This document shows positions 1-64,000 of a stretch of 64,000 nucleotides of DNA, piece by piece. Source of the DNA: Chlorokybus atmophyticus (taxonomy: Eukaryota; Plantae; Mesostigma and Chlorokybus algae); the NCBI GenBank assembly GCA_009103225.1, contig RHPI01000810.1:186001-250000 (forward strand). The letters run 5' to 3'. The notes beneath the pieces are model-generated. The model was not told the origin of the DNA. It worked only from the letters and a program-made list of their open reading frames with translations, and did no database searches. The stretch's first letter is position 1; every line of letters begins with the position of its first letter. A program made the translations under genes and the position numbers.

Positions 1-105
1 TGATTTTATCTGTGCTATATACCATGGTCAACCATTGACGGCTGTATTAATTCATGCTGCTCTCGCTTAGCAGATGTTAGGATAGTGATACAGCATGCAT
101 TGCAG

Positions 106-1778
106 GTCTACGCACCAATTGAAAGCGTGGAGGATGCATTTCACAGGACGTTGTATTTGTTTTGCTGCCGCAACGGACCATGCCTACTGCAAAGCGGAAG
201 GTGGATGTGACATAGTTGGCTTACAAATGAAGCTGTCGCTGTTCCCCTCAGGACTAAGTCCGCTCTGTGTTCAGCTGTAGAGTCTTTCGCGGTCAGCTCC
301 CCAGAGCCAACACTTACTACTCATTTCAACCAGCTCCCACGAAAGGCCAATTTGATGAGAGCAAGTATCTCAGCCAAGGTACGCTCATTTATGTGCATGC
401 TTCCTCATGGCAAGTACCCGATCAACGCAATGCTTCCACAAACAGAGGCCATTCTGTGCGACTGGTGTGGGACATGGAGAGCAGACAAGCGCTGCTCTGG
501 TTGCCGTGAATTCGTCTACTGCTCTCGCGATCACCAGGTGCGCATTGGACATAGGCAGGGCCTGTTTGCTTGTGTTTTGATGAGTAACCCTTATATCAGA
601 ACTGAGCTGCATGCCAACTGACTCGGCTCTTTCCGCCAGGTAGAGCACTGGCGCGCCGGTCACTCCAAGCAGTGCAAGCGAGTTGACAAGCCAACTGGTT
701 CCTCACAGGAAGCGCCAACCACCTCTGAGGCTGTACAATCCATATCTGCCCAACTGCAAGGCAGCCAGCTTAGTGACAGGTCTGCCGATCAGCCGGAAGC
801 CATCGAGTCTAGCGGACCTGTAACCAGTGCAGTTGCGGAGCCTCCAGTGCTGGGAGCAAACCGAAGGAAGGCTTTAAGTGGGCATCTTTGGATGGAGCAA
901 GAGCTTGTGGTGGAGGCTGAGAGTGATTGCGACACTAGTACGGTTGCTGTGCATTACTGTGCAAACGCCAGTTGCTTTAAAAATACTTTCTGAGTACAGC
1001 GCATTGCTGTAGGTGCTGCGGATGCAATCAAGTTGGTGCAAGAGTACCAACAACGGGTCAGGAGTGAGGGCTCCGTTCCAGCGTCAGAAATAAGTGGTTA
1101 TGTTGAGGTGTTGTTCGTTCTCTTCTGCTGTGGTTGGTTTATCACTGCAAAGCGCTGCAGCATGTCCATCCAGCTGTCGCTCAGTGATGCTAATCGCAGG
1201 AAGCAACAGGCGACCTGAAACATTGGGCAAACGTCCAAGCCATCTTTGCAAAAGCTCCTGATCAAGTGCTAAGGTGACGGCAGGAAGTACTAGGCATGCG
1301 TTTATGTTACAAAGCCTCACTTGTAGCAGAATTGCATGCGTCAGCTGACCGTCAATGCACCTGCCAGCAGGCATACAGCAGGCACCTTACTCTTGGGATC
1401 TGTGGCAGGTATTCTCGCTCTCCAAGCCATATGCCGATCTGGCTCCGCACTGATCACCAGCCGCCAGCATCTCTACCGAAGTGTGCAGCATGTGGTGGTC
1501 GTAGACTTTTTGAGTTTCAGGTACTCAATCAACCGGTCTAGTTGGTTTTATGGTGAGGATGGTGTTGTCACAACTCTGATGTCAGTTGACCACGCTGGCA
1601 GGTGCTGCCCCAGCTTCTTTACTATCTCGGCATTGACAACAGTGATACAGCTGTCATTGACTTTGGCACGGTAGCTGTATACACATGCGAAGCAAGCTGC
1701 ACAGTTACTACAGCGTTCATGGCAGCTGACAGTGTTGCATATACCGAGGAGTACGTTTGGGTGCAACCGCCAACGTAG
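106..1778 (+). CDS. PDCD2: Programmed cell death protein 2 (zf-MYND + PDCD2_C), spliced, 5' end outside the window
   Basis: Exons joined at GT-AG sites give [36 protein letters not shown], the MYND finger [34 protein letters not shown], and C-terminal [45 protein letters not shown]. Stop TAG at 1776-1778. Confidence 0.9.
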
Positions 1779-2116
1779 AGAGGGTAGTTGTCCTGCGTCG
1801 TTGCGCTTCATCCAGGCTCGAGAGCTGCTTGAATTGACAATGTATTTGCGCCCTGGCAGCAGTGGTATAGCTAAAGCTTCTCAAGCTCATGAGCGTTGTT
1901 CATTGTGAGCTTTGCATACAACTGCCAGCATCGACACAGTGATCCTGCGCAATGCTGACGTTGGCACTGCACGGGGAGGGTTAGGGTAGCGGGAAACGAC
2001 GCATCATGTGGGCTGACCGGCAGAGATGGTGGCGGGGGAGAAAGAGAGCTGGAGGGAGTGAGTCGCCGCACTTGCCACAGCAGCCCATGTGGGCAGATAT
2101 TGGATGTTCAGATGTG

Positions 2117-2397
2117 TGCATGCACGTCTAATGGGGTAGGTGAGACTCAGTACCAGTAGTGTAGTGTGGTAGTGAAGAATGTAGTGTACACTGCAAGGTA
2201 TTGCATGGTCACATGTGTACAAAAGATGCAAGGCGGGTTTCATGCATGCCAGGTACACCGCATTCATTACACACATGCCGTCAGTGCATCACCACCAACA
2301 CATTTTAACATACAACACCACCGGGCTACATGCTAACCTACTGCTAGCCACTAAATTTGACACTAACTATTCACCTACCCCGCTAGACATGCATGCA
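2117..2397. mobile_element. MITE-like/fold-back element defined by 27-bp inverted repeats
   Basis: 2117-2143 TGCATGCACGTCTAATGGGGTAGGTGA matches the reverse complement of 2371-2397 at 24/27 positions. No clear target-site duplication. Confidence 0.5.
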
Positions 2398-2584
2398 TGG
2401 TAAGTCACAAGTTATTACTCCCTCTCCCACTCTCCCATTCTTCCTTCACCCACACCCTCCCTGTTGTCGACCCCCTGCAGTCGGCCTTGCTGTAACCTTG
2501 CAGGGCCCCTCTACCCGCCCCTCTGCCCGGCCCCTGCGCCCTGCCACTTGGGTAGTTTTGCTGCTCAATTAGCAGCTGCTGTCA

Positions 2585-2624
2585 GTGTCCATGCCGCTAG
2601 TTAGCTAATTAGCGGCATGGACAC
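2585..2624. repeat. 40-bp near-perfect palindrome
   Basis: GTGTCCATGCCGCTAGTTAGCTAATTAGCGGCATGGACAC, with one mismatched (G-T) pair. Confidence 0.95.
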
Positions 2625-3206
2625 CTATAGGTGCTGCTGGTGGGGTTGGGTGGTGGGGTTGGATGTGCAAACCTTGTGATTGTGTGCTGGCAGTGTACAG
2701 GATAAGCGAAATGTCATATATGTGTTGATGTGCTGAGAGTGACTAACAAATGATGTGGCATACGACTGCATGTGATATTTAGGCAAAACGACAGCATATA
2801 CCTTTTATATACATTGTGTGCATTGCATTGTGCATGTGGCAACAATCCACTTGCTTCTTATCATGCATGTGATGTACGTTTCAGCGCGTGCAAGTTACTT
2901 GACCCTCTGATACTCGCAAGGAAGCAAGCAAGAGCTCCTCTTGAAATTGTTTTCGTAAACTGGCAATTTCAACTTACTTTAACTTTCCCATTTTTTCCAT
3001 CGTGTAATCATTGAAAAGCAACATGGACTATTTTTATTGATGTCTGCTAGCTATAGGCTGCGAAATGACACGTATGATGCACGCAGCAAATCTCACGTCA
3101 CTCTGATAATTTGTACATGCCGTACACTCATTGCTAATGATAATGTAAAGAGTAAAGTGCCCAATGGGTCATGCTCAATATACATTATCTTAAATCAAGC
3201 GCACTC

Positions 3207-3411
3207 GAGCTATACGTGGCATAAAGCCATGCAATAAACTCCGGCAGCTTTTCTTGCTAACATTAACTTCTACCAAATGGCAGCAATTTGGTTGAACCGT
3301 GTTGCTTCTGAGCTATACGTGTCATAAAGCCATGCAATAAATTCCGGCAGCTTTTCTTGTTGATATTAGCTTTTACCAGATGGCAACAACTTGGTTGAAC
3401 CGCGTTGCTTT
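3207..3411 (+). repeat. Diverged tandem duplication, 103-bp period
   Basis: GAGCTATACGTG.CATAAAGCCATGCAATAAA.TCCGGCAGCTTTTCTTG..GGTTGAACCG.GTTGCTT begins at 3207 and again at 3310. Confidence 0.95.
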
Positions 3412-3519
3412 CGCGGCCGTTGTTGCCAGCAATACCACATGCCACATGTGTGCGTGGCACACAGCTGTGTGACCGCCATAGCACAGCCGACACAGGGCGA
3501 GAAGGGTGTGAGAGAGTTC

Positions 3520-3715
3520 GGGGAGGCGGAGGGAAGGCGGAGAAAGAGTGGAGGGGGAGTCCATGCTGTGTGCCTACTATGCTTGGCGCTACAAGGAAAA
3601 ACTGTTTATACCTTGGCGTGTTGCACGTAAACATGCACTGCATGTTGACTGCCATGTCTAGCAGGGTGGGTAGTAGTATAGAGTGTGCGCTAGATACTGA
3701 TAGTACCCGGTGCAG
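3520..3715 (+). repeat. Copy of the same dispersed repeat family
   Basis: A purine tract similar to 2030-2065, then CATGTCTAGCAGGGTGGGT (3653) and GTACCCGGTG (3703). Confidence 0.45.
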
Positions 3716-3899
3716 GCATGCAATCACATGGGTATGCTCATTTGCTTGATGAGATATGTGCATGATGCAACGTGACCATGCAGTACCTTGCATGTGCATA
3801 AACTAGCGGTTAATGTACACACATATGTCCTGCACTCGTAGTTAAAGTTGTTGTCTTTGTGATGGGCTTGTGGTGTGATTACGCTTACTTGTTTGATTT

Positions 3900-6000
3900 T
3901 GCGTGGCCCTGGCCCTAGCCCCTTTGTCCTACCATATGCACCTTACAAAGTAGCTGGCATGCTTACGCGTGGCGGCAACACATATTACTATTCGTGCATA
4001 TCCTATGTGAGCAAAATCGGCATCAACTAGAATGATAAACATATTACTATTGTCTTCGAAATTAAAGGCAATCTTGTCATAGAAATAGCTACCGTAGTGC
4101 TCCGAATTGTTTGTAATGAGCGCCGGAGAAATATATAGGTTGTTTTTCGTTAAACCCCGCAAAACTATTCAACTGTATTGTATCTGCAGTGCATTGAGCT
4201 GCATAGTTGCTGCCGTCGAGCAGGGGGGGTTTTATTCGTAAAGTGCCCTTGCATAACTATTTACTTATTGAACAATTCGTGGCACTATGGTACTGCGCTG
4301 ACAATGCTGCCATCAGACACATTAATTAGCGCAAACTTTGCAAATCTGATGCCCAAATCTTGTTCAACAGCCCCACACACCCAGCGTCGGCACCTTGCAA
4401 GGTGCTTCTAAATCTGGTATTGGAGACATTAACACTGTTGTTAATTGTGGGCCTTCTTGTGCGGATAGCGACAACCACCCAACCCTGCTTGTGATAATCA
4501 AAGACTTGTTACACAGCAACAAGTCTTTGATCCTGCGAAAGTGCAAGGTATTCTGAAACGCATCATTCCACATGGTTGTCGCCAGCGCACTCCCGCTGAT
4601 AGTACTCTGAAGGCTAGAGGCTAGTAGCATGCTGCACAGTGATGTGGACATGCCGCATGTCCTGTTGTGACAACAACAATGGGCAGACATACATCTGCAG
4701 TGTGGCACGGGGACAATTGAGATCGCTTGAAAGGACTTAATTGCAATGGCACTTCGCACTGCGCTGGCAGCAGCACAACTCCACCTTCTTCCAAGCTGTT
4801 GGGACGGCCATTTTTGACAACCCCGGTTAGAGTTCATATTTCATCTTGACGAACACAAGGATTGACTGCGACCAGTTGCTCTGCCACTTCGTGCTAAACA
4901 ACATCAATGTTGCCAAATATAGGAGCTAAGTGATCATGCTTGTGCCGTCACATCTTATTATCGAATTGAGCAAACTTGTTCATCTCATGTTGCACAAAGA
5001 TAAAATCTGTGCAGATGCTCCATATGTAGCCTGATCACCTTAAGCAGTGGATGTTGCAACACGCACAGCCCATTTCTAATGTTCCAAAAAGAGATGCCTA
5101 TGTTAAAGTCTGCCGATGTTTGAAAGCGCAGCAGCTGGCCATCCTAACGCAAATTTGAGCGTTCCACTATACGCCTGATTATAGGACGGGCAAACCACCT
5201 GTAGGAATTGCCATTGAGGTTCAACACATGCATGTGGCACACGTATTCTTGATCAGCAGCTTGAAGTAAGCTCCGCCGTAAAAGTAGGGAGACAATGCGC
5301 GTGCCACACCAACACACTTATTGAGGCTGAACCTTGCAATGTCATTATCTGAGTAGGCCTTCAGCAAAAAGCAAGACTCGAGCATGTTGTGTTTGTCATG
5401 ATGCTGAATCTCATCTGGCGGCCATGACTTTGCGCTGTTGTACATAGAGTGCCAGCTGGACCGGCGAGCAGGATGCGCAGACTTGCATCTCACATATTCA
5501 GGAAACTCAAAATGACAAAGTGCTTGCCATACGCTGTTTTTTGGGCAAGTTTTAGCCCATCCCCTGCCAACATACAATTGGTGTGAGTTTCATGCCAGCA
5601 AGCATGCAAGGTAACGACTACATGCCGTTACAATTAAAGTTATTGACAATTGTTTCAATGGCACATCTGCTAACCGTATGGACATGACAGTATCCTGGCA
5701 GTAAGCTTGCAACCATGCAACCAGCTGACATATTACAGTGTTAAACGCAGCTGGGCACATTCAAGAGGATGCAAACTGCTTTGAATTCACAAGTTGCAAA
5801 TCGGTTGGTAATTGTTATGTAATGTTGGCATAGGTGTTGATGAGCTCAAGGTTGTACGGAAAACCTTCAAATGCTTGCGTGCAATGAGGTATGCCATTGC
5901 TAAGGGTAGTATCACCGCCATCATTTGGCAATTGAAGCATGCACTAGCAACCGGTACAACCTCTCGTAGTGTGCGTTCAATCATGACTATGCAAGCAGCT
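3900..6000 (-). pseudogene. Decayed intronless ORF remnants, weakly glycosyltransferase-like
   Basis: Stop- and frameshift-interrupted protein-like segments: RFSLNKCVGVARAL..FKLLIKNTCA, SADFNIGISFWNIRN, FIILVDADF. No usable splice pattern. Confidence 0.25.
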
Positions 6001-6699
6001 TACTTGCACACAGCTGCCATCATAGTGTCGCAAGCGCACCGGCCTTGACTGCAACGCGCACCAGGCAAACCACATCTAGCTCCGGCTGACGCTCATTTGT
6101 CCTCCTCTTACGCGGGCATGCTTTGTGCACCATTCCTCATCCAATCTCTTCGCAATGCTTCCTCAACGTCAGCCGACATCGCGCCTGTCCCGTGCCGCCT
6201 GCCTTAACCTTTGGACTGAACTCGTAGGTAAAAGCGCTGTCAGCAACGACCACCACAACATCATCAACGACAATAAGCCATGCCAACCATATACCACTGC
6301 AGCTTGTTGACGGTAACGTAGCATGGATTGAATTGGACTACACGACATGACAACGCTTACGCTACCACAACTCTCCATGTCTATAGGCAGGAGCATGAGC
6401 ATGACGTATGTGTTATGTGCATGCATGGCAATGCACTGGCTGAGTCTAGGTGTTGTTTATTGAGAAGGATAACATACAAGGCGGGGAACAACTGACTACT
6501 TGTGTAACATATATAGGATGGGGCATGTATGAGACATGTGGCTCCCCCTTTGTCCGCGACTTTTGCTATCATAGCTTAGTGGTTGAGGCGCCGATGTTAC
6601 AACTTGGGTACATGCCTTGTGTGCTTTACCACTGTGTGTACTGCAATCTAACGAGGAGCATTCCTTGCTAGCACAATTACTTGTAATAATGGAAGTGGT

Positions 6700-6870
6700 G
6701 ATGGTGAAGATGAATATATATATATATATATATATACATGTGTGTGGATGTAAAGAAACAATGGAAACAAACACATAAATAGATAAAAGATAATAAGTAT
6801 ATATATATACACATATACACATATATACATATCTACATATGCCCACTAGTATATATATAAGTCACTGTAA
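6700..6870. repeat. (TA)n microsatellite and AT-rich low-complexity tract
   Basis: ATATATATAT run near 6715-6737 followed by degenerate TATATAC repeats. Confidence 0.9.
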
Positions 6871-7811
6871 TGTATGTTTGAGAATATTAATGTTGCTATG
6901 TCTGTCTACCCGGCCGGCTCTACTTGTGCGAGTATATATAGTAGATAAGACGAGTGTGTAATTGTATGAGCGCTCCATGCCATGGAGGTACATCCCCTAC
7001 CCATAACCCATTATGGACGCTCGGTTACTAGCTTCAAATGATGCATTCTCGTAATCTGTCCATGCTTTAGCAAAGGCTGGCACCAACTTGTTGTTTGATG
7101 ATAGCACCAAAGTATCACAAGGATGCCTGTTCTTGCTGATGTTGCGCACGTCTTCAATTACAAACACAGAAGGTAATGTTATGCGCTAGTGTACAGAATA
7201 TGCACGTGATGTATGTGACATCCAAACAGCCTCGAGATAATCTACAGCCTTGGAAGTGTTTGTCGAGTATGGCGTGAGGTCATGGTATGCGCGTATGCAC
7301 CACATGTATGTACCAGGTATGCATAAGGTATGATAATGAATGTGCTTAGCCTAACGATAACGAGCACTCACGCCGGCTGTTGCACTTGCACATTTGCAGG
7401 AAACCTATCGTGTGCGACATGTTCAATGGTCTTTTGCCAATAACAGCATTGGTATCATGCACAACGGGTGACATGCCAAGACAATGGCCTAGATATTGGA
7501 CCGCCAGAGTGCGACAAGGGCTGAGGTAAACACGGCGATGGTCGGTAGATGTATCCACTTTCAGGAAGCCATAGCGAGCATACTACAGTTTCACTCAGAT
7601 GTCAATTCGCCTGCAAGCTATACAGCATGCAAGGATGTATGACCGTGCACCCTGCAGCTTCAAGCGAAAGATCGTGCGAGACACAGCAGGGTCTGCAAAC
7701 ACCACAACTCTCACAATGCCTACCAACTACATACTTACAACACAACACTACTGACCGCCACAACCGCGAAGTCACCAACTGCTGTGTAACGATGGGGGTC
7801 GTGTACAGGGT

Positions 7812-10800
7812 TTACATGGAGTCTTGCGTATACCGTGGATACGCCTTGCTGGACCTTGGCGAGAGTGGTTTTGCACCCCGTGGTGTCCGCACAACAGGTA
7901 TCTGCTCAATGTCCCACAAGCCAAAGCACAGCTTAGTTCAGAAGCTTAGTGAAGAGCATGCCAAGGTAGAAGCATCACAAGAACTACCTGATATTGTTGC
8001 GGTGAATGCGACTCCACAGGAGATTCTTCTTCTCGAAGATTTGTCCAGCGCATTATGCTTCCAAGCTTAATCACATGTGGTGTCAGCCTGAACACCAAGG
8101 GAGTGGACACCTGGCGTACACAGTAGGTGATCAGCAAGAATGGTAGCAGCATCCTCACACAGACGCAGCAAGAATGGTAGGCTTCATAAACTCACCAGGC
8201 TCAAAGCCGTCGTTCCAAGCAGCAGCAGATAGACATTGCGCTGCAAGCACCAAAGGTTCACGCACTGTCAGCATAGCAAAACCTGCAACCGCAATGTAAA
8301 CCCAGCAAGAGCAACGCAGCTCACCTGGACAAGACCTAGATTGGAAGCTCGACTGAGCAGCACGAACGCAAACTCCCCAACGTTCCCCATGTACATCCCA
8401 ACCTGCAGGTTGACAAAACACAAGCACAGACGCAATGAGACGTTGCCGCATTTCACCTTGTCTAGCGTAACAAACAAAACGAACACACAAAAGACCAGAG
8501 GACCAAACACAAGACCAGCGTACCGTCAATGAAGTGCGCATATTATACCCAAACAGCTTGACCACGAATGTGACAAGCAGTGCTTTGCACACCGTCAACA
8601 GCAGCACTGATGCCAACAATATATCGAGGTGGTCCCACAGGAAAGCCGGGTTCATGATCATGCCGATGCTCGACATGAACAAAGCGGCAAACAGGTTGCG
8701 GATAGGTTCCACCTGCATGCTCACATCAGCGAAACCTAAAGACTAGGCACAACAAAAGCAGCATGCCTGCGCCGAAACCACACTGACCTGGTGCAATGTG
8801 ACTTCGCTGTACTCGGTGCTTGAAACCATGACTCCAGCCACAAATGAGCCCAACTCTATACTCAGACCGCAATAGTCACTCGTCTGAACACGCACCACCA
8901 CGCACACGTGCAGAGTCAGCAATGTAAATATATGCTTGAATAGCTTGGACAGATATTGTAGTGTTCTGTGAAGACGCCATAAAACAACAGACAGGAACTC
9001 ACCCTGGCAACCACCAGGCAGAATGCTAAAGCACCCAACTGGTACAGCTCCCAACTCTGCAAAACAAGGCTTTGTTAGACAACCGCCTACTGCGCTGTGA
9101 CCAACAGTCCACCTACCATGCTGTCTGTCTTAACAAGCATACCTGCCCGCTGAGGCCTGTGAGCATGCGAAAAAAGCGGGGAACAAGCGAGCGGGACAGG
9201 ACCCATGCCAGTAGCATAAATGCAGCCATTGTCGTAATTCTGAACAGCAGTGAACAGTGCATCAGCATCGTGCTGTGTTGGAGGGGATGCGTACACAGCT
9301 GCTCCAACATACAACGCACTCTCGCATGATGCGAAAAGCTCCATCCGCTATTGTACCACTGCCTCCAAGCACAGGCAGAAGTGCAAATAGAAGGCCAACC
9401 ATTACGTCCTGTGCAGTCAAAGTATGGTAAGTGAGCGATCCATGACATTGAAGGATTAGTTCATAGCCAGTACCTGCAGCACCAGCGTTCCAACAGTGAT
9501 TTGAGCCTGCAGCGAGTTCATTACTCCCCTGTCCATTAAGCATTTCAACACCTGCATCAAAACGGGTGTTAGTAAACGACACGCACTGACCTTGACGAGT
9601 AAGTGAAATTGACCACACCCTGGACCAGTACCAAGGGTACACTGCACAAACTTACCACAGCAGTGGAGGACATGGATAAGAATGCACCTACAAACACGCC
9701 CTGAGCTGCAACTGCGCCAGATAGCTGTACAGCAAGGGCAATAGAGATTGTTGACATGACACATTGACTGAGTTCCTGCCTCAAGCAACAAGTCGTGCTC
9801 ACCTGGGCGAGGACGCCGCAAAAGCACATGAACAGCAAGACCTGCAGTGCCCCTCCAACAATGGCAACAGCGCGAACATGGCGCAACTGCAGACAAGATG
9901 AAGGCAACCGTCAGACATCAGCTGAGGCATCCTTTACTGCGTGCAACGAATGGTTACCTTTGCAATGGAAAACTCCATGCCAAGACAGAACAGTAGAAAC
10001 ATGACTCCAAATTGCGCCAGCGTCTCGATCTGTCATGCACAAGAGAAGGGCTGCTTCAATGACACAAGAACACACTGTCCTGACCATGCTGCTATTGGTA
10101 AGCCTTGCTAGACACCGGTATAGGCATGTATGACAAGCAGGCGCTTAAGAAAGCGCTACTTCCCCGCTTGCCCCCCTTTAACGCACCTGCACTAGCTCCT
10201 TGATGATGCCAAACCCTCCAGGACCAATCAGAGAGCCAGCCAACAAGTAACCGCTGATCACCTGGTACAGGCCAACGCTGAACACATGCGATGTAAGCTG
10301 GCAACCTCCAGGTCAAGGCACGGACAGCATGCGGTACTTTACCGGCTGGCCAACCAAGCCAAATCCCATGCCGGCAACGCTGGCAGTAGTGACCATCCAG
10401 ATGAAGTCCTTTATCAAACTGCACCAAAAGTGGTTATTACACATTGCAATATCAAAAGGGTATGATGATACAACAACACCATGAGCAACAGTATCCATAA
10501 GCCAAGATGCCGCTGACTTCCCGTTACTTGCCCATGCGTTGGATGGTTTTTCAGCTGTCAAAAAGTTACCAATCTACCTTGTGGTTGTTTTTACGTGACC
10601 AACTGACCGACCCCAGAACACTCATGGACTCACTGCCGACCACAACCACAGGATATATGCAGTATCGTAGTGTTTGCAAAACTTACTCCCAATCTTCCTG
10701 CAACTCCATGGCAGCATTCTTGGGGTTGGAAATAACAAACTCATTGTCCTGTCAGCAGCGACTGTAAGTTGTGCTAGCATTCAACAACGCGCATGCAGTT

Positions 10801-12101
10801 CAACCGGTAACAACGATGTCTGAGCCAACCCGCCTGCAGTAATGCAGGACCCACAATGTTGTTACAAGACATGTGGAACGCACCTGGGCGTCTATCAAAC
10901 GCGCAACATCCTTTGAATCTTCATCTTTGTCCTTTGACGACAAGTCAATGCCAAGAAATTTCTGCCTGCACACACCAGTATGAGTGTGCGTCACACGTCT
11001 GTACATGCCTGAATGCAATGCAGGGCATGAACAACACGAACTCGAGTTCGGCATAACGTACCCATCCTGGCTGCTGCTGTCGGTTGTGTTTTTCTTGTCA
11101 TGGGTGTGGACCCTTGCAACAGTCTCCAGCGACGCCTGAGCCAGACTCATGAGTGTTGCGGGTTTGAGTAGGCAATGGACAACAGTCAGAAGTCTAGCTG
11201 CACTGAACAGTTATGGTATTACTGCAAGTAGTACCTCATCGTGTGAGATACTGTCGTTGAAACGATGATTCTGTCCTCCCTCCACTGCAGGGATCCCATC
11301 AAATTAAAAGCTGCTGAGACGTCAGTGTGTGCAAAGGTGGCAACTGCAAGCGGCAAAGCCTTACGAGTCTCGTCCTTCTCAAACTCTCTTTCCAGGGCTT
11401 CATCGATGATTTCAGCCAGAGTGAGTGACATGACCTCTTGTGGACCGGGAGCTGGTGCCCCTTGCTCTTCCTGACATTGCTTTCAGCAACACGCATGCCA
11501 GAAATGCGATGCATACAGGACAGCTGCAAACCTGAGCCATGCTAGCTTCCAACGCCGCTATCATCTCCCGCATGCGCTGCCGAGCACGCTCTTTGGCTTC
11601 TTTGCTTTTGAGCCAGCGGCTAGACTGTGTCAGCCGCCTCTGTCCCGCAGGCAGGTTTCCAGCAATGCTGCCCTCCCCTACACTGTGCGTGTCCAGCATG
11701 CTGCGCCTGCGTCATTGCAGCCGTTCGCACTTTGCACTCACACCATGCAAGGACAGCAACAATGCTACTTGCTTTGCTTCAATGTATGGCATGCATGCCG
11801 ACAACAAGTAGCTTGGGTGCAAGAGCACACAGCCATGGGTGCTCAGTCTGCCCGCAAGCAGATCGTCCAGTTGACAACAGAACAATGCAAGTGTGAACGA
11901 GGAAGAATTGAGCACACCACAGCCATACTTGCTCGACAGCTGCTTGATAGTGGCAGCAGCGGCAGCGCCATTGCTGCTATTCCTATTTCTCACAGACTCG
12001 CCCCCAATCACGTTCACTAGAACGACAGCTGGCAACAGCGCAAGGCAAACTGCTGCTGCCAGCAAGGCAATCAGCAGCGCCTGTGGTACAACTCGTGTCA
12101 T
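7812..12101 (-). CDS. KEA: K+ efflux antiporter, CPA2 family, KEA4/5/6-like (endomembrane type), roughly 19 introns
   Basis: N-terminal signal-like MTRVVPQALLIALLAAAVCLALLP; EIIDEALEREF; SLETVARV; GYLLAGSLIGPGG; LRHVRAVAIVGGALQ; GVFVGAFLSMSSTAVV; QITVGTLVLQD; GLSIELGSFVAGVMVS; VEPIRNLFAALF; GEFAFVLLSRASNLG; VYLLLLGTTALSL. The last exon (stop at 7812) is inferred and less certain; an alternative stop lies at 7946. Confidence 0.9.
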
Positions 12102-12923
12102 GACCCTGCGAACAACATACAGCAAACAAGCACACTGATATCAGCAACATCCACACCCAGCTGAGTGACAGCTGCATGCCAGCATACAATGCACACAAAG
12201 GCTGATCAGACTGGTGATCTAGGCTATGTGTGAGCTGCAACCATCGACCGATGGACGGATCAGGGAGATCGTGTGTTGGCATGCATTGCAATACCTGAAA
12301 CCGTGATCAACATGCTGCGGCTAGCGCTCGGTACACCCCAGCGACGCCGCCAGTGCTGCTGCTGGCAGCCTCTGACCAGACCTCCAGCACACCCGACCAG
12401 TTCTGCTAAGCCGGCAACAGCTGCTTCCCACCTTTTTCAGATACTAGCAGCAAACAAGATGAGCGTAGCGCTGCTGGCAGACACTACTACGAACCAAGAC
12501 ACAATCAGCAGTAGGAACTATATGGATGCCCTCAACACGCAGCCCCATGTGCTTATGCCTTTGAAAGTAAGCGGACATGGACTTCAGCAAGCAGTGGTAT
12601 ACGGTGAGACCGACTCACCCGCTAGCAATGCCGCTTTCCACCAAACGCCGACAACCAGCAGTTATCATGCTACGCTAGGCATCATCCTATGCTACCAACC
12701 AACTGTTCAAGCTTTATTCATACACAGCCACAGCACTCAAGCACGGCAGATCTGCAATAAGTACAAATGCAGCCAGCGCAGCTCCCCTTCTTTCCCGCCC
12801 TCCACGTGCACTTCCCGCCCTCTCCTCCTCCTCCTCCTCCACCGCCGCCTGCGCCTGACAAGGCTGATCTCGCGCTCGCTGGCTGCGCTCTCCCTGGCAT
12901 GCCAGCTGGCGTGCGCTGAGAGG

Positions 12924-12946
12924 TTAGGGTTAACTTAGGGTTAGGG
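12924..12946. repeat. Three TTAGGG telomere-like hexamers (telo-box-like cluster)
   Basis: TTAGGG-TTAAC-TTAGGG-TTAGGG in the KEA/CCDC39 promoter. Confidence 0.6.
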
Positions 12947-13041
12947 CGATGCGAGCGCGATCGATCGATCCGGTCTAGTACGGAGATTGGTCCCTGGTCC
13001 GGTTCAACAAACCTTCAATGCTACCCAGTATGCCTCTCTGT

Positions 13042-13051
13042 GTCACGTGAC
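13042..13051. promoter_or_regulatory. GTCACGTGAC palindrome (extended G/E-box) in the KEA/CCDC39 divergent promoter
   Basis: Exact 10-mer about 150 bp upstream of the CCDC39 ATG. Confidence 0.55.
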
Positions 13052-13203
13052 CAACTACTGCTGGCCTGGACTGGCCTGGAGGTATTGGCGGCATCGGTGA
13101 CGGCATCGGTGGCGGCGACGGCGGCCACCGCCGCCACCATTAAACTTTTGATAGCATCAAATCAGTAAAAGGGGAAGTCTGGGAGAGTCTTGCGTTCTTA
13201 GCC

Positions 13204-16200
13204 ATGGCGGCGGCACCAAGGAAAGAAGAGACCATGGTAAGGCAGTGAGAATTGTGTCTATGTATCGTGTTCGAGTGCGCATCATAATCACAAATAATTG
13301 AGCAACACAAGCTACTTGGATTTAGCACTGTTGTCGTTGAGATTGTTGCAGCATCTGCGTGAGAAAGACGGCGAAGCAAAATGTAGAGTTCTCTTGATTC
13401 CAGACATGCGCAAACGCGCAAAGTAGCAGCACGGCAACCCAACAACGCTGCTTAATGTTGTCTTCGAGCAGAAACAAGCTTTAGGATGAGATAGAGTGCA
13501 ACGGGGGCACTGAGCTAAGCATTCGACTTCTCTCGCACCACATAGTGATTGAGAGCTGGTTGTGTTGATGTTTGCGCTTGTGTGTTACAGTCACAGCCCT
13601 ACACACACCCAGCATTACGTACAAGGGACACAATCACCTACTACAACTCTTACGTATAACTTCAACCAATCAAATGCACTAGTGCACTCTGCATCACACC
13701 TTCAACGTGTACTCACTCCTGTCCTCCCTGTACAGCCTTCCTCCATGGCTCCCCCTCTCCCTTCCTTCGCCTCCACCTCCGTCCGTCTCCTCCACGCCGC
13801 CGTCACCTCCAAGGAATCCCAGCTCGCCTCCCTCTCCTCCGAGTCCCGCGAGCACCGCGTCCGCTGCGCCGCCTTACGTGACCACTTGGGTCGAGTCCGC
13901 GAGGAGGTCGCTTGGACCCAAGCTCGCCTGGACGCTAAGGGTAAAGAGGCTGAGACTGAATCCCACTTGAGAGCCTTGTCTGAGAGAGAGGTCGGGAGAC
14001 TAAGGAGTGAAGTGAAGAGGCTTGAAGGGGAGTCGGGGACACTGGCTTCGTCTTTAGCGGGGTTGAGGGCAGCGGTGGCGAGAGGGAGAGGGAGGGTGGA
14101 TCAGTTCAGGATGCTGATGAATTGGAATAACGAGGAGCTGGAGCAGTGGGCGGCTGCGGCCAGACAGAAGGATGACGATCATGCGGCGCTCGCGGCGTAT
14201 GCCAGACAGGATGCGGCCAGGATCAATGCGCTCACGCTGGAGATACAGAAGGTCACGAGACGAGTGAATCAGGCGAAGCATGCACTCGCAGACCAAGTAA
14301 CGGACACACAAGCTGCTCAAATAGGTCTGTATACAGAGACCGTGTGTGTGTATGCGTGCGTGCAAGCATGCGTGTGTGCACATGCGCTTGTATTTCAGCC
14401 AATCAACCCCACAAACCAACTCACTGCAACCCCACACACAGAGCTCGAGAAGGCTGCCGAGGACTTTGGCAAGCTCCACAAGGAGCGTCAGGAGCTCGTG
14501 CGTCAGTGGGAGGCGACGGTGGAGGCCATCAAGCAGCGCGACGCTTCCATTGCAGCCGCCAAGGAGCGCTTCAACGCCGACAAGGAGGAGCTGCTGGCCA
14601 AGAAAGCCGCCATCGACGAGCAGATCAAAGCCCTCGAGCAGGAGGAAGCCGCCAATGTGAGTGAGAGAGAGGTTTTGATACTTATTGAGTATGTGCGTAA
14701 TGTGGGGTGTTGTTGTTTGGTGTAGAGGGAGGTGGAGGCGAAGATAGCGTTGGCGGAGCGTACTGTGGGGAAGCTAAGGGAGGAGCACGCTGGTGAGAGC
14801 ACGACGGTCGGGGAGCTCAGCGGCGAAGTGGAGGTGCTCAAGAACACACTCGCTAAGGGGGCCAACGACCTCGCCTCCACTAAAGCCCAGGCTGCCAATG
14901 CAAGGTTAACACTTGTACAGTGATACAAGTGGATTACAGAGTCGATGTGCATATTGCAAAACACACTTAGTCTCGCACACGCACACCCACCCACCCACCC
15001 ACCCACGCACACGTACACATCTTACAGGGACGAGCTTGAAGCCAAGCGCAAGCGTCTCGAGGGTTCCCGCGCTCGCGCCGAGTCCGCCCAGCGCCGTCTC
15101 GAGCTCGAGATCGAGGCCTTAGCCACCCTCGAGGAGCGCGCCGCCAAACTCGAGGAGTTGCGCGTCGCCGAGGAGGACCGTCTGACTAAGGCGACAGCCG
15201 ACGTCAACGACCTCAAGGACCAGCAGTTCAAGACGAGTCAGAGCTTGCATGGTCTTAGAGCGCAGGAGAAGGACCTCGTGGCGGAGATTGGAGGGACACA
15301 GGCGCAGAATAGGAACATGGCGGCGAGGATACATCAACTGGATGAGGAGATTGTCAAGCAACAGCAGATGCTGTATGCAGCGGAGTTCCAGATACAGCAA
15401 CTGGACCGAAAGGTTGGGAGTGTGTGCATGTGCGTGTGCGTGTGTGCAAGTCTTGTCGTCTCCAACATTAATGCTTGTCCATGTTCTAGTGTCAACCTTG
15501 TGGTTCTCATGTGTTGGGTCTTGTTACCACCCTCCAGGTGGCGCGTGCCGGTGGTGAGCGCAGCGACGAGGAGAAGCGTGCTCTCAACGCTCGCATCGAG
15601 GACCTCACCAAGCTCCTCTCCGACTGCAACGCCCAGCACTCGATGCTCCTCTCCCAAGTCAAGCGCGTCGAGGAGGACCTCTGTTCCACCCGTCGCACGC
15701 ACGGGGAGTGGACCCGCGAGGCTGCGCAGCTCGAGGGACGCATCGCGGAGCTGAGTTTGGAGAGCGAGACGGCCAGGAGGGCCGCGAGAGCCGCCGCGAA
15801 GGAGAAGGAGGAGAAGATGGTCGCGCATGATGTCATGAGGATGGAAGTGGCGAGGCTGAGGGATATGCTGTCGTTGCGGGCGGATGAAGTCAGCTCGCTG
15901 GAAAACAGGAGGTATGGTAACAATGTCACACGCTGTTGTGAAGAAGCAATGCGTGAATGCCGGTGCATGTTGGTATACTATAGTATGCGAGTATACTATG
16001 TTATACAATAGCAAATTGACATGTTAAGTAAGGATAGCCTATGAGCGTGTGTGAAGCGTTGTTAACGTTTGTAATACACTAGAATGTACTGTAGTATGCT
16101 AACACGATAGTTGGTCACACTAAGACCAACTTCAGTAGTTACCACATTATTAGCATAGCAATGTTCCTCAAAGTGAGTGCTCACACATGTACTCGTCCCT

Positions 16201-17962
16201 AACTCCTCCCCCCACCCCTCACAGGTTCCAGCTCAAGGCTTCGATGGAGCAGCGCCAGTTCGACATCTCCTCTCACCTGGACGCCCTTCGCGCCGAGCAC
16301 CGCGCTTCCCTGGACCACGTCAAGGACGCCGCGCGCGAGCTGAACGAGCACAAGCTTCGCGTTGGAAAGCTGGAGGCCAAGTTCGCGGTGCTGGCGGCGA
16401 AGCTGAGGAGCGGGGAGGAAGGGGAGGACGCGCACGGGGAACAGAGGACACAAGCGTACTACCTGATCAAGGCGGCGCAGGAGAGGGAGGGGATGCAGAG
16501 GGAAGGAGATGCACTCGATGCGCAGATACGGAAGGTCAGTGAACATGTGGTGACCACGCCAGTCACGCACGCACACGCGCATGCGTACACGCATACACCC
16601 ACCCATGCGTACACCTGCGCATGCGCACCCACACGCACACGCTCCTGCACACCCACCTGCACGTGCACCTGCACCCCACACGTGCATACGCGCACACAAG
16701 TGCATCCGCACGAACACCCACATACAATGGCATCATGGCCCACAACAACATGTGTAATGGTGACGTATGTAGGCTGAGAAGGAGGTGGCGGCGCTGGAGG
16801 CCACTCTGTTGAAGCTTCAGGGCACCAACATTGAGCTCCGCAACAGCGTCCGCAAGGAGGGCTCCGAGGACTCGGACGCCGCCGCGGACGTCGACGCCCT
16901 CCGCCAAAAACTCGACAAGTACGAGTATACCCTGCACCATGCCCTGACACACTGTACCACACTATTGCAGCCGATCGGAAGTCACCGCAATGCAATGAGC
17001 AACAACCTACTCACACTGAACGCTTGCTTTGGCTTCACCCTCATCCAGCTAACGTTGTGCTCATACCATGCCAAGGCACAGTACTACACAACCGTGTAAC
17101 TTACTGCCAACTCACCCCCTCCTCTTCTCTTCTTCTTCTTCTTCTTCTCAGGGCTCATGATAGGATGAAGTTCCGCCGCACCGAGGAGTCCGCCCTCCTG
17201 CAGGACATCTCTCTCCTCGCATCCCGTCTGGAGTCCGGTCGCCAGGAGCACTCTGGCATCGTTGGGAGAGTCGACGAGCTGGAGCGTCGGCGCGTACGGG
17301 CTGTTGGGGAAGCCAAGGCGCAAGAGGAGAAGGCGGCGAGGGCGGGGGGCAAGGAGAGGAGGTTGAGGAAGGAGGTGAGAGAGAGGAGTGGGGGAGGAGG
17401 GGGTGGGGGTGGGGGAGATGGTAACATGGTGGCGGAGGAGAAGGAGGTGAAGTTGATGGAGGTCAAGGATCTGAATCGGAGCGTGTTGGTGGAGCTGAGG
17501 GCTGTGGCGGAGGGTAACCCGTCCGTCGCGCCTGCGATCGAGGAGGCTCTTGCGCAAGCGGGGCTACGCTTTCCCACCTCTGGAACCAACTCTCTCACCG
17601 CTTCACGCAGTGGCGGGAGTCTCCGCTCCTCGGCCGCATCCACCCCCTCCTCATCCCGCTCAACAACAACACCGTTCCCACCAGCACCTCTCCCAGCAGC
17701 GCGGGCCTCGGCCACCTCCTCGCGCGCATCTTCAGCGGCCTCACGCGCAAGCGCAGCGAGAGATGCCAGCAGTCCCAAAGCGAGTCCCAAAGCGAGTCCC
17801 AAGGCCAGTCCCAAAGGGTCTTTGTCTGGAGCGGGGACTAGGACTCCACCTGCTGCGGTGAGTAGGTCGGCGAGTAATCTTAGTGTGAGGTCGTCGGGGG
17901 GGAAGAGTAGTAATGGGGGTGGGGCGGCGATTGCGATTGCTACCATAGATATCGGGGCGTGA
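13204..17962 (+). CDS. CCDC39: Coiled-coil domain-containing protein 39 (FAP59), axonemal 96-nm ruler
   Basis: An 11-codon first exon (13204-13236) splices in frame to 13736. Motifs: [158 protein letters not shown]. Stop TGA at 17960-17962. Confidence 0.93.
17771..17818 (+). repeat. 12-bp coding minisatellite x4 (SPKA repeats) in the CCDC39 tail
   Basis: AGTCCCAAAGCG AGTCCCAAAGCG AGTCCCAAGGCC AGTCCCAAAGGG. Confidence 0.9.
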
Positions 17963-18454
17963 GAGGGGGTGTTGGTGCTCTCTCTATCTTTCTGCTAGTT
18001 GATGATAACGTATGTGTGGGTGTCAAGCGTGTAGTCACTCAATCTGTGTGCCCTGTTGCACTGTCATTGTGTTCGGCCTTGCATGTGCTTACAAAACTCG
18101 GAGTTGCAATAATATGCTTTCGCATTGAGACTGTCTTGGTGTGTTGCATTTCAGCTCCATTCATCAGCAACTCAACTTACCGTGTGTTGGCTAGATCTGT
18201 TGAGTACAAATGTCTGTTACAGTGTGACATCCGCAAAATGCATGGAGGACCGCAACGCATACAGATCTGGTGGCAACCATGTGGCGCAACTGAGTCAACA
18301 ACACTCTTGACAACTGCTCACACGAATACATATGACATATATTACCAGCTCTCGTTAATGCGAACTGTACTCACACCGTCACCAGTCAAGCACATCTCAC
18401 ACACCTCGACCAAATGGGTTCATTAACACTCACCAAATAAGATATACTCCCTAA

Positions 18455-21400
18455 CTATCCCGGCATCTCGTTCGGCACTTGGGGCGTCCCCGGCGTACGC
18501 GGGCTGTCATACGTCCTATCGCTCTGCTGCTGCTGCTCCTGCTGCTGCTGAGTGTCCTCCAGCTGACTATCTTCCATCCCCGCTATGATCGCAGATTCGT
18601 TCTCGCGCGCATCACCTTCACCGTGGCCTTCACCACTGTCTTCCACCCCCTCATCGCCATCCTGTTCATGCTTTAGTGTATCAAGCGCGTTGCCGTCGCC
18701 GTCCCCGCGCAGTGGCTCCGCTGTCGTGGCGGTCGGCGACGTTGCTGCGGACGTGGAGGGTGTCTCATTGTAGTCGTCATTGTCCTCATCATGGTCATGC
18801 TCATCGTCGTGGTTGTCATCACGATGGTCGTGGTGGTCATGCTCCTCCTCCTCCTCTTCCTCTTCCTCTTCTTCCTCCTCCTCGGAATCAGAGGAAGAGT
18901 CTTTGTGGCCAGGCGGCCTGTCGAACTCGCTGCGGCTGTTGTTGTTAAGGTGGGTGTGGTTGTTGGGTGTGAGTAACTCCACCCCAAGCTTACTCGAAGC
19001 GCTCCTTTGCGCCCTTAGAGTCTCGCCCTTGCGCAGCTCAGCCTCACTCCTGGCCTTGTGCTCCAACCTGTGAGCAGAGAGTAACTGTGAGTATGTTGTT
19101 TAGGTTGTTGTTGTGTAATGCATGGAGCAAATGAGTGACTGTCTTGCTTGAGTTGTGTTGTGGGGCGTCCGTCGACGTATCCATGCCACCTCTGCTCGCG
19201 TTCCGCGAGCTTGTCGGCCTCGAAGCGCTGCTGCTCCTGGGCGTGGGCGCGCAGGAAGTGCATGTGGGCGGAGAAGTGGTGCAGCTGCGCCTCGCGGTCA
19301 CGCTCCACCCGACGCTTCGCTGACACCCACTTGGCCCAAGCCTCGGACGCCACGACCTTGCGCTCCTCCCTCTTCTTCAACAACTGCACACATCACATGG
19401 GGTCTTGCTAACAGTTGACCCACCTGAACGCATACACGCGTACACACGCACACGTTCGCACACGCACAGGCACACGTTCGTACACACACACAGAGGCCAA
19501 TGTTATGTCCAATGTCCCACCTTCTCCGTGATGGCTGCTCCCCACGGCGTACTCCACACCTCCTCTCCCTTGCCTCCCCCCCTCCCCTTCTCCTCCGCCG
19601 CCTCCGCCTGCGCCACGATGGTCATCCCTGCCGCGGCCGCCCCCTGCTCCAACGCCGACACCTCCTTGGCGCGACGCCAGTCCGACACCACGCGGTCGGT
19701 CCTCAGGCGCTTTCTCAAAGCGAGAGCATTCACTAAGGAGGGACCGCGGGCAGACTCGGACACGGGCCAGAAGTCGAGTGTGGAGGTGTCGGAGGCGCCA
19801 CGCCGACGCTGGACACGTGAAGGTGGTGGTGGTGTGGGTGGTTGTAGTGGTATGCATCATGTGGTGGGGGTGGGGCTGGGGGTGGGGTGAAGCAGTAGTG
19901 AGTTATGCGGAGTGAGTTATGCGGACCTGTAGGTTTTGGTAGTGGCGTGACCAGCGGGAGATGGCGGCGTCGAGGGAGGAGAGGTCGCGCTCGGATATGG
20001 CCTGTTTGGGTGGGTGGGGGTAGGATCGTGTGTGACAGAAACGACAACAAATGCTTTTGTTGTGGTGTGATGACGTTGTCATCAGTGAATATGTTTACCT
20101 GCTCGAGCTCTTTGGCGGCGCCGAGGGCGTCATACCCGAGACTCAGCACACGCTCGGACACACCAGCCTGAAGAGTAACAACACGACCTCAACACAACAA
20201 GCAGGCATCAACGCACCTGCAACCAACCCACACTCGCACGCATGCACACAACCATACCATACTTGTACAACACCAACAACTCACACACCTCATCCGCGCC
20301 ACTGAGTGCCGCCTCCAGCCCCGCCACATCCGCCCTCGTAACCGCGGCCCTCAGCTCCCGCGCCGCCTCGTCCCTCCGCGCCCGCGTCCTCTCGCCCTCC
20401 AGCCGGGATCGCTCATCCGGGCCTGCATCGTGAGATGGTGAGCGCCACATATTATATGCGGTGAGCTATCAACACAACAGCAGGCCTGGGTGGAGTACTC
20501 ACTCAGTGAGTCTTGAAGAGCGGTGATCACTGCGTGCGTGCGGTCGCGGATGGTGAGGTCGTCCTTCAACTCCGTGTGCTCGTCGTCCTCGCCGTACCAA
20601 ACCTGTACAGGTGGAAGAGATGATCATCCACAGACCCTAACATACACGTATGTGCGCGAACACAAATGCACGCGCACATCAACAACCTTGGAGATGCGTG
20701 TTCCCCATGGGTTGCTGTTGAGGTTGAACGCGCGCAGTCGGAAGAGGCAGCCGAGCGCCGCCGGCAGGTCCGTCAGGAGGTTGCTGTCCAGAAACAGCTC
20801 CTGGTAGGTGGGAGTTAGTCAACTCGTAGGTCAAGTCTGCACGTTGCATGCACCCATGCATGCATGCTTGAATGCGTGTGCTCACGGCCGCTCACCTGCA
20901 AGTTTGTTAGGCGGCCGAGCTCGGGCGGGACCTCGCGCAGGCAGTTGTGGCTCAGGTGCAAACGCGTGAGCCGCGACAGAGACTCAATCTGGTGGTTGAA
21001 CAGGGTGAGTGACACTGTTCTTGTCGTTTTTGTTGTTGTTGTTGTACATGTGTCACACTTGCCTCTGGGGGCAGTTGGGCTATCTTGTTGTGCGTGAGGA
21101 AGAGGACGCGCAGGCCGTTGCGAGCCAGCAGCTCGGAGGGGATGGAAGACAGCTGGCGGTGGCACAGCCGCGTCACCTGAGAGAGAGAAGTGGTCAAGGC
21201 AAGCATGGGACTGACCAGCCGGCACACTCGACAAGACATGTGCTGTACTCCCAATATTATCTTTTGGTAGACCAGTGTTGGATGGAATCATCTTTAGATT
21301 GGCAGTAGTGGTGTGGTACATTGGTGCTTTCAAAATTTGTCTAATGTCATAGCCTTGGGAAGTATGACACGCAATGTACTCATAGGCATGCGTCATGGCG

Positions 21401-22003
21401 TAGTTCAGAGAAGCCCGTGAACTACGACTGTTCAAACATTGTGCACGATGTCAACAAGTGCCAGTTGGCGCTTGTGGGAGAAGTTGCAAGTAATGCGTGT
21501 AAAAAGGATACACATGCGGCCACCCAAAGGTTAACGAATGTGAATGTACATGTGCTTGGAACCAATGTGAATATGAATGTGCTTGCAACTATCTGCACAC
21601 TTTGCGAGCATGTGGCGCAGTGCAGCGACTCGTTCCATTTGCAAGAAAGTCCTTCAGTCACAAGTGATTACGTGTTTATGTCTAGCGGTTGACACACATT
21701 TGTACACATGTATACGTCTATGTGAAAAAAACATGTATACGTTCACATATACAAATGCGTGTACGTACGTATACATACTTTTTTTGCTGGGTTTTACTGG
21801 TTACACATCAAGTAACTTGTAGCCCTGTTTGCTATTGTTCTTTCCAGAATCAAATACTCAGTACATACTTGGTCTCCGATATCTAGGTGTGGGTTCCTGG
21901 GCTGCGGCTTCTTTCCGTTGGGCGCCGGCGCCCCCCTGGACGACCCCCTGGTGGACCCCCCGGCGCCCGCAGGCGCAAGCACAAACTCTATACCACCAAA
22001 CAT
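18455..22003 (-). CDS. Leucine-rich-repeat protein with helical/coiled-coil C-terminal part and acidic low-complexity tail; ortholog not recognised
   Basis: LRR exons VTRLCHRQLSSIPSELLARNGLRVLFLTHNKIAQLPPE, IESLSRLTRLHLSHNCLREVPPELGRLTNLQ and ELFLDSNLLTDLPAALGCLFRLRAFNLSNNPW splice at GT-AG sites to further exons (ERTRARRDEAARELRAAV; LLKKREERKVVASEAWAKWVSAKRRVERDRE) and a poly-E tail ending at 18455. The start at ATG 22003 is inferred. Confidence 0.7.
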
Positions 22004-22145
22004 CTCTAACCCCTCACGCTACGAAACATTCACCGCCTCCGACACCGGCGCCGCCACTGCCGCCGCCGCCAACATGCCAGGGGGAGCGCCTGCCACGTGG
22101 CAGCGAGCTATAATTGATGGCAGAGACGGGGAGAGAGAAAATCTG

Positions 22146-22155
22146 GTCACGTGAC
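22146..22155. promoter_or_regulatory. GTCACGTGAC palindrome in the LRR/CFAP54 divergent promoter
   Basis: Exact 10-mer between the two start codons. A second palindrome, CTGCCACGTGGCAG (G-box core), lies at 22090-22103. Confidence 0.55.
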
Positions 22156-22355
22156 TTGATGACAACTAGAGGACAGCATTGATAAGGGCTGAGAGGCCGT
22201 GGATATCATCTTGTCTTGGTTTGTTAGGTAACCGACTTGTGCGGTGGAAAGCTCGGTTAAGTGAAAACCTTCTGTGTGTTACGCTGAACGCTGTTAGTTC
22301 TTGTTGGCGGTGTCGGTGAGGAGATCAGCGGCGTCGCCGCCCGCCGCCTCCTGGG

Positions 22356-25300
22356 ATGGCGGAGGCGGCGGCGGTAGCGACGTGGGGGGCGGAGTTCAGG
22401 AAGCTGCTGAGAAGCCTGCCGCCGTCGTCGTCCGTGGCGGGAGGCAGCACGGGCGGGCAGACACAGCTGGTTGCAAATGGGACGGATGGTGCGAACACCA
22501 CCAACAGCAATGACGAGAAGAGCAAGAATAGCAGGTGACACCTCACTTCCGAATACGATCAGATATTACACATGCGAGTACTACATTTCACAAACTCTAT
22601 GTCGAATAAACGTTGTTGGGCACACTGTGTGCGCAACAAGAGTCCTCTCAGAATCTGCGCATGCTTGTGTGTGTCCAACACACACAAGTGTGCGCACATA
22701 CACAGACACGCAAAGTCTGATAGACATGACTCATGTAAGGTTGCATCACAGACGGGACGAAACTGTCAGGCACAGGCATCGTGATTGTTCACTTTGCTGT
22801 GCAGCTATGACAACACAAGATTGAGTAGCACCAGCATCAACATCAGCATGCACGCTTGAAATAGGTCTCTCCTCAACCCAAACAGCAGCCATCAGCAAGC
22901 AGTCTGAAACAGTCCCCACACCGCCCGACATCAAATCAGCACACACAACTCGCTCACTCCCTCTCTCTCCTTCTCACCCCAGCTCCGCCGCCACGATCCG
23001 CGCGAAGGTGGACGCCCTCCTCGCCCACTACTCCGCGCAGGTCCCGGCGCAGGTGGCCGCGGGGGTGCTGCTCGGCCAGGGTCGCGCGCTGCGACGCCGG
23101 GGGGAGTTCGACCTCGCGCAGGGGGCGTGCTACTCACGGGTCCTCGCAATAACAAGCGTAAGAGAGGGATGCAGTCAGTCTTGACACATCACACACACAT
23201 ACAGATTACACATACATGCATGTGCACACGCTCGCACGTGCGCGCGCGCACACACACACACACACATCTTCTCACTGTCCCCTCGCTCCTGCAGGCCCAC
23301 GCTGGTACTCCCTCGCGCTCCACCTCCCCCTCTTCCCGCGCCCGTTCCCGCCGCCCAAAACCCTCCATGTCCGAGACCTCTCGCACTCAATTCCACATCC
23401 AAGCCACCTTCGGTTCCGCTCATTGCACAATGGACTCCTTGCTCCACCTCGACCCTCACTTACTCCACGAGCGCAGTCTCGCTGGGATACTCCACTCCCT
23501 CTCATCCATCAGGACAGCCTCAAGACTGGCTTTGGTGACTGGAGAGAGTCTGTACTGGCTCGCTCATGACGGGGCTGTACTCTCATGTTGGGGTGCGAGA
23601 GTACCTGTTACGCGTGGGTTTGCTAACGAGGTGATGGAGTACCTGTTGTGGGCTTCTTACGCGTTGTTGGAGACGAGGCCCGTGTTGCGAGGGTGGCGAT
23701 TTGTGAAGGTCCATGTGAGGGTAGCTTCGGCGGTGTGTCACGCGTACCAGGCGTGTCGCCCGACTCCCTTCCCTCAACACGCCCTTAGCTTCGCGCAGAG
23801 AGCGAGCAAAGTGTTGGAAGACACGCTCGCCCTCGAAGCAATCGAACCGATCCCTCCGTTACCCGAAGCCGCACACGCCTACGCATACGCCCAACAGCAC
23901 CTCAAACGCCTCGTCTTCGCCCACTCCGCACCCTTCGACCCAACATTAACAACCGACACACTCACCCTCCGCGCCCACCTCGACAAGGACTTCGCCAACG
24001 ATGACAACAACAAGCTTCACGCCGTCGTGGATGCGCTGAGGGAGTTTAAGAGGGATGTGTTTGGTGTGGAGGGGGTGGAGGGGGTGGTGAATGTGGCGGA
24101 GAAGAGGATTGTGGAGGAGATGGGAGTGGTGGCGGGGAGGGTCGTTGCTGCGGCGGTGGAGGTGGATGTGGATGTGGATGTGGGTGGAGAGAAGGGGAAG
24201 GGAGGGAGTGGGCGGGGGCGGATGGTGGTGGATGCCGCGGTGATGGCGTACACATACAAGGTGAGGGACAGAGGTGCTTGTGTCGCTGCACAAGTATGCA
24301 CGCAAGTGTGCGCTCATCCAAGCACACTTGATTACCTGAACACCATGTACAGTGGCGCATACGCATATGTCTAACCAAAACTTTGGTAATGGGCACATGA
24401 CTTTTCAGTATGGCTACGTGCGCAAGACATTTCTAAACAGCTCACCCCTACACAGACACGCACATGCACGCGCATACACACACGTGCGCACGCACCGCAC
24501 ATACACGTACGCACATCCACAAGTGCGTGCGAATGCAACAATAATCGTACTTAGGGGGCAACGCTGAACCTCACACATCTCCACGCAGCTTTGGGACCTA
24601 TTCGACTCCCTCTCCTCGCACGCCCTCTCCCTGCTTCCCCCTTCCCCACACCCTCTCACCTCCCTCCTCCACCTCCTCCGCGCCCTCAAACCCATCCATT
24701 CCTGCACCACCCCCTCTCTCCGTGCGTTGGCCGAGGCCGCCTCGGCAGCCGCCGAGAACAGCGAAGAGGCCGCGCGGTACTCGGTGGACGTTGTGACGGA
24801 CGCGTTCGTGATGGTGTGGAGGAGAGGGCGGGGGGTGGTGGAGGAAGATGATGTTGATGGGGATGAGGAGGAGAAGTTGAAGGTGTTGAGAAATCTGCAT
24901 CGGGGGTTTCAAGCGTGTGACTTGCAGGATCCTGTGCTAAGGCAAGGCACCTGCACAAGTATACATGCGCACGTGCACACGTGTGCATACACGCATACAC
25001 ACACGCATGTGTGCGCACACGAACACAAATACACCTCCGCAAGCATAGTTGCAAGTTCTTATGACTCATGGGGAATGAACTTGCCATGCGCATTCTGGCA
25101 GATGCACACACCACTAGTTGTAGACAACAGTGTACTGACTGATTATGAGCTGCAGGGCCATGGTGGCGGTGAGGTTGGCGTTGAGGCTCGAGCGAGCCGG
25201 AGAAGCCTTTCTCGAGCAGGCGCTGGCAGTCACTGACGATGGCGTTCATGTCCTGGAGGCCGCGCGCCGCAGCGTCATCGAGAGGCAGAGTGAGTACTTG

Positions 25301-28300
25301 TACTGAGAGTTGTGTACGAGCGATGAATGCATAAACACACATACGCGCGCCACACAGGTGAGGAGGATGCGAGGCAGTTGCTCGCCTGCGAGCTGGGACC
25401 TGATGCAGCAGCCACACCGCAGGACAAAAACCTTTGGTGCCTGCACGCAGACCTGATATTCATCCATGCACGCCTCGTGCTCGTAAGACAAACACTGATC
25501 GGTGTTGATGTTGTTGTTGTTGTTGTCGTTATTGTCGATTTTGTTGGTGACTATGTGACAAACACAGGCCATTGGGTTGAGAGAGCAGAGGGACAAGACA
25601 GAGACCCGATACCGCCACGCCCTGCAGCAAGTGAGCGCGTGGACTGTTTGTGCTACCGAATTGCATGTTGGGTTTGTTGCAACACCAACCAACATCATGT
25701 GCTCTCCCTCTTTTCGTACAGTGGGAGGTGAGGCAGCGGTCCACGGGCGTGTACGGTCCCGTGACGGATTCCGAGCGTCGCGCAACGGAACGCGCCATCG
25801 AGAAGATCCGCCTTACGCCGCCCGCCATACCCAAAGTTGAGACGCGTCTGCTCGAAGCGTGCGGGAAGAACGGGTACAAGCGGGCGGTGGCTCTGGCGTG
25901 CATCGCTGCAGTGGACAACAACAACAAGGACAACAACACACGCGCCGCCCAGCTCTTCCATGACAGCGCACAGGTATGATAACTTAGGCAACGTCAGGAA
26001 CAGTTGTTGTTGTATGTGTTCCTTGGGTTGTGATGCTGATATCCTCCCAAAAAGGTGCTCAAGGCGTGTGAGGCTGCGGAGGCTCGTTTGCTAGAACAAC
26101 ACGTTGGAGGCAGTGCGTGCGTGCCGAGAGTGGTCACGCGCAGCGACACCTGCATTGCCGTGGTGCTCGACAAAGGTGCAAACACACATGCAAAGGTGGG
26201 AATACTATAGTACCTCTCACGCACGCCATCATGTTGAGAGCTGAGACTGACACAGCGTCTTGTTAGAGTTATGCAGTGTACGCCAAACCCACCGGCAGCG
26301 GCGTGAGCGTGACAGCAAAGAACACCTCTTACAAGGGCACGGGTGGGTCGGGCGTGCCACTCGGGACCGTTATAACAATATCAGGTCTCAACCCCGACGA
26401 GGGCTACATGTTGGCTTCTGGCACATACTCCTCAGAGTCTGACGGTGCAAAGCCAACAATCGGCGAGAGCACCCCCGAGATAGTTGCTCTTCTCCCCTTC
26501 CCGCTAACGTACCTCCGCGCCCGCGTGGCCCTCCTTGCCCGCGGGAGGGCCAACATGGACCCTCTCCTCAGCCGCGCCTTCGCCTCGCCCGTGGCTGCAG
26601 ATGTTGTCACAGTGCCAAAGTACACACTTCTCGACCCGCCGCAGGGCAAAGTGTTGGTAGAGACCAAGTTAAGAGAGGCTCCTGCGGCGGTGCTGAGAGC
26701 AGTGTCTCTGTTGTTCTTGTCTGGTGTCAATGTGTATGATGAGAGTGAAAACAACAAAGAGGGGAGAAAGTGCCAGTTGGCGTGCGTGCGTGAGTGTGAG
26801 AGACTTGCGCTTGCGCTCGAAGCAGCGCGTGCGTTGGGCAGCGACCCGACCACGCAGAGAGCGGCTGCGCTGTTGTTGTATGCTCACGCGCGGGGGCTGC
26901 CTGCTCCCGCTTCAGCGCGCTTCCTTGCCGCCGCGTATGCCGGCAATGCCAACATCAACAACGACAAGGACACCAGCCTTGGGCGCGAGCACGCCATTTT
27001 GGTTTACGAGCTCTTGCGCGCTCTGCGCGCGTGCCGAGGCGGCGTGCGCGACGGCGTGACAACGGCCCTCATCATTAAAGGTGTTGACGCCGGCATCCCC
27101 GAAGCAGAAGCCCTCAAGAAGTACATTCTCGCTACAACAACAACGACAACAGACTCCCCACCCTCAACCACAAACACTCCATCAACCACCACCACCACCA
27201 AGTCTCCATCGCCAGACCCAACCTCTTCCCCCGACCCATACACAACAATCCTCCCACTTTTATCATCCTCACCCTCATCAACCGCCTCGACAACAACAAA
27301 AGCATACGAGTTGCTTGTGTCGCGTTGGCGTGACGACGACGCCGTGCTGGAGCTCCTTGTCCGCATCTGCGACAAGGCACGCGCGGAAGGTGGCGCCGGC
27401 GCGGCTGTGAATATCGTCAAGTGGGGGACGGATGGCGTGAAGCGCTTCGCTGACAGAAGGTGTGGGAATGTGTTCATGTGTTGGGTCGATGGGGATGTGT
27501 TGGTGGTGGTAAGTTGGGGGTGATGGTGAGGTTGTTTGTTGTTGTGTTGTGGCAGTAAGGTGTTGTACAGTGAGAGAGCAAGTGCTCCAACGCCAGATGT
27601 AAAAGGAGGAGCCAAGTCAAGCGCAGCGGGTGGGGCCAAAGCTGCCTCTGCTTCAGTGACAAAGGCGGGAGCAGATACCAAAGACACAAAGGGTGGTGTG
27701 GATGTTGGTGCTGTTGTGTCGGAGGAGGTCACGCGTGATGCCGCAGCGCGTGTGCTTCAGCGTGGTCTGCGTGCTGCATCCGTGCGGCGAAAGCGGGTGC
27801 TGAACGCTCGCGCGTGGGCGAGGAGGCAGCAGCCGTGGGTGTCGCGCCTTCTCGCCATCGTGGGTGTCGCTCACTACGAGGGCGGGACAGCAGACGCCCC
27901 CGCCGCGCTGAGAGCACTCGCGCAGAGCGCCAACACGGCCCTGAGCTGCGGGTCTCACGCTCAGGTGCAGAACGCGTGCAGGTACGTGGCCAACGTCCTC
28001 GTGCGTGCGCGCAAAGGCGGCGTGGAGATGGACAAGAACTGCGCGTTGGCGCTGCGTAACGCCCTTGATTCTCTGCTCGCCATGCTCGAGGCCCGCCGAG
28101 AGAGCGCAAAGTCCACAACAATAGCACCAACGGATGATGCGAGTGATATCGGCTCTGACCGCGACATCCCTGCATGGTTTGAGGACAGACGCGATATCCA
28201 TGTAGCGTGGTGCGCGCACTTCGCTGCCAAAGCACTCGACACGCTGATATCCACCCAAAGATATCGTGACGTCGAGAGGCTCGCGGTGCGCTTCCATTGC

Positions 28301-31300
28301 GTCACGGAGGGCCGCTTCGCCGATATCTTGCTGCCGGCGGCGATATCGGCACAGCGGGCGATTGAGAGCGAAGGTGAATGGCAAAGCGAGTTGCAAAGCT
28401 TTGAGAAAAGTCGCAGCAAATCAGCTCAGGTAGCTGCCACCTGCCGCGCCAGCTGGTTTGCAGCCCTGGATAGATATCAAGCCTACCGTGACACACCCGA
28501 CAACGCCGATATCACCCTCACCAGATGGGCTCAATCCATGGGAAAGGTAGGGAGAATTATATTCAAGCTGTGTGGGTCCGGATTTCCCATGTGTGTGACA
28601 CGTTTACACATGCACACAGGGCATAGTCTCTGCGTGCGAGAGGGAGTACGGCCGTGCGTCCGCCTTCGTCCGCGCTCACAAGGAGGGCGGCGCCGAGGGC
28701 GTGGGTGCTTACCTCCTCGCCGCCCTCTCCGACGAGCAAGGGGACGTCCGTCTCCTCCTCAACCACGCTGAGGCCGACGCCAGCTGGCACGACTGCCTCG
28801 ACGCCTGCACGGGGCAGTACCGCGCTGTACTCAACTGGGAAGAGGTCCGTACATCAGCAAGTACTGTTGGAGGCTTATTGGTCAAACTTGGGGCAAGGCG
28901 ATGCGCACTCGCCGGTATCGCTGCAGCTAAAACTGCTCTCTATGGAGGTGAACAAGCCGCGTGGCCCATCGCAGTGGAGCTCTTAAGCGCCGCCTTCTTC
29001 GAGAAAAGTGTCGAGTTTCCGGTTAAACCCCGCGACTATGACTTGCCTTTACCGATCCCGGCCCGAGGGTTGTTCTTCGAGCACTCGGCGTGGCCCCCGC
29101 CGTTGAGCGCAACAACACTGTATGCAGCCCTCACCCACTGCATACACTCCACCTTGTCCTCCTCCTTCTTGTCCCCATCCTCCTCCTTGTCGGCCCTCCC
29201 GCTCTGCGCTGCGTTGGGTCACCTCGCGCGCCACGTGTTGAAGGATGTCCAGCGTGACATGAGGGCGAAGGCCCTGCGCGCGCGGGCTCTGAGCGCGTGT
29301 GGACGTGTTGCAGAGGGCGCACGCTGCATTGTTGGAGTTATGCAAGGGAGAGACTTGGCAAGTGCGGTCAGCGAGGAGGGCATGTTGTTGGTCAGTAGCA
29401 GTAGCAGTACAGCCACACCATCACCCACGTATGATGCGCGGTTGCCTCCCAGCCACGAGGCAAACCAGCCCTGCGTTGGGTTGATATCGGCAGGTGTGGT
29501 GGATGCTGACTTGGCGACTCGTTACGGCGCGGATGCGATGGCGGAGTTGATTTTGGCTCGCACGACGTTCTTGATGTGTGTCGGTCAGCGTGTGGACCCC
29601 GCGCTTAACCGCAGCGAGGCAGCACCTGCAATTGCGCCTAAAACACCTGCAACACAGAGCAAGCCTGCAGCGAATGCGGCAGTCAACAACACACCAGTTA
29701 GCTCAAACCCGTGGCCACTCTTGGACGCAGCTGCTCAGTTACTCAACCGCGTGCTTGATGACTACGGCCCCAGATCAACCGGCCCCGAAGCCTCAGACAG
29801 CGCTTTGGCGGTGTATTGCGAAGCCACCCGTCAACTAATCTCCATCTTTCAAGCTCAACTGAAGTTCACTCAAGCTCTGGAGCTAACTGAGAAGCTGCAG
29901 CGCCTGCCGAGCTTTGCGGGTCGGTCAAATGACCGCGATCGGCTGCGGTATGCGGAGCTCTGCATTGAAGTCGGTCAGACGAACCGTGCCCGCGAGGTCT
30001 GCGAGAGCGTCCTCAACGCAAACGATGCGCGCAGCGATGCAATTGTTGCATGTGCTGCGCATGCGATGTTGGCACAAATCTGCTTCAATGCGGGAGACTA
30101 CCATGCAGCTGCTAAACAGTTTGATACTGCTACTGCAGCGAATGGTAAGTTGTACACCTTTCATGTCGTACGTGTGTCATCATTACCAAGTGAACCCACT
30201 CACCTATACACCTGTGCTTGCAGGGGATTGTTGTCCCTCTCTGCTCATCGCGAGTGGTGAAGCTCACGAGCACGCGGGAGATACTCTCACAGCGCTTGAA
30301 CGATATCGCGCCGGCATGGAGCGTGCGCGGGCTCATCTCGACACGCATGGCTTTGCTGAGATGCGCGCACACGCAGAGCTGTGCAGCGGCTACATCCACA
30401 CTGTGCCGATAGCTGTCAAGACGTTGTTATGCGCGGCTCACTTGGATGCGGAGCGCGAGTTGGAGCTGTGTTCTGAGGCGAATGAGTTGATTGGATACAC
30501 TGTCCACTGCCCTCTTTGGCTACGATGCTTGGTTAAGCTCACCTTAGGGAAGGCCCAGTTGAAGTCAGGTCGGGTGGGCGAAGCCGAGGAGAGTCTGATA
30601 TCGGCGGTGCAGGCTGCTGTATCAGATGGAGGACACGACTGCGAGGCTCTCCGCGCAGCATACATCGCGCTCGCCGCAATAGCAACGGCGCAGCGCAACC
30701 ACAACAGAGCTCTGGTCTGTCTGCAAACCGCTGCGCGGTTAGCTGCCATGCGAGTGGCACTGGAGCGAGAGAGCTCTAACCTGACTGTGGTTAACTTGAC
30801 CGGGGTCCCGAGCTTCATCGCACAGGAGGCCTCTGCTGCCGGCAGCAACGCTGGACAAATACTCTATACTCAGCTCGGTCACTTGCACAGATTGAAAGGC
30901 CGCAGTGTCATCCACGACTCCACTCGGACCCGCATTCCGCTCCTGCACGGCTTCCTAAAGACTGCTTCACCGAACTACACGAAGCAATGCTGCATGGAAG
31001 TGGCTGCAGACTTACCTGGGGATGATGCCGCGAGTTCTGTCGCTCCCGGGACAATTATTGCGCAATGGGAGGACGGCGACATAGCCACTGGTGTTGCTCA
31101 AAGGAGGCTGATATTCGTCATCGGCACCAACGCAATGCCCACAAGTGGACAGCGCACGTACCCTGTGAGCACAATGAAGCACCTCTCTACGGTTGCAGCG
31201 AAAGCGTGTGCGAGCATTGAGAGTTTCACGCCCGAGGCCGTAAATGAAGCAAGGCTCTACGCAGCGCAGTGCCTTAGCAAAGGACACCTGAGCTCTCCTG

Positions 31301-31479
31301 AGCGCGACTGGCGGACGAGCGCGATATTGGCTCAGGAGAAGGAGAATTGGATGGCTGGTGACGCCATGCTGAGCACAACGCACTGGCGCTTGCTTGAAGC
31401 CTTGGTTGATACTCAGAAGGGGCTTGACTGCACCGATGTAGGGTTGGCGCAGTGGCTGTCGTCAGTGCTGACAACTTGA
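22356..31479 (+). CDS. CFAP54: Cilia- and flagella-associated protein 54 (central-pair C1d projection)
   Basis: Very long gene with large exons. The N-terminal segment GESLYWLAHDGAVLSC..EVMEYLLWASYALLETRPVL..FVKVHVRVASAVCHAY resembles the CFAP54 N-terminal domain. Also YAKPTGSGVSVTAKNTSYKGTG and TISGLNPDEGYMLA..IGESTPEIVALLPFP, followed by TPR-like helical repeats. Stop TGA at 31477-31479. Confidence 0.8.
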
Positions 31480-31867
31480 TTCAGGCAGAAACTCAGTGCG
31501 TTGTATAGTTTATGTATGTAAGTCTTGGGCGCAAATCATGACATGTACGTATTCTGGTTGTGCACAAACTCACAACACTTCATGAAGAGAGCACCACCAG
31601 CATCACGCACAACAGTGCATGCACAGCCTGCCGTCGTTTGGCTTTGCTTCTGCTTTCACTTCACATCGCTTTACCTTGGCAGTATCATGTATATGTAAAC
31701 TGTGTGATGCGCATTACCTCAACACTTACACTTATGCAAAGACATATCTGGATCCAGTTGCCTGGGCAGCTGTAGCATACATGACACACGAGCCATGTGC
31801 CAAATAGCAGGCATAAAGCACACAGCAGTGCAGACAACCGTGGGCTTTGCAACTTTTTCCATCAGGC

Positions 31868-34207
31868 CTATGCCAACACCTTCGTGGACTTGAGGTACAA
31901 ACTGTCCACAACCTGGCTCATGTTGCCAATAGTGTCTAGGGCGGCGGGGTAGATGCTGTCCGGCCGCACCTCATCGAAAACAATGAGGTTCCCCGCGCCC
32001 TGATCCAGCGTGCCCTTGAACTTCTGATCCAAGATCATCTGCGACAGCTTGTCCTCCACCGTCTCCAGCGGAAGCCCGATGAGAGACGCAACGTGAGTGA
32101 TCTCAACCCTTGAAAACGGCTCGATGATGCGTATTAAGTTCTGCAAGGAGACGACAAACCCGCTCAGTAAAGCAACAAGCATCAAGACCACAACCCAACA
32201 ATGTGGTGTGGTGTAATGGCAGTGCGCTATGAAGCATCATTCACCTGTTCCAACAGATTGCCATAAAGCTCGGATAGGTGAGAGTGAATGATGGGATCAT
32301 TCGCAAGCTGGTCTTTGTGCGTTGCAAGTGCTTTCTCCAGCTCCTTCAGCGAGCGATCGTGGTATGCTGAAGCGATGGCTCGCATGGCCTCCACCTCCGG
32401 CCCGCTGTACTTGAGACTGGCCTTGGAGTTGACAATGGTACTAACGTCCTCAGCCTGCACACAGACACCACTATTCAGTTACAACACCACGGCCATGTCG
32501 TGGGACTAGATGCTTGTATGTTCGTAACCAACCTGGTTGGTCATGACTTTGCACAGCAGCATGTACTTCAAAGCCAAGACAGCCTTCGGGTCTTCCAGGT
32601 TGTTGAACTGCTCAAAGGCCTCAAAGAAGTACGAATACGCCGTCTTGTAGTCCTTCTCTTCTGCATGCAACACTCCCGACTGCAAGCGCAACATTGGGTG
32701 TAGGTACCACGGCCTTGCTGAGAAAAACATGTGTAAGCATCAACTCCGCCGCTTACTTGCAAGTCTATCTGGCCTTGCTGTGCGGGAGGCACATAGATGG
32801 CATTGGCAGCGGTGCGGGCGGCAGTCAATGCAGCCTTGGCCTTAGGGAGGTTTCTGAGCGCGTGGTGGACGCGCGACTCGATCAAGTGTATGTCCACCAG
32901 CAGCAGCTTGTCGTCAAGCCTCTTGACCTCGCGCAGCAGAGAGCTTATCAAGGTGAGCGCGGCTGTAAACTCCTTTGTTTCCAACAACAGCGATGCCAAC
33001 CGCGCCTCAACTCGTTGCCGCAGAAACGTGCGCTTCTCTTGCCTTGTCCACTCTACCTACAGACAAACATGACACATCACTTCTATTTCAAGTCTCGGTC
33101 GATTAGCAATTTGCAAGGCAGGTATAGCAAAGGTCCAAGTAACGTGTGTTACATGCCTGTTCTCGGCAAAGGTCCACTTGAAGCTGCGTTGTGTTGGGTA
33201 CTTTGGCGACAAGGTCTATAAACGTCCTCACTAGCTTTGCGGTCTTGGCCTTGGGGATCAGCGCGAAGTACGGCCTTATCTCTGTCAACAAGGCGCGCAA
33301 CTCCTGCGCTTTACCCTGCTTTGCCAGCAGCTCCCCACAGTGCGTAATCGCCTGTTCCTTGACCTGTAAATGCATGACGTAATCTCAAATGTCGAGCACT
33401 GTAACCTCATCATGCTGAGGCTAATGCTGCCATCATCTGCATGCGCCATATTATAGCACCAAGTCTACCATAGACAACAATCACAGGTGAATACTGCAAA
33501 CGGTACATGCAAGTGCCGCTGCGTTAGTCTTTGGCAGCTTACGTATGTGTGATGAGACATGAGTTCATTCCCTAATGTGCACTGCCTTAGGACACTCAGT
33601 TGCTGATGGAGCGAGCGCGAACCAACCTTTAGCTTGTTCCTTAGCTTGTTTTGTGAGCTGCTTCCGCTGGCATACCACTTGAGCACACACAACGTACAAT
33701 GGTAACGTCTGATGAAACAATCTGCATCCCGTCCGTTGTCGCACACACTCCAATGCTTAATTTGATACGACTTGAGTAAGCTGCCTTAAAATCAAGCTGG
33801 TTATGCTCAGTGCTCTACTTTGGACTGAGCATAATCAAGCAACAAACAAATCAACTCCAACTGTCTGTTTGTGTCATCACACTCCCCCAGAGTTTAGTTT
33901 GATCGCACAGCCTACCGGCAGGTGAGCATGCACAAATATCACCAAGAAATCCATAACACCCTCCAAGACTGGGCTTTCTCTGTGACCCGACATGCAGTAA
34001 CGACTGAGTGTTCACATAATATCAACACATTCGCCTGAGCATGACCACATGCGCCTGCTTACAAACCTTGAGGGCTTCAGGGTCGGTGGCGGGGCTGTGA
34101 ATGACATCTCTGTACAGCTTGATGGCCTCATCCGGCCTGACTTCGGCCACCTCTCCGGCCTGCCCCACCTTCTCCGCCAAATCCATGCTGCTTGAAGCAG
34201 CTGCCAT
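31868..34207 (-). CDS. RPN6: 26S proteasome lid subunit RPN6/PSMD11 (PCI domain)
   Basis: [153 protein letters not shown]. Confidence 0.97.
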
Positions 34208-34523
34208 CAAGCTGTGCCCTTACAGCTTACAGATTGAATATTTTCCTCAACCCAAGCCTCCAACTGCACCGTAAACGCTGCCAACGAAGCCGACGACGCC
34301 CACAACACCCTCAGCAACACCGACGACCTCGCCGCCCGCCAACCCTAATTAGTTAGCTTTGTCGACTGACACCGTCAACACCGACTGTCGATGGTTTGAG
34401 CCGGATCCGGTTCATAAACCTACTCGGACGGAGCGAGTTTGAACGATTGCGATCAAGCTCTTGCACTTGGCGCCATTGTCGCTGGTGTGGCTGGCGAGGT
34501 GGGCGTTGTCGCCTCTGACGGCG

Positions 34524-36750
34524 ATGGCGGCTGCCGTGCATGCCACCATCTCTGTGCGTTCGTTGCACGACAGGCGCCGGCATGGCCACCCACTGCTGCA
34601 GCAACCAGACCCACGCCTCCAACGTCATCATGTGCGCTATTGTTACGGCTGTTGCCATTGCCATTGCTGTTGTTGTTGTTGTCATTGTCGTTGTCGTCGC
34701 CGTCGTCGTGGTCATCGTCATTGTTGTCGTTGTTCTGAATTTGTAGGATTCATGCACGCATGCTTTCATTCTCTCTTTACATCAGCAATCCCAGTGGCCG
34801 GCCGGTCAAGCATGGCTTCCCGCATGCATTGCACCGACAGGACAGCACACAAGCACATATTGCACTGCCAAGCATGCCCAACACACTGGCGCAGGCTCAC
34901 CCAAATGCTCGAGTATCATCTTGGAGACCAGCTGTCATCGCTTCCACTTCTCATCAACAGCAGCAACACAACAACACTCTGGCCCACTACACCAGCAGCA
35001 GGCCCCTGCGCATAATGGTGAGAGTGCTATCACAAACCAGTATATTAGACTTTGGGTTAGGATCGAGTTGTGTGTTCATATGTGTGCCACAAACTTACAA
35101 CACAGTGCATACGCACAGATCAGCACCGGTGACGTGATGGGAGACATCCACGCGGCGGCGCTCGTGCGCTCCCTGCTGGCATTGTGCGAGCGGGATGGCA
35201 CTCCTGTCGACATAGTCGCCCTCAGCGGGAGGCGCACGCAAGAGGCCGGCGCCAAGCTGATAGGTGAGAGTGTGAGTGTGTGTGCATGTGTGCACGTGTG
35301 CGCATGCGTGTGTGCGCGCGTGGTATGGATAAATGCTGAGGTGGTGAGTGGTGTTGTTTTTAGGTGATATTACGGGACTAAGCAGCATTGGCCTGGCGGA
35401 AGCGCTGCCGCTGGTGCTGCCGAGCCTTCTGCTGCAGAGACGCGTGCGAGCCTTCCTCAAAGAACACCCCCCAGACATTGTTGTGAGTACGTGAGTACAT
35501 TGCTGCTGCTGCTGTTTCTGTTTCTGTTGTTGCTGTTGTTTTGACGATGGCCATTAACAACATGAGTACAGGTACTGATAGACTATCCGGGCGTGAACAT
35601 CCCGTTTGGTCAGTACCTCAAGCGTGAGTACAACATGCCGTTGGTGTACTACATCCCGCCAAACGAGTGGGTGTGGACGTCTTCGCGCACGCCTGCCATC
35701 TGCGCCATGAGCGACATCGTGCTCGCGGTCTACCCCGGCGAAGCCACGTACTTCACCGACAACGGCGCGCGCGTGGCGTTCGTCGGACACCCTTTGGTTG
35801 ACACTGTTGACAGTAAACGAGTTACTCGCACGGAAGCGAGGGCCATGTTGGGTTTGAGCTCGTCAGCAATTGTTGTCGCCCTCTTGCCGGCTTCACGCAC
35901 ACAAGAGATCAAACACGTGTGGCCCATTGTCGCCACTGCTGCTAGACTGTTATGCGAAAGGCTACGCGCAAACAACCCAATGTGAGTGCATTATGTTGCT
36001 CAGTCTGTCATCAAGTTGTCTTACGGGGTTTGTTGGTGCATGTTCGGTTCACAACGAGGCATGGTTTACCCAACATGTGTGTGTAATGTTGGTATGTGTT
36101 GCAGTGTGGACGTGCGGGTGGTGTTATCTGTTACGATGCCAGCGCACAGGGATGCGCTTGAGCGCGGCGCAGCAGCGGCGGGGTTGGACGGACTCGTTGT
36201 CTGGGAGGGGGACCCATACGTGGTCATGGCGGCCGCGGACGTCGCCATTGCCAAGACGGGTAGCGTCAACGTTGAGCTCGCACTCATGAAGGTGCAAGGT
36301 GTTGCCTACGGGTTGATGAGCAATGGCATGCGTGTAAACGTCACCTGTATTGTGCTGCAGGTCCCGCAAGTGACTGTTTATCGGTTGGGTGCGGTGACAG
36401 CATGGGTTGCGCGCAACGTGGTCAAGTTGAACGTGAGGCACTTTTCCCTCGTCAATCTCATCTTGGGAGAAGAGGTGGGACATGCACAACAGTGATAACA
36501 ACTTTGTTGATGATTGAACTAACGCCCTGTGCTTTGTGTGCAGCTTCTGCCCGAGTTTGTGCAAGAAGCAGCTGTGCCAGAGGCCATAGCAGCAGCTGCA
36601 TTGCGTTCAATTCAAGACTGCGCATTCCGCGAGCGCATGGTTGACGGATATGATAGGTTGAGGACCCTGCTTGGCAGTGAGGGGGCGCCCATGCGCGCTG
36701 CGGAACACACTCTGGAATTGTTGAAGGGCAGCACAGTGACTATGCGATAA
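34524..36750 (+). CDS. lpxB: Lipid-A-disaccharide synthase LpxB (GT19) with N-terminal extension; start codon uncertain
   Basis: RPLRIM-ISTGDVMGDIHAAALV, SSIGLAEALP, PDIVVLIDYPGVN, YYIPPNEWVW, FVGHPLVD, VALLPASRTQEI, AADVAIAKTGSVNVELALMKVPQVTVYR, FSLVNLILGEELLPEFVQE. Stop TAA at 36748-36750. The conserved core starts near 34995. Confidence 0.92.
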
Positions 36751-36859
36751 CACAGTGTTGATGCTTAAGCAGTGTGTACAAATGCATAGGGGGATGCGCA
36801 CATGCATCTCAACTACATGCACCATACAAAGCATATAACAACATAGGCACTTACCAATC

Positions 36860-37215
36860 TCACCACCGGGCTACTTCACAGTCGAGTCTACTCACAACTT
36901 AACCCAACCTCTATCACTACACCCATCCCCGTCAGTCAGTCATGCATGCAGACGTAGTAGTCAATGCACATTTTACCTGCAGCAAGCGCGGGTAGCAGCG
37001 TTAGCAATGGCATTTGCGTCAAGCAGTACTTGAACACGTCGTGTTGCGCATTGCTTGTACATGCTGCTTCGGCAAGGATTGGACTGCTGATCAATGGCCG
37101 CGGTGCAGGTGATGGCACCAGGATGCATGCCTGCATGTGTAACGGGGTTTGGGCAAGTAGTGAAGGTAGGTAGGTAGTCGTTGGACAGCCCGGTGGTGAA
37201 TATACGTTGTTGTGT
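36860..37215. repeat. Two oppositely oriented copies of the same dispersed repeat family
   Basis: CACCACCGGGCTAC at 36861-36874 (identical to 2316-2329) followed by CCCCG..CATGCATGCA. The inverted copy reads TGCATGTGTAACGGGG...AGCCCGGTGGTG and ends at 37198. Confidence 0.5.
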
Positions 37216-38480
37216 TGCTGGCATTGCATGCGTGACATGTTTGTTGTTGGTGTGATACCTTGCATGCACTCATAGTACACACACACACATAGTAGCTTAG
37301 CCTTTATATATACATACCTATTGCGTGCTTTGTTTGGTTGACCTAGTTGGCAATCTCATGACTGCAACGGATACTTTGTGGCACAGGCATTGCCTGCAGC
37401 CGTTGTGTACAGATCTTTGCAGGGTCGCACTGGTACTTGAGACGCTGGCGGCGCCATTGCCAAGCGGGGGGTCTGGTCCACTGGTCAAATCCTGGTCGGT
37501 CGGGTCTAACCTCTTCCTCCGCCACTCTCCTGTGCTACGCAGGTAGCTAAGCTGCTGCTCCTTGCTCAAGCCATCCACCTTTGCACATACCACTGCACGC
37601 ACATAGGGTCCAGCCCCCCATAGTGTAGTTGTGTAAGTTGCGCTTGGTTGTGCGGGTTTGTGCTTGGCTTGTGGCCGTTTATTCAGTTTTGCTGTGCGGT
37701 GTGATGCTATGCCTTGTCTACTAATGGCCCCAAATGCTCTACCATGTACAACAGCATGCAATGTTTGACAGCCTCTCCCCATCATCTCCTTCTCCCCCAC
37801 ACCCTCTTCTCCTCTCTTACTCTCTCACCCCTCCTCTCTCAAACACTAATATCTCAACAGAGCGTAAGGCAATCAGTTCGTGTCCATGCCTAACATCCCT
37901 CCTCTCTGTCGCTCTTGCTGCGCTAGGGGTGCGTTGGGAGCGCCTGTGCTGGAAGGAAGAATCATACGTTGCAAGGCATTCACCATGATGTATATCATTA
38001 GCAACAAAGCAACGTGCGCCAATTCATCAAAGCCACAGTCTCAGGCCTTCAGCACAGAAAGTTCAATAATGACAACATGTGGGCTGGCACAAGCTCCTAC
38101 CTAACAACCAATGCAAACCACTACCATGGTGTAGATGGTGTGCATGACAGCACGATGTTCTACTGTTCTAAACAATATGAGGGCTGCATCAAAGCAGCCG
38201 GTTGCCACCACATGCTGGCCTTCACTCTACACAACGGATGTACACAAACTGTTTCCAACACTAACTACACCAGCCTTGGACTGGAAACTGTACACAATGC
38301 AATGTAAACTGACCAAGCTACCCAACACACCTTTACAACGCCACAGCGATGCGATACAATGCATATTGCATCGTGACGGCTCATGCAAGTAACGATATAC
38401 GCAACGCCAGGAAGTGCGTTTTGACACGACTCTCGCAATCAATGCAGGAGCCTTCACAAATGAAGTCAACTTCACAGGGA

Positions 38481-41400
38481 TCATGACTTGCTTTTCTTGA
38501 ATGAGTCTTTGTCGGCAGCATCTCCACCATTGGCAGACGTGACATCGGCCATGCACGCATCGTCATCGCTGCCTTGCGAGGTGTCTGAATCCGACGCTCG
38601 CCAGCAGCTGCTCCCAAAACTGTAGGCTCTACTCGCGGCCTTCAGGGACTCCGTAGTCACAGGCTCCTCCCCATTCTCGCGCCGCATCTCATATAGCTTG
38701 TCCAAAGCGAGCAGGTAGACACCAGGCAGGTGATCCGATATCATGTGGCTGCTGAGAATGATCTGCACGGACGCATTTGGCATCCGTTGTTGTCAGGACG
38801 AATGTTCATATTGGGCAAAAGGTCAACATGTTCGTAATGCAGACCACATACGCCACATACGGCACATGTTTGTGATGCAGGCCACATACCACTTCACTGG
38901 CTATGCCAATCAGGCCATATACCTCAGAGAAAGCAGTAGGGTCGCGGATTGCTGCTACAGGATCGTGATCTGTTGGACGTGTCACATGGACAACAAGTCC
39001 CGGAGGGACCAAGTACTCCGGTGCGCTGTGATCCTGCAGCTCGGTGGGCTCGGAAGGCGCAGGAGCCAACGCTCGGTTGCCAGAGCGCAGGGCGCCTATG
39101 CTGGCAGAGACTTGAGTTGTGAAACTTGTCCATGCGTCTCCAACAGCCCGGAGCGTCTTGTTCAAAGAGGATGCTCGATTGATCCGCTGCAACAGACGCT
39201 GCAAACAAGTGTGCAACATAAGCACTTATCCTCATGGGCAGTGAAGAACTCATGGACAATGCGGACAGTGTAGCTTACCTGTGCATTGGCAACGGAAAGA
39301 GATGGAACACAGTCTTTACCACAGATCAGTGAACTGACGTATTCTTTGCAACCTTGTGACAATCCCAGGCTCACCTGCAAATCAAGCACACTGTGTCACA
39401 ATCATTAGTCTCTATAGTTGCAAACCTGCAGTACCCTCACTGCCCACAACTGCTGTGAATTCTGGTACAGACAGCCGTGAATGAGACGCACAAACCCCTT
39501 CACTCAATTGCAAGGCTGCACCTTCCGTGCTACTCTGCATGAACTACTTGCAAGAAATAACACCATATGCAAATAGAGCACCATGTACTTAACGACAAGT
39601 GGGACCAAGGTTGGTCCCACTTGCTGTTGGTGGACGTACCAAGGAAGGCGGCGCAAATGCATAGCAACGGACAGCTTGCATGGCGTTGAGGGGATGCGTG
39701 TTCCAGTCTGGGTTGGATGACACCGCGTCCGCTATATCTGGGTCCTTGTGGTGAAGAAGCATGGACAGCAGTACTGCTACTCCACCGCCAAGACTGCCAT
39801 ACATTGAAGTTGTAAATTGAATGTTCGTTCACTATCCAAAGAACTACCAATTGACAGAAGTGCTGTCAGCTATATGTACCTTGCAACACCCACCTGTGTC
39901 CAGTGAATATCAAGTCGTACTCTGGATACTTTCGCAATGCTGCGGCAACAACCGGAAAACAGGTATTTGCAAGCCTGCGCGCTGCCGCTAGCATGCCACC
40001 ATGTGCATAGCCGTCAAGAAATGGAACCTGAACACCAACTGGTTTCAGCACGTGCAGCACTTGATATGACGCTAAGTCTAAAAGTGCGCTACATTAATAA
40101 TAGGTGTGCTTGGCTTGGTTGCATGGCGACACACAGGTGCATGCCACTTACAGCATCAGCGCAGATGTTGGTGAGCGCGTCAGTCGTGTGCAGGGATCCG
40201 CGCACTGCAAATACAATCCACCTGCAAGAACAAGGCACAGTTTAAGCTGAGACTCGGCAGCTTCATTGCTATGCTGTTGGCACGCTTTGCTGTTGACTGC
40301 ACCTTGCTGCATGATCTGCCGCCACATAAGAGCAGGGGCAAAATGGCGCAGACGTCCATTGCGTAAACAAGATGTCAGTGCGCTGCAATCCCGCTACTGC
40401 CGCCGCAGCAGCAGTGTGCCGCTCTGCTGCTGCCACATCCCCTATTGCTACGGTCGTAATATCGTCCACCATCTGTATGACGGAGTGTCAGGTATGCACG
40501 CGTCCAAACGCGTTAACAGTCATGAAGTCCAACCACGCCAACAAACTGCAGCTGTGCAAGCTTAGCAGTCGAAGTCATGCGGCTGTTCTAGACGGTCAAA
40601 GCAACCTCGCCAACATGCCAACTGCCCAACATGGGTCGGCAAACTTGACTTGTACCTTGAGCCATGTGTAGAACGCCACCCCGGTGTGACCGTACGCCGT
40701 GCCCAAGTCCTTGAGGGTGCTGCCATAGGATGCGAATGCGTGTCGCATAGCACGCCTTATGGGCCCGATCGGAGGCAACGGCTCTTGCGGCAGTCCGTAT
40801 GCAGGCAGCAGCCTTTCAAGCTCTTCGCGCTCTTGCATAAGACTGCGCTGCTCCTGCCAGACCAAAACCTGCAAGGACGAGTGGACTGTTTACTAGAGTG
40901 CCAAGTGCAGTGGCTCTATGCATGTCAGCAGTGTCAACATGCACTCACCAGAGCCAATGGGTCAAGTGGAACCTCAAGCCCGCGGCCTATAATGTCCTTG
41001 GCTATGCGAGAGAGAACAGCAAAAATCGTTCGTTCCACAAGCAAAAACCCGCGCAAAGCGCTTGAGCTCCTGCCGTCTTCTTCTGGAGGCGACGAGCTGC
41101 GTCCTCCGTGTCTAGCATCCAGCTCATCCCTGTCAACAGCGGTTGTGTGCTGCTCGCCTCCGTTCTCAACCACTGTGACTGTCCCGGCTTCAGTGTCCAG
41201 TATTGTTGTACTGCCTGCAGCTTCATTTGCTTGCACAAAGCCATCGTCGCCCTATGATAAAGTACACAGTGAGCTGTGCACTGACAGGACACACTGGACA
41301 TCGATAGGATAAGCACGTTCACAGCTTCGCACAAGTTTCTTGCTGATCTACCTACTTACTCCGTTCAATTATGAACAAGTTGACACACTGCACTTGGAGA

Positions 41401-41602
41401 TTGTCTCTGCATAACGCCATGTTTATGTGACCAATATCACCAATATTACCCTTGACCAGTTGACAACAGCATACGTATTTCCCTGGCAGCGCAGAATGCA
41501 GCTCTCTATGATGGTGAAGCTGCAGCAGAAAAGGTCACTGATTACCTGCCGACTGTCACTCGCTGCGCCGTTGCCGGTCGTGTCGGAGCTGGACCTATCC
41601 AT
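38481..41602 (-). CDS. Class-3 lipase (diacylglycerol-lipase-like alpha/beta hydrolase)
   Basis: Spliced exons give WIVFAVRGSLHTTDALTNICAD, AHGGMLAAAR, the catalytic LIFTGH|SLGGGVA (GxSxG), CYAFAPP, ICGKDCVPSLS and SHMISDHLPGVY. Confidence 0.88.
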
Positions 41603-42037
41603 GAACAGCTGAAGCACATCCAGCCATCATCCTTCAAGCAGACACTGCAGGCCGGCAGCAGCCGGTGCAGCAAGCCGAGGCCATGGCAGCAGCACCAGGC
41701 TAGTGCCTCCAACCGGCGCTGTCTCCCGACGCATTTGCCTGTCGCAAGCTTGTTCTCAGGGTGACTGCAGCAGCTAACTTCTTCACCACCCACAGCTAAC
41801 TCCGCGTTGTTCGCCTGCACCGCCACCGCCGCCTCCGCCTCCGCCGTCGCCTTGTCCTTCACTGCCGGAGGAATTGGCACCGCAACTCGTTGATATACTA
41901 ACCTCAAAGTTATATACTAATATACATCAGCAGATGTCGTTGCCGGTACGTATTGTCGGGCGGTGCACTGAGATATCCGTTTGACACTAGCAGCGGCTTT
42001 TCCCGCGCAAATGCGTTGTCGCCTGTGAGCTGAGAGC

Positions 42038-45000
42038 ATGGCGCCTGGGGCGGCGGCGGTGGGCGGCAGTGCGGCGCGAGAGCAGCCCAGTGAGTATTAC
42101 TTCCGAAATGGTGTGCTGAACTTGCTGTTGTGGCTTGGAGGTGGTGCGGAGCGGTGGTCGTTGGGGTTGACCGCACCCAATGGCTTGACTGGGTTGTATT
42201 TGCTTGTGCGCAGCGCCTGCGATGAAGAGGCGCAAGGTTGTCGAAGATGACGACGATGATCCAGCGGAGCCCATGACTGACAGCGATAATAGCGAACCTG
42301 AAGCTGTCGTTACTCCCCTAGTGGCTGCGGCGGCGGATCCCCCTTGCAGCCCAGAGCTCCTGCGGCTGTACTATGGTCAGTGTGTGTCTTGACAATGCGC
42401 AGCACACACAGCATGCATGAGTTGCCCATCTCGCGTAGGCATAGCTTGGGCGTATCCAACTGTGTTGCGAAGTTATGCATGCAGCGTGCGAGGGTGAGTG
42501 CGTGTTGAGCAAGCTGCTTTGTATGCTCATTGTAGTACGCACTTATGTGTAGGGCGACTTTTCCCTTACCAGGAGATGTGTCAGTGGCTCGCATATGGCA
42601 ACGGTAAGCGGCCTAGGCAACTGCTACAGAATCAGGAGGTGACTTGCTCGTGAGTTTTACGTGCGTATGTGACAGACAGCAAGCATCCGCAAGCAGACTC
42701 GGGGTACTTCTCGAGGCGCGAGTTCTCGTTTACGCTGGAGAACGACGTGTACATACGCTACCAGTCTTTCCGGGGTGCAACTGAGCTGCAAGCCGCCATT
42801 CGCAACAAGGCTCCAAACAAAATTGATATTGGCGCAGTGTACAATGTTGAGGTGTGCTTGGGTTCTCTGCTGTTGCACCGTACTGCATGGCGTGTAACAC
42901 TGCAGATGTCGGTTGTTATATATGCGTTGCGTTCACAGCCATCCAAAAGGACAGCGTTTGCGGCTGGATCGGACAGAGTGTTTGCTCCTGTGGAAAGGGA
43001 GCTTGTCTTTGATGTGGTACGCATGTGATGTAGTTTTTCCAAGCCTTGGAAAAGCCTTGCCAGTAGCATGACGATGTCACGCATGTGTCACCAATAGTTG
43101 AATAATCATGGGAGTTACACAACCATGTAAGCATGGACCTGCACAGGATATGACAGACTACGATGATGTCCGCATTTGTTGCACTGGAGCCGACATATGC
43201 AACCGGTGCTGGTGCTTAATGTCGGTGGCTATTGAAGTAGTGGATACGGCTTTGCGAGGTAGCAACCACACCGACACAGCCATAGCTTTGTCATCAGGCC
43301 ACTAGCACATTGCCACAACCTCTGTTGATGATGCTGACAAGCTTGCTTGTCTATTGCTGCGCAGAGGACTTCGGTTTCAAGCATATACTTTGGGTGTACA
43401 GTGGCCGACGAGGTGTACATTGTTGGGTTTGTGATCCTCAAGCACGACTGTACGTACTATTGGCTGCTTCCATCCATATGCAGTGTTGCCGCCTTCGTGT
43501 TGACGACATAAATTGTGCAGGTTGACGGACGAGCAAAGATGTGCTATATCAGACTATCTCGCAGTGTATAAGGTGCGACACGTGTTCTCGCCTGTTGAGC
43601 ATCCTGCAGCCATAGCTGCGGTTGTGCACGCAAACTGATGTCAAAGGTGTATCCTTTTGGCTTGCAGGGAGGCGAACACAGTAGTAAAAGTGTGCACTTA
43701 ACGACTCCTCTGCACCCTGCCTTGAGGTAGAGACATGCTGTACTTCCTACCTCATTCGCAACACTGTTGATCATGAAAGTTCTATTGCAGCCGTGCTCAG
43801 CAGATCCTAAGCAAGTACTGGGTAGAGCAGTTTTTGCCCCAGCAAGAGCTTTTGGCTGAGGAAGAGTCCTGGGAAAAGGTTCTGGGCATGGTGCCAGATG
43901 AAGGTATAATGCTCGCATGTACATGTCGCATAAGAATATGAGACCTAGAGTCAGAAGGCGTCATTCGATGCTGCTTGTGCATGTGCCACATTCTGTGAGG
44001 GCTGGGGTCTTACACAGATGTCAAGGAGAAGCTCAGAGACTCTTGGCATAGTGGTAGAAGAGCATCCACTGGGAATAAAGATGACAGCGTGACAAGGTGG
44101 AAGGAGATGCAAAAAGTTGTTACAGCAAGGCAAAAAGCAAAGAACGCAAAGGTTGGCTTACTCTGGCATCAGCTCTCCATGCTGCTCGTATTTGCTTAAT
44201 CTGTGTAATGGGTGAAAGGTACCTTGGCTCCGTCGCTGTCTTGACGAGATTATATTTACATACATCTATCCACGGCTGGATGTAGAGGTAAGGCTACTCA
44301 CAGCTGCATTGTCAGGACTCAACACTTTCGTGTTATTGATCTTGTGCGTGGGTATCAGGTGTCGAAGCACATGAACCATCTGCTGAAGTCACCATTTTGC
44401 GTCCATCCCAAAACAGGTTCCTTCACATGCAACCTTGATGCATTCACAACAAGCGTACCATTTGCATCCATGCATGCGCAAGAGCTTTAAATGCTCATAG
44501 ACTGCTGTGTCCATCACGTTGTGCTGTGTGTAAAGCATATTGTAACAAGGTAGACAAGCAGCTTTTCATGGCTGTGCAGGACGCGTATGTGTCCCTATGG
44601 ATCCGGCCAAAGCAAGCGAGTTTGACCCACTAGCAGTCCCATCTGTACAGCAGGCAAGGCTTGTCGCGCTGATTATTGGACTTGGCATGCAACACAGGCT
44701 CATGAGCTCCGTTGCTTGTTCTCAGCTGGTGGATGAGCTCAACGCGCATGCCGGCGCGCAAGACTCCTCCGTGCCAGGTACGATAACTTTACTTGCATGA
44801 CCCAGCCACCATAAACACACAAGCAACTCTTTTGGTTCCTGCAGACTATATGAAGACATCACTAGCGCAAGCTATTGACCTCTTTCGGTCCAGCTTCCTT
44901 GATGATATGAGAGGAGCAAACAAGGTGAACGCTTTTATGTCAATATTGTGAGATAGCTCATGCAACCCAGGCATGCACTATGTCCTGTGCGCATACATGT

Positions 45001-45087
45001 AACTGTGCATCATAGCATCTTCGCTTGCAGGACGTCATAACTGCAGCAGTGCGAAGCAAGAATAGCAGACAGTCCTTGGTATATTAA
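42038..45087 (+). CDS. PRI1: DNA primase small (catalytic) subunit
   Basis: [123 protein letters not shown]. The start is either ATG 42038 (splices in frame) or ATG 42222. Confidence 0.96.
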
Positions 45088-46570
45088 CACTGTAGCTTTA
45101 CTGTTGCAACAGAGAAATTGATTTGTATTATACATGTAATGTAGTTCCCATTTCTTGCCAAGTTGATTATGGTGAACGGTTATGATGTGCCACCAGTATC
45201 CTCTATGCACACGGTGGCAGCTCAATAAACTGAGCCAGGTTTTGCAAGACGCGGACAGATGCAGCACTTCCGTAGGGTAGCGATTATGCATGCGATGTGT
45301 AGTGTACGACTGCGTGTGCTAGGCATGGTGGCTGTGCTGACGGCCACACGCTTGCATGTCAATGTAACAGCAAGCTTTCTTATTTGCAAGCATTGCGCAC
45401 CAGGTTGTAGTAACCACCGCGGTGGCTTTGAAGTGTGATCGCTGCAATGACATCCAAGATGCGCTGCATTTCTACATTTCTCGTGCTATGCTTGATTATG
45501 GGGAGACACCAACACTCCTGTTAGTGATCATTTATATGCGGTTGATTAAAGTGATGCAAACAAGCATGAGAACACTGACATGAACTGAACAAAGTCACGT
45601 CGATGTTAATGTTGTACATGGGGTGCAAATAGTTTCCAAGCTCTCTATGTTTAAGCTTGAGTTATGAAGCATGACGACTAAGTGGACTCATATGGCATGA
45701 TATGAAACCGATATTAATAGTGATGCAGTCATGGCTAGGCCAGGTACTCTATCATCTAGAACGCACATGTACACATTAAGTATCATACTATGCATATTGC
45801 AACTCGTTAATTGTGGTAGCTTTCGCTTGCAACTTAGTTGACGCCAATCGTGATAGTCGGAATCATAAATGCATATCCATTAATGAATTCATAATGTTGC
45901 ATCTACATGGCTTGTACCACTAATTATTGTGCCGCTTACCGACAAGCTTATGTTATGATACTAAACCTATTATCAACTATTCACATATTGTATTAACTAT
46001 TAAACATATTGTAGTTTTCATTAAAGTAAAGAATGTTGAGTGTTTTGAATAATCATCTGATTTGAAGTAACTTTAATGACAATACATGCCATGACTAGTT
46101 CCACCACCTTTCTACATTCAACTGTAATGGCACCACAAATGATGAAACTCTTACAAGGCTTTCATCATACACGCAGCACGCACTGTACAGATAAAAAATG
46201 CAACGGTGCACAACACATGAGTGTGATCAATCACACGTGTAGATAGACAACTTGTGTGTAGACCTTTGTTGTGCCTGCTGATGTCGTGCAATTGCAGACC
46301 AAATAACTTGTGCTCTCGTCATGCTATGATGACCATAACATGGTGACTTCATGCTGACAGGCCATGAGTCATAGCAACAACCTGCTGCTTCACTAGCAAA
46401 TGTGGCCCAGAAGTTGTTCATAGCGGCACAACTTCATAGCGGAAAACTCTTGGCAAGTCACATACCGTATGTGCCAAGATTTGGCACTGCTAGATTGGCA
46501 GTGCCAATGCATGCTGACACTGGCAGAGTGCCGAGTTTAGGGCCCAGCTTATGTTTGGGTTTAGGAGAGA

Positions 46571-48495
46571 ATGGCGGCGGCGGCGGTGAGGGCGGCGGCG
46601 GCGGTAGTGGTAAGAGGGTCGGCGTGCCGTTCCTCGGCCGCCGACATCGTCAGCTCACGAGCAAGGGCGAGACCAGCACCTTCATGGTCCCGCTCAGAGT
46701 CCTGCTCAGGCGGCAGGGGCCTCAGGGCGCTTAGGCGGCGTGCGGGCGGGGAGGCTGCTGGCAGGGCTGAGCGGTGGGGCGGAAGCAGCAGTAGCAGTAG
46801 CAGTAGTAGCAGCAGCAGCAGAAGCAGTGCGCCTTTCTTAGGGGACACATGGGGAGATCATTATCATCAACACCAGCAAGCACGCCACTTACGCACGTTT
46901 GGACCCGTTTGCATGGGACGGAGAGCAGCTAAAATTGCCACACGCAAGGTAGGTACAGCTACGTTGCCTGCGCATGCTGTATGTTGCATTACATTCATAG
47001 TTCTTGCACTGCGAGCACAGTGTGCTTAGGGCTGCATTGCCTTCACTTGTTATTTCTTATATCAGAGTGTGGACGGGGGTTGTGACACATCACAAACTTC
47101 GTTGAACATTAGCATGCTTACCAGTGCGTGGGTTGGCAGCTACACAGCTGGTGCAGCACGCATGTGAATGCCCATCGAGTTTGACGCCTCTTCACTGTTC
47201 CTGTTCAGAATGCTGCGGATGCCAAGCGAGCGAAGCTGTATGGGAAGATCTGCAAACAGATCATATCCGTGTGAGTGCTTATAGACACATTGTTATCGCA
47301 GGCTGCAATGTGTAGTACTACCCCCCCACCCCCCACCCCCACCCCACGATCATACTGAGCGTCATGCGCGTGTGCATGCGTGTGTATGTATATGCGCATG
47401 CGCATGCGCAAGCGTGCGCGCACGTGTGTGCGGGAGGGCGGGCGGGCATGTCTGAGCGCATGTGTGCGTCTGTGCGCGCTTGTGTGCGTCATGTCAGCGA
47501 GAGGGCGCGCATACGTGTGTGCACGTGCGCGTGTGCCACGCATGACCCTCTCAGTTCTTATGTTGTGACTGTGTACCAGGGTCAAAGCGGGCGGTTCCGA
47601 TCCCAAGTCCAATGCGGCGCTGGACAACCTACTGAAGGTGGCACGCGAAGCCGCGGTGCCTAAGGATTTGATTGAGCGCAACATCAAGAATGCGCTCGAC
47701 AAGAACCAAGACGACTTCATTGAGTGCACATATGAGGCGAGGGCATTTATTACACTCTCAGCGTTGGCGTTGCTGATGAAGATAGTACACATCAATTGAG
47801 GTGTATTGTGTTGTGTGACCTGTTCAGGCGTACGGTGCGGGTGGCGTGGGCATCATCATCGAGGTGTTGACGGACAACGTGAACCGGTCCGCGAGCTTGG
47901 TGAAGGAGGCGGTGCGCAAGAGCGGCGGGAAGATGGCCGAGCCGGGCAGCGTGCAGTTCAACTTTGAGCGCAAGGGCGTGATTCGCGTGCCGGGCAACGT
48001 GGACGAGGACACTCTCCTCATGGCCGCCACGGACGCCGGCGCCGAGGACGTGCAGCCCGATGAGGACGCCGATGAGGACAAGCCGTGAGTTGTTGATTTG
48101 TCATTGCTGAATCAATGAAGCTCTCTTCTGTCTCTCTGACTTGTGTTTGTGTGGGGGATTGGTTAGGCGCTTCAAGGTGCTCACATTGGGCACCGATTTT
48201 GCCTCTGTGCGTGATGCGTTGATGGCCGCTGGCATCCCGTTGCTACAAGACAACTCGGGGTTGGAAATGATCCCACTCGCACTTATCGAGGTGATGCGTG
48301 TGCTTTGCTGCATTGCTTGTGCGCGCAGTACTCGAATTCATCAAGTTCTGTGGTTGACACGCACTTGGCGCTGAGCTTGTGCGCGTGCGTGTGTTGTTGC
48401 AGACTGATGAAGCCTCTCAAGAAGCCAATGAAACGCTGGTCGATAGGGTACTGGAGCTCGATGATGTTGATGCTGTGTACAGCAACTCTGCTTGA
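46571..48495 (+). CDS. yebC: YebC/PmpR/TACO1-family protein with organellar (probably plastid) transit peptide
   Basis: An Ala/Ser/Arg-rich N-terminus is followed by MGRRAAKIATRK, VKAGGSDPKSNAAL, AVPKDLIERNIK, YEAYGAGGVGIIIEVLTDNVNRS, GGKMAEPGSVQFNFERKG and RVLELDDVDAVYSN. Confidence 0.93.
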
Positions 48496-49130
48496 ACATC
48501 TTTGAGTTAGTGGACGCCACCATTGATGTTTTTGTCGCGTAATTATGTACTCCTGAGCGCAATGCGTCGCCTTGCGCTGTAACCAGAGGCACGTGAGTAC
48601 AATGACTGAACAGATTGTCAACGACTATGTAGCAACCGAGGCATACTAGCAAGCCGTGTGCACGTTGTTACACTCCAGGCATAGCATACATGCTTTGTCG
48701 CCAGGGCAGTACACACAGGCGGTCAGCACGTACTCTGGAAAGGCAGCAAGTATAGGCACAAACAAGCTGCATATGTCTGACGATGGTGATTCACATACAC
48801 GTAACATACACTGCATGCCAGTCGTCACACTATCATATTGCCACCACTGCAGGCTCAGTGTTGGACACAGCTGCTGTGAAACCAGCTACCTGCGCTGCCT
48901 GCTGAGAGATTGTCTGTGGCGAGGAGCTATACAACTAGAGTACACAACTACACGACGAATGCTACAATGAAGGAGTAAAGTACAAACCTACCACGCACTA
49001 CACACTGCACAACACAATCTACACAATCTAAGCGAGCCAACAACATGTAGGCTCGCCAACAATGCTCCTGTGGAGCTCCAAACAAAATGCGGCAGCCAAA
49101 AATACAAGACAATGCACTGACAGCATTCTC

Positions 49131-51660
49131 TCAACTCTCGCGTCGCAGGGCTTCAGGCAACCTGGCCCTCGCAAGTCTGCGCCTCTCTATAAAGTGGTCT
49201 TGCGGTCCCTCCTCCCTCGTGTGCATGGACTGCCACCCGACACCATCTTCGTGTCGTGTCAACGCCCGCGTTAGCACGCGAAGCATGTCCCGCGAGATGG
49301 CGTCCCAAAACGCGGGCGTGTAGCAGAAGTGCGTGCAATCGCAGCAACCGTTGGTTGTGTCGCCGTCGTCATCGCTATCTTGCTTCCTGCAATTCTGCAC
49401 GTGCATGTTGTAGCGCTCCAACGTCACGTCATAAAATGGTAATAAGTGTATGTTGCTCTCGACGTCCACGACACGTCTCAGCGCGTCGTTCTGGCGCGTG
49501 ACGAGATTGTCTCTCGATAGGCTCCTCGGGACGTACCAACACGTGCATCCGGTTGCTGCATGCGAGGGGTCCGACGCGTTGTACACGCCCGAGTGCGGGA
49601 AATGTTGGGCGCTGGTCTCGCGCACGATCGCCACGGGCGTGCGGTTGTGGAGAGTCAAAGAGACAAAGTCACACAGCTGTCTGCCGAGAGAGGCTATGTC
49701 GGCGCGGTATTGAGGCAACTCGGCTTCGGCGTAGTGCAACCCAAAATTGATCACGAGCACGTCCGCGAACAACATGTACTCGGCCATGTGGGACTCGTCG
49801 TATGTGGACTCCCTTCCAAACACGAAGATGGTTCCGTGGTGTGCAGATTCTTGCACCTGGTTGCGTCGATGTCAAAACTTAGCTGGTCCCATGCAACCTC
49901 ATCTCCATGGACCCACGAGTACTTTGTGTATGGGGCGCATGTGTGCGTGCACGCGCATGTGTATGCCAGCGTACCAGATGGCATGCGTACATGCATGCTG
50001 GTGTACATGCATGCAAGTGTTTGATCGTGCGTGCGTGCTCGTGGGGGGANNNNNNNNNNNNNNNNNNNNNNNNNNNNNNNNNNNNNNNNNNNNNNNNNNN
50101 NNNNNNNNNNNNNNNNNNNNNNNNNNNNNNNNNNNNNNNNNNNNNNNNNNNNNNNNNNNNNNNNNNNNNNNNNNNNNNNNNNNNNNNNNNNNNNNNNNNN
50201 NNNNNNNNNNNNNNNNNNNNNNNNNNNNNNNNNNNNNNNNNNNNNNNNNNNNNNNNNNNNNNNNNNNNNNNNNNNNNNNNNNNNNNNNNNNNNNNNNNNN
50301 NNNNNNNNNNNNNNNNNNNNNNNNNNNNNNNNNNNNNNNNNNNNNNNNNNNNNNNNNNNNNNNNNNNNNNNNNNNNNNNNNNNNNNNNNNNNNNNNNNNN
50401 NNNNNNNNNNNNNNNNNNNNNNNNNNNNNNNNNNNNNNNNNNNNNNNNNNNNNNNNNNNNNNNNNNNNNNNNNNNNNNNNNNNNNNNNNNNNNNNNNNNN
50501 NNNNNNNNNNNNNNNNNNNNNNNNNNNNNNNNNNNNNNNNNNNNNNNNNNNNNNNNNNNNNNNNNNNNNNNNNNNNNNNNNNNNNNNNNNNNNNNNNNNN
50601 NNNNNNNNNNNNNNNNNNNNNNNNNNNNNNNNNNNNNNNNNNNNNNNNNNNNNNNNNNNNNNNNNNNNNNNNNNNNNNNNNNNNNNNNNNNNNNNNNNNN
50701 NNNNNNNNNNNNNNNNNNNNNNNNNNNNNNNNNNGGGGGCAGCGTGCGCGCACGTGTGCCTGCATTTGCACGCGATGCGCTCTTGCACTCTGCGTGCGCA
50801 TGCGTGAGTGCGCGTGTGTGTATATGTGCATGTGTGTGTATTGATTTCTTACCTGGGCAAATTTGGCGCCGGCAAGGTATGCGAGGGTCTTCACGCGGCG
50901 CGCTGGGCCTGACAGTGGTGGTTCCGCCATGTCACCAGCGCGAGCGAGGCCACACATCAACGAGTAGTAGTTCTGCATTTAGTGTCAACTTGTTGCTTAC
51001 GCATATCACAAGCAATGAAGCACAAGCAATGAAGCACATGCGCCAGGAAACATACAACAACATCGACTTCTGAACTATGCGTGCATACCTGGTAGGAGAT
51101 GCTGTCGCCAACAAACACAACAACACGGTTGCCAAGTAGCTCCGCCAGCCGCTTCATGGCGCTCACACCATCCTCCTCCTTCACGTAGGGATCCCGCAAC
51201 GGCCTAGCAATACACATTATCACCACCACCACCACCACCACCACTACCACCATCCAACACTTTTTCTTACTCACCACCAGTCTTTGGCCGTAGGCTTTGC
51301 CTTGCACCGACTATAGTCCAGCGCTGTTTCGTTGTCGTGCATACCTCCCATGAGCATGCAGGGTGCGGGCGTCCTGTCGCACTGCAGGTGGGCGGGGTCG
51401 GTGGTCAGCCCCGCCCTGGCAGCCTCGCAGGCGGAGGTGAGGGAGGGGGGGGAGGAGGAGGAGGACGATGCCACAGGTTCTGCGTTTGTCATGGTGGCGG
51501 CATAGGCGATCAGCGATGCCAACAGCAGCAACGCCGCCGCCATCGCCGCCGCTGTCAGAAGAAGAAGAGAAGGAGTCAGTCGCAGGTGTCTGGCAAATAT
51601 GGCGGGCAAACTACCACTGTCCAGCCGCTCAACGGAACCGAATTGGGAGACGGGCGCCAT
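49131..51660 (-). CDS. TBL/PC-esterase-like SGNH O-acyltransferase/esterase, type II membrane protein; one intron spans the N gap
   Basis: N-terminal hydrophobic anchor LLLLTAAAMAAALLLLASLIAYAA; LGNRVVVFVGDSISYQ (GDS motif); DVLVINFGLHY; RETSAQHF; C-terminal CCDCTHFCY (DxxH). An exon hidden in the gap cannot be excluded. Confidence 0.8.
50050..50734. other. Assembly gap (685 N)
   Basis: Run of N flanked by G-runs on both sides, inside an intron of the TBL-like gene. Confidence 0.99.
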
Positions 51661-51764
51661 GCTTGACACGTGTGAACTGCAGCGTATGCAGTTTACGCCA
51701 AGTTGCGATGCTATGTGGGCGCCCCACAGTGTAGGGCCTAATAGTAGGCCCAACAGGCCTAATG

Positions 51765-52147
51765 GTTACTTTCTCATACTGCTTCTTGACATGCATGTGC
51801 TGGGTTTTGCTTGAGCGCTAGATCCCATGTGCACATTGTGCGTAGTAACCTGGCATGCTAATACGCACAGATTGCAACTGAAAAACATTTAACATGAATA
51901 TTAAATTGAAAAACACAAAGTGCCTTATATCAACTTGTCACAATATTATTAAGCACCATAACGAATCGGTAAGCCAGTTACTTTCATATACTGCTTCTTG
52001 ACATGCATGTGTTGGGTTTTGCTTAAGCGCTCGATTCTATGTGCACTGTGTGCGTATTAACATTGCATGTTAATACGCACAGATTGCGACTGAAATACAT
52101 TTAAAACATCAATATTGCATCGAAAACACAAAGTGCCTTATATCAAT
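51765..52147 (+). repeat. Diverged direct duplication of about 170 bp, 212-bp period
   Basis: GTTACTTTC..ATACTGCTTCTTGACATGCATGTG.TGGGTTTTGCTT..CACAAAGTGCCTTATATCAA starts at 51765 and again at 51977. Confidence 0.95.
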
Positions 52148-53011
52148 CAACACCCTTTGTGGGATCTAGGTTAGCGCGCAGTTGGGCGCCGTAACTCGGC
52201 TTTCGGTTCATCCCGCATCGCCAGTTCTGCTTACAAAAAATGGCCCACTTGGAACTCTCATTCATGACCCGGGTTCAATTAAGCAACCCGGGCAGCTTAC
52301 CTATTTAAAGTTTGAGAATATGTCGAGACCGTACCGGTAACTCCATATGCTTCAAGATTGCGACCCGCAAATCTTGAAGCATTACTGAAAAGCGCAAGCG
52401 AATAAGGGTGAAAAGCACATAAGCCACAATAAAGGTGGCGGTAAATGCGATACGGTTAACCTGCAAACCTTGTTTTATATGCTGCATGTAAGCATGCTGA
52501 TATTTCAAATTGTGATGATTGAACAAAGCCGTGTACAACAGGATCACCACACATGAACGCATGCATACAAGCACGTGAAGCACCTCGTATACAATCCGAC
52601 ATGACAATGTTTTGATTGATAAAACTGTTCTACGTGTCGAGGTCGTATGTACAGTATGACCACATTAAGACACTTTCAAAGGGATGTATTATTTTTCCTC
52701 ACAATACTAAACGTTGAAACGCGTGATATAATTGCAATACCATTATGTGTATTTGCAGTGTTCAATGTCATTGAGCGCCATGAACCCTTTGTCCATCAAT
52801 CTTGCTTATGCATGCACTATTAGTAGCTGACAACGCAATGACTGAGTGACTTTTAGCTTGGCCGATAGCTTGCCCTAATCTGTACAAGCTGTCAGGTATC
52901 ATCCAAGGACCCTACAGCTTTGGTTGGCTACAAGTGGCAATTGTGCAGTCACTAACTAACCGTCACCCTAACTACGCTGCCAATGCAGTGCAGTCGGCAC
53001 TGCCCCTCCAC

Positions 53012-53021
53012 GTCACGTGAC
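53012..53021. promoter_or_regulatory. GTCACGTGAC palindrome upstream of the Tubby-like gene
   Basis: Exact 10-mer at the start of the GC-rich island preceding the Tubby-like ATG. Confidence 0.55.
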
Positions 53022-53430
53022 AAGCGGTGCCTCTCTGGCAGCGGCGGGGGGGGGGGCGGCGGCATCAACAAAGGCGTCGTGACGTGGCTTATCAACGTCG
53101 TCGTCGCGTTACGTGCCGACGCCGAGTGCTGCTGCTGCTGGAAGGCTGCCACGACGGCCTGCCGTTGTTCAACACTTGATTGCACTCGGCCCCTAGCTAG
53201 CCCCTCTGGCGTATTGGTAGAGAGCGCTTGCTGTTTGCCTGGGTAGAGTGTCACCCTTACGACGTTGGCATATGCTGCACAGTGTGCAGGAGCGGCACAG
53301 TTGATTAGAACAATACGCGAGTGTTGTTGTGGCTGCAGCAGATGCCTAGAATCTAAGCGCTGTAGCAGGGGCTCCCTGTCCTGCTCGTCCTCCTACTTCG
53401 CCTGGTTTGCAATCAGCGGGTGGTGGCAGG

Positions 53431-56400
53431 ATGTTTATGCAGAAGGACAGTTTCCTGGATCACAAGGGGGGTCAAGAGCAGGATGAGGAGGAGGAGGGAG
53501 ATGGACCCCCTGCCGCCGTGCCCCTGGCTGCCAGACAGGCCCAGGCTGTGCGGCCTGTCTCTGCCAACACGTACAGCAACAGCAACAGCAACAGGTGAGA
53601 GCAGCAGAGCTTAACGATCTGCCAGCTCTCAAGGCAGCTGGCAGTTAACTGAGTGTCGAGAAGATTGCCCTTGTGAGGCTAACACACTTACACAAATAGT
53701 TTATTTAACCTTCCAGCAGCACGCCTTCTTACAAAGACAGCCTCGGCGGCGATTCTTACACGCCGCCAGCAAGGATCAAAACCAAGCCGTTCACTCCTCC
53801 TGATCTGCAACGCCGGCCAAGCACAGGTGCAAGCTTTCAACTTTGTAAATGCTGCTGGATGGCTGATTGAATACTTATCTTATATAGTTATCTTTTTCTG
53901 TTAGCCTTTTGCTTAAGTGTGCGGCAATCAGCACGCATTGCACACAAGCATGGCATTGACAGCTGATCAAATGGTTGGGGCGAGCAGGCGGTGATGTGCT
54001 GTCATCCACGTTTGCTCCCCAAGAGTCTGCGCGCAGCAGCCAGCTGAGCACCTTTCCCATCAGCGCCACGCCCACCGGTGGTGATGTAAGCTTGTGAGGT
54101 GTGAGCCTTTTTCAAGCATACACAAGTGTCAGCTCACGCTCTATGTGTTGTGCATGCCAGATGTCGCCTGCGCAAAGGCTGCAACAGCAGCTCAACCGCA
54201 ACGCTGAGAAGAGGATGGCCCGCACATTGACGGGAGGTGCGTTTGCACTGTGGGTTTGTGTAGTGCTATGCACAGACACAATAGCAGCCAATGTCGGCTA
54301 TTTTGAAGAGATAAAAGTAAGCACATGAGTATGCGCATGTGCAATGCAGGCATGGCGGTGAGCAACGACTTGACGCCTCGCTCACGGCCGATGAGTGCTT
54401 CGGGCAATCGGAGCGGCAGCAACACCCCGCGCAGTCGCCCAGGCTCTGCAAGGTGAACATTGTGGGTGGGTGTGGGTGCGTGCATGTGCGTGCATGTGTG
54501 ACTGCACAGAGGACAACAGAAGCCTGAACGAGTAGAGAACAGTTAACCGACGCTCAGTGCTGCAACAGGCCGCAGACTCCTCAAAGCCCCATGGCGTTCT
54601 CGCACCTCTCACCAGCCTCGGAACACGCTCACAGGTGTGGGGAGGTTTTGAATATATACCCACAGTTGTAAGCATGTAGGGTGTATATGTGATGACATGT
54701 CACCCTCAGTGCATCACACCCTCAGTGAAAACAAGGGCTTGGCCATTTGCAGGACGGGTGCAGATCCCAATGGGGCCCTTTCGTTGCGGGAACAAAGCAG
54801 GCTGGCTGCTGTGGCTGATGCCAGAGTACGTACAAGTGATTGGTAGACATGCACAAGGGTTGCTAATTCACTGCACTGCGCACGTAGTGCAAGTGTTGCT
54901 GCATGCAAAGGCCGTGAGAACGGCGGCGGTGTCGCAAACAGTTATATCGTAAGGCGTATACTGCAAGCACTATCTCACTCTGGACTGTTGTTGCAGGATG
55001 ATGTGAAGCAGCTAGGTTCAGAGCATTCTGCACAAGCTACAGAGGTTGGTTAGCCACCATCAAACTCAGGACTTGCACTGCGAGAAGCCATGCTCCCTCA
55101 CAGTTTTGATTATGGAAGGGTTGAAGTCTGTGTTGCACTGTGCAGGTGGAGCAAGGGATGCTGGCACTTGGTATTGCTCCGGTAAGATAGCGACATGCGT
55201 GTGATCAGTTTGCGTGTGTCGTTTGCATACAATCAATCAGCAGACAAGTTGCTGTGGTTGAGTGTTTTGAGTTGTCAGGTTTATGACCCGACTGAAGGCG
55301 ATGCGTTGTTGCCTCTGGAGAAGCCTCTGAATGGTTACGGTGCTGCCACATCTGCGCTGGACTTGTCGGACATGCGCTCTTTCCTGCTTAGGGTACAGCA
55401 TGGATGTGACAAGGTTGATGTTGTGCATGCATCTGATGGTAGTCGCTGACACTTGTGCGCTGTAGCCTGCTCCGAGGAATGTGAGGTCCATGCTGTGTTA
55501 CATACGACGAGACAAGGGAAAGCCAAAGCTGTTTCCCAAGTACGTAAACTCATGGGGTGCTGTGTGGAATGGGAACCCCTGTGCTTCTTGCCTGGTTTTT
55601 GAGGTATGTTGACATGGTCCAACGTGCAGGTACACGCTGTGGCTCAATGATGGGGACAGGTAGGTGGACTGTTGTTCGTTTGCAAGGCTTTCCTTACAGG
55701 GCAGTCAACACTTGCACTGCATGAATGAAGTGCATATCAAAGAAGTGTATGCCAGCCATATTGGCCAATGCACACTTACACTTCACAGTCCAGACTGTTT
55801 CAACACTGTGTCTCGCTCTACGGCAGGTTTCTACTTTCAGCACGCAAAAGGAAAAAGAGTAAGTCAAGGTAGGTTGTCATCATATTATGTGCAGTGGCAT
55901 GCATTGGTGTCTGACCCATGCACTTTTGTTCCTTATAGTTTTGCTCAATTGATGCTTGCCTGACTCTCAGCAACTATCTCATATCGCTTGACGAGGACGA
56001 CATGACGCGGCAAAGCGGAAACTACTTTGGCAAGGTAAAGACACAAGAACCTGTTGGCTCGCCCTTCAACGCGTTGACTGACTGACTGACTGACTGTGCA
56101 ACTTATTGACTTTGACAAAGCTAGCTGTTGACTGCAACTCAATGTTAGGTGCGCTCCAACTTTGTGGGCACAGAGTTCACTGTGTACGACAAGGGCTGCA
56201 AACCGAGTGAGGCTGCCACCGGAGGGTAAAATACGCACGCACGCAGACACGCACAACAAGCAGTCCATGTTGTCAGAGTCCCTCTGGTAAATCGCTGACC
56301 AGCATCTTATCTTACAGCCCCGGGGGTGCTCTCCCTGCCCCGGTGCGATGCGAGCTAGCGGCCGTGTCTTACCAGTTCAACGTGATGGGCACGAGGGGCC

Positions 56401-57151
56401 CGCGACGCATGACGGCGATCATCCCCGCGCTTGACGGCAAGGGAGAGCGATACACCTTCCGCTCACAAGACGACCAGGTGAGCCATCATCTGGTAATATT
56501 GTGCGATGATAGCGACCAGAGTTCACAACTATTGTCTCAGTGCCGGAAGTGTCATAGCAGTGTGTTGTTGTTTTTGACCGCACTGACTGTCTTGCAGCAA
56601 GGTTTGCTGGAGAAGCAGAGGAGAGGCGAAGATACTGACAAGTTGGTGGTGATGCGTAACAAACCTCCCAAGTGGAACAATGAGGTTCGCTTATCCCCAA
56701 CCATCTACACGAATCCCAAGCGCTATCTGCTAGTAACATGATGTTCATGTTACACAGCTTGGAGCTTACTGTCTCAACTTCAATGGTCGTGTCACGCACG
56801 CCTCAGTGAAAAACTTTCAGGTACACCATGGCACGCAATAGAGGTCCAACCAAACTAGTGTGACCTTTTGCAGATGTACACACAAGCTTATTGATACGCT
56901 TGTGTAACACAGCTGGTGACCGATGACGACAAGGATGCCGTCATCCTGCAGTTTGGAAAGGTTGGCAAGAATGCGTTCACTATGGACTACAGGTGGCCAA
57001 TGTCCGCATTGCAGGTGAGAGGGCAAGCAGTAGTAGTCTACAGTGTCTTGAGCCTGCCTTGCATGCTGATAGTTTTATCATGTCTTATGTACGTATGCAG
57101 GCTTTTTCCATCTGCCTGACAAGTTTCGATAATAAGCTGGCATGCGAGTGA
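53431..57151 (+). CDS. TLP: Tubby-like protein (C-terminal Tub domain, low-complexity N-terminus)
   Basis: [157 protein letters not shown]. Confidence 0.95.
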
Positions 57152-58090
57152 GCATGCTGATCAAAAGGCCCAAGCGAATATTTGCGTTTGGCATCGTTGA
57201 AGTAACTGCAGCATAGGTACTTGACCAGATGTGCAGATCGATTAGCATTAGATCAACGCAAGTCTTACGCGTGTTGATTGCAATAAATTATTTATAAGCC
57301 CAATGCTGCAAGCGTGCAACACCTTTTCTAATGTTTGTCGCAATATTGCTTAAGACAAATTAAGCAAAGATCTTCTCGAGTTCAATTGCGGTCCAGTCTC
57401 CTCAAGTTCACCACTTGCAAGACGTGGAGTCTCAATGAGTGCATTGCATAATGCTTAACACGACACGTAAGTGTGCACATCACTTTACCCTTGAAGGTGG
57501 CTCACCTCCATAATCACGCACCAAAGGTGCGCCAGTCACTTTCTACTCTTTATGGGACTTAATGATGTTGATTCCTTTTTGCAACTATTTTAAGCCCTCT
57601 ATAGCCAAGAACAGAGGGTGGGCCACTCTCTATTGTAGTGACCAAGTCGCCTACTATGCTTACTTATGCTTAGATTTACGTGGCGTGTTTTGCTCTTGCA
57701 AGAAACACCTCACATGGATTGGAACACTCCAGAACTCCCCAAGTTGCATGAAAGTCGTCATAGTATTTACGGCACAAATCATGTCACTTTCTCAGGGCCC
57801 AATCAATACTAGTACATGAGCACCTGTATGCTCGCAGAGCAAGCTGATCGCCAGAGCTGGGCCAGAAGCTCTGGCGGTCAGCCCTGTGCGCGCTACTGGC
57901 AGTTGAAAGTAGCTTGCTCGCGACTGCCAGTACAGTCGGTTCTCTGAAACTGGTCTCGTGCATTACGTGCCAGTTGAAAGCACTTTCAACTGGTATGGCT
58001 GCTGGAGACTACCAGCAGTGGAAACTGAAACTGGCCACATCCGAAACCACACGCCTTGCATTGCTGCCAGTGTTGTCAGTGTCGTCGTCA

Positions 58091-61051
58091 ATGGCGACGG
58101 CGGCGTTGAGGCCGGTCCCCATGCTGCTGTACACCTCGCCGACGTTCTCAGCCTCCTCGTGGCTGGCCGGCGATGCCAGCAAGTCGTCCAGCAAGCGGCT
58201 GCCGAAGGGGCGCGCTGTAGCTGTCAGCTTCCGCCGTTGCCACAGGGGCGGCTCAAGCAGGGTTGGGGTGGTTGCTTCAGCTGGGAGCACTGAGGAGGTA
58301 TGCGTGACTTAATGCAGCCATACGTGTTGTCTCTTTTCTGTTGCATGCGGGAGGCTTTGTTCTACGCTCCGTGGCACTACATAGTCTGGGCAATGCATGC
58401 GCTGCCGGTGTGGTGAACACACAGTCAGATTCCAGCGTGCTGCATGAAAGCTGCAATGTGGGGTTTGAGTGCATGCTGTTGCGCCAACAGGTTGATGCGG
58501 TGGTCATTGGCGCTGGGTTGGCCGGGCTGTGCTGTGCCAGAACACTAACCCGTGCTGGCAAGTCCGTTGCTGTGCTGGAGGTAATAGACAAAACGTAATA
58601 GCAGTCTGTGTCGACTTCAAGCTCAACTTGCATGAACACTTATGCTGTTGCAGGCTTCTGATGGAGTAGGCGGCAGGTGTCGGACGGACGAGCATGAGGG
58701 CTTCTTGCTGGACCGCGGCTTCCACATATTCTCCACAGGGTATGCTGGTAAGCAACAGGTTTACCGCCAGCCTTGAATGCTGCCCCAATGCTTACCCGGT
58801 TTCATGCACTCAGAGGCCCAGAAGGTCCTCGACTACGAGGCGTTGGATTTTCGGAGGTTTTATGCGGGAGCTCTGGTTCGCTTTGACAACAGTTTTCACC
58901 GTGTTGCGGTAAGGCTCCCTTTTGACCGTGTATGTATCACGCCACATATGGCGCTTGTGCATTTGCTGCATAATACGTTCGTCTCTTGCTGCAGGACCCT
59001 TTCAGACACGTGGTGGATGGGGTGTTCTCATTGCCCAATGCAGTTGGATCAGTGCTGGACAAGCTCCTTGTTGGACTGGTAAGTGCTGACAGCTGTCTCC
59101 CCTTCCTAAAGCAATGTCCCTTCACGTAGCAACCAAAGTATGAATCCGCAATGCGCAACTACTTGCATTGATTATCAAATGAGATCATTCATCTTGTAGG
59201 TAAGGTTTTCTACGCTAGCAGAGTCAGAAGAGGCGATATACACAAAGCCAGAGTCTACCATTGAGGAGCGACTAAGAAAGATCGGCTTTTCAGAGGCCAT
59301 GGTGAGCTTACAGCATGTGCCCATGCTGCCCTCGTCATCATGGCACTGCTGTCTGTCATTTGATGTGTGTTCTGTGTGCCTTACACAGACATGTAGTACA
59401 CATGTGGATGCATAGTTCTCTAGTGCAACTTGTTGGCTCGTCATTTCCAGTCAGTAACTTATGCTCTCCCGTGCCGTTGCTCAGATTGACCGCTTTTTCA
59501 GACCCTTTTTTGGAGGCATCTTCTTTGACAACAAGCTACGCACATCCTCCAGGCAAGTTGTTAGTAATAAAACGCCTTTGGTGTCTCAAACCCATACGAG
59601 TTGTATAAATTAGTCCGTTATGTTGGTCACACCAGGATGTTCTACTCTGTGTTTCGCACACTTGCGTTGGGAGACAACTGCCTACCAGCAAAGGGCATAG
59701 GAGAAATCCCTGCACAGGTGACGGTGTGACCGACCAGCATGCACAGTCTGTGTGCTGTACAATGTAATATGACCTGCATGTTGGATTGTCCAGATTGCGC
59801 GGAGCTTGCCATCAGGCACAGTGCGGCTGAACAACCGCGTGCAGTCCGTTGCAGCTGATGCCCTTGCCGTGACGCTGGCCAACGGACAAAGTGTGCGCGC
59901 ACGAGATGGCATTGTGGTTGCGGTGAGTCTTGCACGGTAGGTCAGCTAGTGGCCAGTTGCATTTCCAGCAATCACTCCCTGCATCAGCCCATGCAACTAC
60001 ACATGGTACATGAACACGGTAATGATTACACCCTATTGAGGTCATGCCACTGTATCATTCAGGCCGATGGGCCAGCGGCAGCAAAGTTGTTGGGCAGCGC
60101 TCTGGCAGCATCACCATCAACAGAAGGAGACCCAGTAGGCACCATCTGCTTGTACTTCGTTACGGTGGGTGGGTGGCAGCCACTTCATCAAGCAACATGT
60201 GTTCATGCACGTAGCACTTGCTCACTGGGTGTTGCAGACAAGGCCACCGCGCAGCGAGAACATCCTATACCTGAATGGTGAGGGGCGAGGCATCGTTAAC
60301 AACATGTGCTTCCCAAGTTGGTAGGTTGCCGATGGGGTTTGCTTGGCTACTGCAATGCTCATTGCAGCTCGGCACTGGTAACGCATGGCAACGATTACGG
60401 AGTGCATGTGCTTTTATTGCAAGGCCACTGCATTTGAAAAGGCATTACAGCAAGAACGTGTCGTACGTGGTAGATCAATCTGCAACCTGACCATGCTGTT
60501 GATGATGCTGGCAGCGTTGCATCGTCATATGCCCCACCTGGGAAGACGCTTGTGTCTGTATCGCTGGTCGGCACATATCCTAGTAAGTCAGATCAGGAGC
60601 TGCAAGACACGGTGCTGGCAGAAGTAGCAGCCTGGTTTGGCGAGTCAGAGGTGTCCACTTGGAGGCACTTGTGTACATACCGCATTCCTTTCGCACAGGT
60701 AAGCGCAGGATGGTTGCACGCGCACAGCTTAGTCAGGACATACATGACGGTGAAATGTTGGTATCCTCGCAGCCAAACCAGTCCCCGCCAACAAACTTCA
60801 GAAGACCTGTGCGCTTGTCTCGCGGCCTGTATGTGTGCGGTGATCACCGCGACCCAGCAACGGTAAATAGAGATCTGGTGTGCAATGCTTACTCAACAGT
60901 TACTCAGCGTTGTTCTGCAAGAACTTATATACAATATGCTTTGCAGTTTGATGCAGCCATGGTGTCTGGGAGACGAGCAGCGGAGGCATTGCTGGAGGAT
61001 GCAGGAGTTACTGTGTCAGGGTTCAAGGAGGCTGCTCAAGTGTCACTATGA
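58091..61051 (+). CDS. FAD-dependent oxidoreductase (amine oxidase/phytoene dehydrogenase superfamily) with plastid-like transit peptide
   Basis: Rossmann motif VDAVVIGAGLAGL, LEASDGVGGRCRTD, GFLLDRGFHIF, EAQKVLDYEALDFRRFY, DPFRH, RPFFGGIFFD, PILYLNGEGRGIVNN, WRHLCTYRIPFAQPNQSPP, GLYVCGDHRDPAT, AAMVSGRRAAEA. Confidence 0.9.
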
Positions 61052-63649
61052 CCAGCTTGCATTTGCGCTCATTTCTATTCGCAGCTTATGCTGTAACTGA
61101 GTTGTCGGCAGGAATTTTCTGATTCACTTCACTTGCTTAGCAACACTGTATGTAACAAGTTGACCTGTGTAAACGCAGTCTCAAAGATAAAGCTGGATGA
61201 CAGATACGCTCCGTAATGAACAACCTATGCTTTGTAGGAGTGGTTTTGATAACCACTCGAAGCAACACACCTCGACCCGCCAACATTAGCGCCAAATGCA
61301 TGTGCTTACCTCCTCCGCCCTCCGAGAGGCGGTCCCCACCTCCCTGAGGGCAGATGGGGAGTTTAAAGCACAATGCCTTTCGCATCTTGTGTACACCATT
61401 GGCTTTGTGATGAATGGCAATGTGCATACAATGAGTGGTGTGCCTCATTTGCTTTGCACCCGTGTGCTCGATATTCCAAGATTAGTCTACATTGAAAGAT
61501 AGCGCCGTAGACTGTGCATGCTGCGATAGAATTTGCATGCATCTTACGCATACAACGTCACATCACGCCTGCTCCTGCGTCCTCTACACTCCGCTAATTA
61601 TGGCCAACCTGTGCGCCTCAGGTTGGTTAATTCGTACGTTGCCCTGCAACCGCTGCTGCCTGCCGCAAACCACCCATCCACCCACTCATTGCATTGCACA
61701 TAGAAGCACTTAGCATAGTAGTGCCCTGGGTATGATGTCGGCCTGTTTGCTTGCTTGCTTGCTTGACTCTCGTGTGAGCTTGTATATGCACGGAATGTGA
61801 GAGAGCATGTATAAAATTTGACTTGTACCCTATGCATGCCGCGTTCTTTGCCCATGCATATAGAAGGGAAGCAGCAGCGTCTGCACTCATGAAACTTGCA
61901 TTGCATGGTATTCCTGCTTGTAGAGGTTGTGCTGATAACTGTACAGTCAGAGTGTGCTTATAGCGACGTTAGACTATACCGCTGACTACTGTGTGTCAGT
62001 CGCGGTTGCAGTCATCAACGACTCGTTTCCCCACAGCAACAGCAGAATCTGACAAAATCTTTTATGCGAACAAGCGGTAACCTGCCATCAAATCTAAAGG
62101 ACTGCCTTCCGCAGCAAGCCAGTTTGTAATGAGTGCACGACAATGGTTGCTGGAGACTCGCTAGCGGCGAGGCGCGTCAGGGGGACCTCGGCCCTTCAAC
62201 CGGTCCATAACCAACATAGGTCGCCATCAACCGCCGCGAAGCGGCTGTAATTCACTGGCGTTGTTGCCTACGACAGCGATGCACCGGTTGCACGCACGAT
62301 TGCAGCCGGTCCATTGCAGGTGGTGGGGGCAGAGCATGCGTTTTGTCAGCGAGCATACGGAAAGGCTCCAAGCGCAACCGTTACCGTTCCTCCGTAGCCA
62401 CTTTCCGCCTAGCTACCAGAACGGTGTGTCAACCGGACATCTGAGGACGACGTACCTTCTCGCCATGTGTTGTCAGAGTTCTGACAGAGTCATGGCATGA
62501 TGCATTATGCAGCGTGCAGATCATGTAGCAGTTTGCGAAATACTGGCATCCTTTGTGCAATGAACAATGCTGATATATCACGGTATCACCAGCATGGTAT
62601 TGGGCCCACCGGTATTGTTTTAGGCATTCACAGCCATCAAGTTGTGACGCACGACATGACCATACCAGGCTGCTCATGCGTCATGACTCAGAACAGGTGG
62701 ATGTCGCAATTGGTCATGGTCACAAAAACACTCAATGCTGCTCCTGTGAACACGACGGGAACAGTGCTGGCAAGCACGGCACGGCAAGAATAGTCCTTGG
62801 CCTACATACATTGCACTGAGGTACAGGTGTACCATAAAGCAATACGGTAACAGGCCTGCCATATGCGCAGAGGCGCGTCGCAGAGCGGAGAGGTCTGATG
62901 TTCAGGACACGGAGTCCGATGATAATCCGAACCCGTCGTGGGCCGTGACCAGGGGCCCTCACATGACAAGTCTCAACGCTGCGCTCATTATGTTATTGAC
63001 GCCTAAAGCACACCTACGCCTAGGCCTTATGCGAGTCGGTTTATTGAAAACCGCTGCACAAGAGGATGCTTCCAATGAAACAGCTCAGTCACAACTCAGT
63101 TAAGGCTCAGTCACTTTGACCGAGTTGCTGGCTCAGTCAGAGTGCAGCTTGTATGCCTATATACGCAACTCTCCAGCGGCAAGCTATGCAAGCTATGCGA
63201 GCGTCAACTGCGCCATGTCGACACTGGTGAGCCGAAACAGTGGCCCAAACCCCCTTTGGTCCTCGTGATAAAGGCACTGCTGTCTGAGACTCGGCACTGT
63301 GTAGAGTCTCAGACAGCAAGTTGACGGACATGCTATTAGGGCTTCCCGCGCACCGACCGTTCGGCAGTCAAAGCATGCTCAGCAGGCTGCCGGCAGTAGC
63401 AGCATAGGCAGCAGCAGCGGTGGTGGTGGTGGTGGCGTGGGCGGCGGCGGCGGCGGCGGTGTAGGTGGCGATAGCGGTGACGGAGCTTGGATGGAAATTT
63501 GAGTCGTGTTGGGGCTTGGTCGTGGTAGCAAAGTAGCGCAATCGGGTGTTTCATGGGGCGCAAGGCCAGCTGACACCAGTGACTGCTGCAGCTGCTCTTG
63601 CGTGTGTAGGCAGAGACGTTGACATTGTGTGTGTGTGCGCGCGTGCAAA

Positions 63650-64000
63650 CTATGTGTAAAGCACACTAAGGTGTGCGAGTGAGCTGTTGCGCTTCTGTTG
63701 TGTGGTGGACGAGTTGGGTGGCAATTGGGCCATGCTTGCTGTTGCCAGACCGCGCCGTAGGGCGTGGTCTGTTGCTTGCTGTGGTGCGGGGCTCCCATTG
63801 AGAAGGAAGGCGCTGAGAGCAGCCCTCGCTTGGGCATAGCTTGTACTCATTGTCAGCTTGGTGTTGACGATCAATTTATCGCCGCCTGCGGGAGGCAGCT
63901 GGTAGCGTTGAGCAATGGGGCAGAAGGTTAGCGCAGAAAGTCCCCAGTCCAGGTTGGGTGTTGTGCGCGGGAAGGCCGTTACAGAGGGCAAGCCCAGCAA
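63650..64000 (-). CDS. Possible exon of an unidentified gene entering from the right edge
   Basis: Open frame of more than 110 codons running off the window end with protein-like composition (LDWGLSALTFCPIAQRYQLP). No recognisable motif. Confidence 0.3.
   Translation of the reverse strand: MLGLPSVTAFPRTTPNLDWGLSALTFCPIAQRYQLPPAGGDKLIVNTKLTMSTSYAQARAALSAFLLNGSPAPQQATDHALRRGLATASMAQLPPNSSTTQQKRNSSLAHLSVLYT

Follow-up and report, generated by a model that had tools for sequence, protein, structure and literature searches.

Outside animals, the means by which cilium genes are turned on in concert are still largely an open question. Chlorokybus atmophyticus is a non-motile alga whose flagella appear only now and then, on its zoospores, so it must have a switch that turns some 200 flagellar genes on and off; 192 orthologues of flagellar proteins have been reported for it (PMC7027972). 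In a 64-kb stretch of its genome (the window), the same 10-letter palindrome, GTCACGTGAC, stands upstream of three genes that a preliminary description had called cilium-related. Does it mark the targets of such a switch, does it serve promoters in general, or does it recur by chance? Our searches found no cilium-gene regulator described for streptophyte algae and no literature linking GTCACGTGAC or CACGTG to algal flagellar genes. If the first reading were true, an exact 10-bp mark on flagellar promoters would make the switch findable, would be, to our knowledge, the first promoter code for cilium genes from a streptophyte alga, and would raise the question whether a descendant of that switch acts on the sperm genes of land plants. 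If the palindrome were instead an ordinary G-box, it would be routine promoter anatomy.

Copies of the palindrome and the genes beside them

An exact search of both strands of the window found three copies of GTCACGTGAC and no others, at the positions previously given, and the genes named beside them (CCDC39, CFAP54 and a Tubby-like gene) were recovered by matches to PF24161, PF14858 and PF01167. In the list below, start codons were inferred from the sequence alone, and distances are counted to the ATG, not to the transcription start.

13042–13051, no strand: copy 1 of GTCACGTGAC, ending 153 bp before the inferred CCDC39 ATG (13204); on the other side, about 940 bp to the inferred ATG (~12101) of a minus-strand KEA-type antiporter gene
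13204–17962, plus strand: CCDC39 gene, multi-exon, with PF24161 on three exons (E = 2.5e-59, 3.1e-34 and 6.4e-16)
18458–22003, minus strand: leucine-rich repeat (LRR) gene, with SHOC2/LRRD1-like repeats, a coiled-coil stretch and an acidic tail
22090–22103, no strand: second perfect palindrome, 14 bp, CTGCCACGTGGCAG (classical G-box), 43 bp to the left of copy 2
22146–22155, no strand: copy 2 of GTCACGTGAC, in the 352 bp between two divergent genes; 201 bp to the CFAP54 ATG (22356, plus strand) on one side and 143 bp to the ATG of the LRR gene (22003, minus strand) on the other
22356–31476, plus strand: CFAP54 gene, with long exons and PF14858 (E = 4.1e-16)
50050–50734, no strand: assembly gap, 2.3 kb to the left of copy 3, beside or inside a minus-strand PC-esterase-like gene
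53012–53021, no strand: copy 3 of GTCACGTGAC, ending 411 bp before the inferred ATG (53432) of the Tubby-family gene; on the other side, about 1350 bp to the inferred ATG (~51660, minus strand) of the PC-esterase-like gene
53432–57151, plus strand: Tubby-family gene, with a Tub domain exon (PF01167, E = 2e-13) and, as is typical, a C-terminal ...LACE stop

All three copies lie in 5' intergenic DNA, 143–411 bp upstream of inferred ATGs. CCDC39 forms part of the 96-nm ruler of the axoneme, and CFAP54 is a protein of the central-pair C1d projection. Tubby-family proteins are not confined to cilia and occur also in plants that lack them; no F-box was detected in the member found here. The LRR gene, which shares its promoter region with CFAP54, matched only generic leucine-rich repeats in Pfam and gave generic matches in the PDB (SHOC2 and LRRD1, the latter presumably axoneme-scale entries), while the protein atlas yielded only a weak lead to CCDC34 (score 0.81). 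For the Tubby-family, LRR and CFAP54 genes, exons were searched singly and not as joined protein models.

The preliminary description had also seen no copy in the other promoters that it listed. This holds for RPN6/LpxB, YebC and the FAD-oxidoreductase, whose genes (for the last, an FAD-binding exon) were all confirmed in the window; the lipase and PRI1 genes that it had listed as well were not themselves confirmed among the open reading frames tried. Together with the KEA-type antiporter and PC-esterase-like genes, this makes five recognised non-ciliary promoters, and neither GTCACGTGAC nor its inner 8-mer TCACGTGA was found in any of them. The assembly gap is spanned by no copy of GTCACGTGAC and by no copy-bearing promoter; its left side matches PF13839 (profile positions 103–269), and its right side has only a GDS-like motif, read by eye and without a Pfam match.

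Within the window, the CACGTG core itself is not enriched (29 observed, 32.5 expected), and the three cores that extend to TCACGTGA are exactly the copies of GTCACGTGAC. Only two one-mismatch copies were found, at 14252 and 25756, within the bodies of the CCDC39 and CFAP54 genes, a number at chance level. When the 130 bp around each copy were aligned in both orientations, no similarity beyond the 10-mer was detected, and no tandem or dispersed repeat covers any copy. Because their flanks are unrelated, the copies form no repeat family, and an origin as dispersed-repeat remnants or mobile-element ends is so improbable that it was ruled out. No RNA genes were found by the sites, except for a stray large-subunit rRNA fragment.

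Chance and the recurrence of the palindrome

For GTCACGTGAC taken as given, the mean number of copies in dinucleotide shuffles was 0.08, with three copies reached in none of 100 shuffles, and a first-order Markov model gave an expectation of 0.10 (Poisson p = 1.7e-4 for this specific motif). The palindrome may, however, be a functionless short word that recurred by chance and was singled out post hoc. An equally surprising palindromic 10-mer was present in 16 of 400 shuffles (4%), some palindromic 10-mer reached at least three copies in 36% of them, and the real window holds seven palindromic 10-mers with at least three copies. Two further palindromes in it, GTGCGCGCAC and ACATGCATGT, both in low-complexity DNA, are equally "surprising". 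Once the number of noticeable motifs is corrected for, the copy-number excess has a p of only about 0.04–0.09.

The comparison of promoters can be read in the same two ways. Among eight promoter regions, GTCACGTGAC is the sole 10-mer common to at least three, and it occurs in 3/3 cilium-related versus 0/5 recognised other regions of this one 64-kb window. Shuffled promoter sets had some 10-mer in three of the eight regions in 87 of 1000 cases (9%), which, divided by the 56 possible triples, corresponds to about 0.002 for this particular triple. The sample comprises three sites but only two independent loci, because CCDC39 and CFAP54 are 4.4 kb apart, and the label "cilium-related" allowed some latitude in its use.

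Chance would nevertheless have had to place every copy 140–410 bp upstream of a start codon, beside the very three genes that are recognisable as cilium-related, and to pick no arbitrary word but a well-known optimal transcription-factor site. It would also have had to set a second 6-mer at near-constant spacing (20, 20 and 25 nt) from the copies, as described below. Statistical support for the recurrence is moderate, and we consider an origin by chance rather unlikely, if a serious competitor. Judged from its sequence and placement, GTCACGTGAC is probably a real, functional promoter element; a tie to a set of cilium genes is plausible as a hypothesis.

Two other candidate motifs were discarded during the analysis. 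The palindrome TGGCATGCCA was dropped as not enriched, and the heptamer GCCTCTC, found no more than 50 bp from each copy, was set aside with a frequency of 3–6% by chance.

A second short motif and the possible function of the sites

The second 6-mer is CAATGC, found once beside each copy:

13016–13021, plus strand: CAATGC, 20 nt upstream of copy 1
22176–22181, minus strand: CAATGC, 20 nt from copy 2, on the CFAP54 side
52981–52986, plus strand: CAATGC, 25 nt upstream of copy 3, within CCAATGC

After site 2 is flipped, the offsets from GTCACGTGAC are −26, −26 and −31. A shared 6-mer at matching spacing occurred in 0.3–0.4% of random position triples, in a test devised post hoc with the data already seen. 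A fourth pairing, CAATGC-N24-CACGTGA, lies 3' of YebC, where no promoter was recognised. If the other two sites are taken as a guide, the pair at copy 2 is oriented towards the LRR gene, because its CAATGC sits on the CFAP54 side. From these positions, it is possible that CAATGC is the second half of an element that includes GTCACGTGAC.

By its letters, GTCACGTGAC is a classic bHLH-ZIP/bZIP-type site, a palindrome around a CACGTG core, in keeping with the bHLH/bZIP class first proposed for it. A site of this class could function without any particular tie to cilia, as a general-purpose G-box or E-box serving light, diurnal or stress responses or USF/Cbf1-like housekeeping, with its cilium neighbours coincidental. 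No class of promoter element is more common in plants and algae than the CACGTG-core sites, and a textbook G-box palindrome, CTGCCACGTGGCAG, stands 43 bp from copy 2, whose promoter is two-way and shared with an LRR gene of unassigned role. Copy 3 overlaps ACGTCA and is accompanied by more ACGT elements at 53080 (TGACGTGG) and at about 53111, a cluster in the Tubby promoter that is typical of bZIP-regulated plant promoters.

Lack of conservation at distant CCDC39 promoters also fits a general element. Neither TCACGTGA nor CACGTG was present upstream of CCDC39 at five distant loci (Selaginella, a liverwort, a marine picoeukaryote, one further genome and a metagenome contig), a weak test, as these are very distant relatives with at most 47% protein identity, and the metagenome contig is transcript-like with only 258 nt of upstream sequence. 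An exhaustive search with the largest CCDC39 exon gave a best identity of 47%, and cluster look-ups yielded distant taxa only (Selaginella, Chara, a liverwort, stramenopiles and metagenomes). Less easily reconciled with a general element is the distribution within the window. Spread at random over some 8–10 promoter regions, three of them ciliary, the copies would all fall on ciliary ones with a probability of 0.01–0.03 (an estimate that is partly inferential), and none of the five recognised non-ciliary promoters contains even the 8-mer TCACGTGA. On balance, we think a general-purpose element with coincidental cilium neighbours unlikely.

The best explanation, to which we lean without giving it an even chance, is that the three copies are putative bHLH-ZIP/bZIP sites near cilium-gene promoters, maybe forming a module with CAATGC. 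A dimeric factor of the bHLH-ZIP or bZIP class would bind the three copies of GTCACGTGAC, and each copy might act jointly with the CAATGC 20–25 nt to one side of it. Such a module could turn its genes on together at the flagellate zoospore stage of this otherwise non-motile alga, in which case co-expression and a genome-wide set of targets would be expected. That GTCACGTGAC and CAATGC make up the cis-code of a bHLH-ZIP/bZIP-driven gene set that builds the Chlorokybus zoospore flagellum is a bolder proposal, and a rather doubtful one on present sequence evidence.

Comparison with known systems

The nearest counterpart in plants and algae is the G-box or class-B E-box, bound by bZIP factors of the GBF/HY5 type and by bHLH factors. 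GTCACGTGAC shares with it the palindromic CACGTG core and a promoter-proximal, 5' intergenic position, a few hundred bp ahead of the inferred start codons, and the classical G-box CTGCCACGTGGCAG and other ACGT elements lie close to the copies. It differs in its flanks, which are GT...AC (TCACGTGA) and not those of the classical GCCACGTGGC, in the match of all three copies over 10 bp, and in its proposed targets, which are cilium genes rather than light or stress genes; the binding factor here is putative.

Outside plants, comparison with published consensus sequences identifies GTCACGTGAC as a known high-affinity site of bHLH-ZIP dimers, for example TFEB and Cbf1. MiT/TFE factors have been described from animals. 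The CLEAR consensus of lysosome and autophagy genes, recognised by the animal bHLH-ZIP proteins TFEB, TFE3 and MITF, is exactly the 10-bp GTCACGTGAC (e.g., PMC8175148, PMC4664539), whereas the neighbours of the copies here are CCDC39, CFAP54, the LRR gene and the Tubby-family gene, none of them lysosomal or autophagic. The yeast Cbf1/CDEI site (RTCACGTG) and animal USF E-boxes have the same TCACGTG core, in which the flanking T is read by this subclass of bHLH-ZIP factors, but they belong to general or metabolic regulators, Cbf1 being a general nucleosome-displacing promoter factor (preprint 10.1101/2022.03.17.484790).

The proposed logic, one short palindromic promoter motif marking cilium genes, is that of the animal X-box with RFX (and FOXJ1) and of XAP5 in Chlamydomonas. 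The preliminary description had stated that RFX and FOXJ1 are not known from green algae; their absence is confirmed for Chlamydomonas by a 2025 review, in which XAP5 is the one known algal cilium-gene regulator and accounts for only part of the response (PMC12183034). XAP5 had been left out of that description. The motif reported for XAP5 in mouse is a GC box, CCCCGCCC-like, and is unlike GTCACGTGAC. The X-box is likewise unrelated to GTCACGTGAC in sequence, and no match to GTNRCC-N0-3-RGYAAC was found anywhere in the 64-kb window. If GTCACGTGAC does mark cilium genes in Chlorokybus, it would represent a convergence with the animal X-box system that re-uses the sequence with which animals mark their lysosome genes.

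Genes around the three palindrome copies

The 10-bp palindrome GTCACGTGAC was claimed in the preliminary description at three positions, all of which were recovered. They are its only exact copies in the 64-kb window, both strands being covered since it is a palindrome: 13042–13051 (copy 1), 22146–22155 (copy 2) and 53012–53021 (copy 3). The genes around them were identified one exon at a time, and all start codons were read off the sequence alone.

Genes next to the three copies of GTCACGTGAC
ATG about 12101 (inferred), minus strand: KEA-type cation/proton antiporter, PF00999, left of copy 1
ATG 13204 (inferred), plus strand: CCDC39, PF24161 matched by three exons (best E = 2.5e-59)
ATG 22003, minus strand: LRR gene, with leucine-rich repeats, a coiled coil and an acidic tail
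ATG 22356 (inferred), plus strand: CFAP54, PF14858, long exons up to about 31.5 kb
ATG about 51660 (inferred), minus strand: PC-esterase-like gene, left of copy 3
ATG 53432 (inferred), end about 57151, plus strand: Tubby-family gene, PF01167, typical C-terminus

Copy 1 precedes the inferred ATG of CCDC39 by 153 bp; the antiporter is about 940 bp away. CFAP54 and the LRR gene share a two-way promoter of 352 bp, and copy 2 stands midway in it, with 201 bp to the former and 143 bp to the latter. Copy 3 is 411 bp before the Tubby gene, in which no F-box was seen, and about 1350 bp from the PC-esterase-like gene. The 5' regions of RPN6, LpxB, YebC and the FAD-binding gene, all present in the window, were free of copies, as had been stated earlier. 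With the exception of the lipase and PRI1 genes, which could not be confirmed, the earlier gene calls (these four, CCDC39, CFAP54, LRR and Tubby) were essentially right. None of the open stretches tested at 1–7000 and 59000–64000 gave a Pfam domain, and these ends may hold further cilium-related genes that lack the motif.

An assembly gap (50050–50734) lies 2.3 kb to the left of the nearest copy, and neither any copy nor any promoter holding one relies on it. To its left, a minus-strand open stretch (49134–49871) gave a weak match to the PC-esterase domain (C-terminal part); to its right, a signal-anchor-like segment is found in minus-strand stretches, along with a GDS-like motif, read by eye, that Pfam did not confirm. 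The weak left match and the right-hand features would fit a putative single gene spanning the gap. Between the PC-esterase-like and Tubby genes, an isolated 179-nt fragment (52204–52382, minus strand) matches eukaryotic large-subunit rRNA (model positions 967–1170, 74 bits, E = 1.5e-15) and looks like a stray rDNA piece. In the LRR gene, the last exon (18458–19099, minus strand) encodes a long acidic tail (E, D and H runs) after a basic coiled-coil stretch, for which there was a weak protein-atlas lead (0.81) to CCDC34, a sperm-flagellum protein.

Number, independence and placement of the copies

Dinucleotide-preserving shuffles held on average 0.08 copies of GTCACGTGAC, none of the 100 reaching three, and a first-order Markov model gave an expectation of 0.10 (Poisson p = 1.7e-4). 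The CACGTG core itself is not enriched in the window (29 observed vs 32.5 expected); most cores other than the three copies sit in GC/CA-type low-complexity DNA, and the 8-mer TCACGTGA surrounds the core only in those three. One-mismatch copies (14252 in the CCDC39 gene body, 25756 in that of CFAP54) were no more frequent than chance predicts. When 130 bp around each copy were aligned in both orientations, no likeness appeared outside the 10-mer, and no tandem repeat was found over any copy. Membership of a repeat is thereby ruled out, and the three copies are independent occurrences.

The copy number by itself is less striking than the 0.08 expectation implies. Some palindromic 10-mer was present at least three times in 109 of 300 shuffles, one equally surprising against its own expectation arose in 16 of 400, and in the real window GTGCGCGCAC and ACATGCATGT, each in low-complexity surroundings, reach the same nominal level. 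The placement of GTCACGTGAC in promoters adds weight beyond the copy number: no other 10-mer, palindromic or not, is common to three of the eight promoter regions (4.2 kb together), and in shuffled promoter sets some 10-mer was common to three in 87 of 1000 trials. That it falls on exactly the three cilium-related regions (56 possible triples) has a probability of about 0.002, if the labels were fixed beforehand. The number of separate loci is two, not three, since CCDC39 and CFAP54 adjoin each other. The Tubby family is retained in plants without cilia. Its ciliary label derives from animal work (e.g., PMC3599646, PMC8424140). Pure chance is a serious rival for the origin of all three copies, if a somewhat unlikely one.

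Neighbouring elements and distant CCDC39 loci

The hexamer CAATGC flanks each copy on one side, at a distance of 20 nt for copies 1 and 2 and of 25 nt for copy 3.

CAATGC next to the three copies
13016, plus strand: site 1
22176, minus strand: site 2
52981, plus strand: site 3

Such consistent spacing of any 6-mer was seen for 0.3–0.4% of random position triples, in the whole window or in promoters only, by a test devised after the pattern was seen, and CAATGC is possibly the second half of the element. At site 2 it lies on the CFAP54 side, so that the pair, if read as at sites 1 and 3, points to the LRR gene. A fourth CAATGC-N24-CACGTGA was found 3' of YebC. The GCCTCTC heptamer common to the three sites is within chance (3–6%). 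The CCDC39 promoter region holds three telomere-like TTAGGG units (telo-box-like, 12925–12950), some 100 bp upstream of copy 1, and a single CCCTAA unit is located 45 bp upstream of copy 3.

In a set of 1.8 billion representative proteins, no relative of the window's CCDC39 exceeded 47% identity; the best named ones are streptophytes (Selaginella, Chara, a liverwort). Neither TCACGTGA nor even CACGTG was present in 240–3000 bp upstream of CCDC39 at five of five distant loci: Selaginella (L003), Calypogeia (L006), a Tara Oceans picoeukaryote (L004), a further genome (L002) and a transcript-like metagenome contig (L001) with an upstream stretch of only 258 nt. This absence argues against an ancient conserved element and says little about a lineage-specific one. 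CCDC39 and CFAP54 stand in tandem in the window (13204–31476), separated by 4.4 kb that include one LRR gene, and head to head, about 258 bp apart, on the Tara Oceans metagenome scaffold (L004:1051–12931), from a compact, mostly intron-free marine picoeukaryote genome; in Selaginella, IFT121/WDR35 directly precedes CCDC39. It may be that cilium-gene linkage is conserved, or that it recurs.

Regulation of cilium genes and the class of the motif

Chlorokybus is sarcinoid, with only occasional biflagellate zoospores, and its genome is reported to hold 192 orthologues of flagellar proteins (PMC7027972). According to a 2025 review (PMC12183034), RFX and FOXJ1 are absent from Chlamydomonas, in line with the earlier statement that they are not known from green algae; it names XAP5 as the only demonstrated factor, for part of the genes only, and lists MYB, zinc-finger/G-patch and WRKY proteins, but neither bHLH nor bZIP proteins, as other candidates. 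The X-box does not occur in the window, and no literature was found tying GTCACGTGAC or CACGTG to algal flagellar genes. For mouse XAP5, the reported motif is a box like CCCCGCCC (PMC11864758); at 12790–12825, 240 bp upstream of copy 1, two CCCGCCC boxes (12794 and 12814) stand either side of a CCACGTGC element.

Site 2 also holds a textbook 14-bp G-box palindrome (22090–22103), and a cluster of ACGT elements surrounds site 3. A general G-box with no special tie to cilia is thus a serious rival, which we consider unlikely given the placement of the copies. Our best reading, a tentative one, is that GTCACGTGAC may be a real promoter-proximal binding site for a factor, with a link to these cilium genes, and such a candidate site could be part of the switch turning on flagellar genes at zoospore formation. 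The preliminary description was right about its occurrence in cilium-gene promoters, while its role as a mark of the cilium gene set is an attractive candidate with moderate statistical support within the window, not established, and trivially testable at whole-genome scale.

Judged by its sequence, GTCACGTGAC is a member of a well-known class of promoter sites and a canonical optimal site for dimeric basic-region factors. It belongs to the G-box class, to which plant factors of the bZIP and bHLH families bind; it contains the Cbf1/USF-type core with its flanking T, and it is identical in sequence to the CLEAR consensus of TFEB/TFE3.
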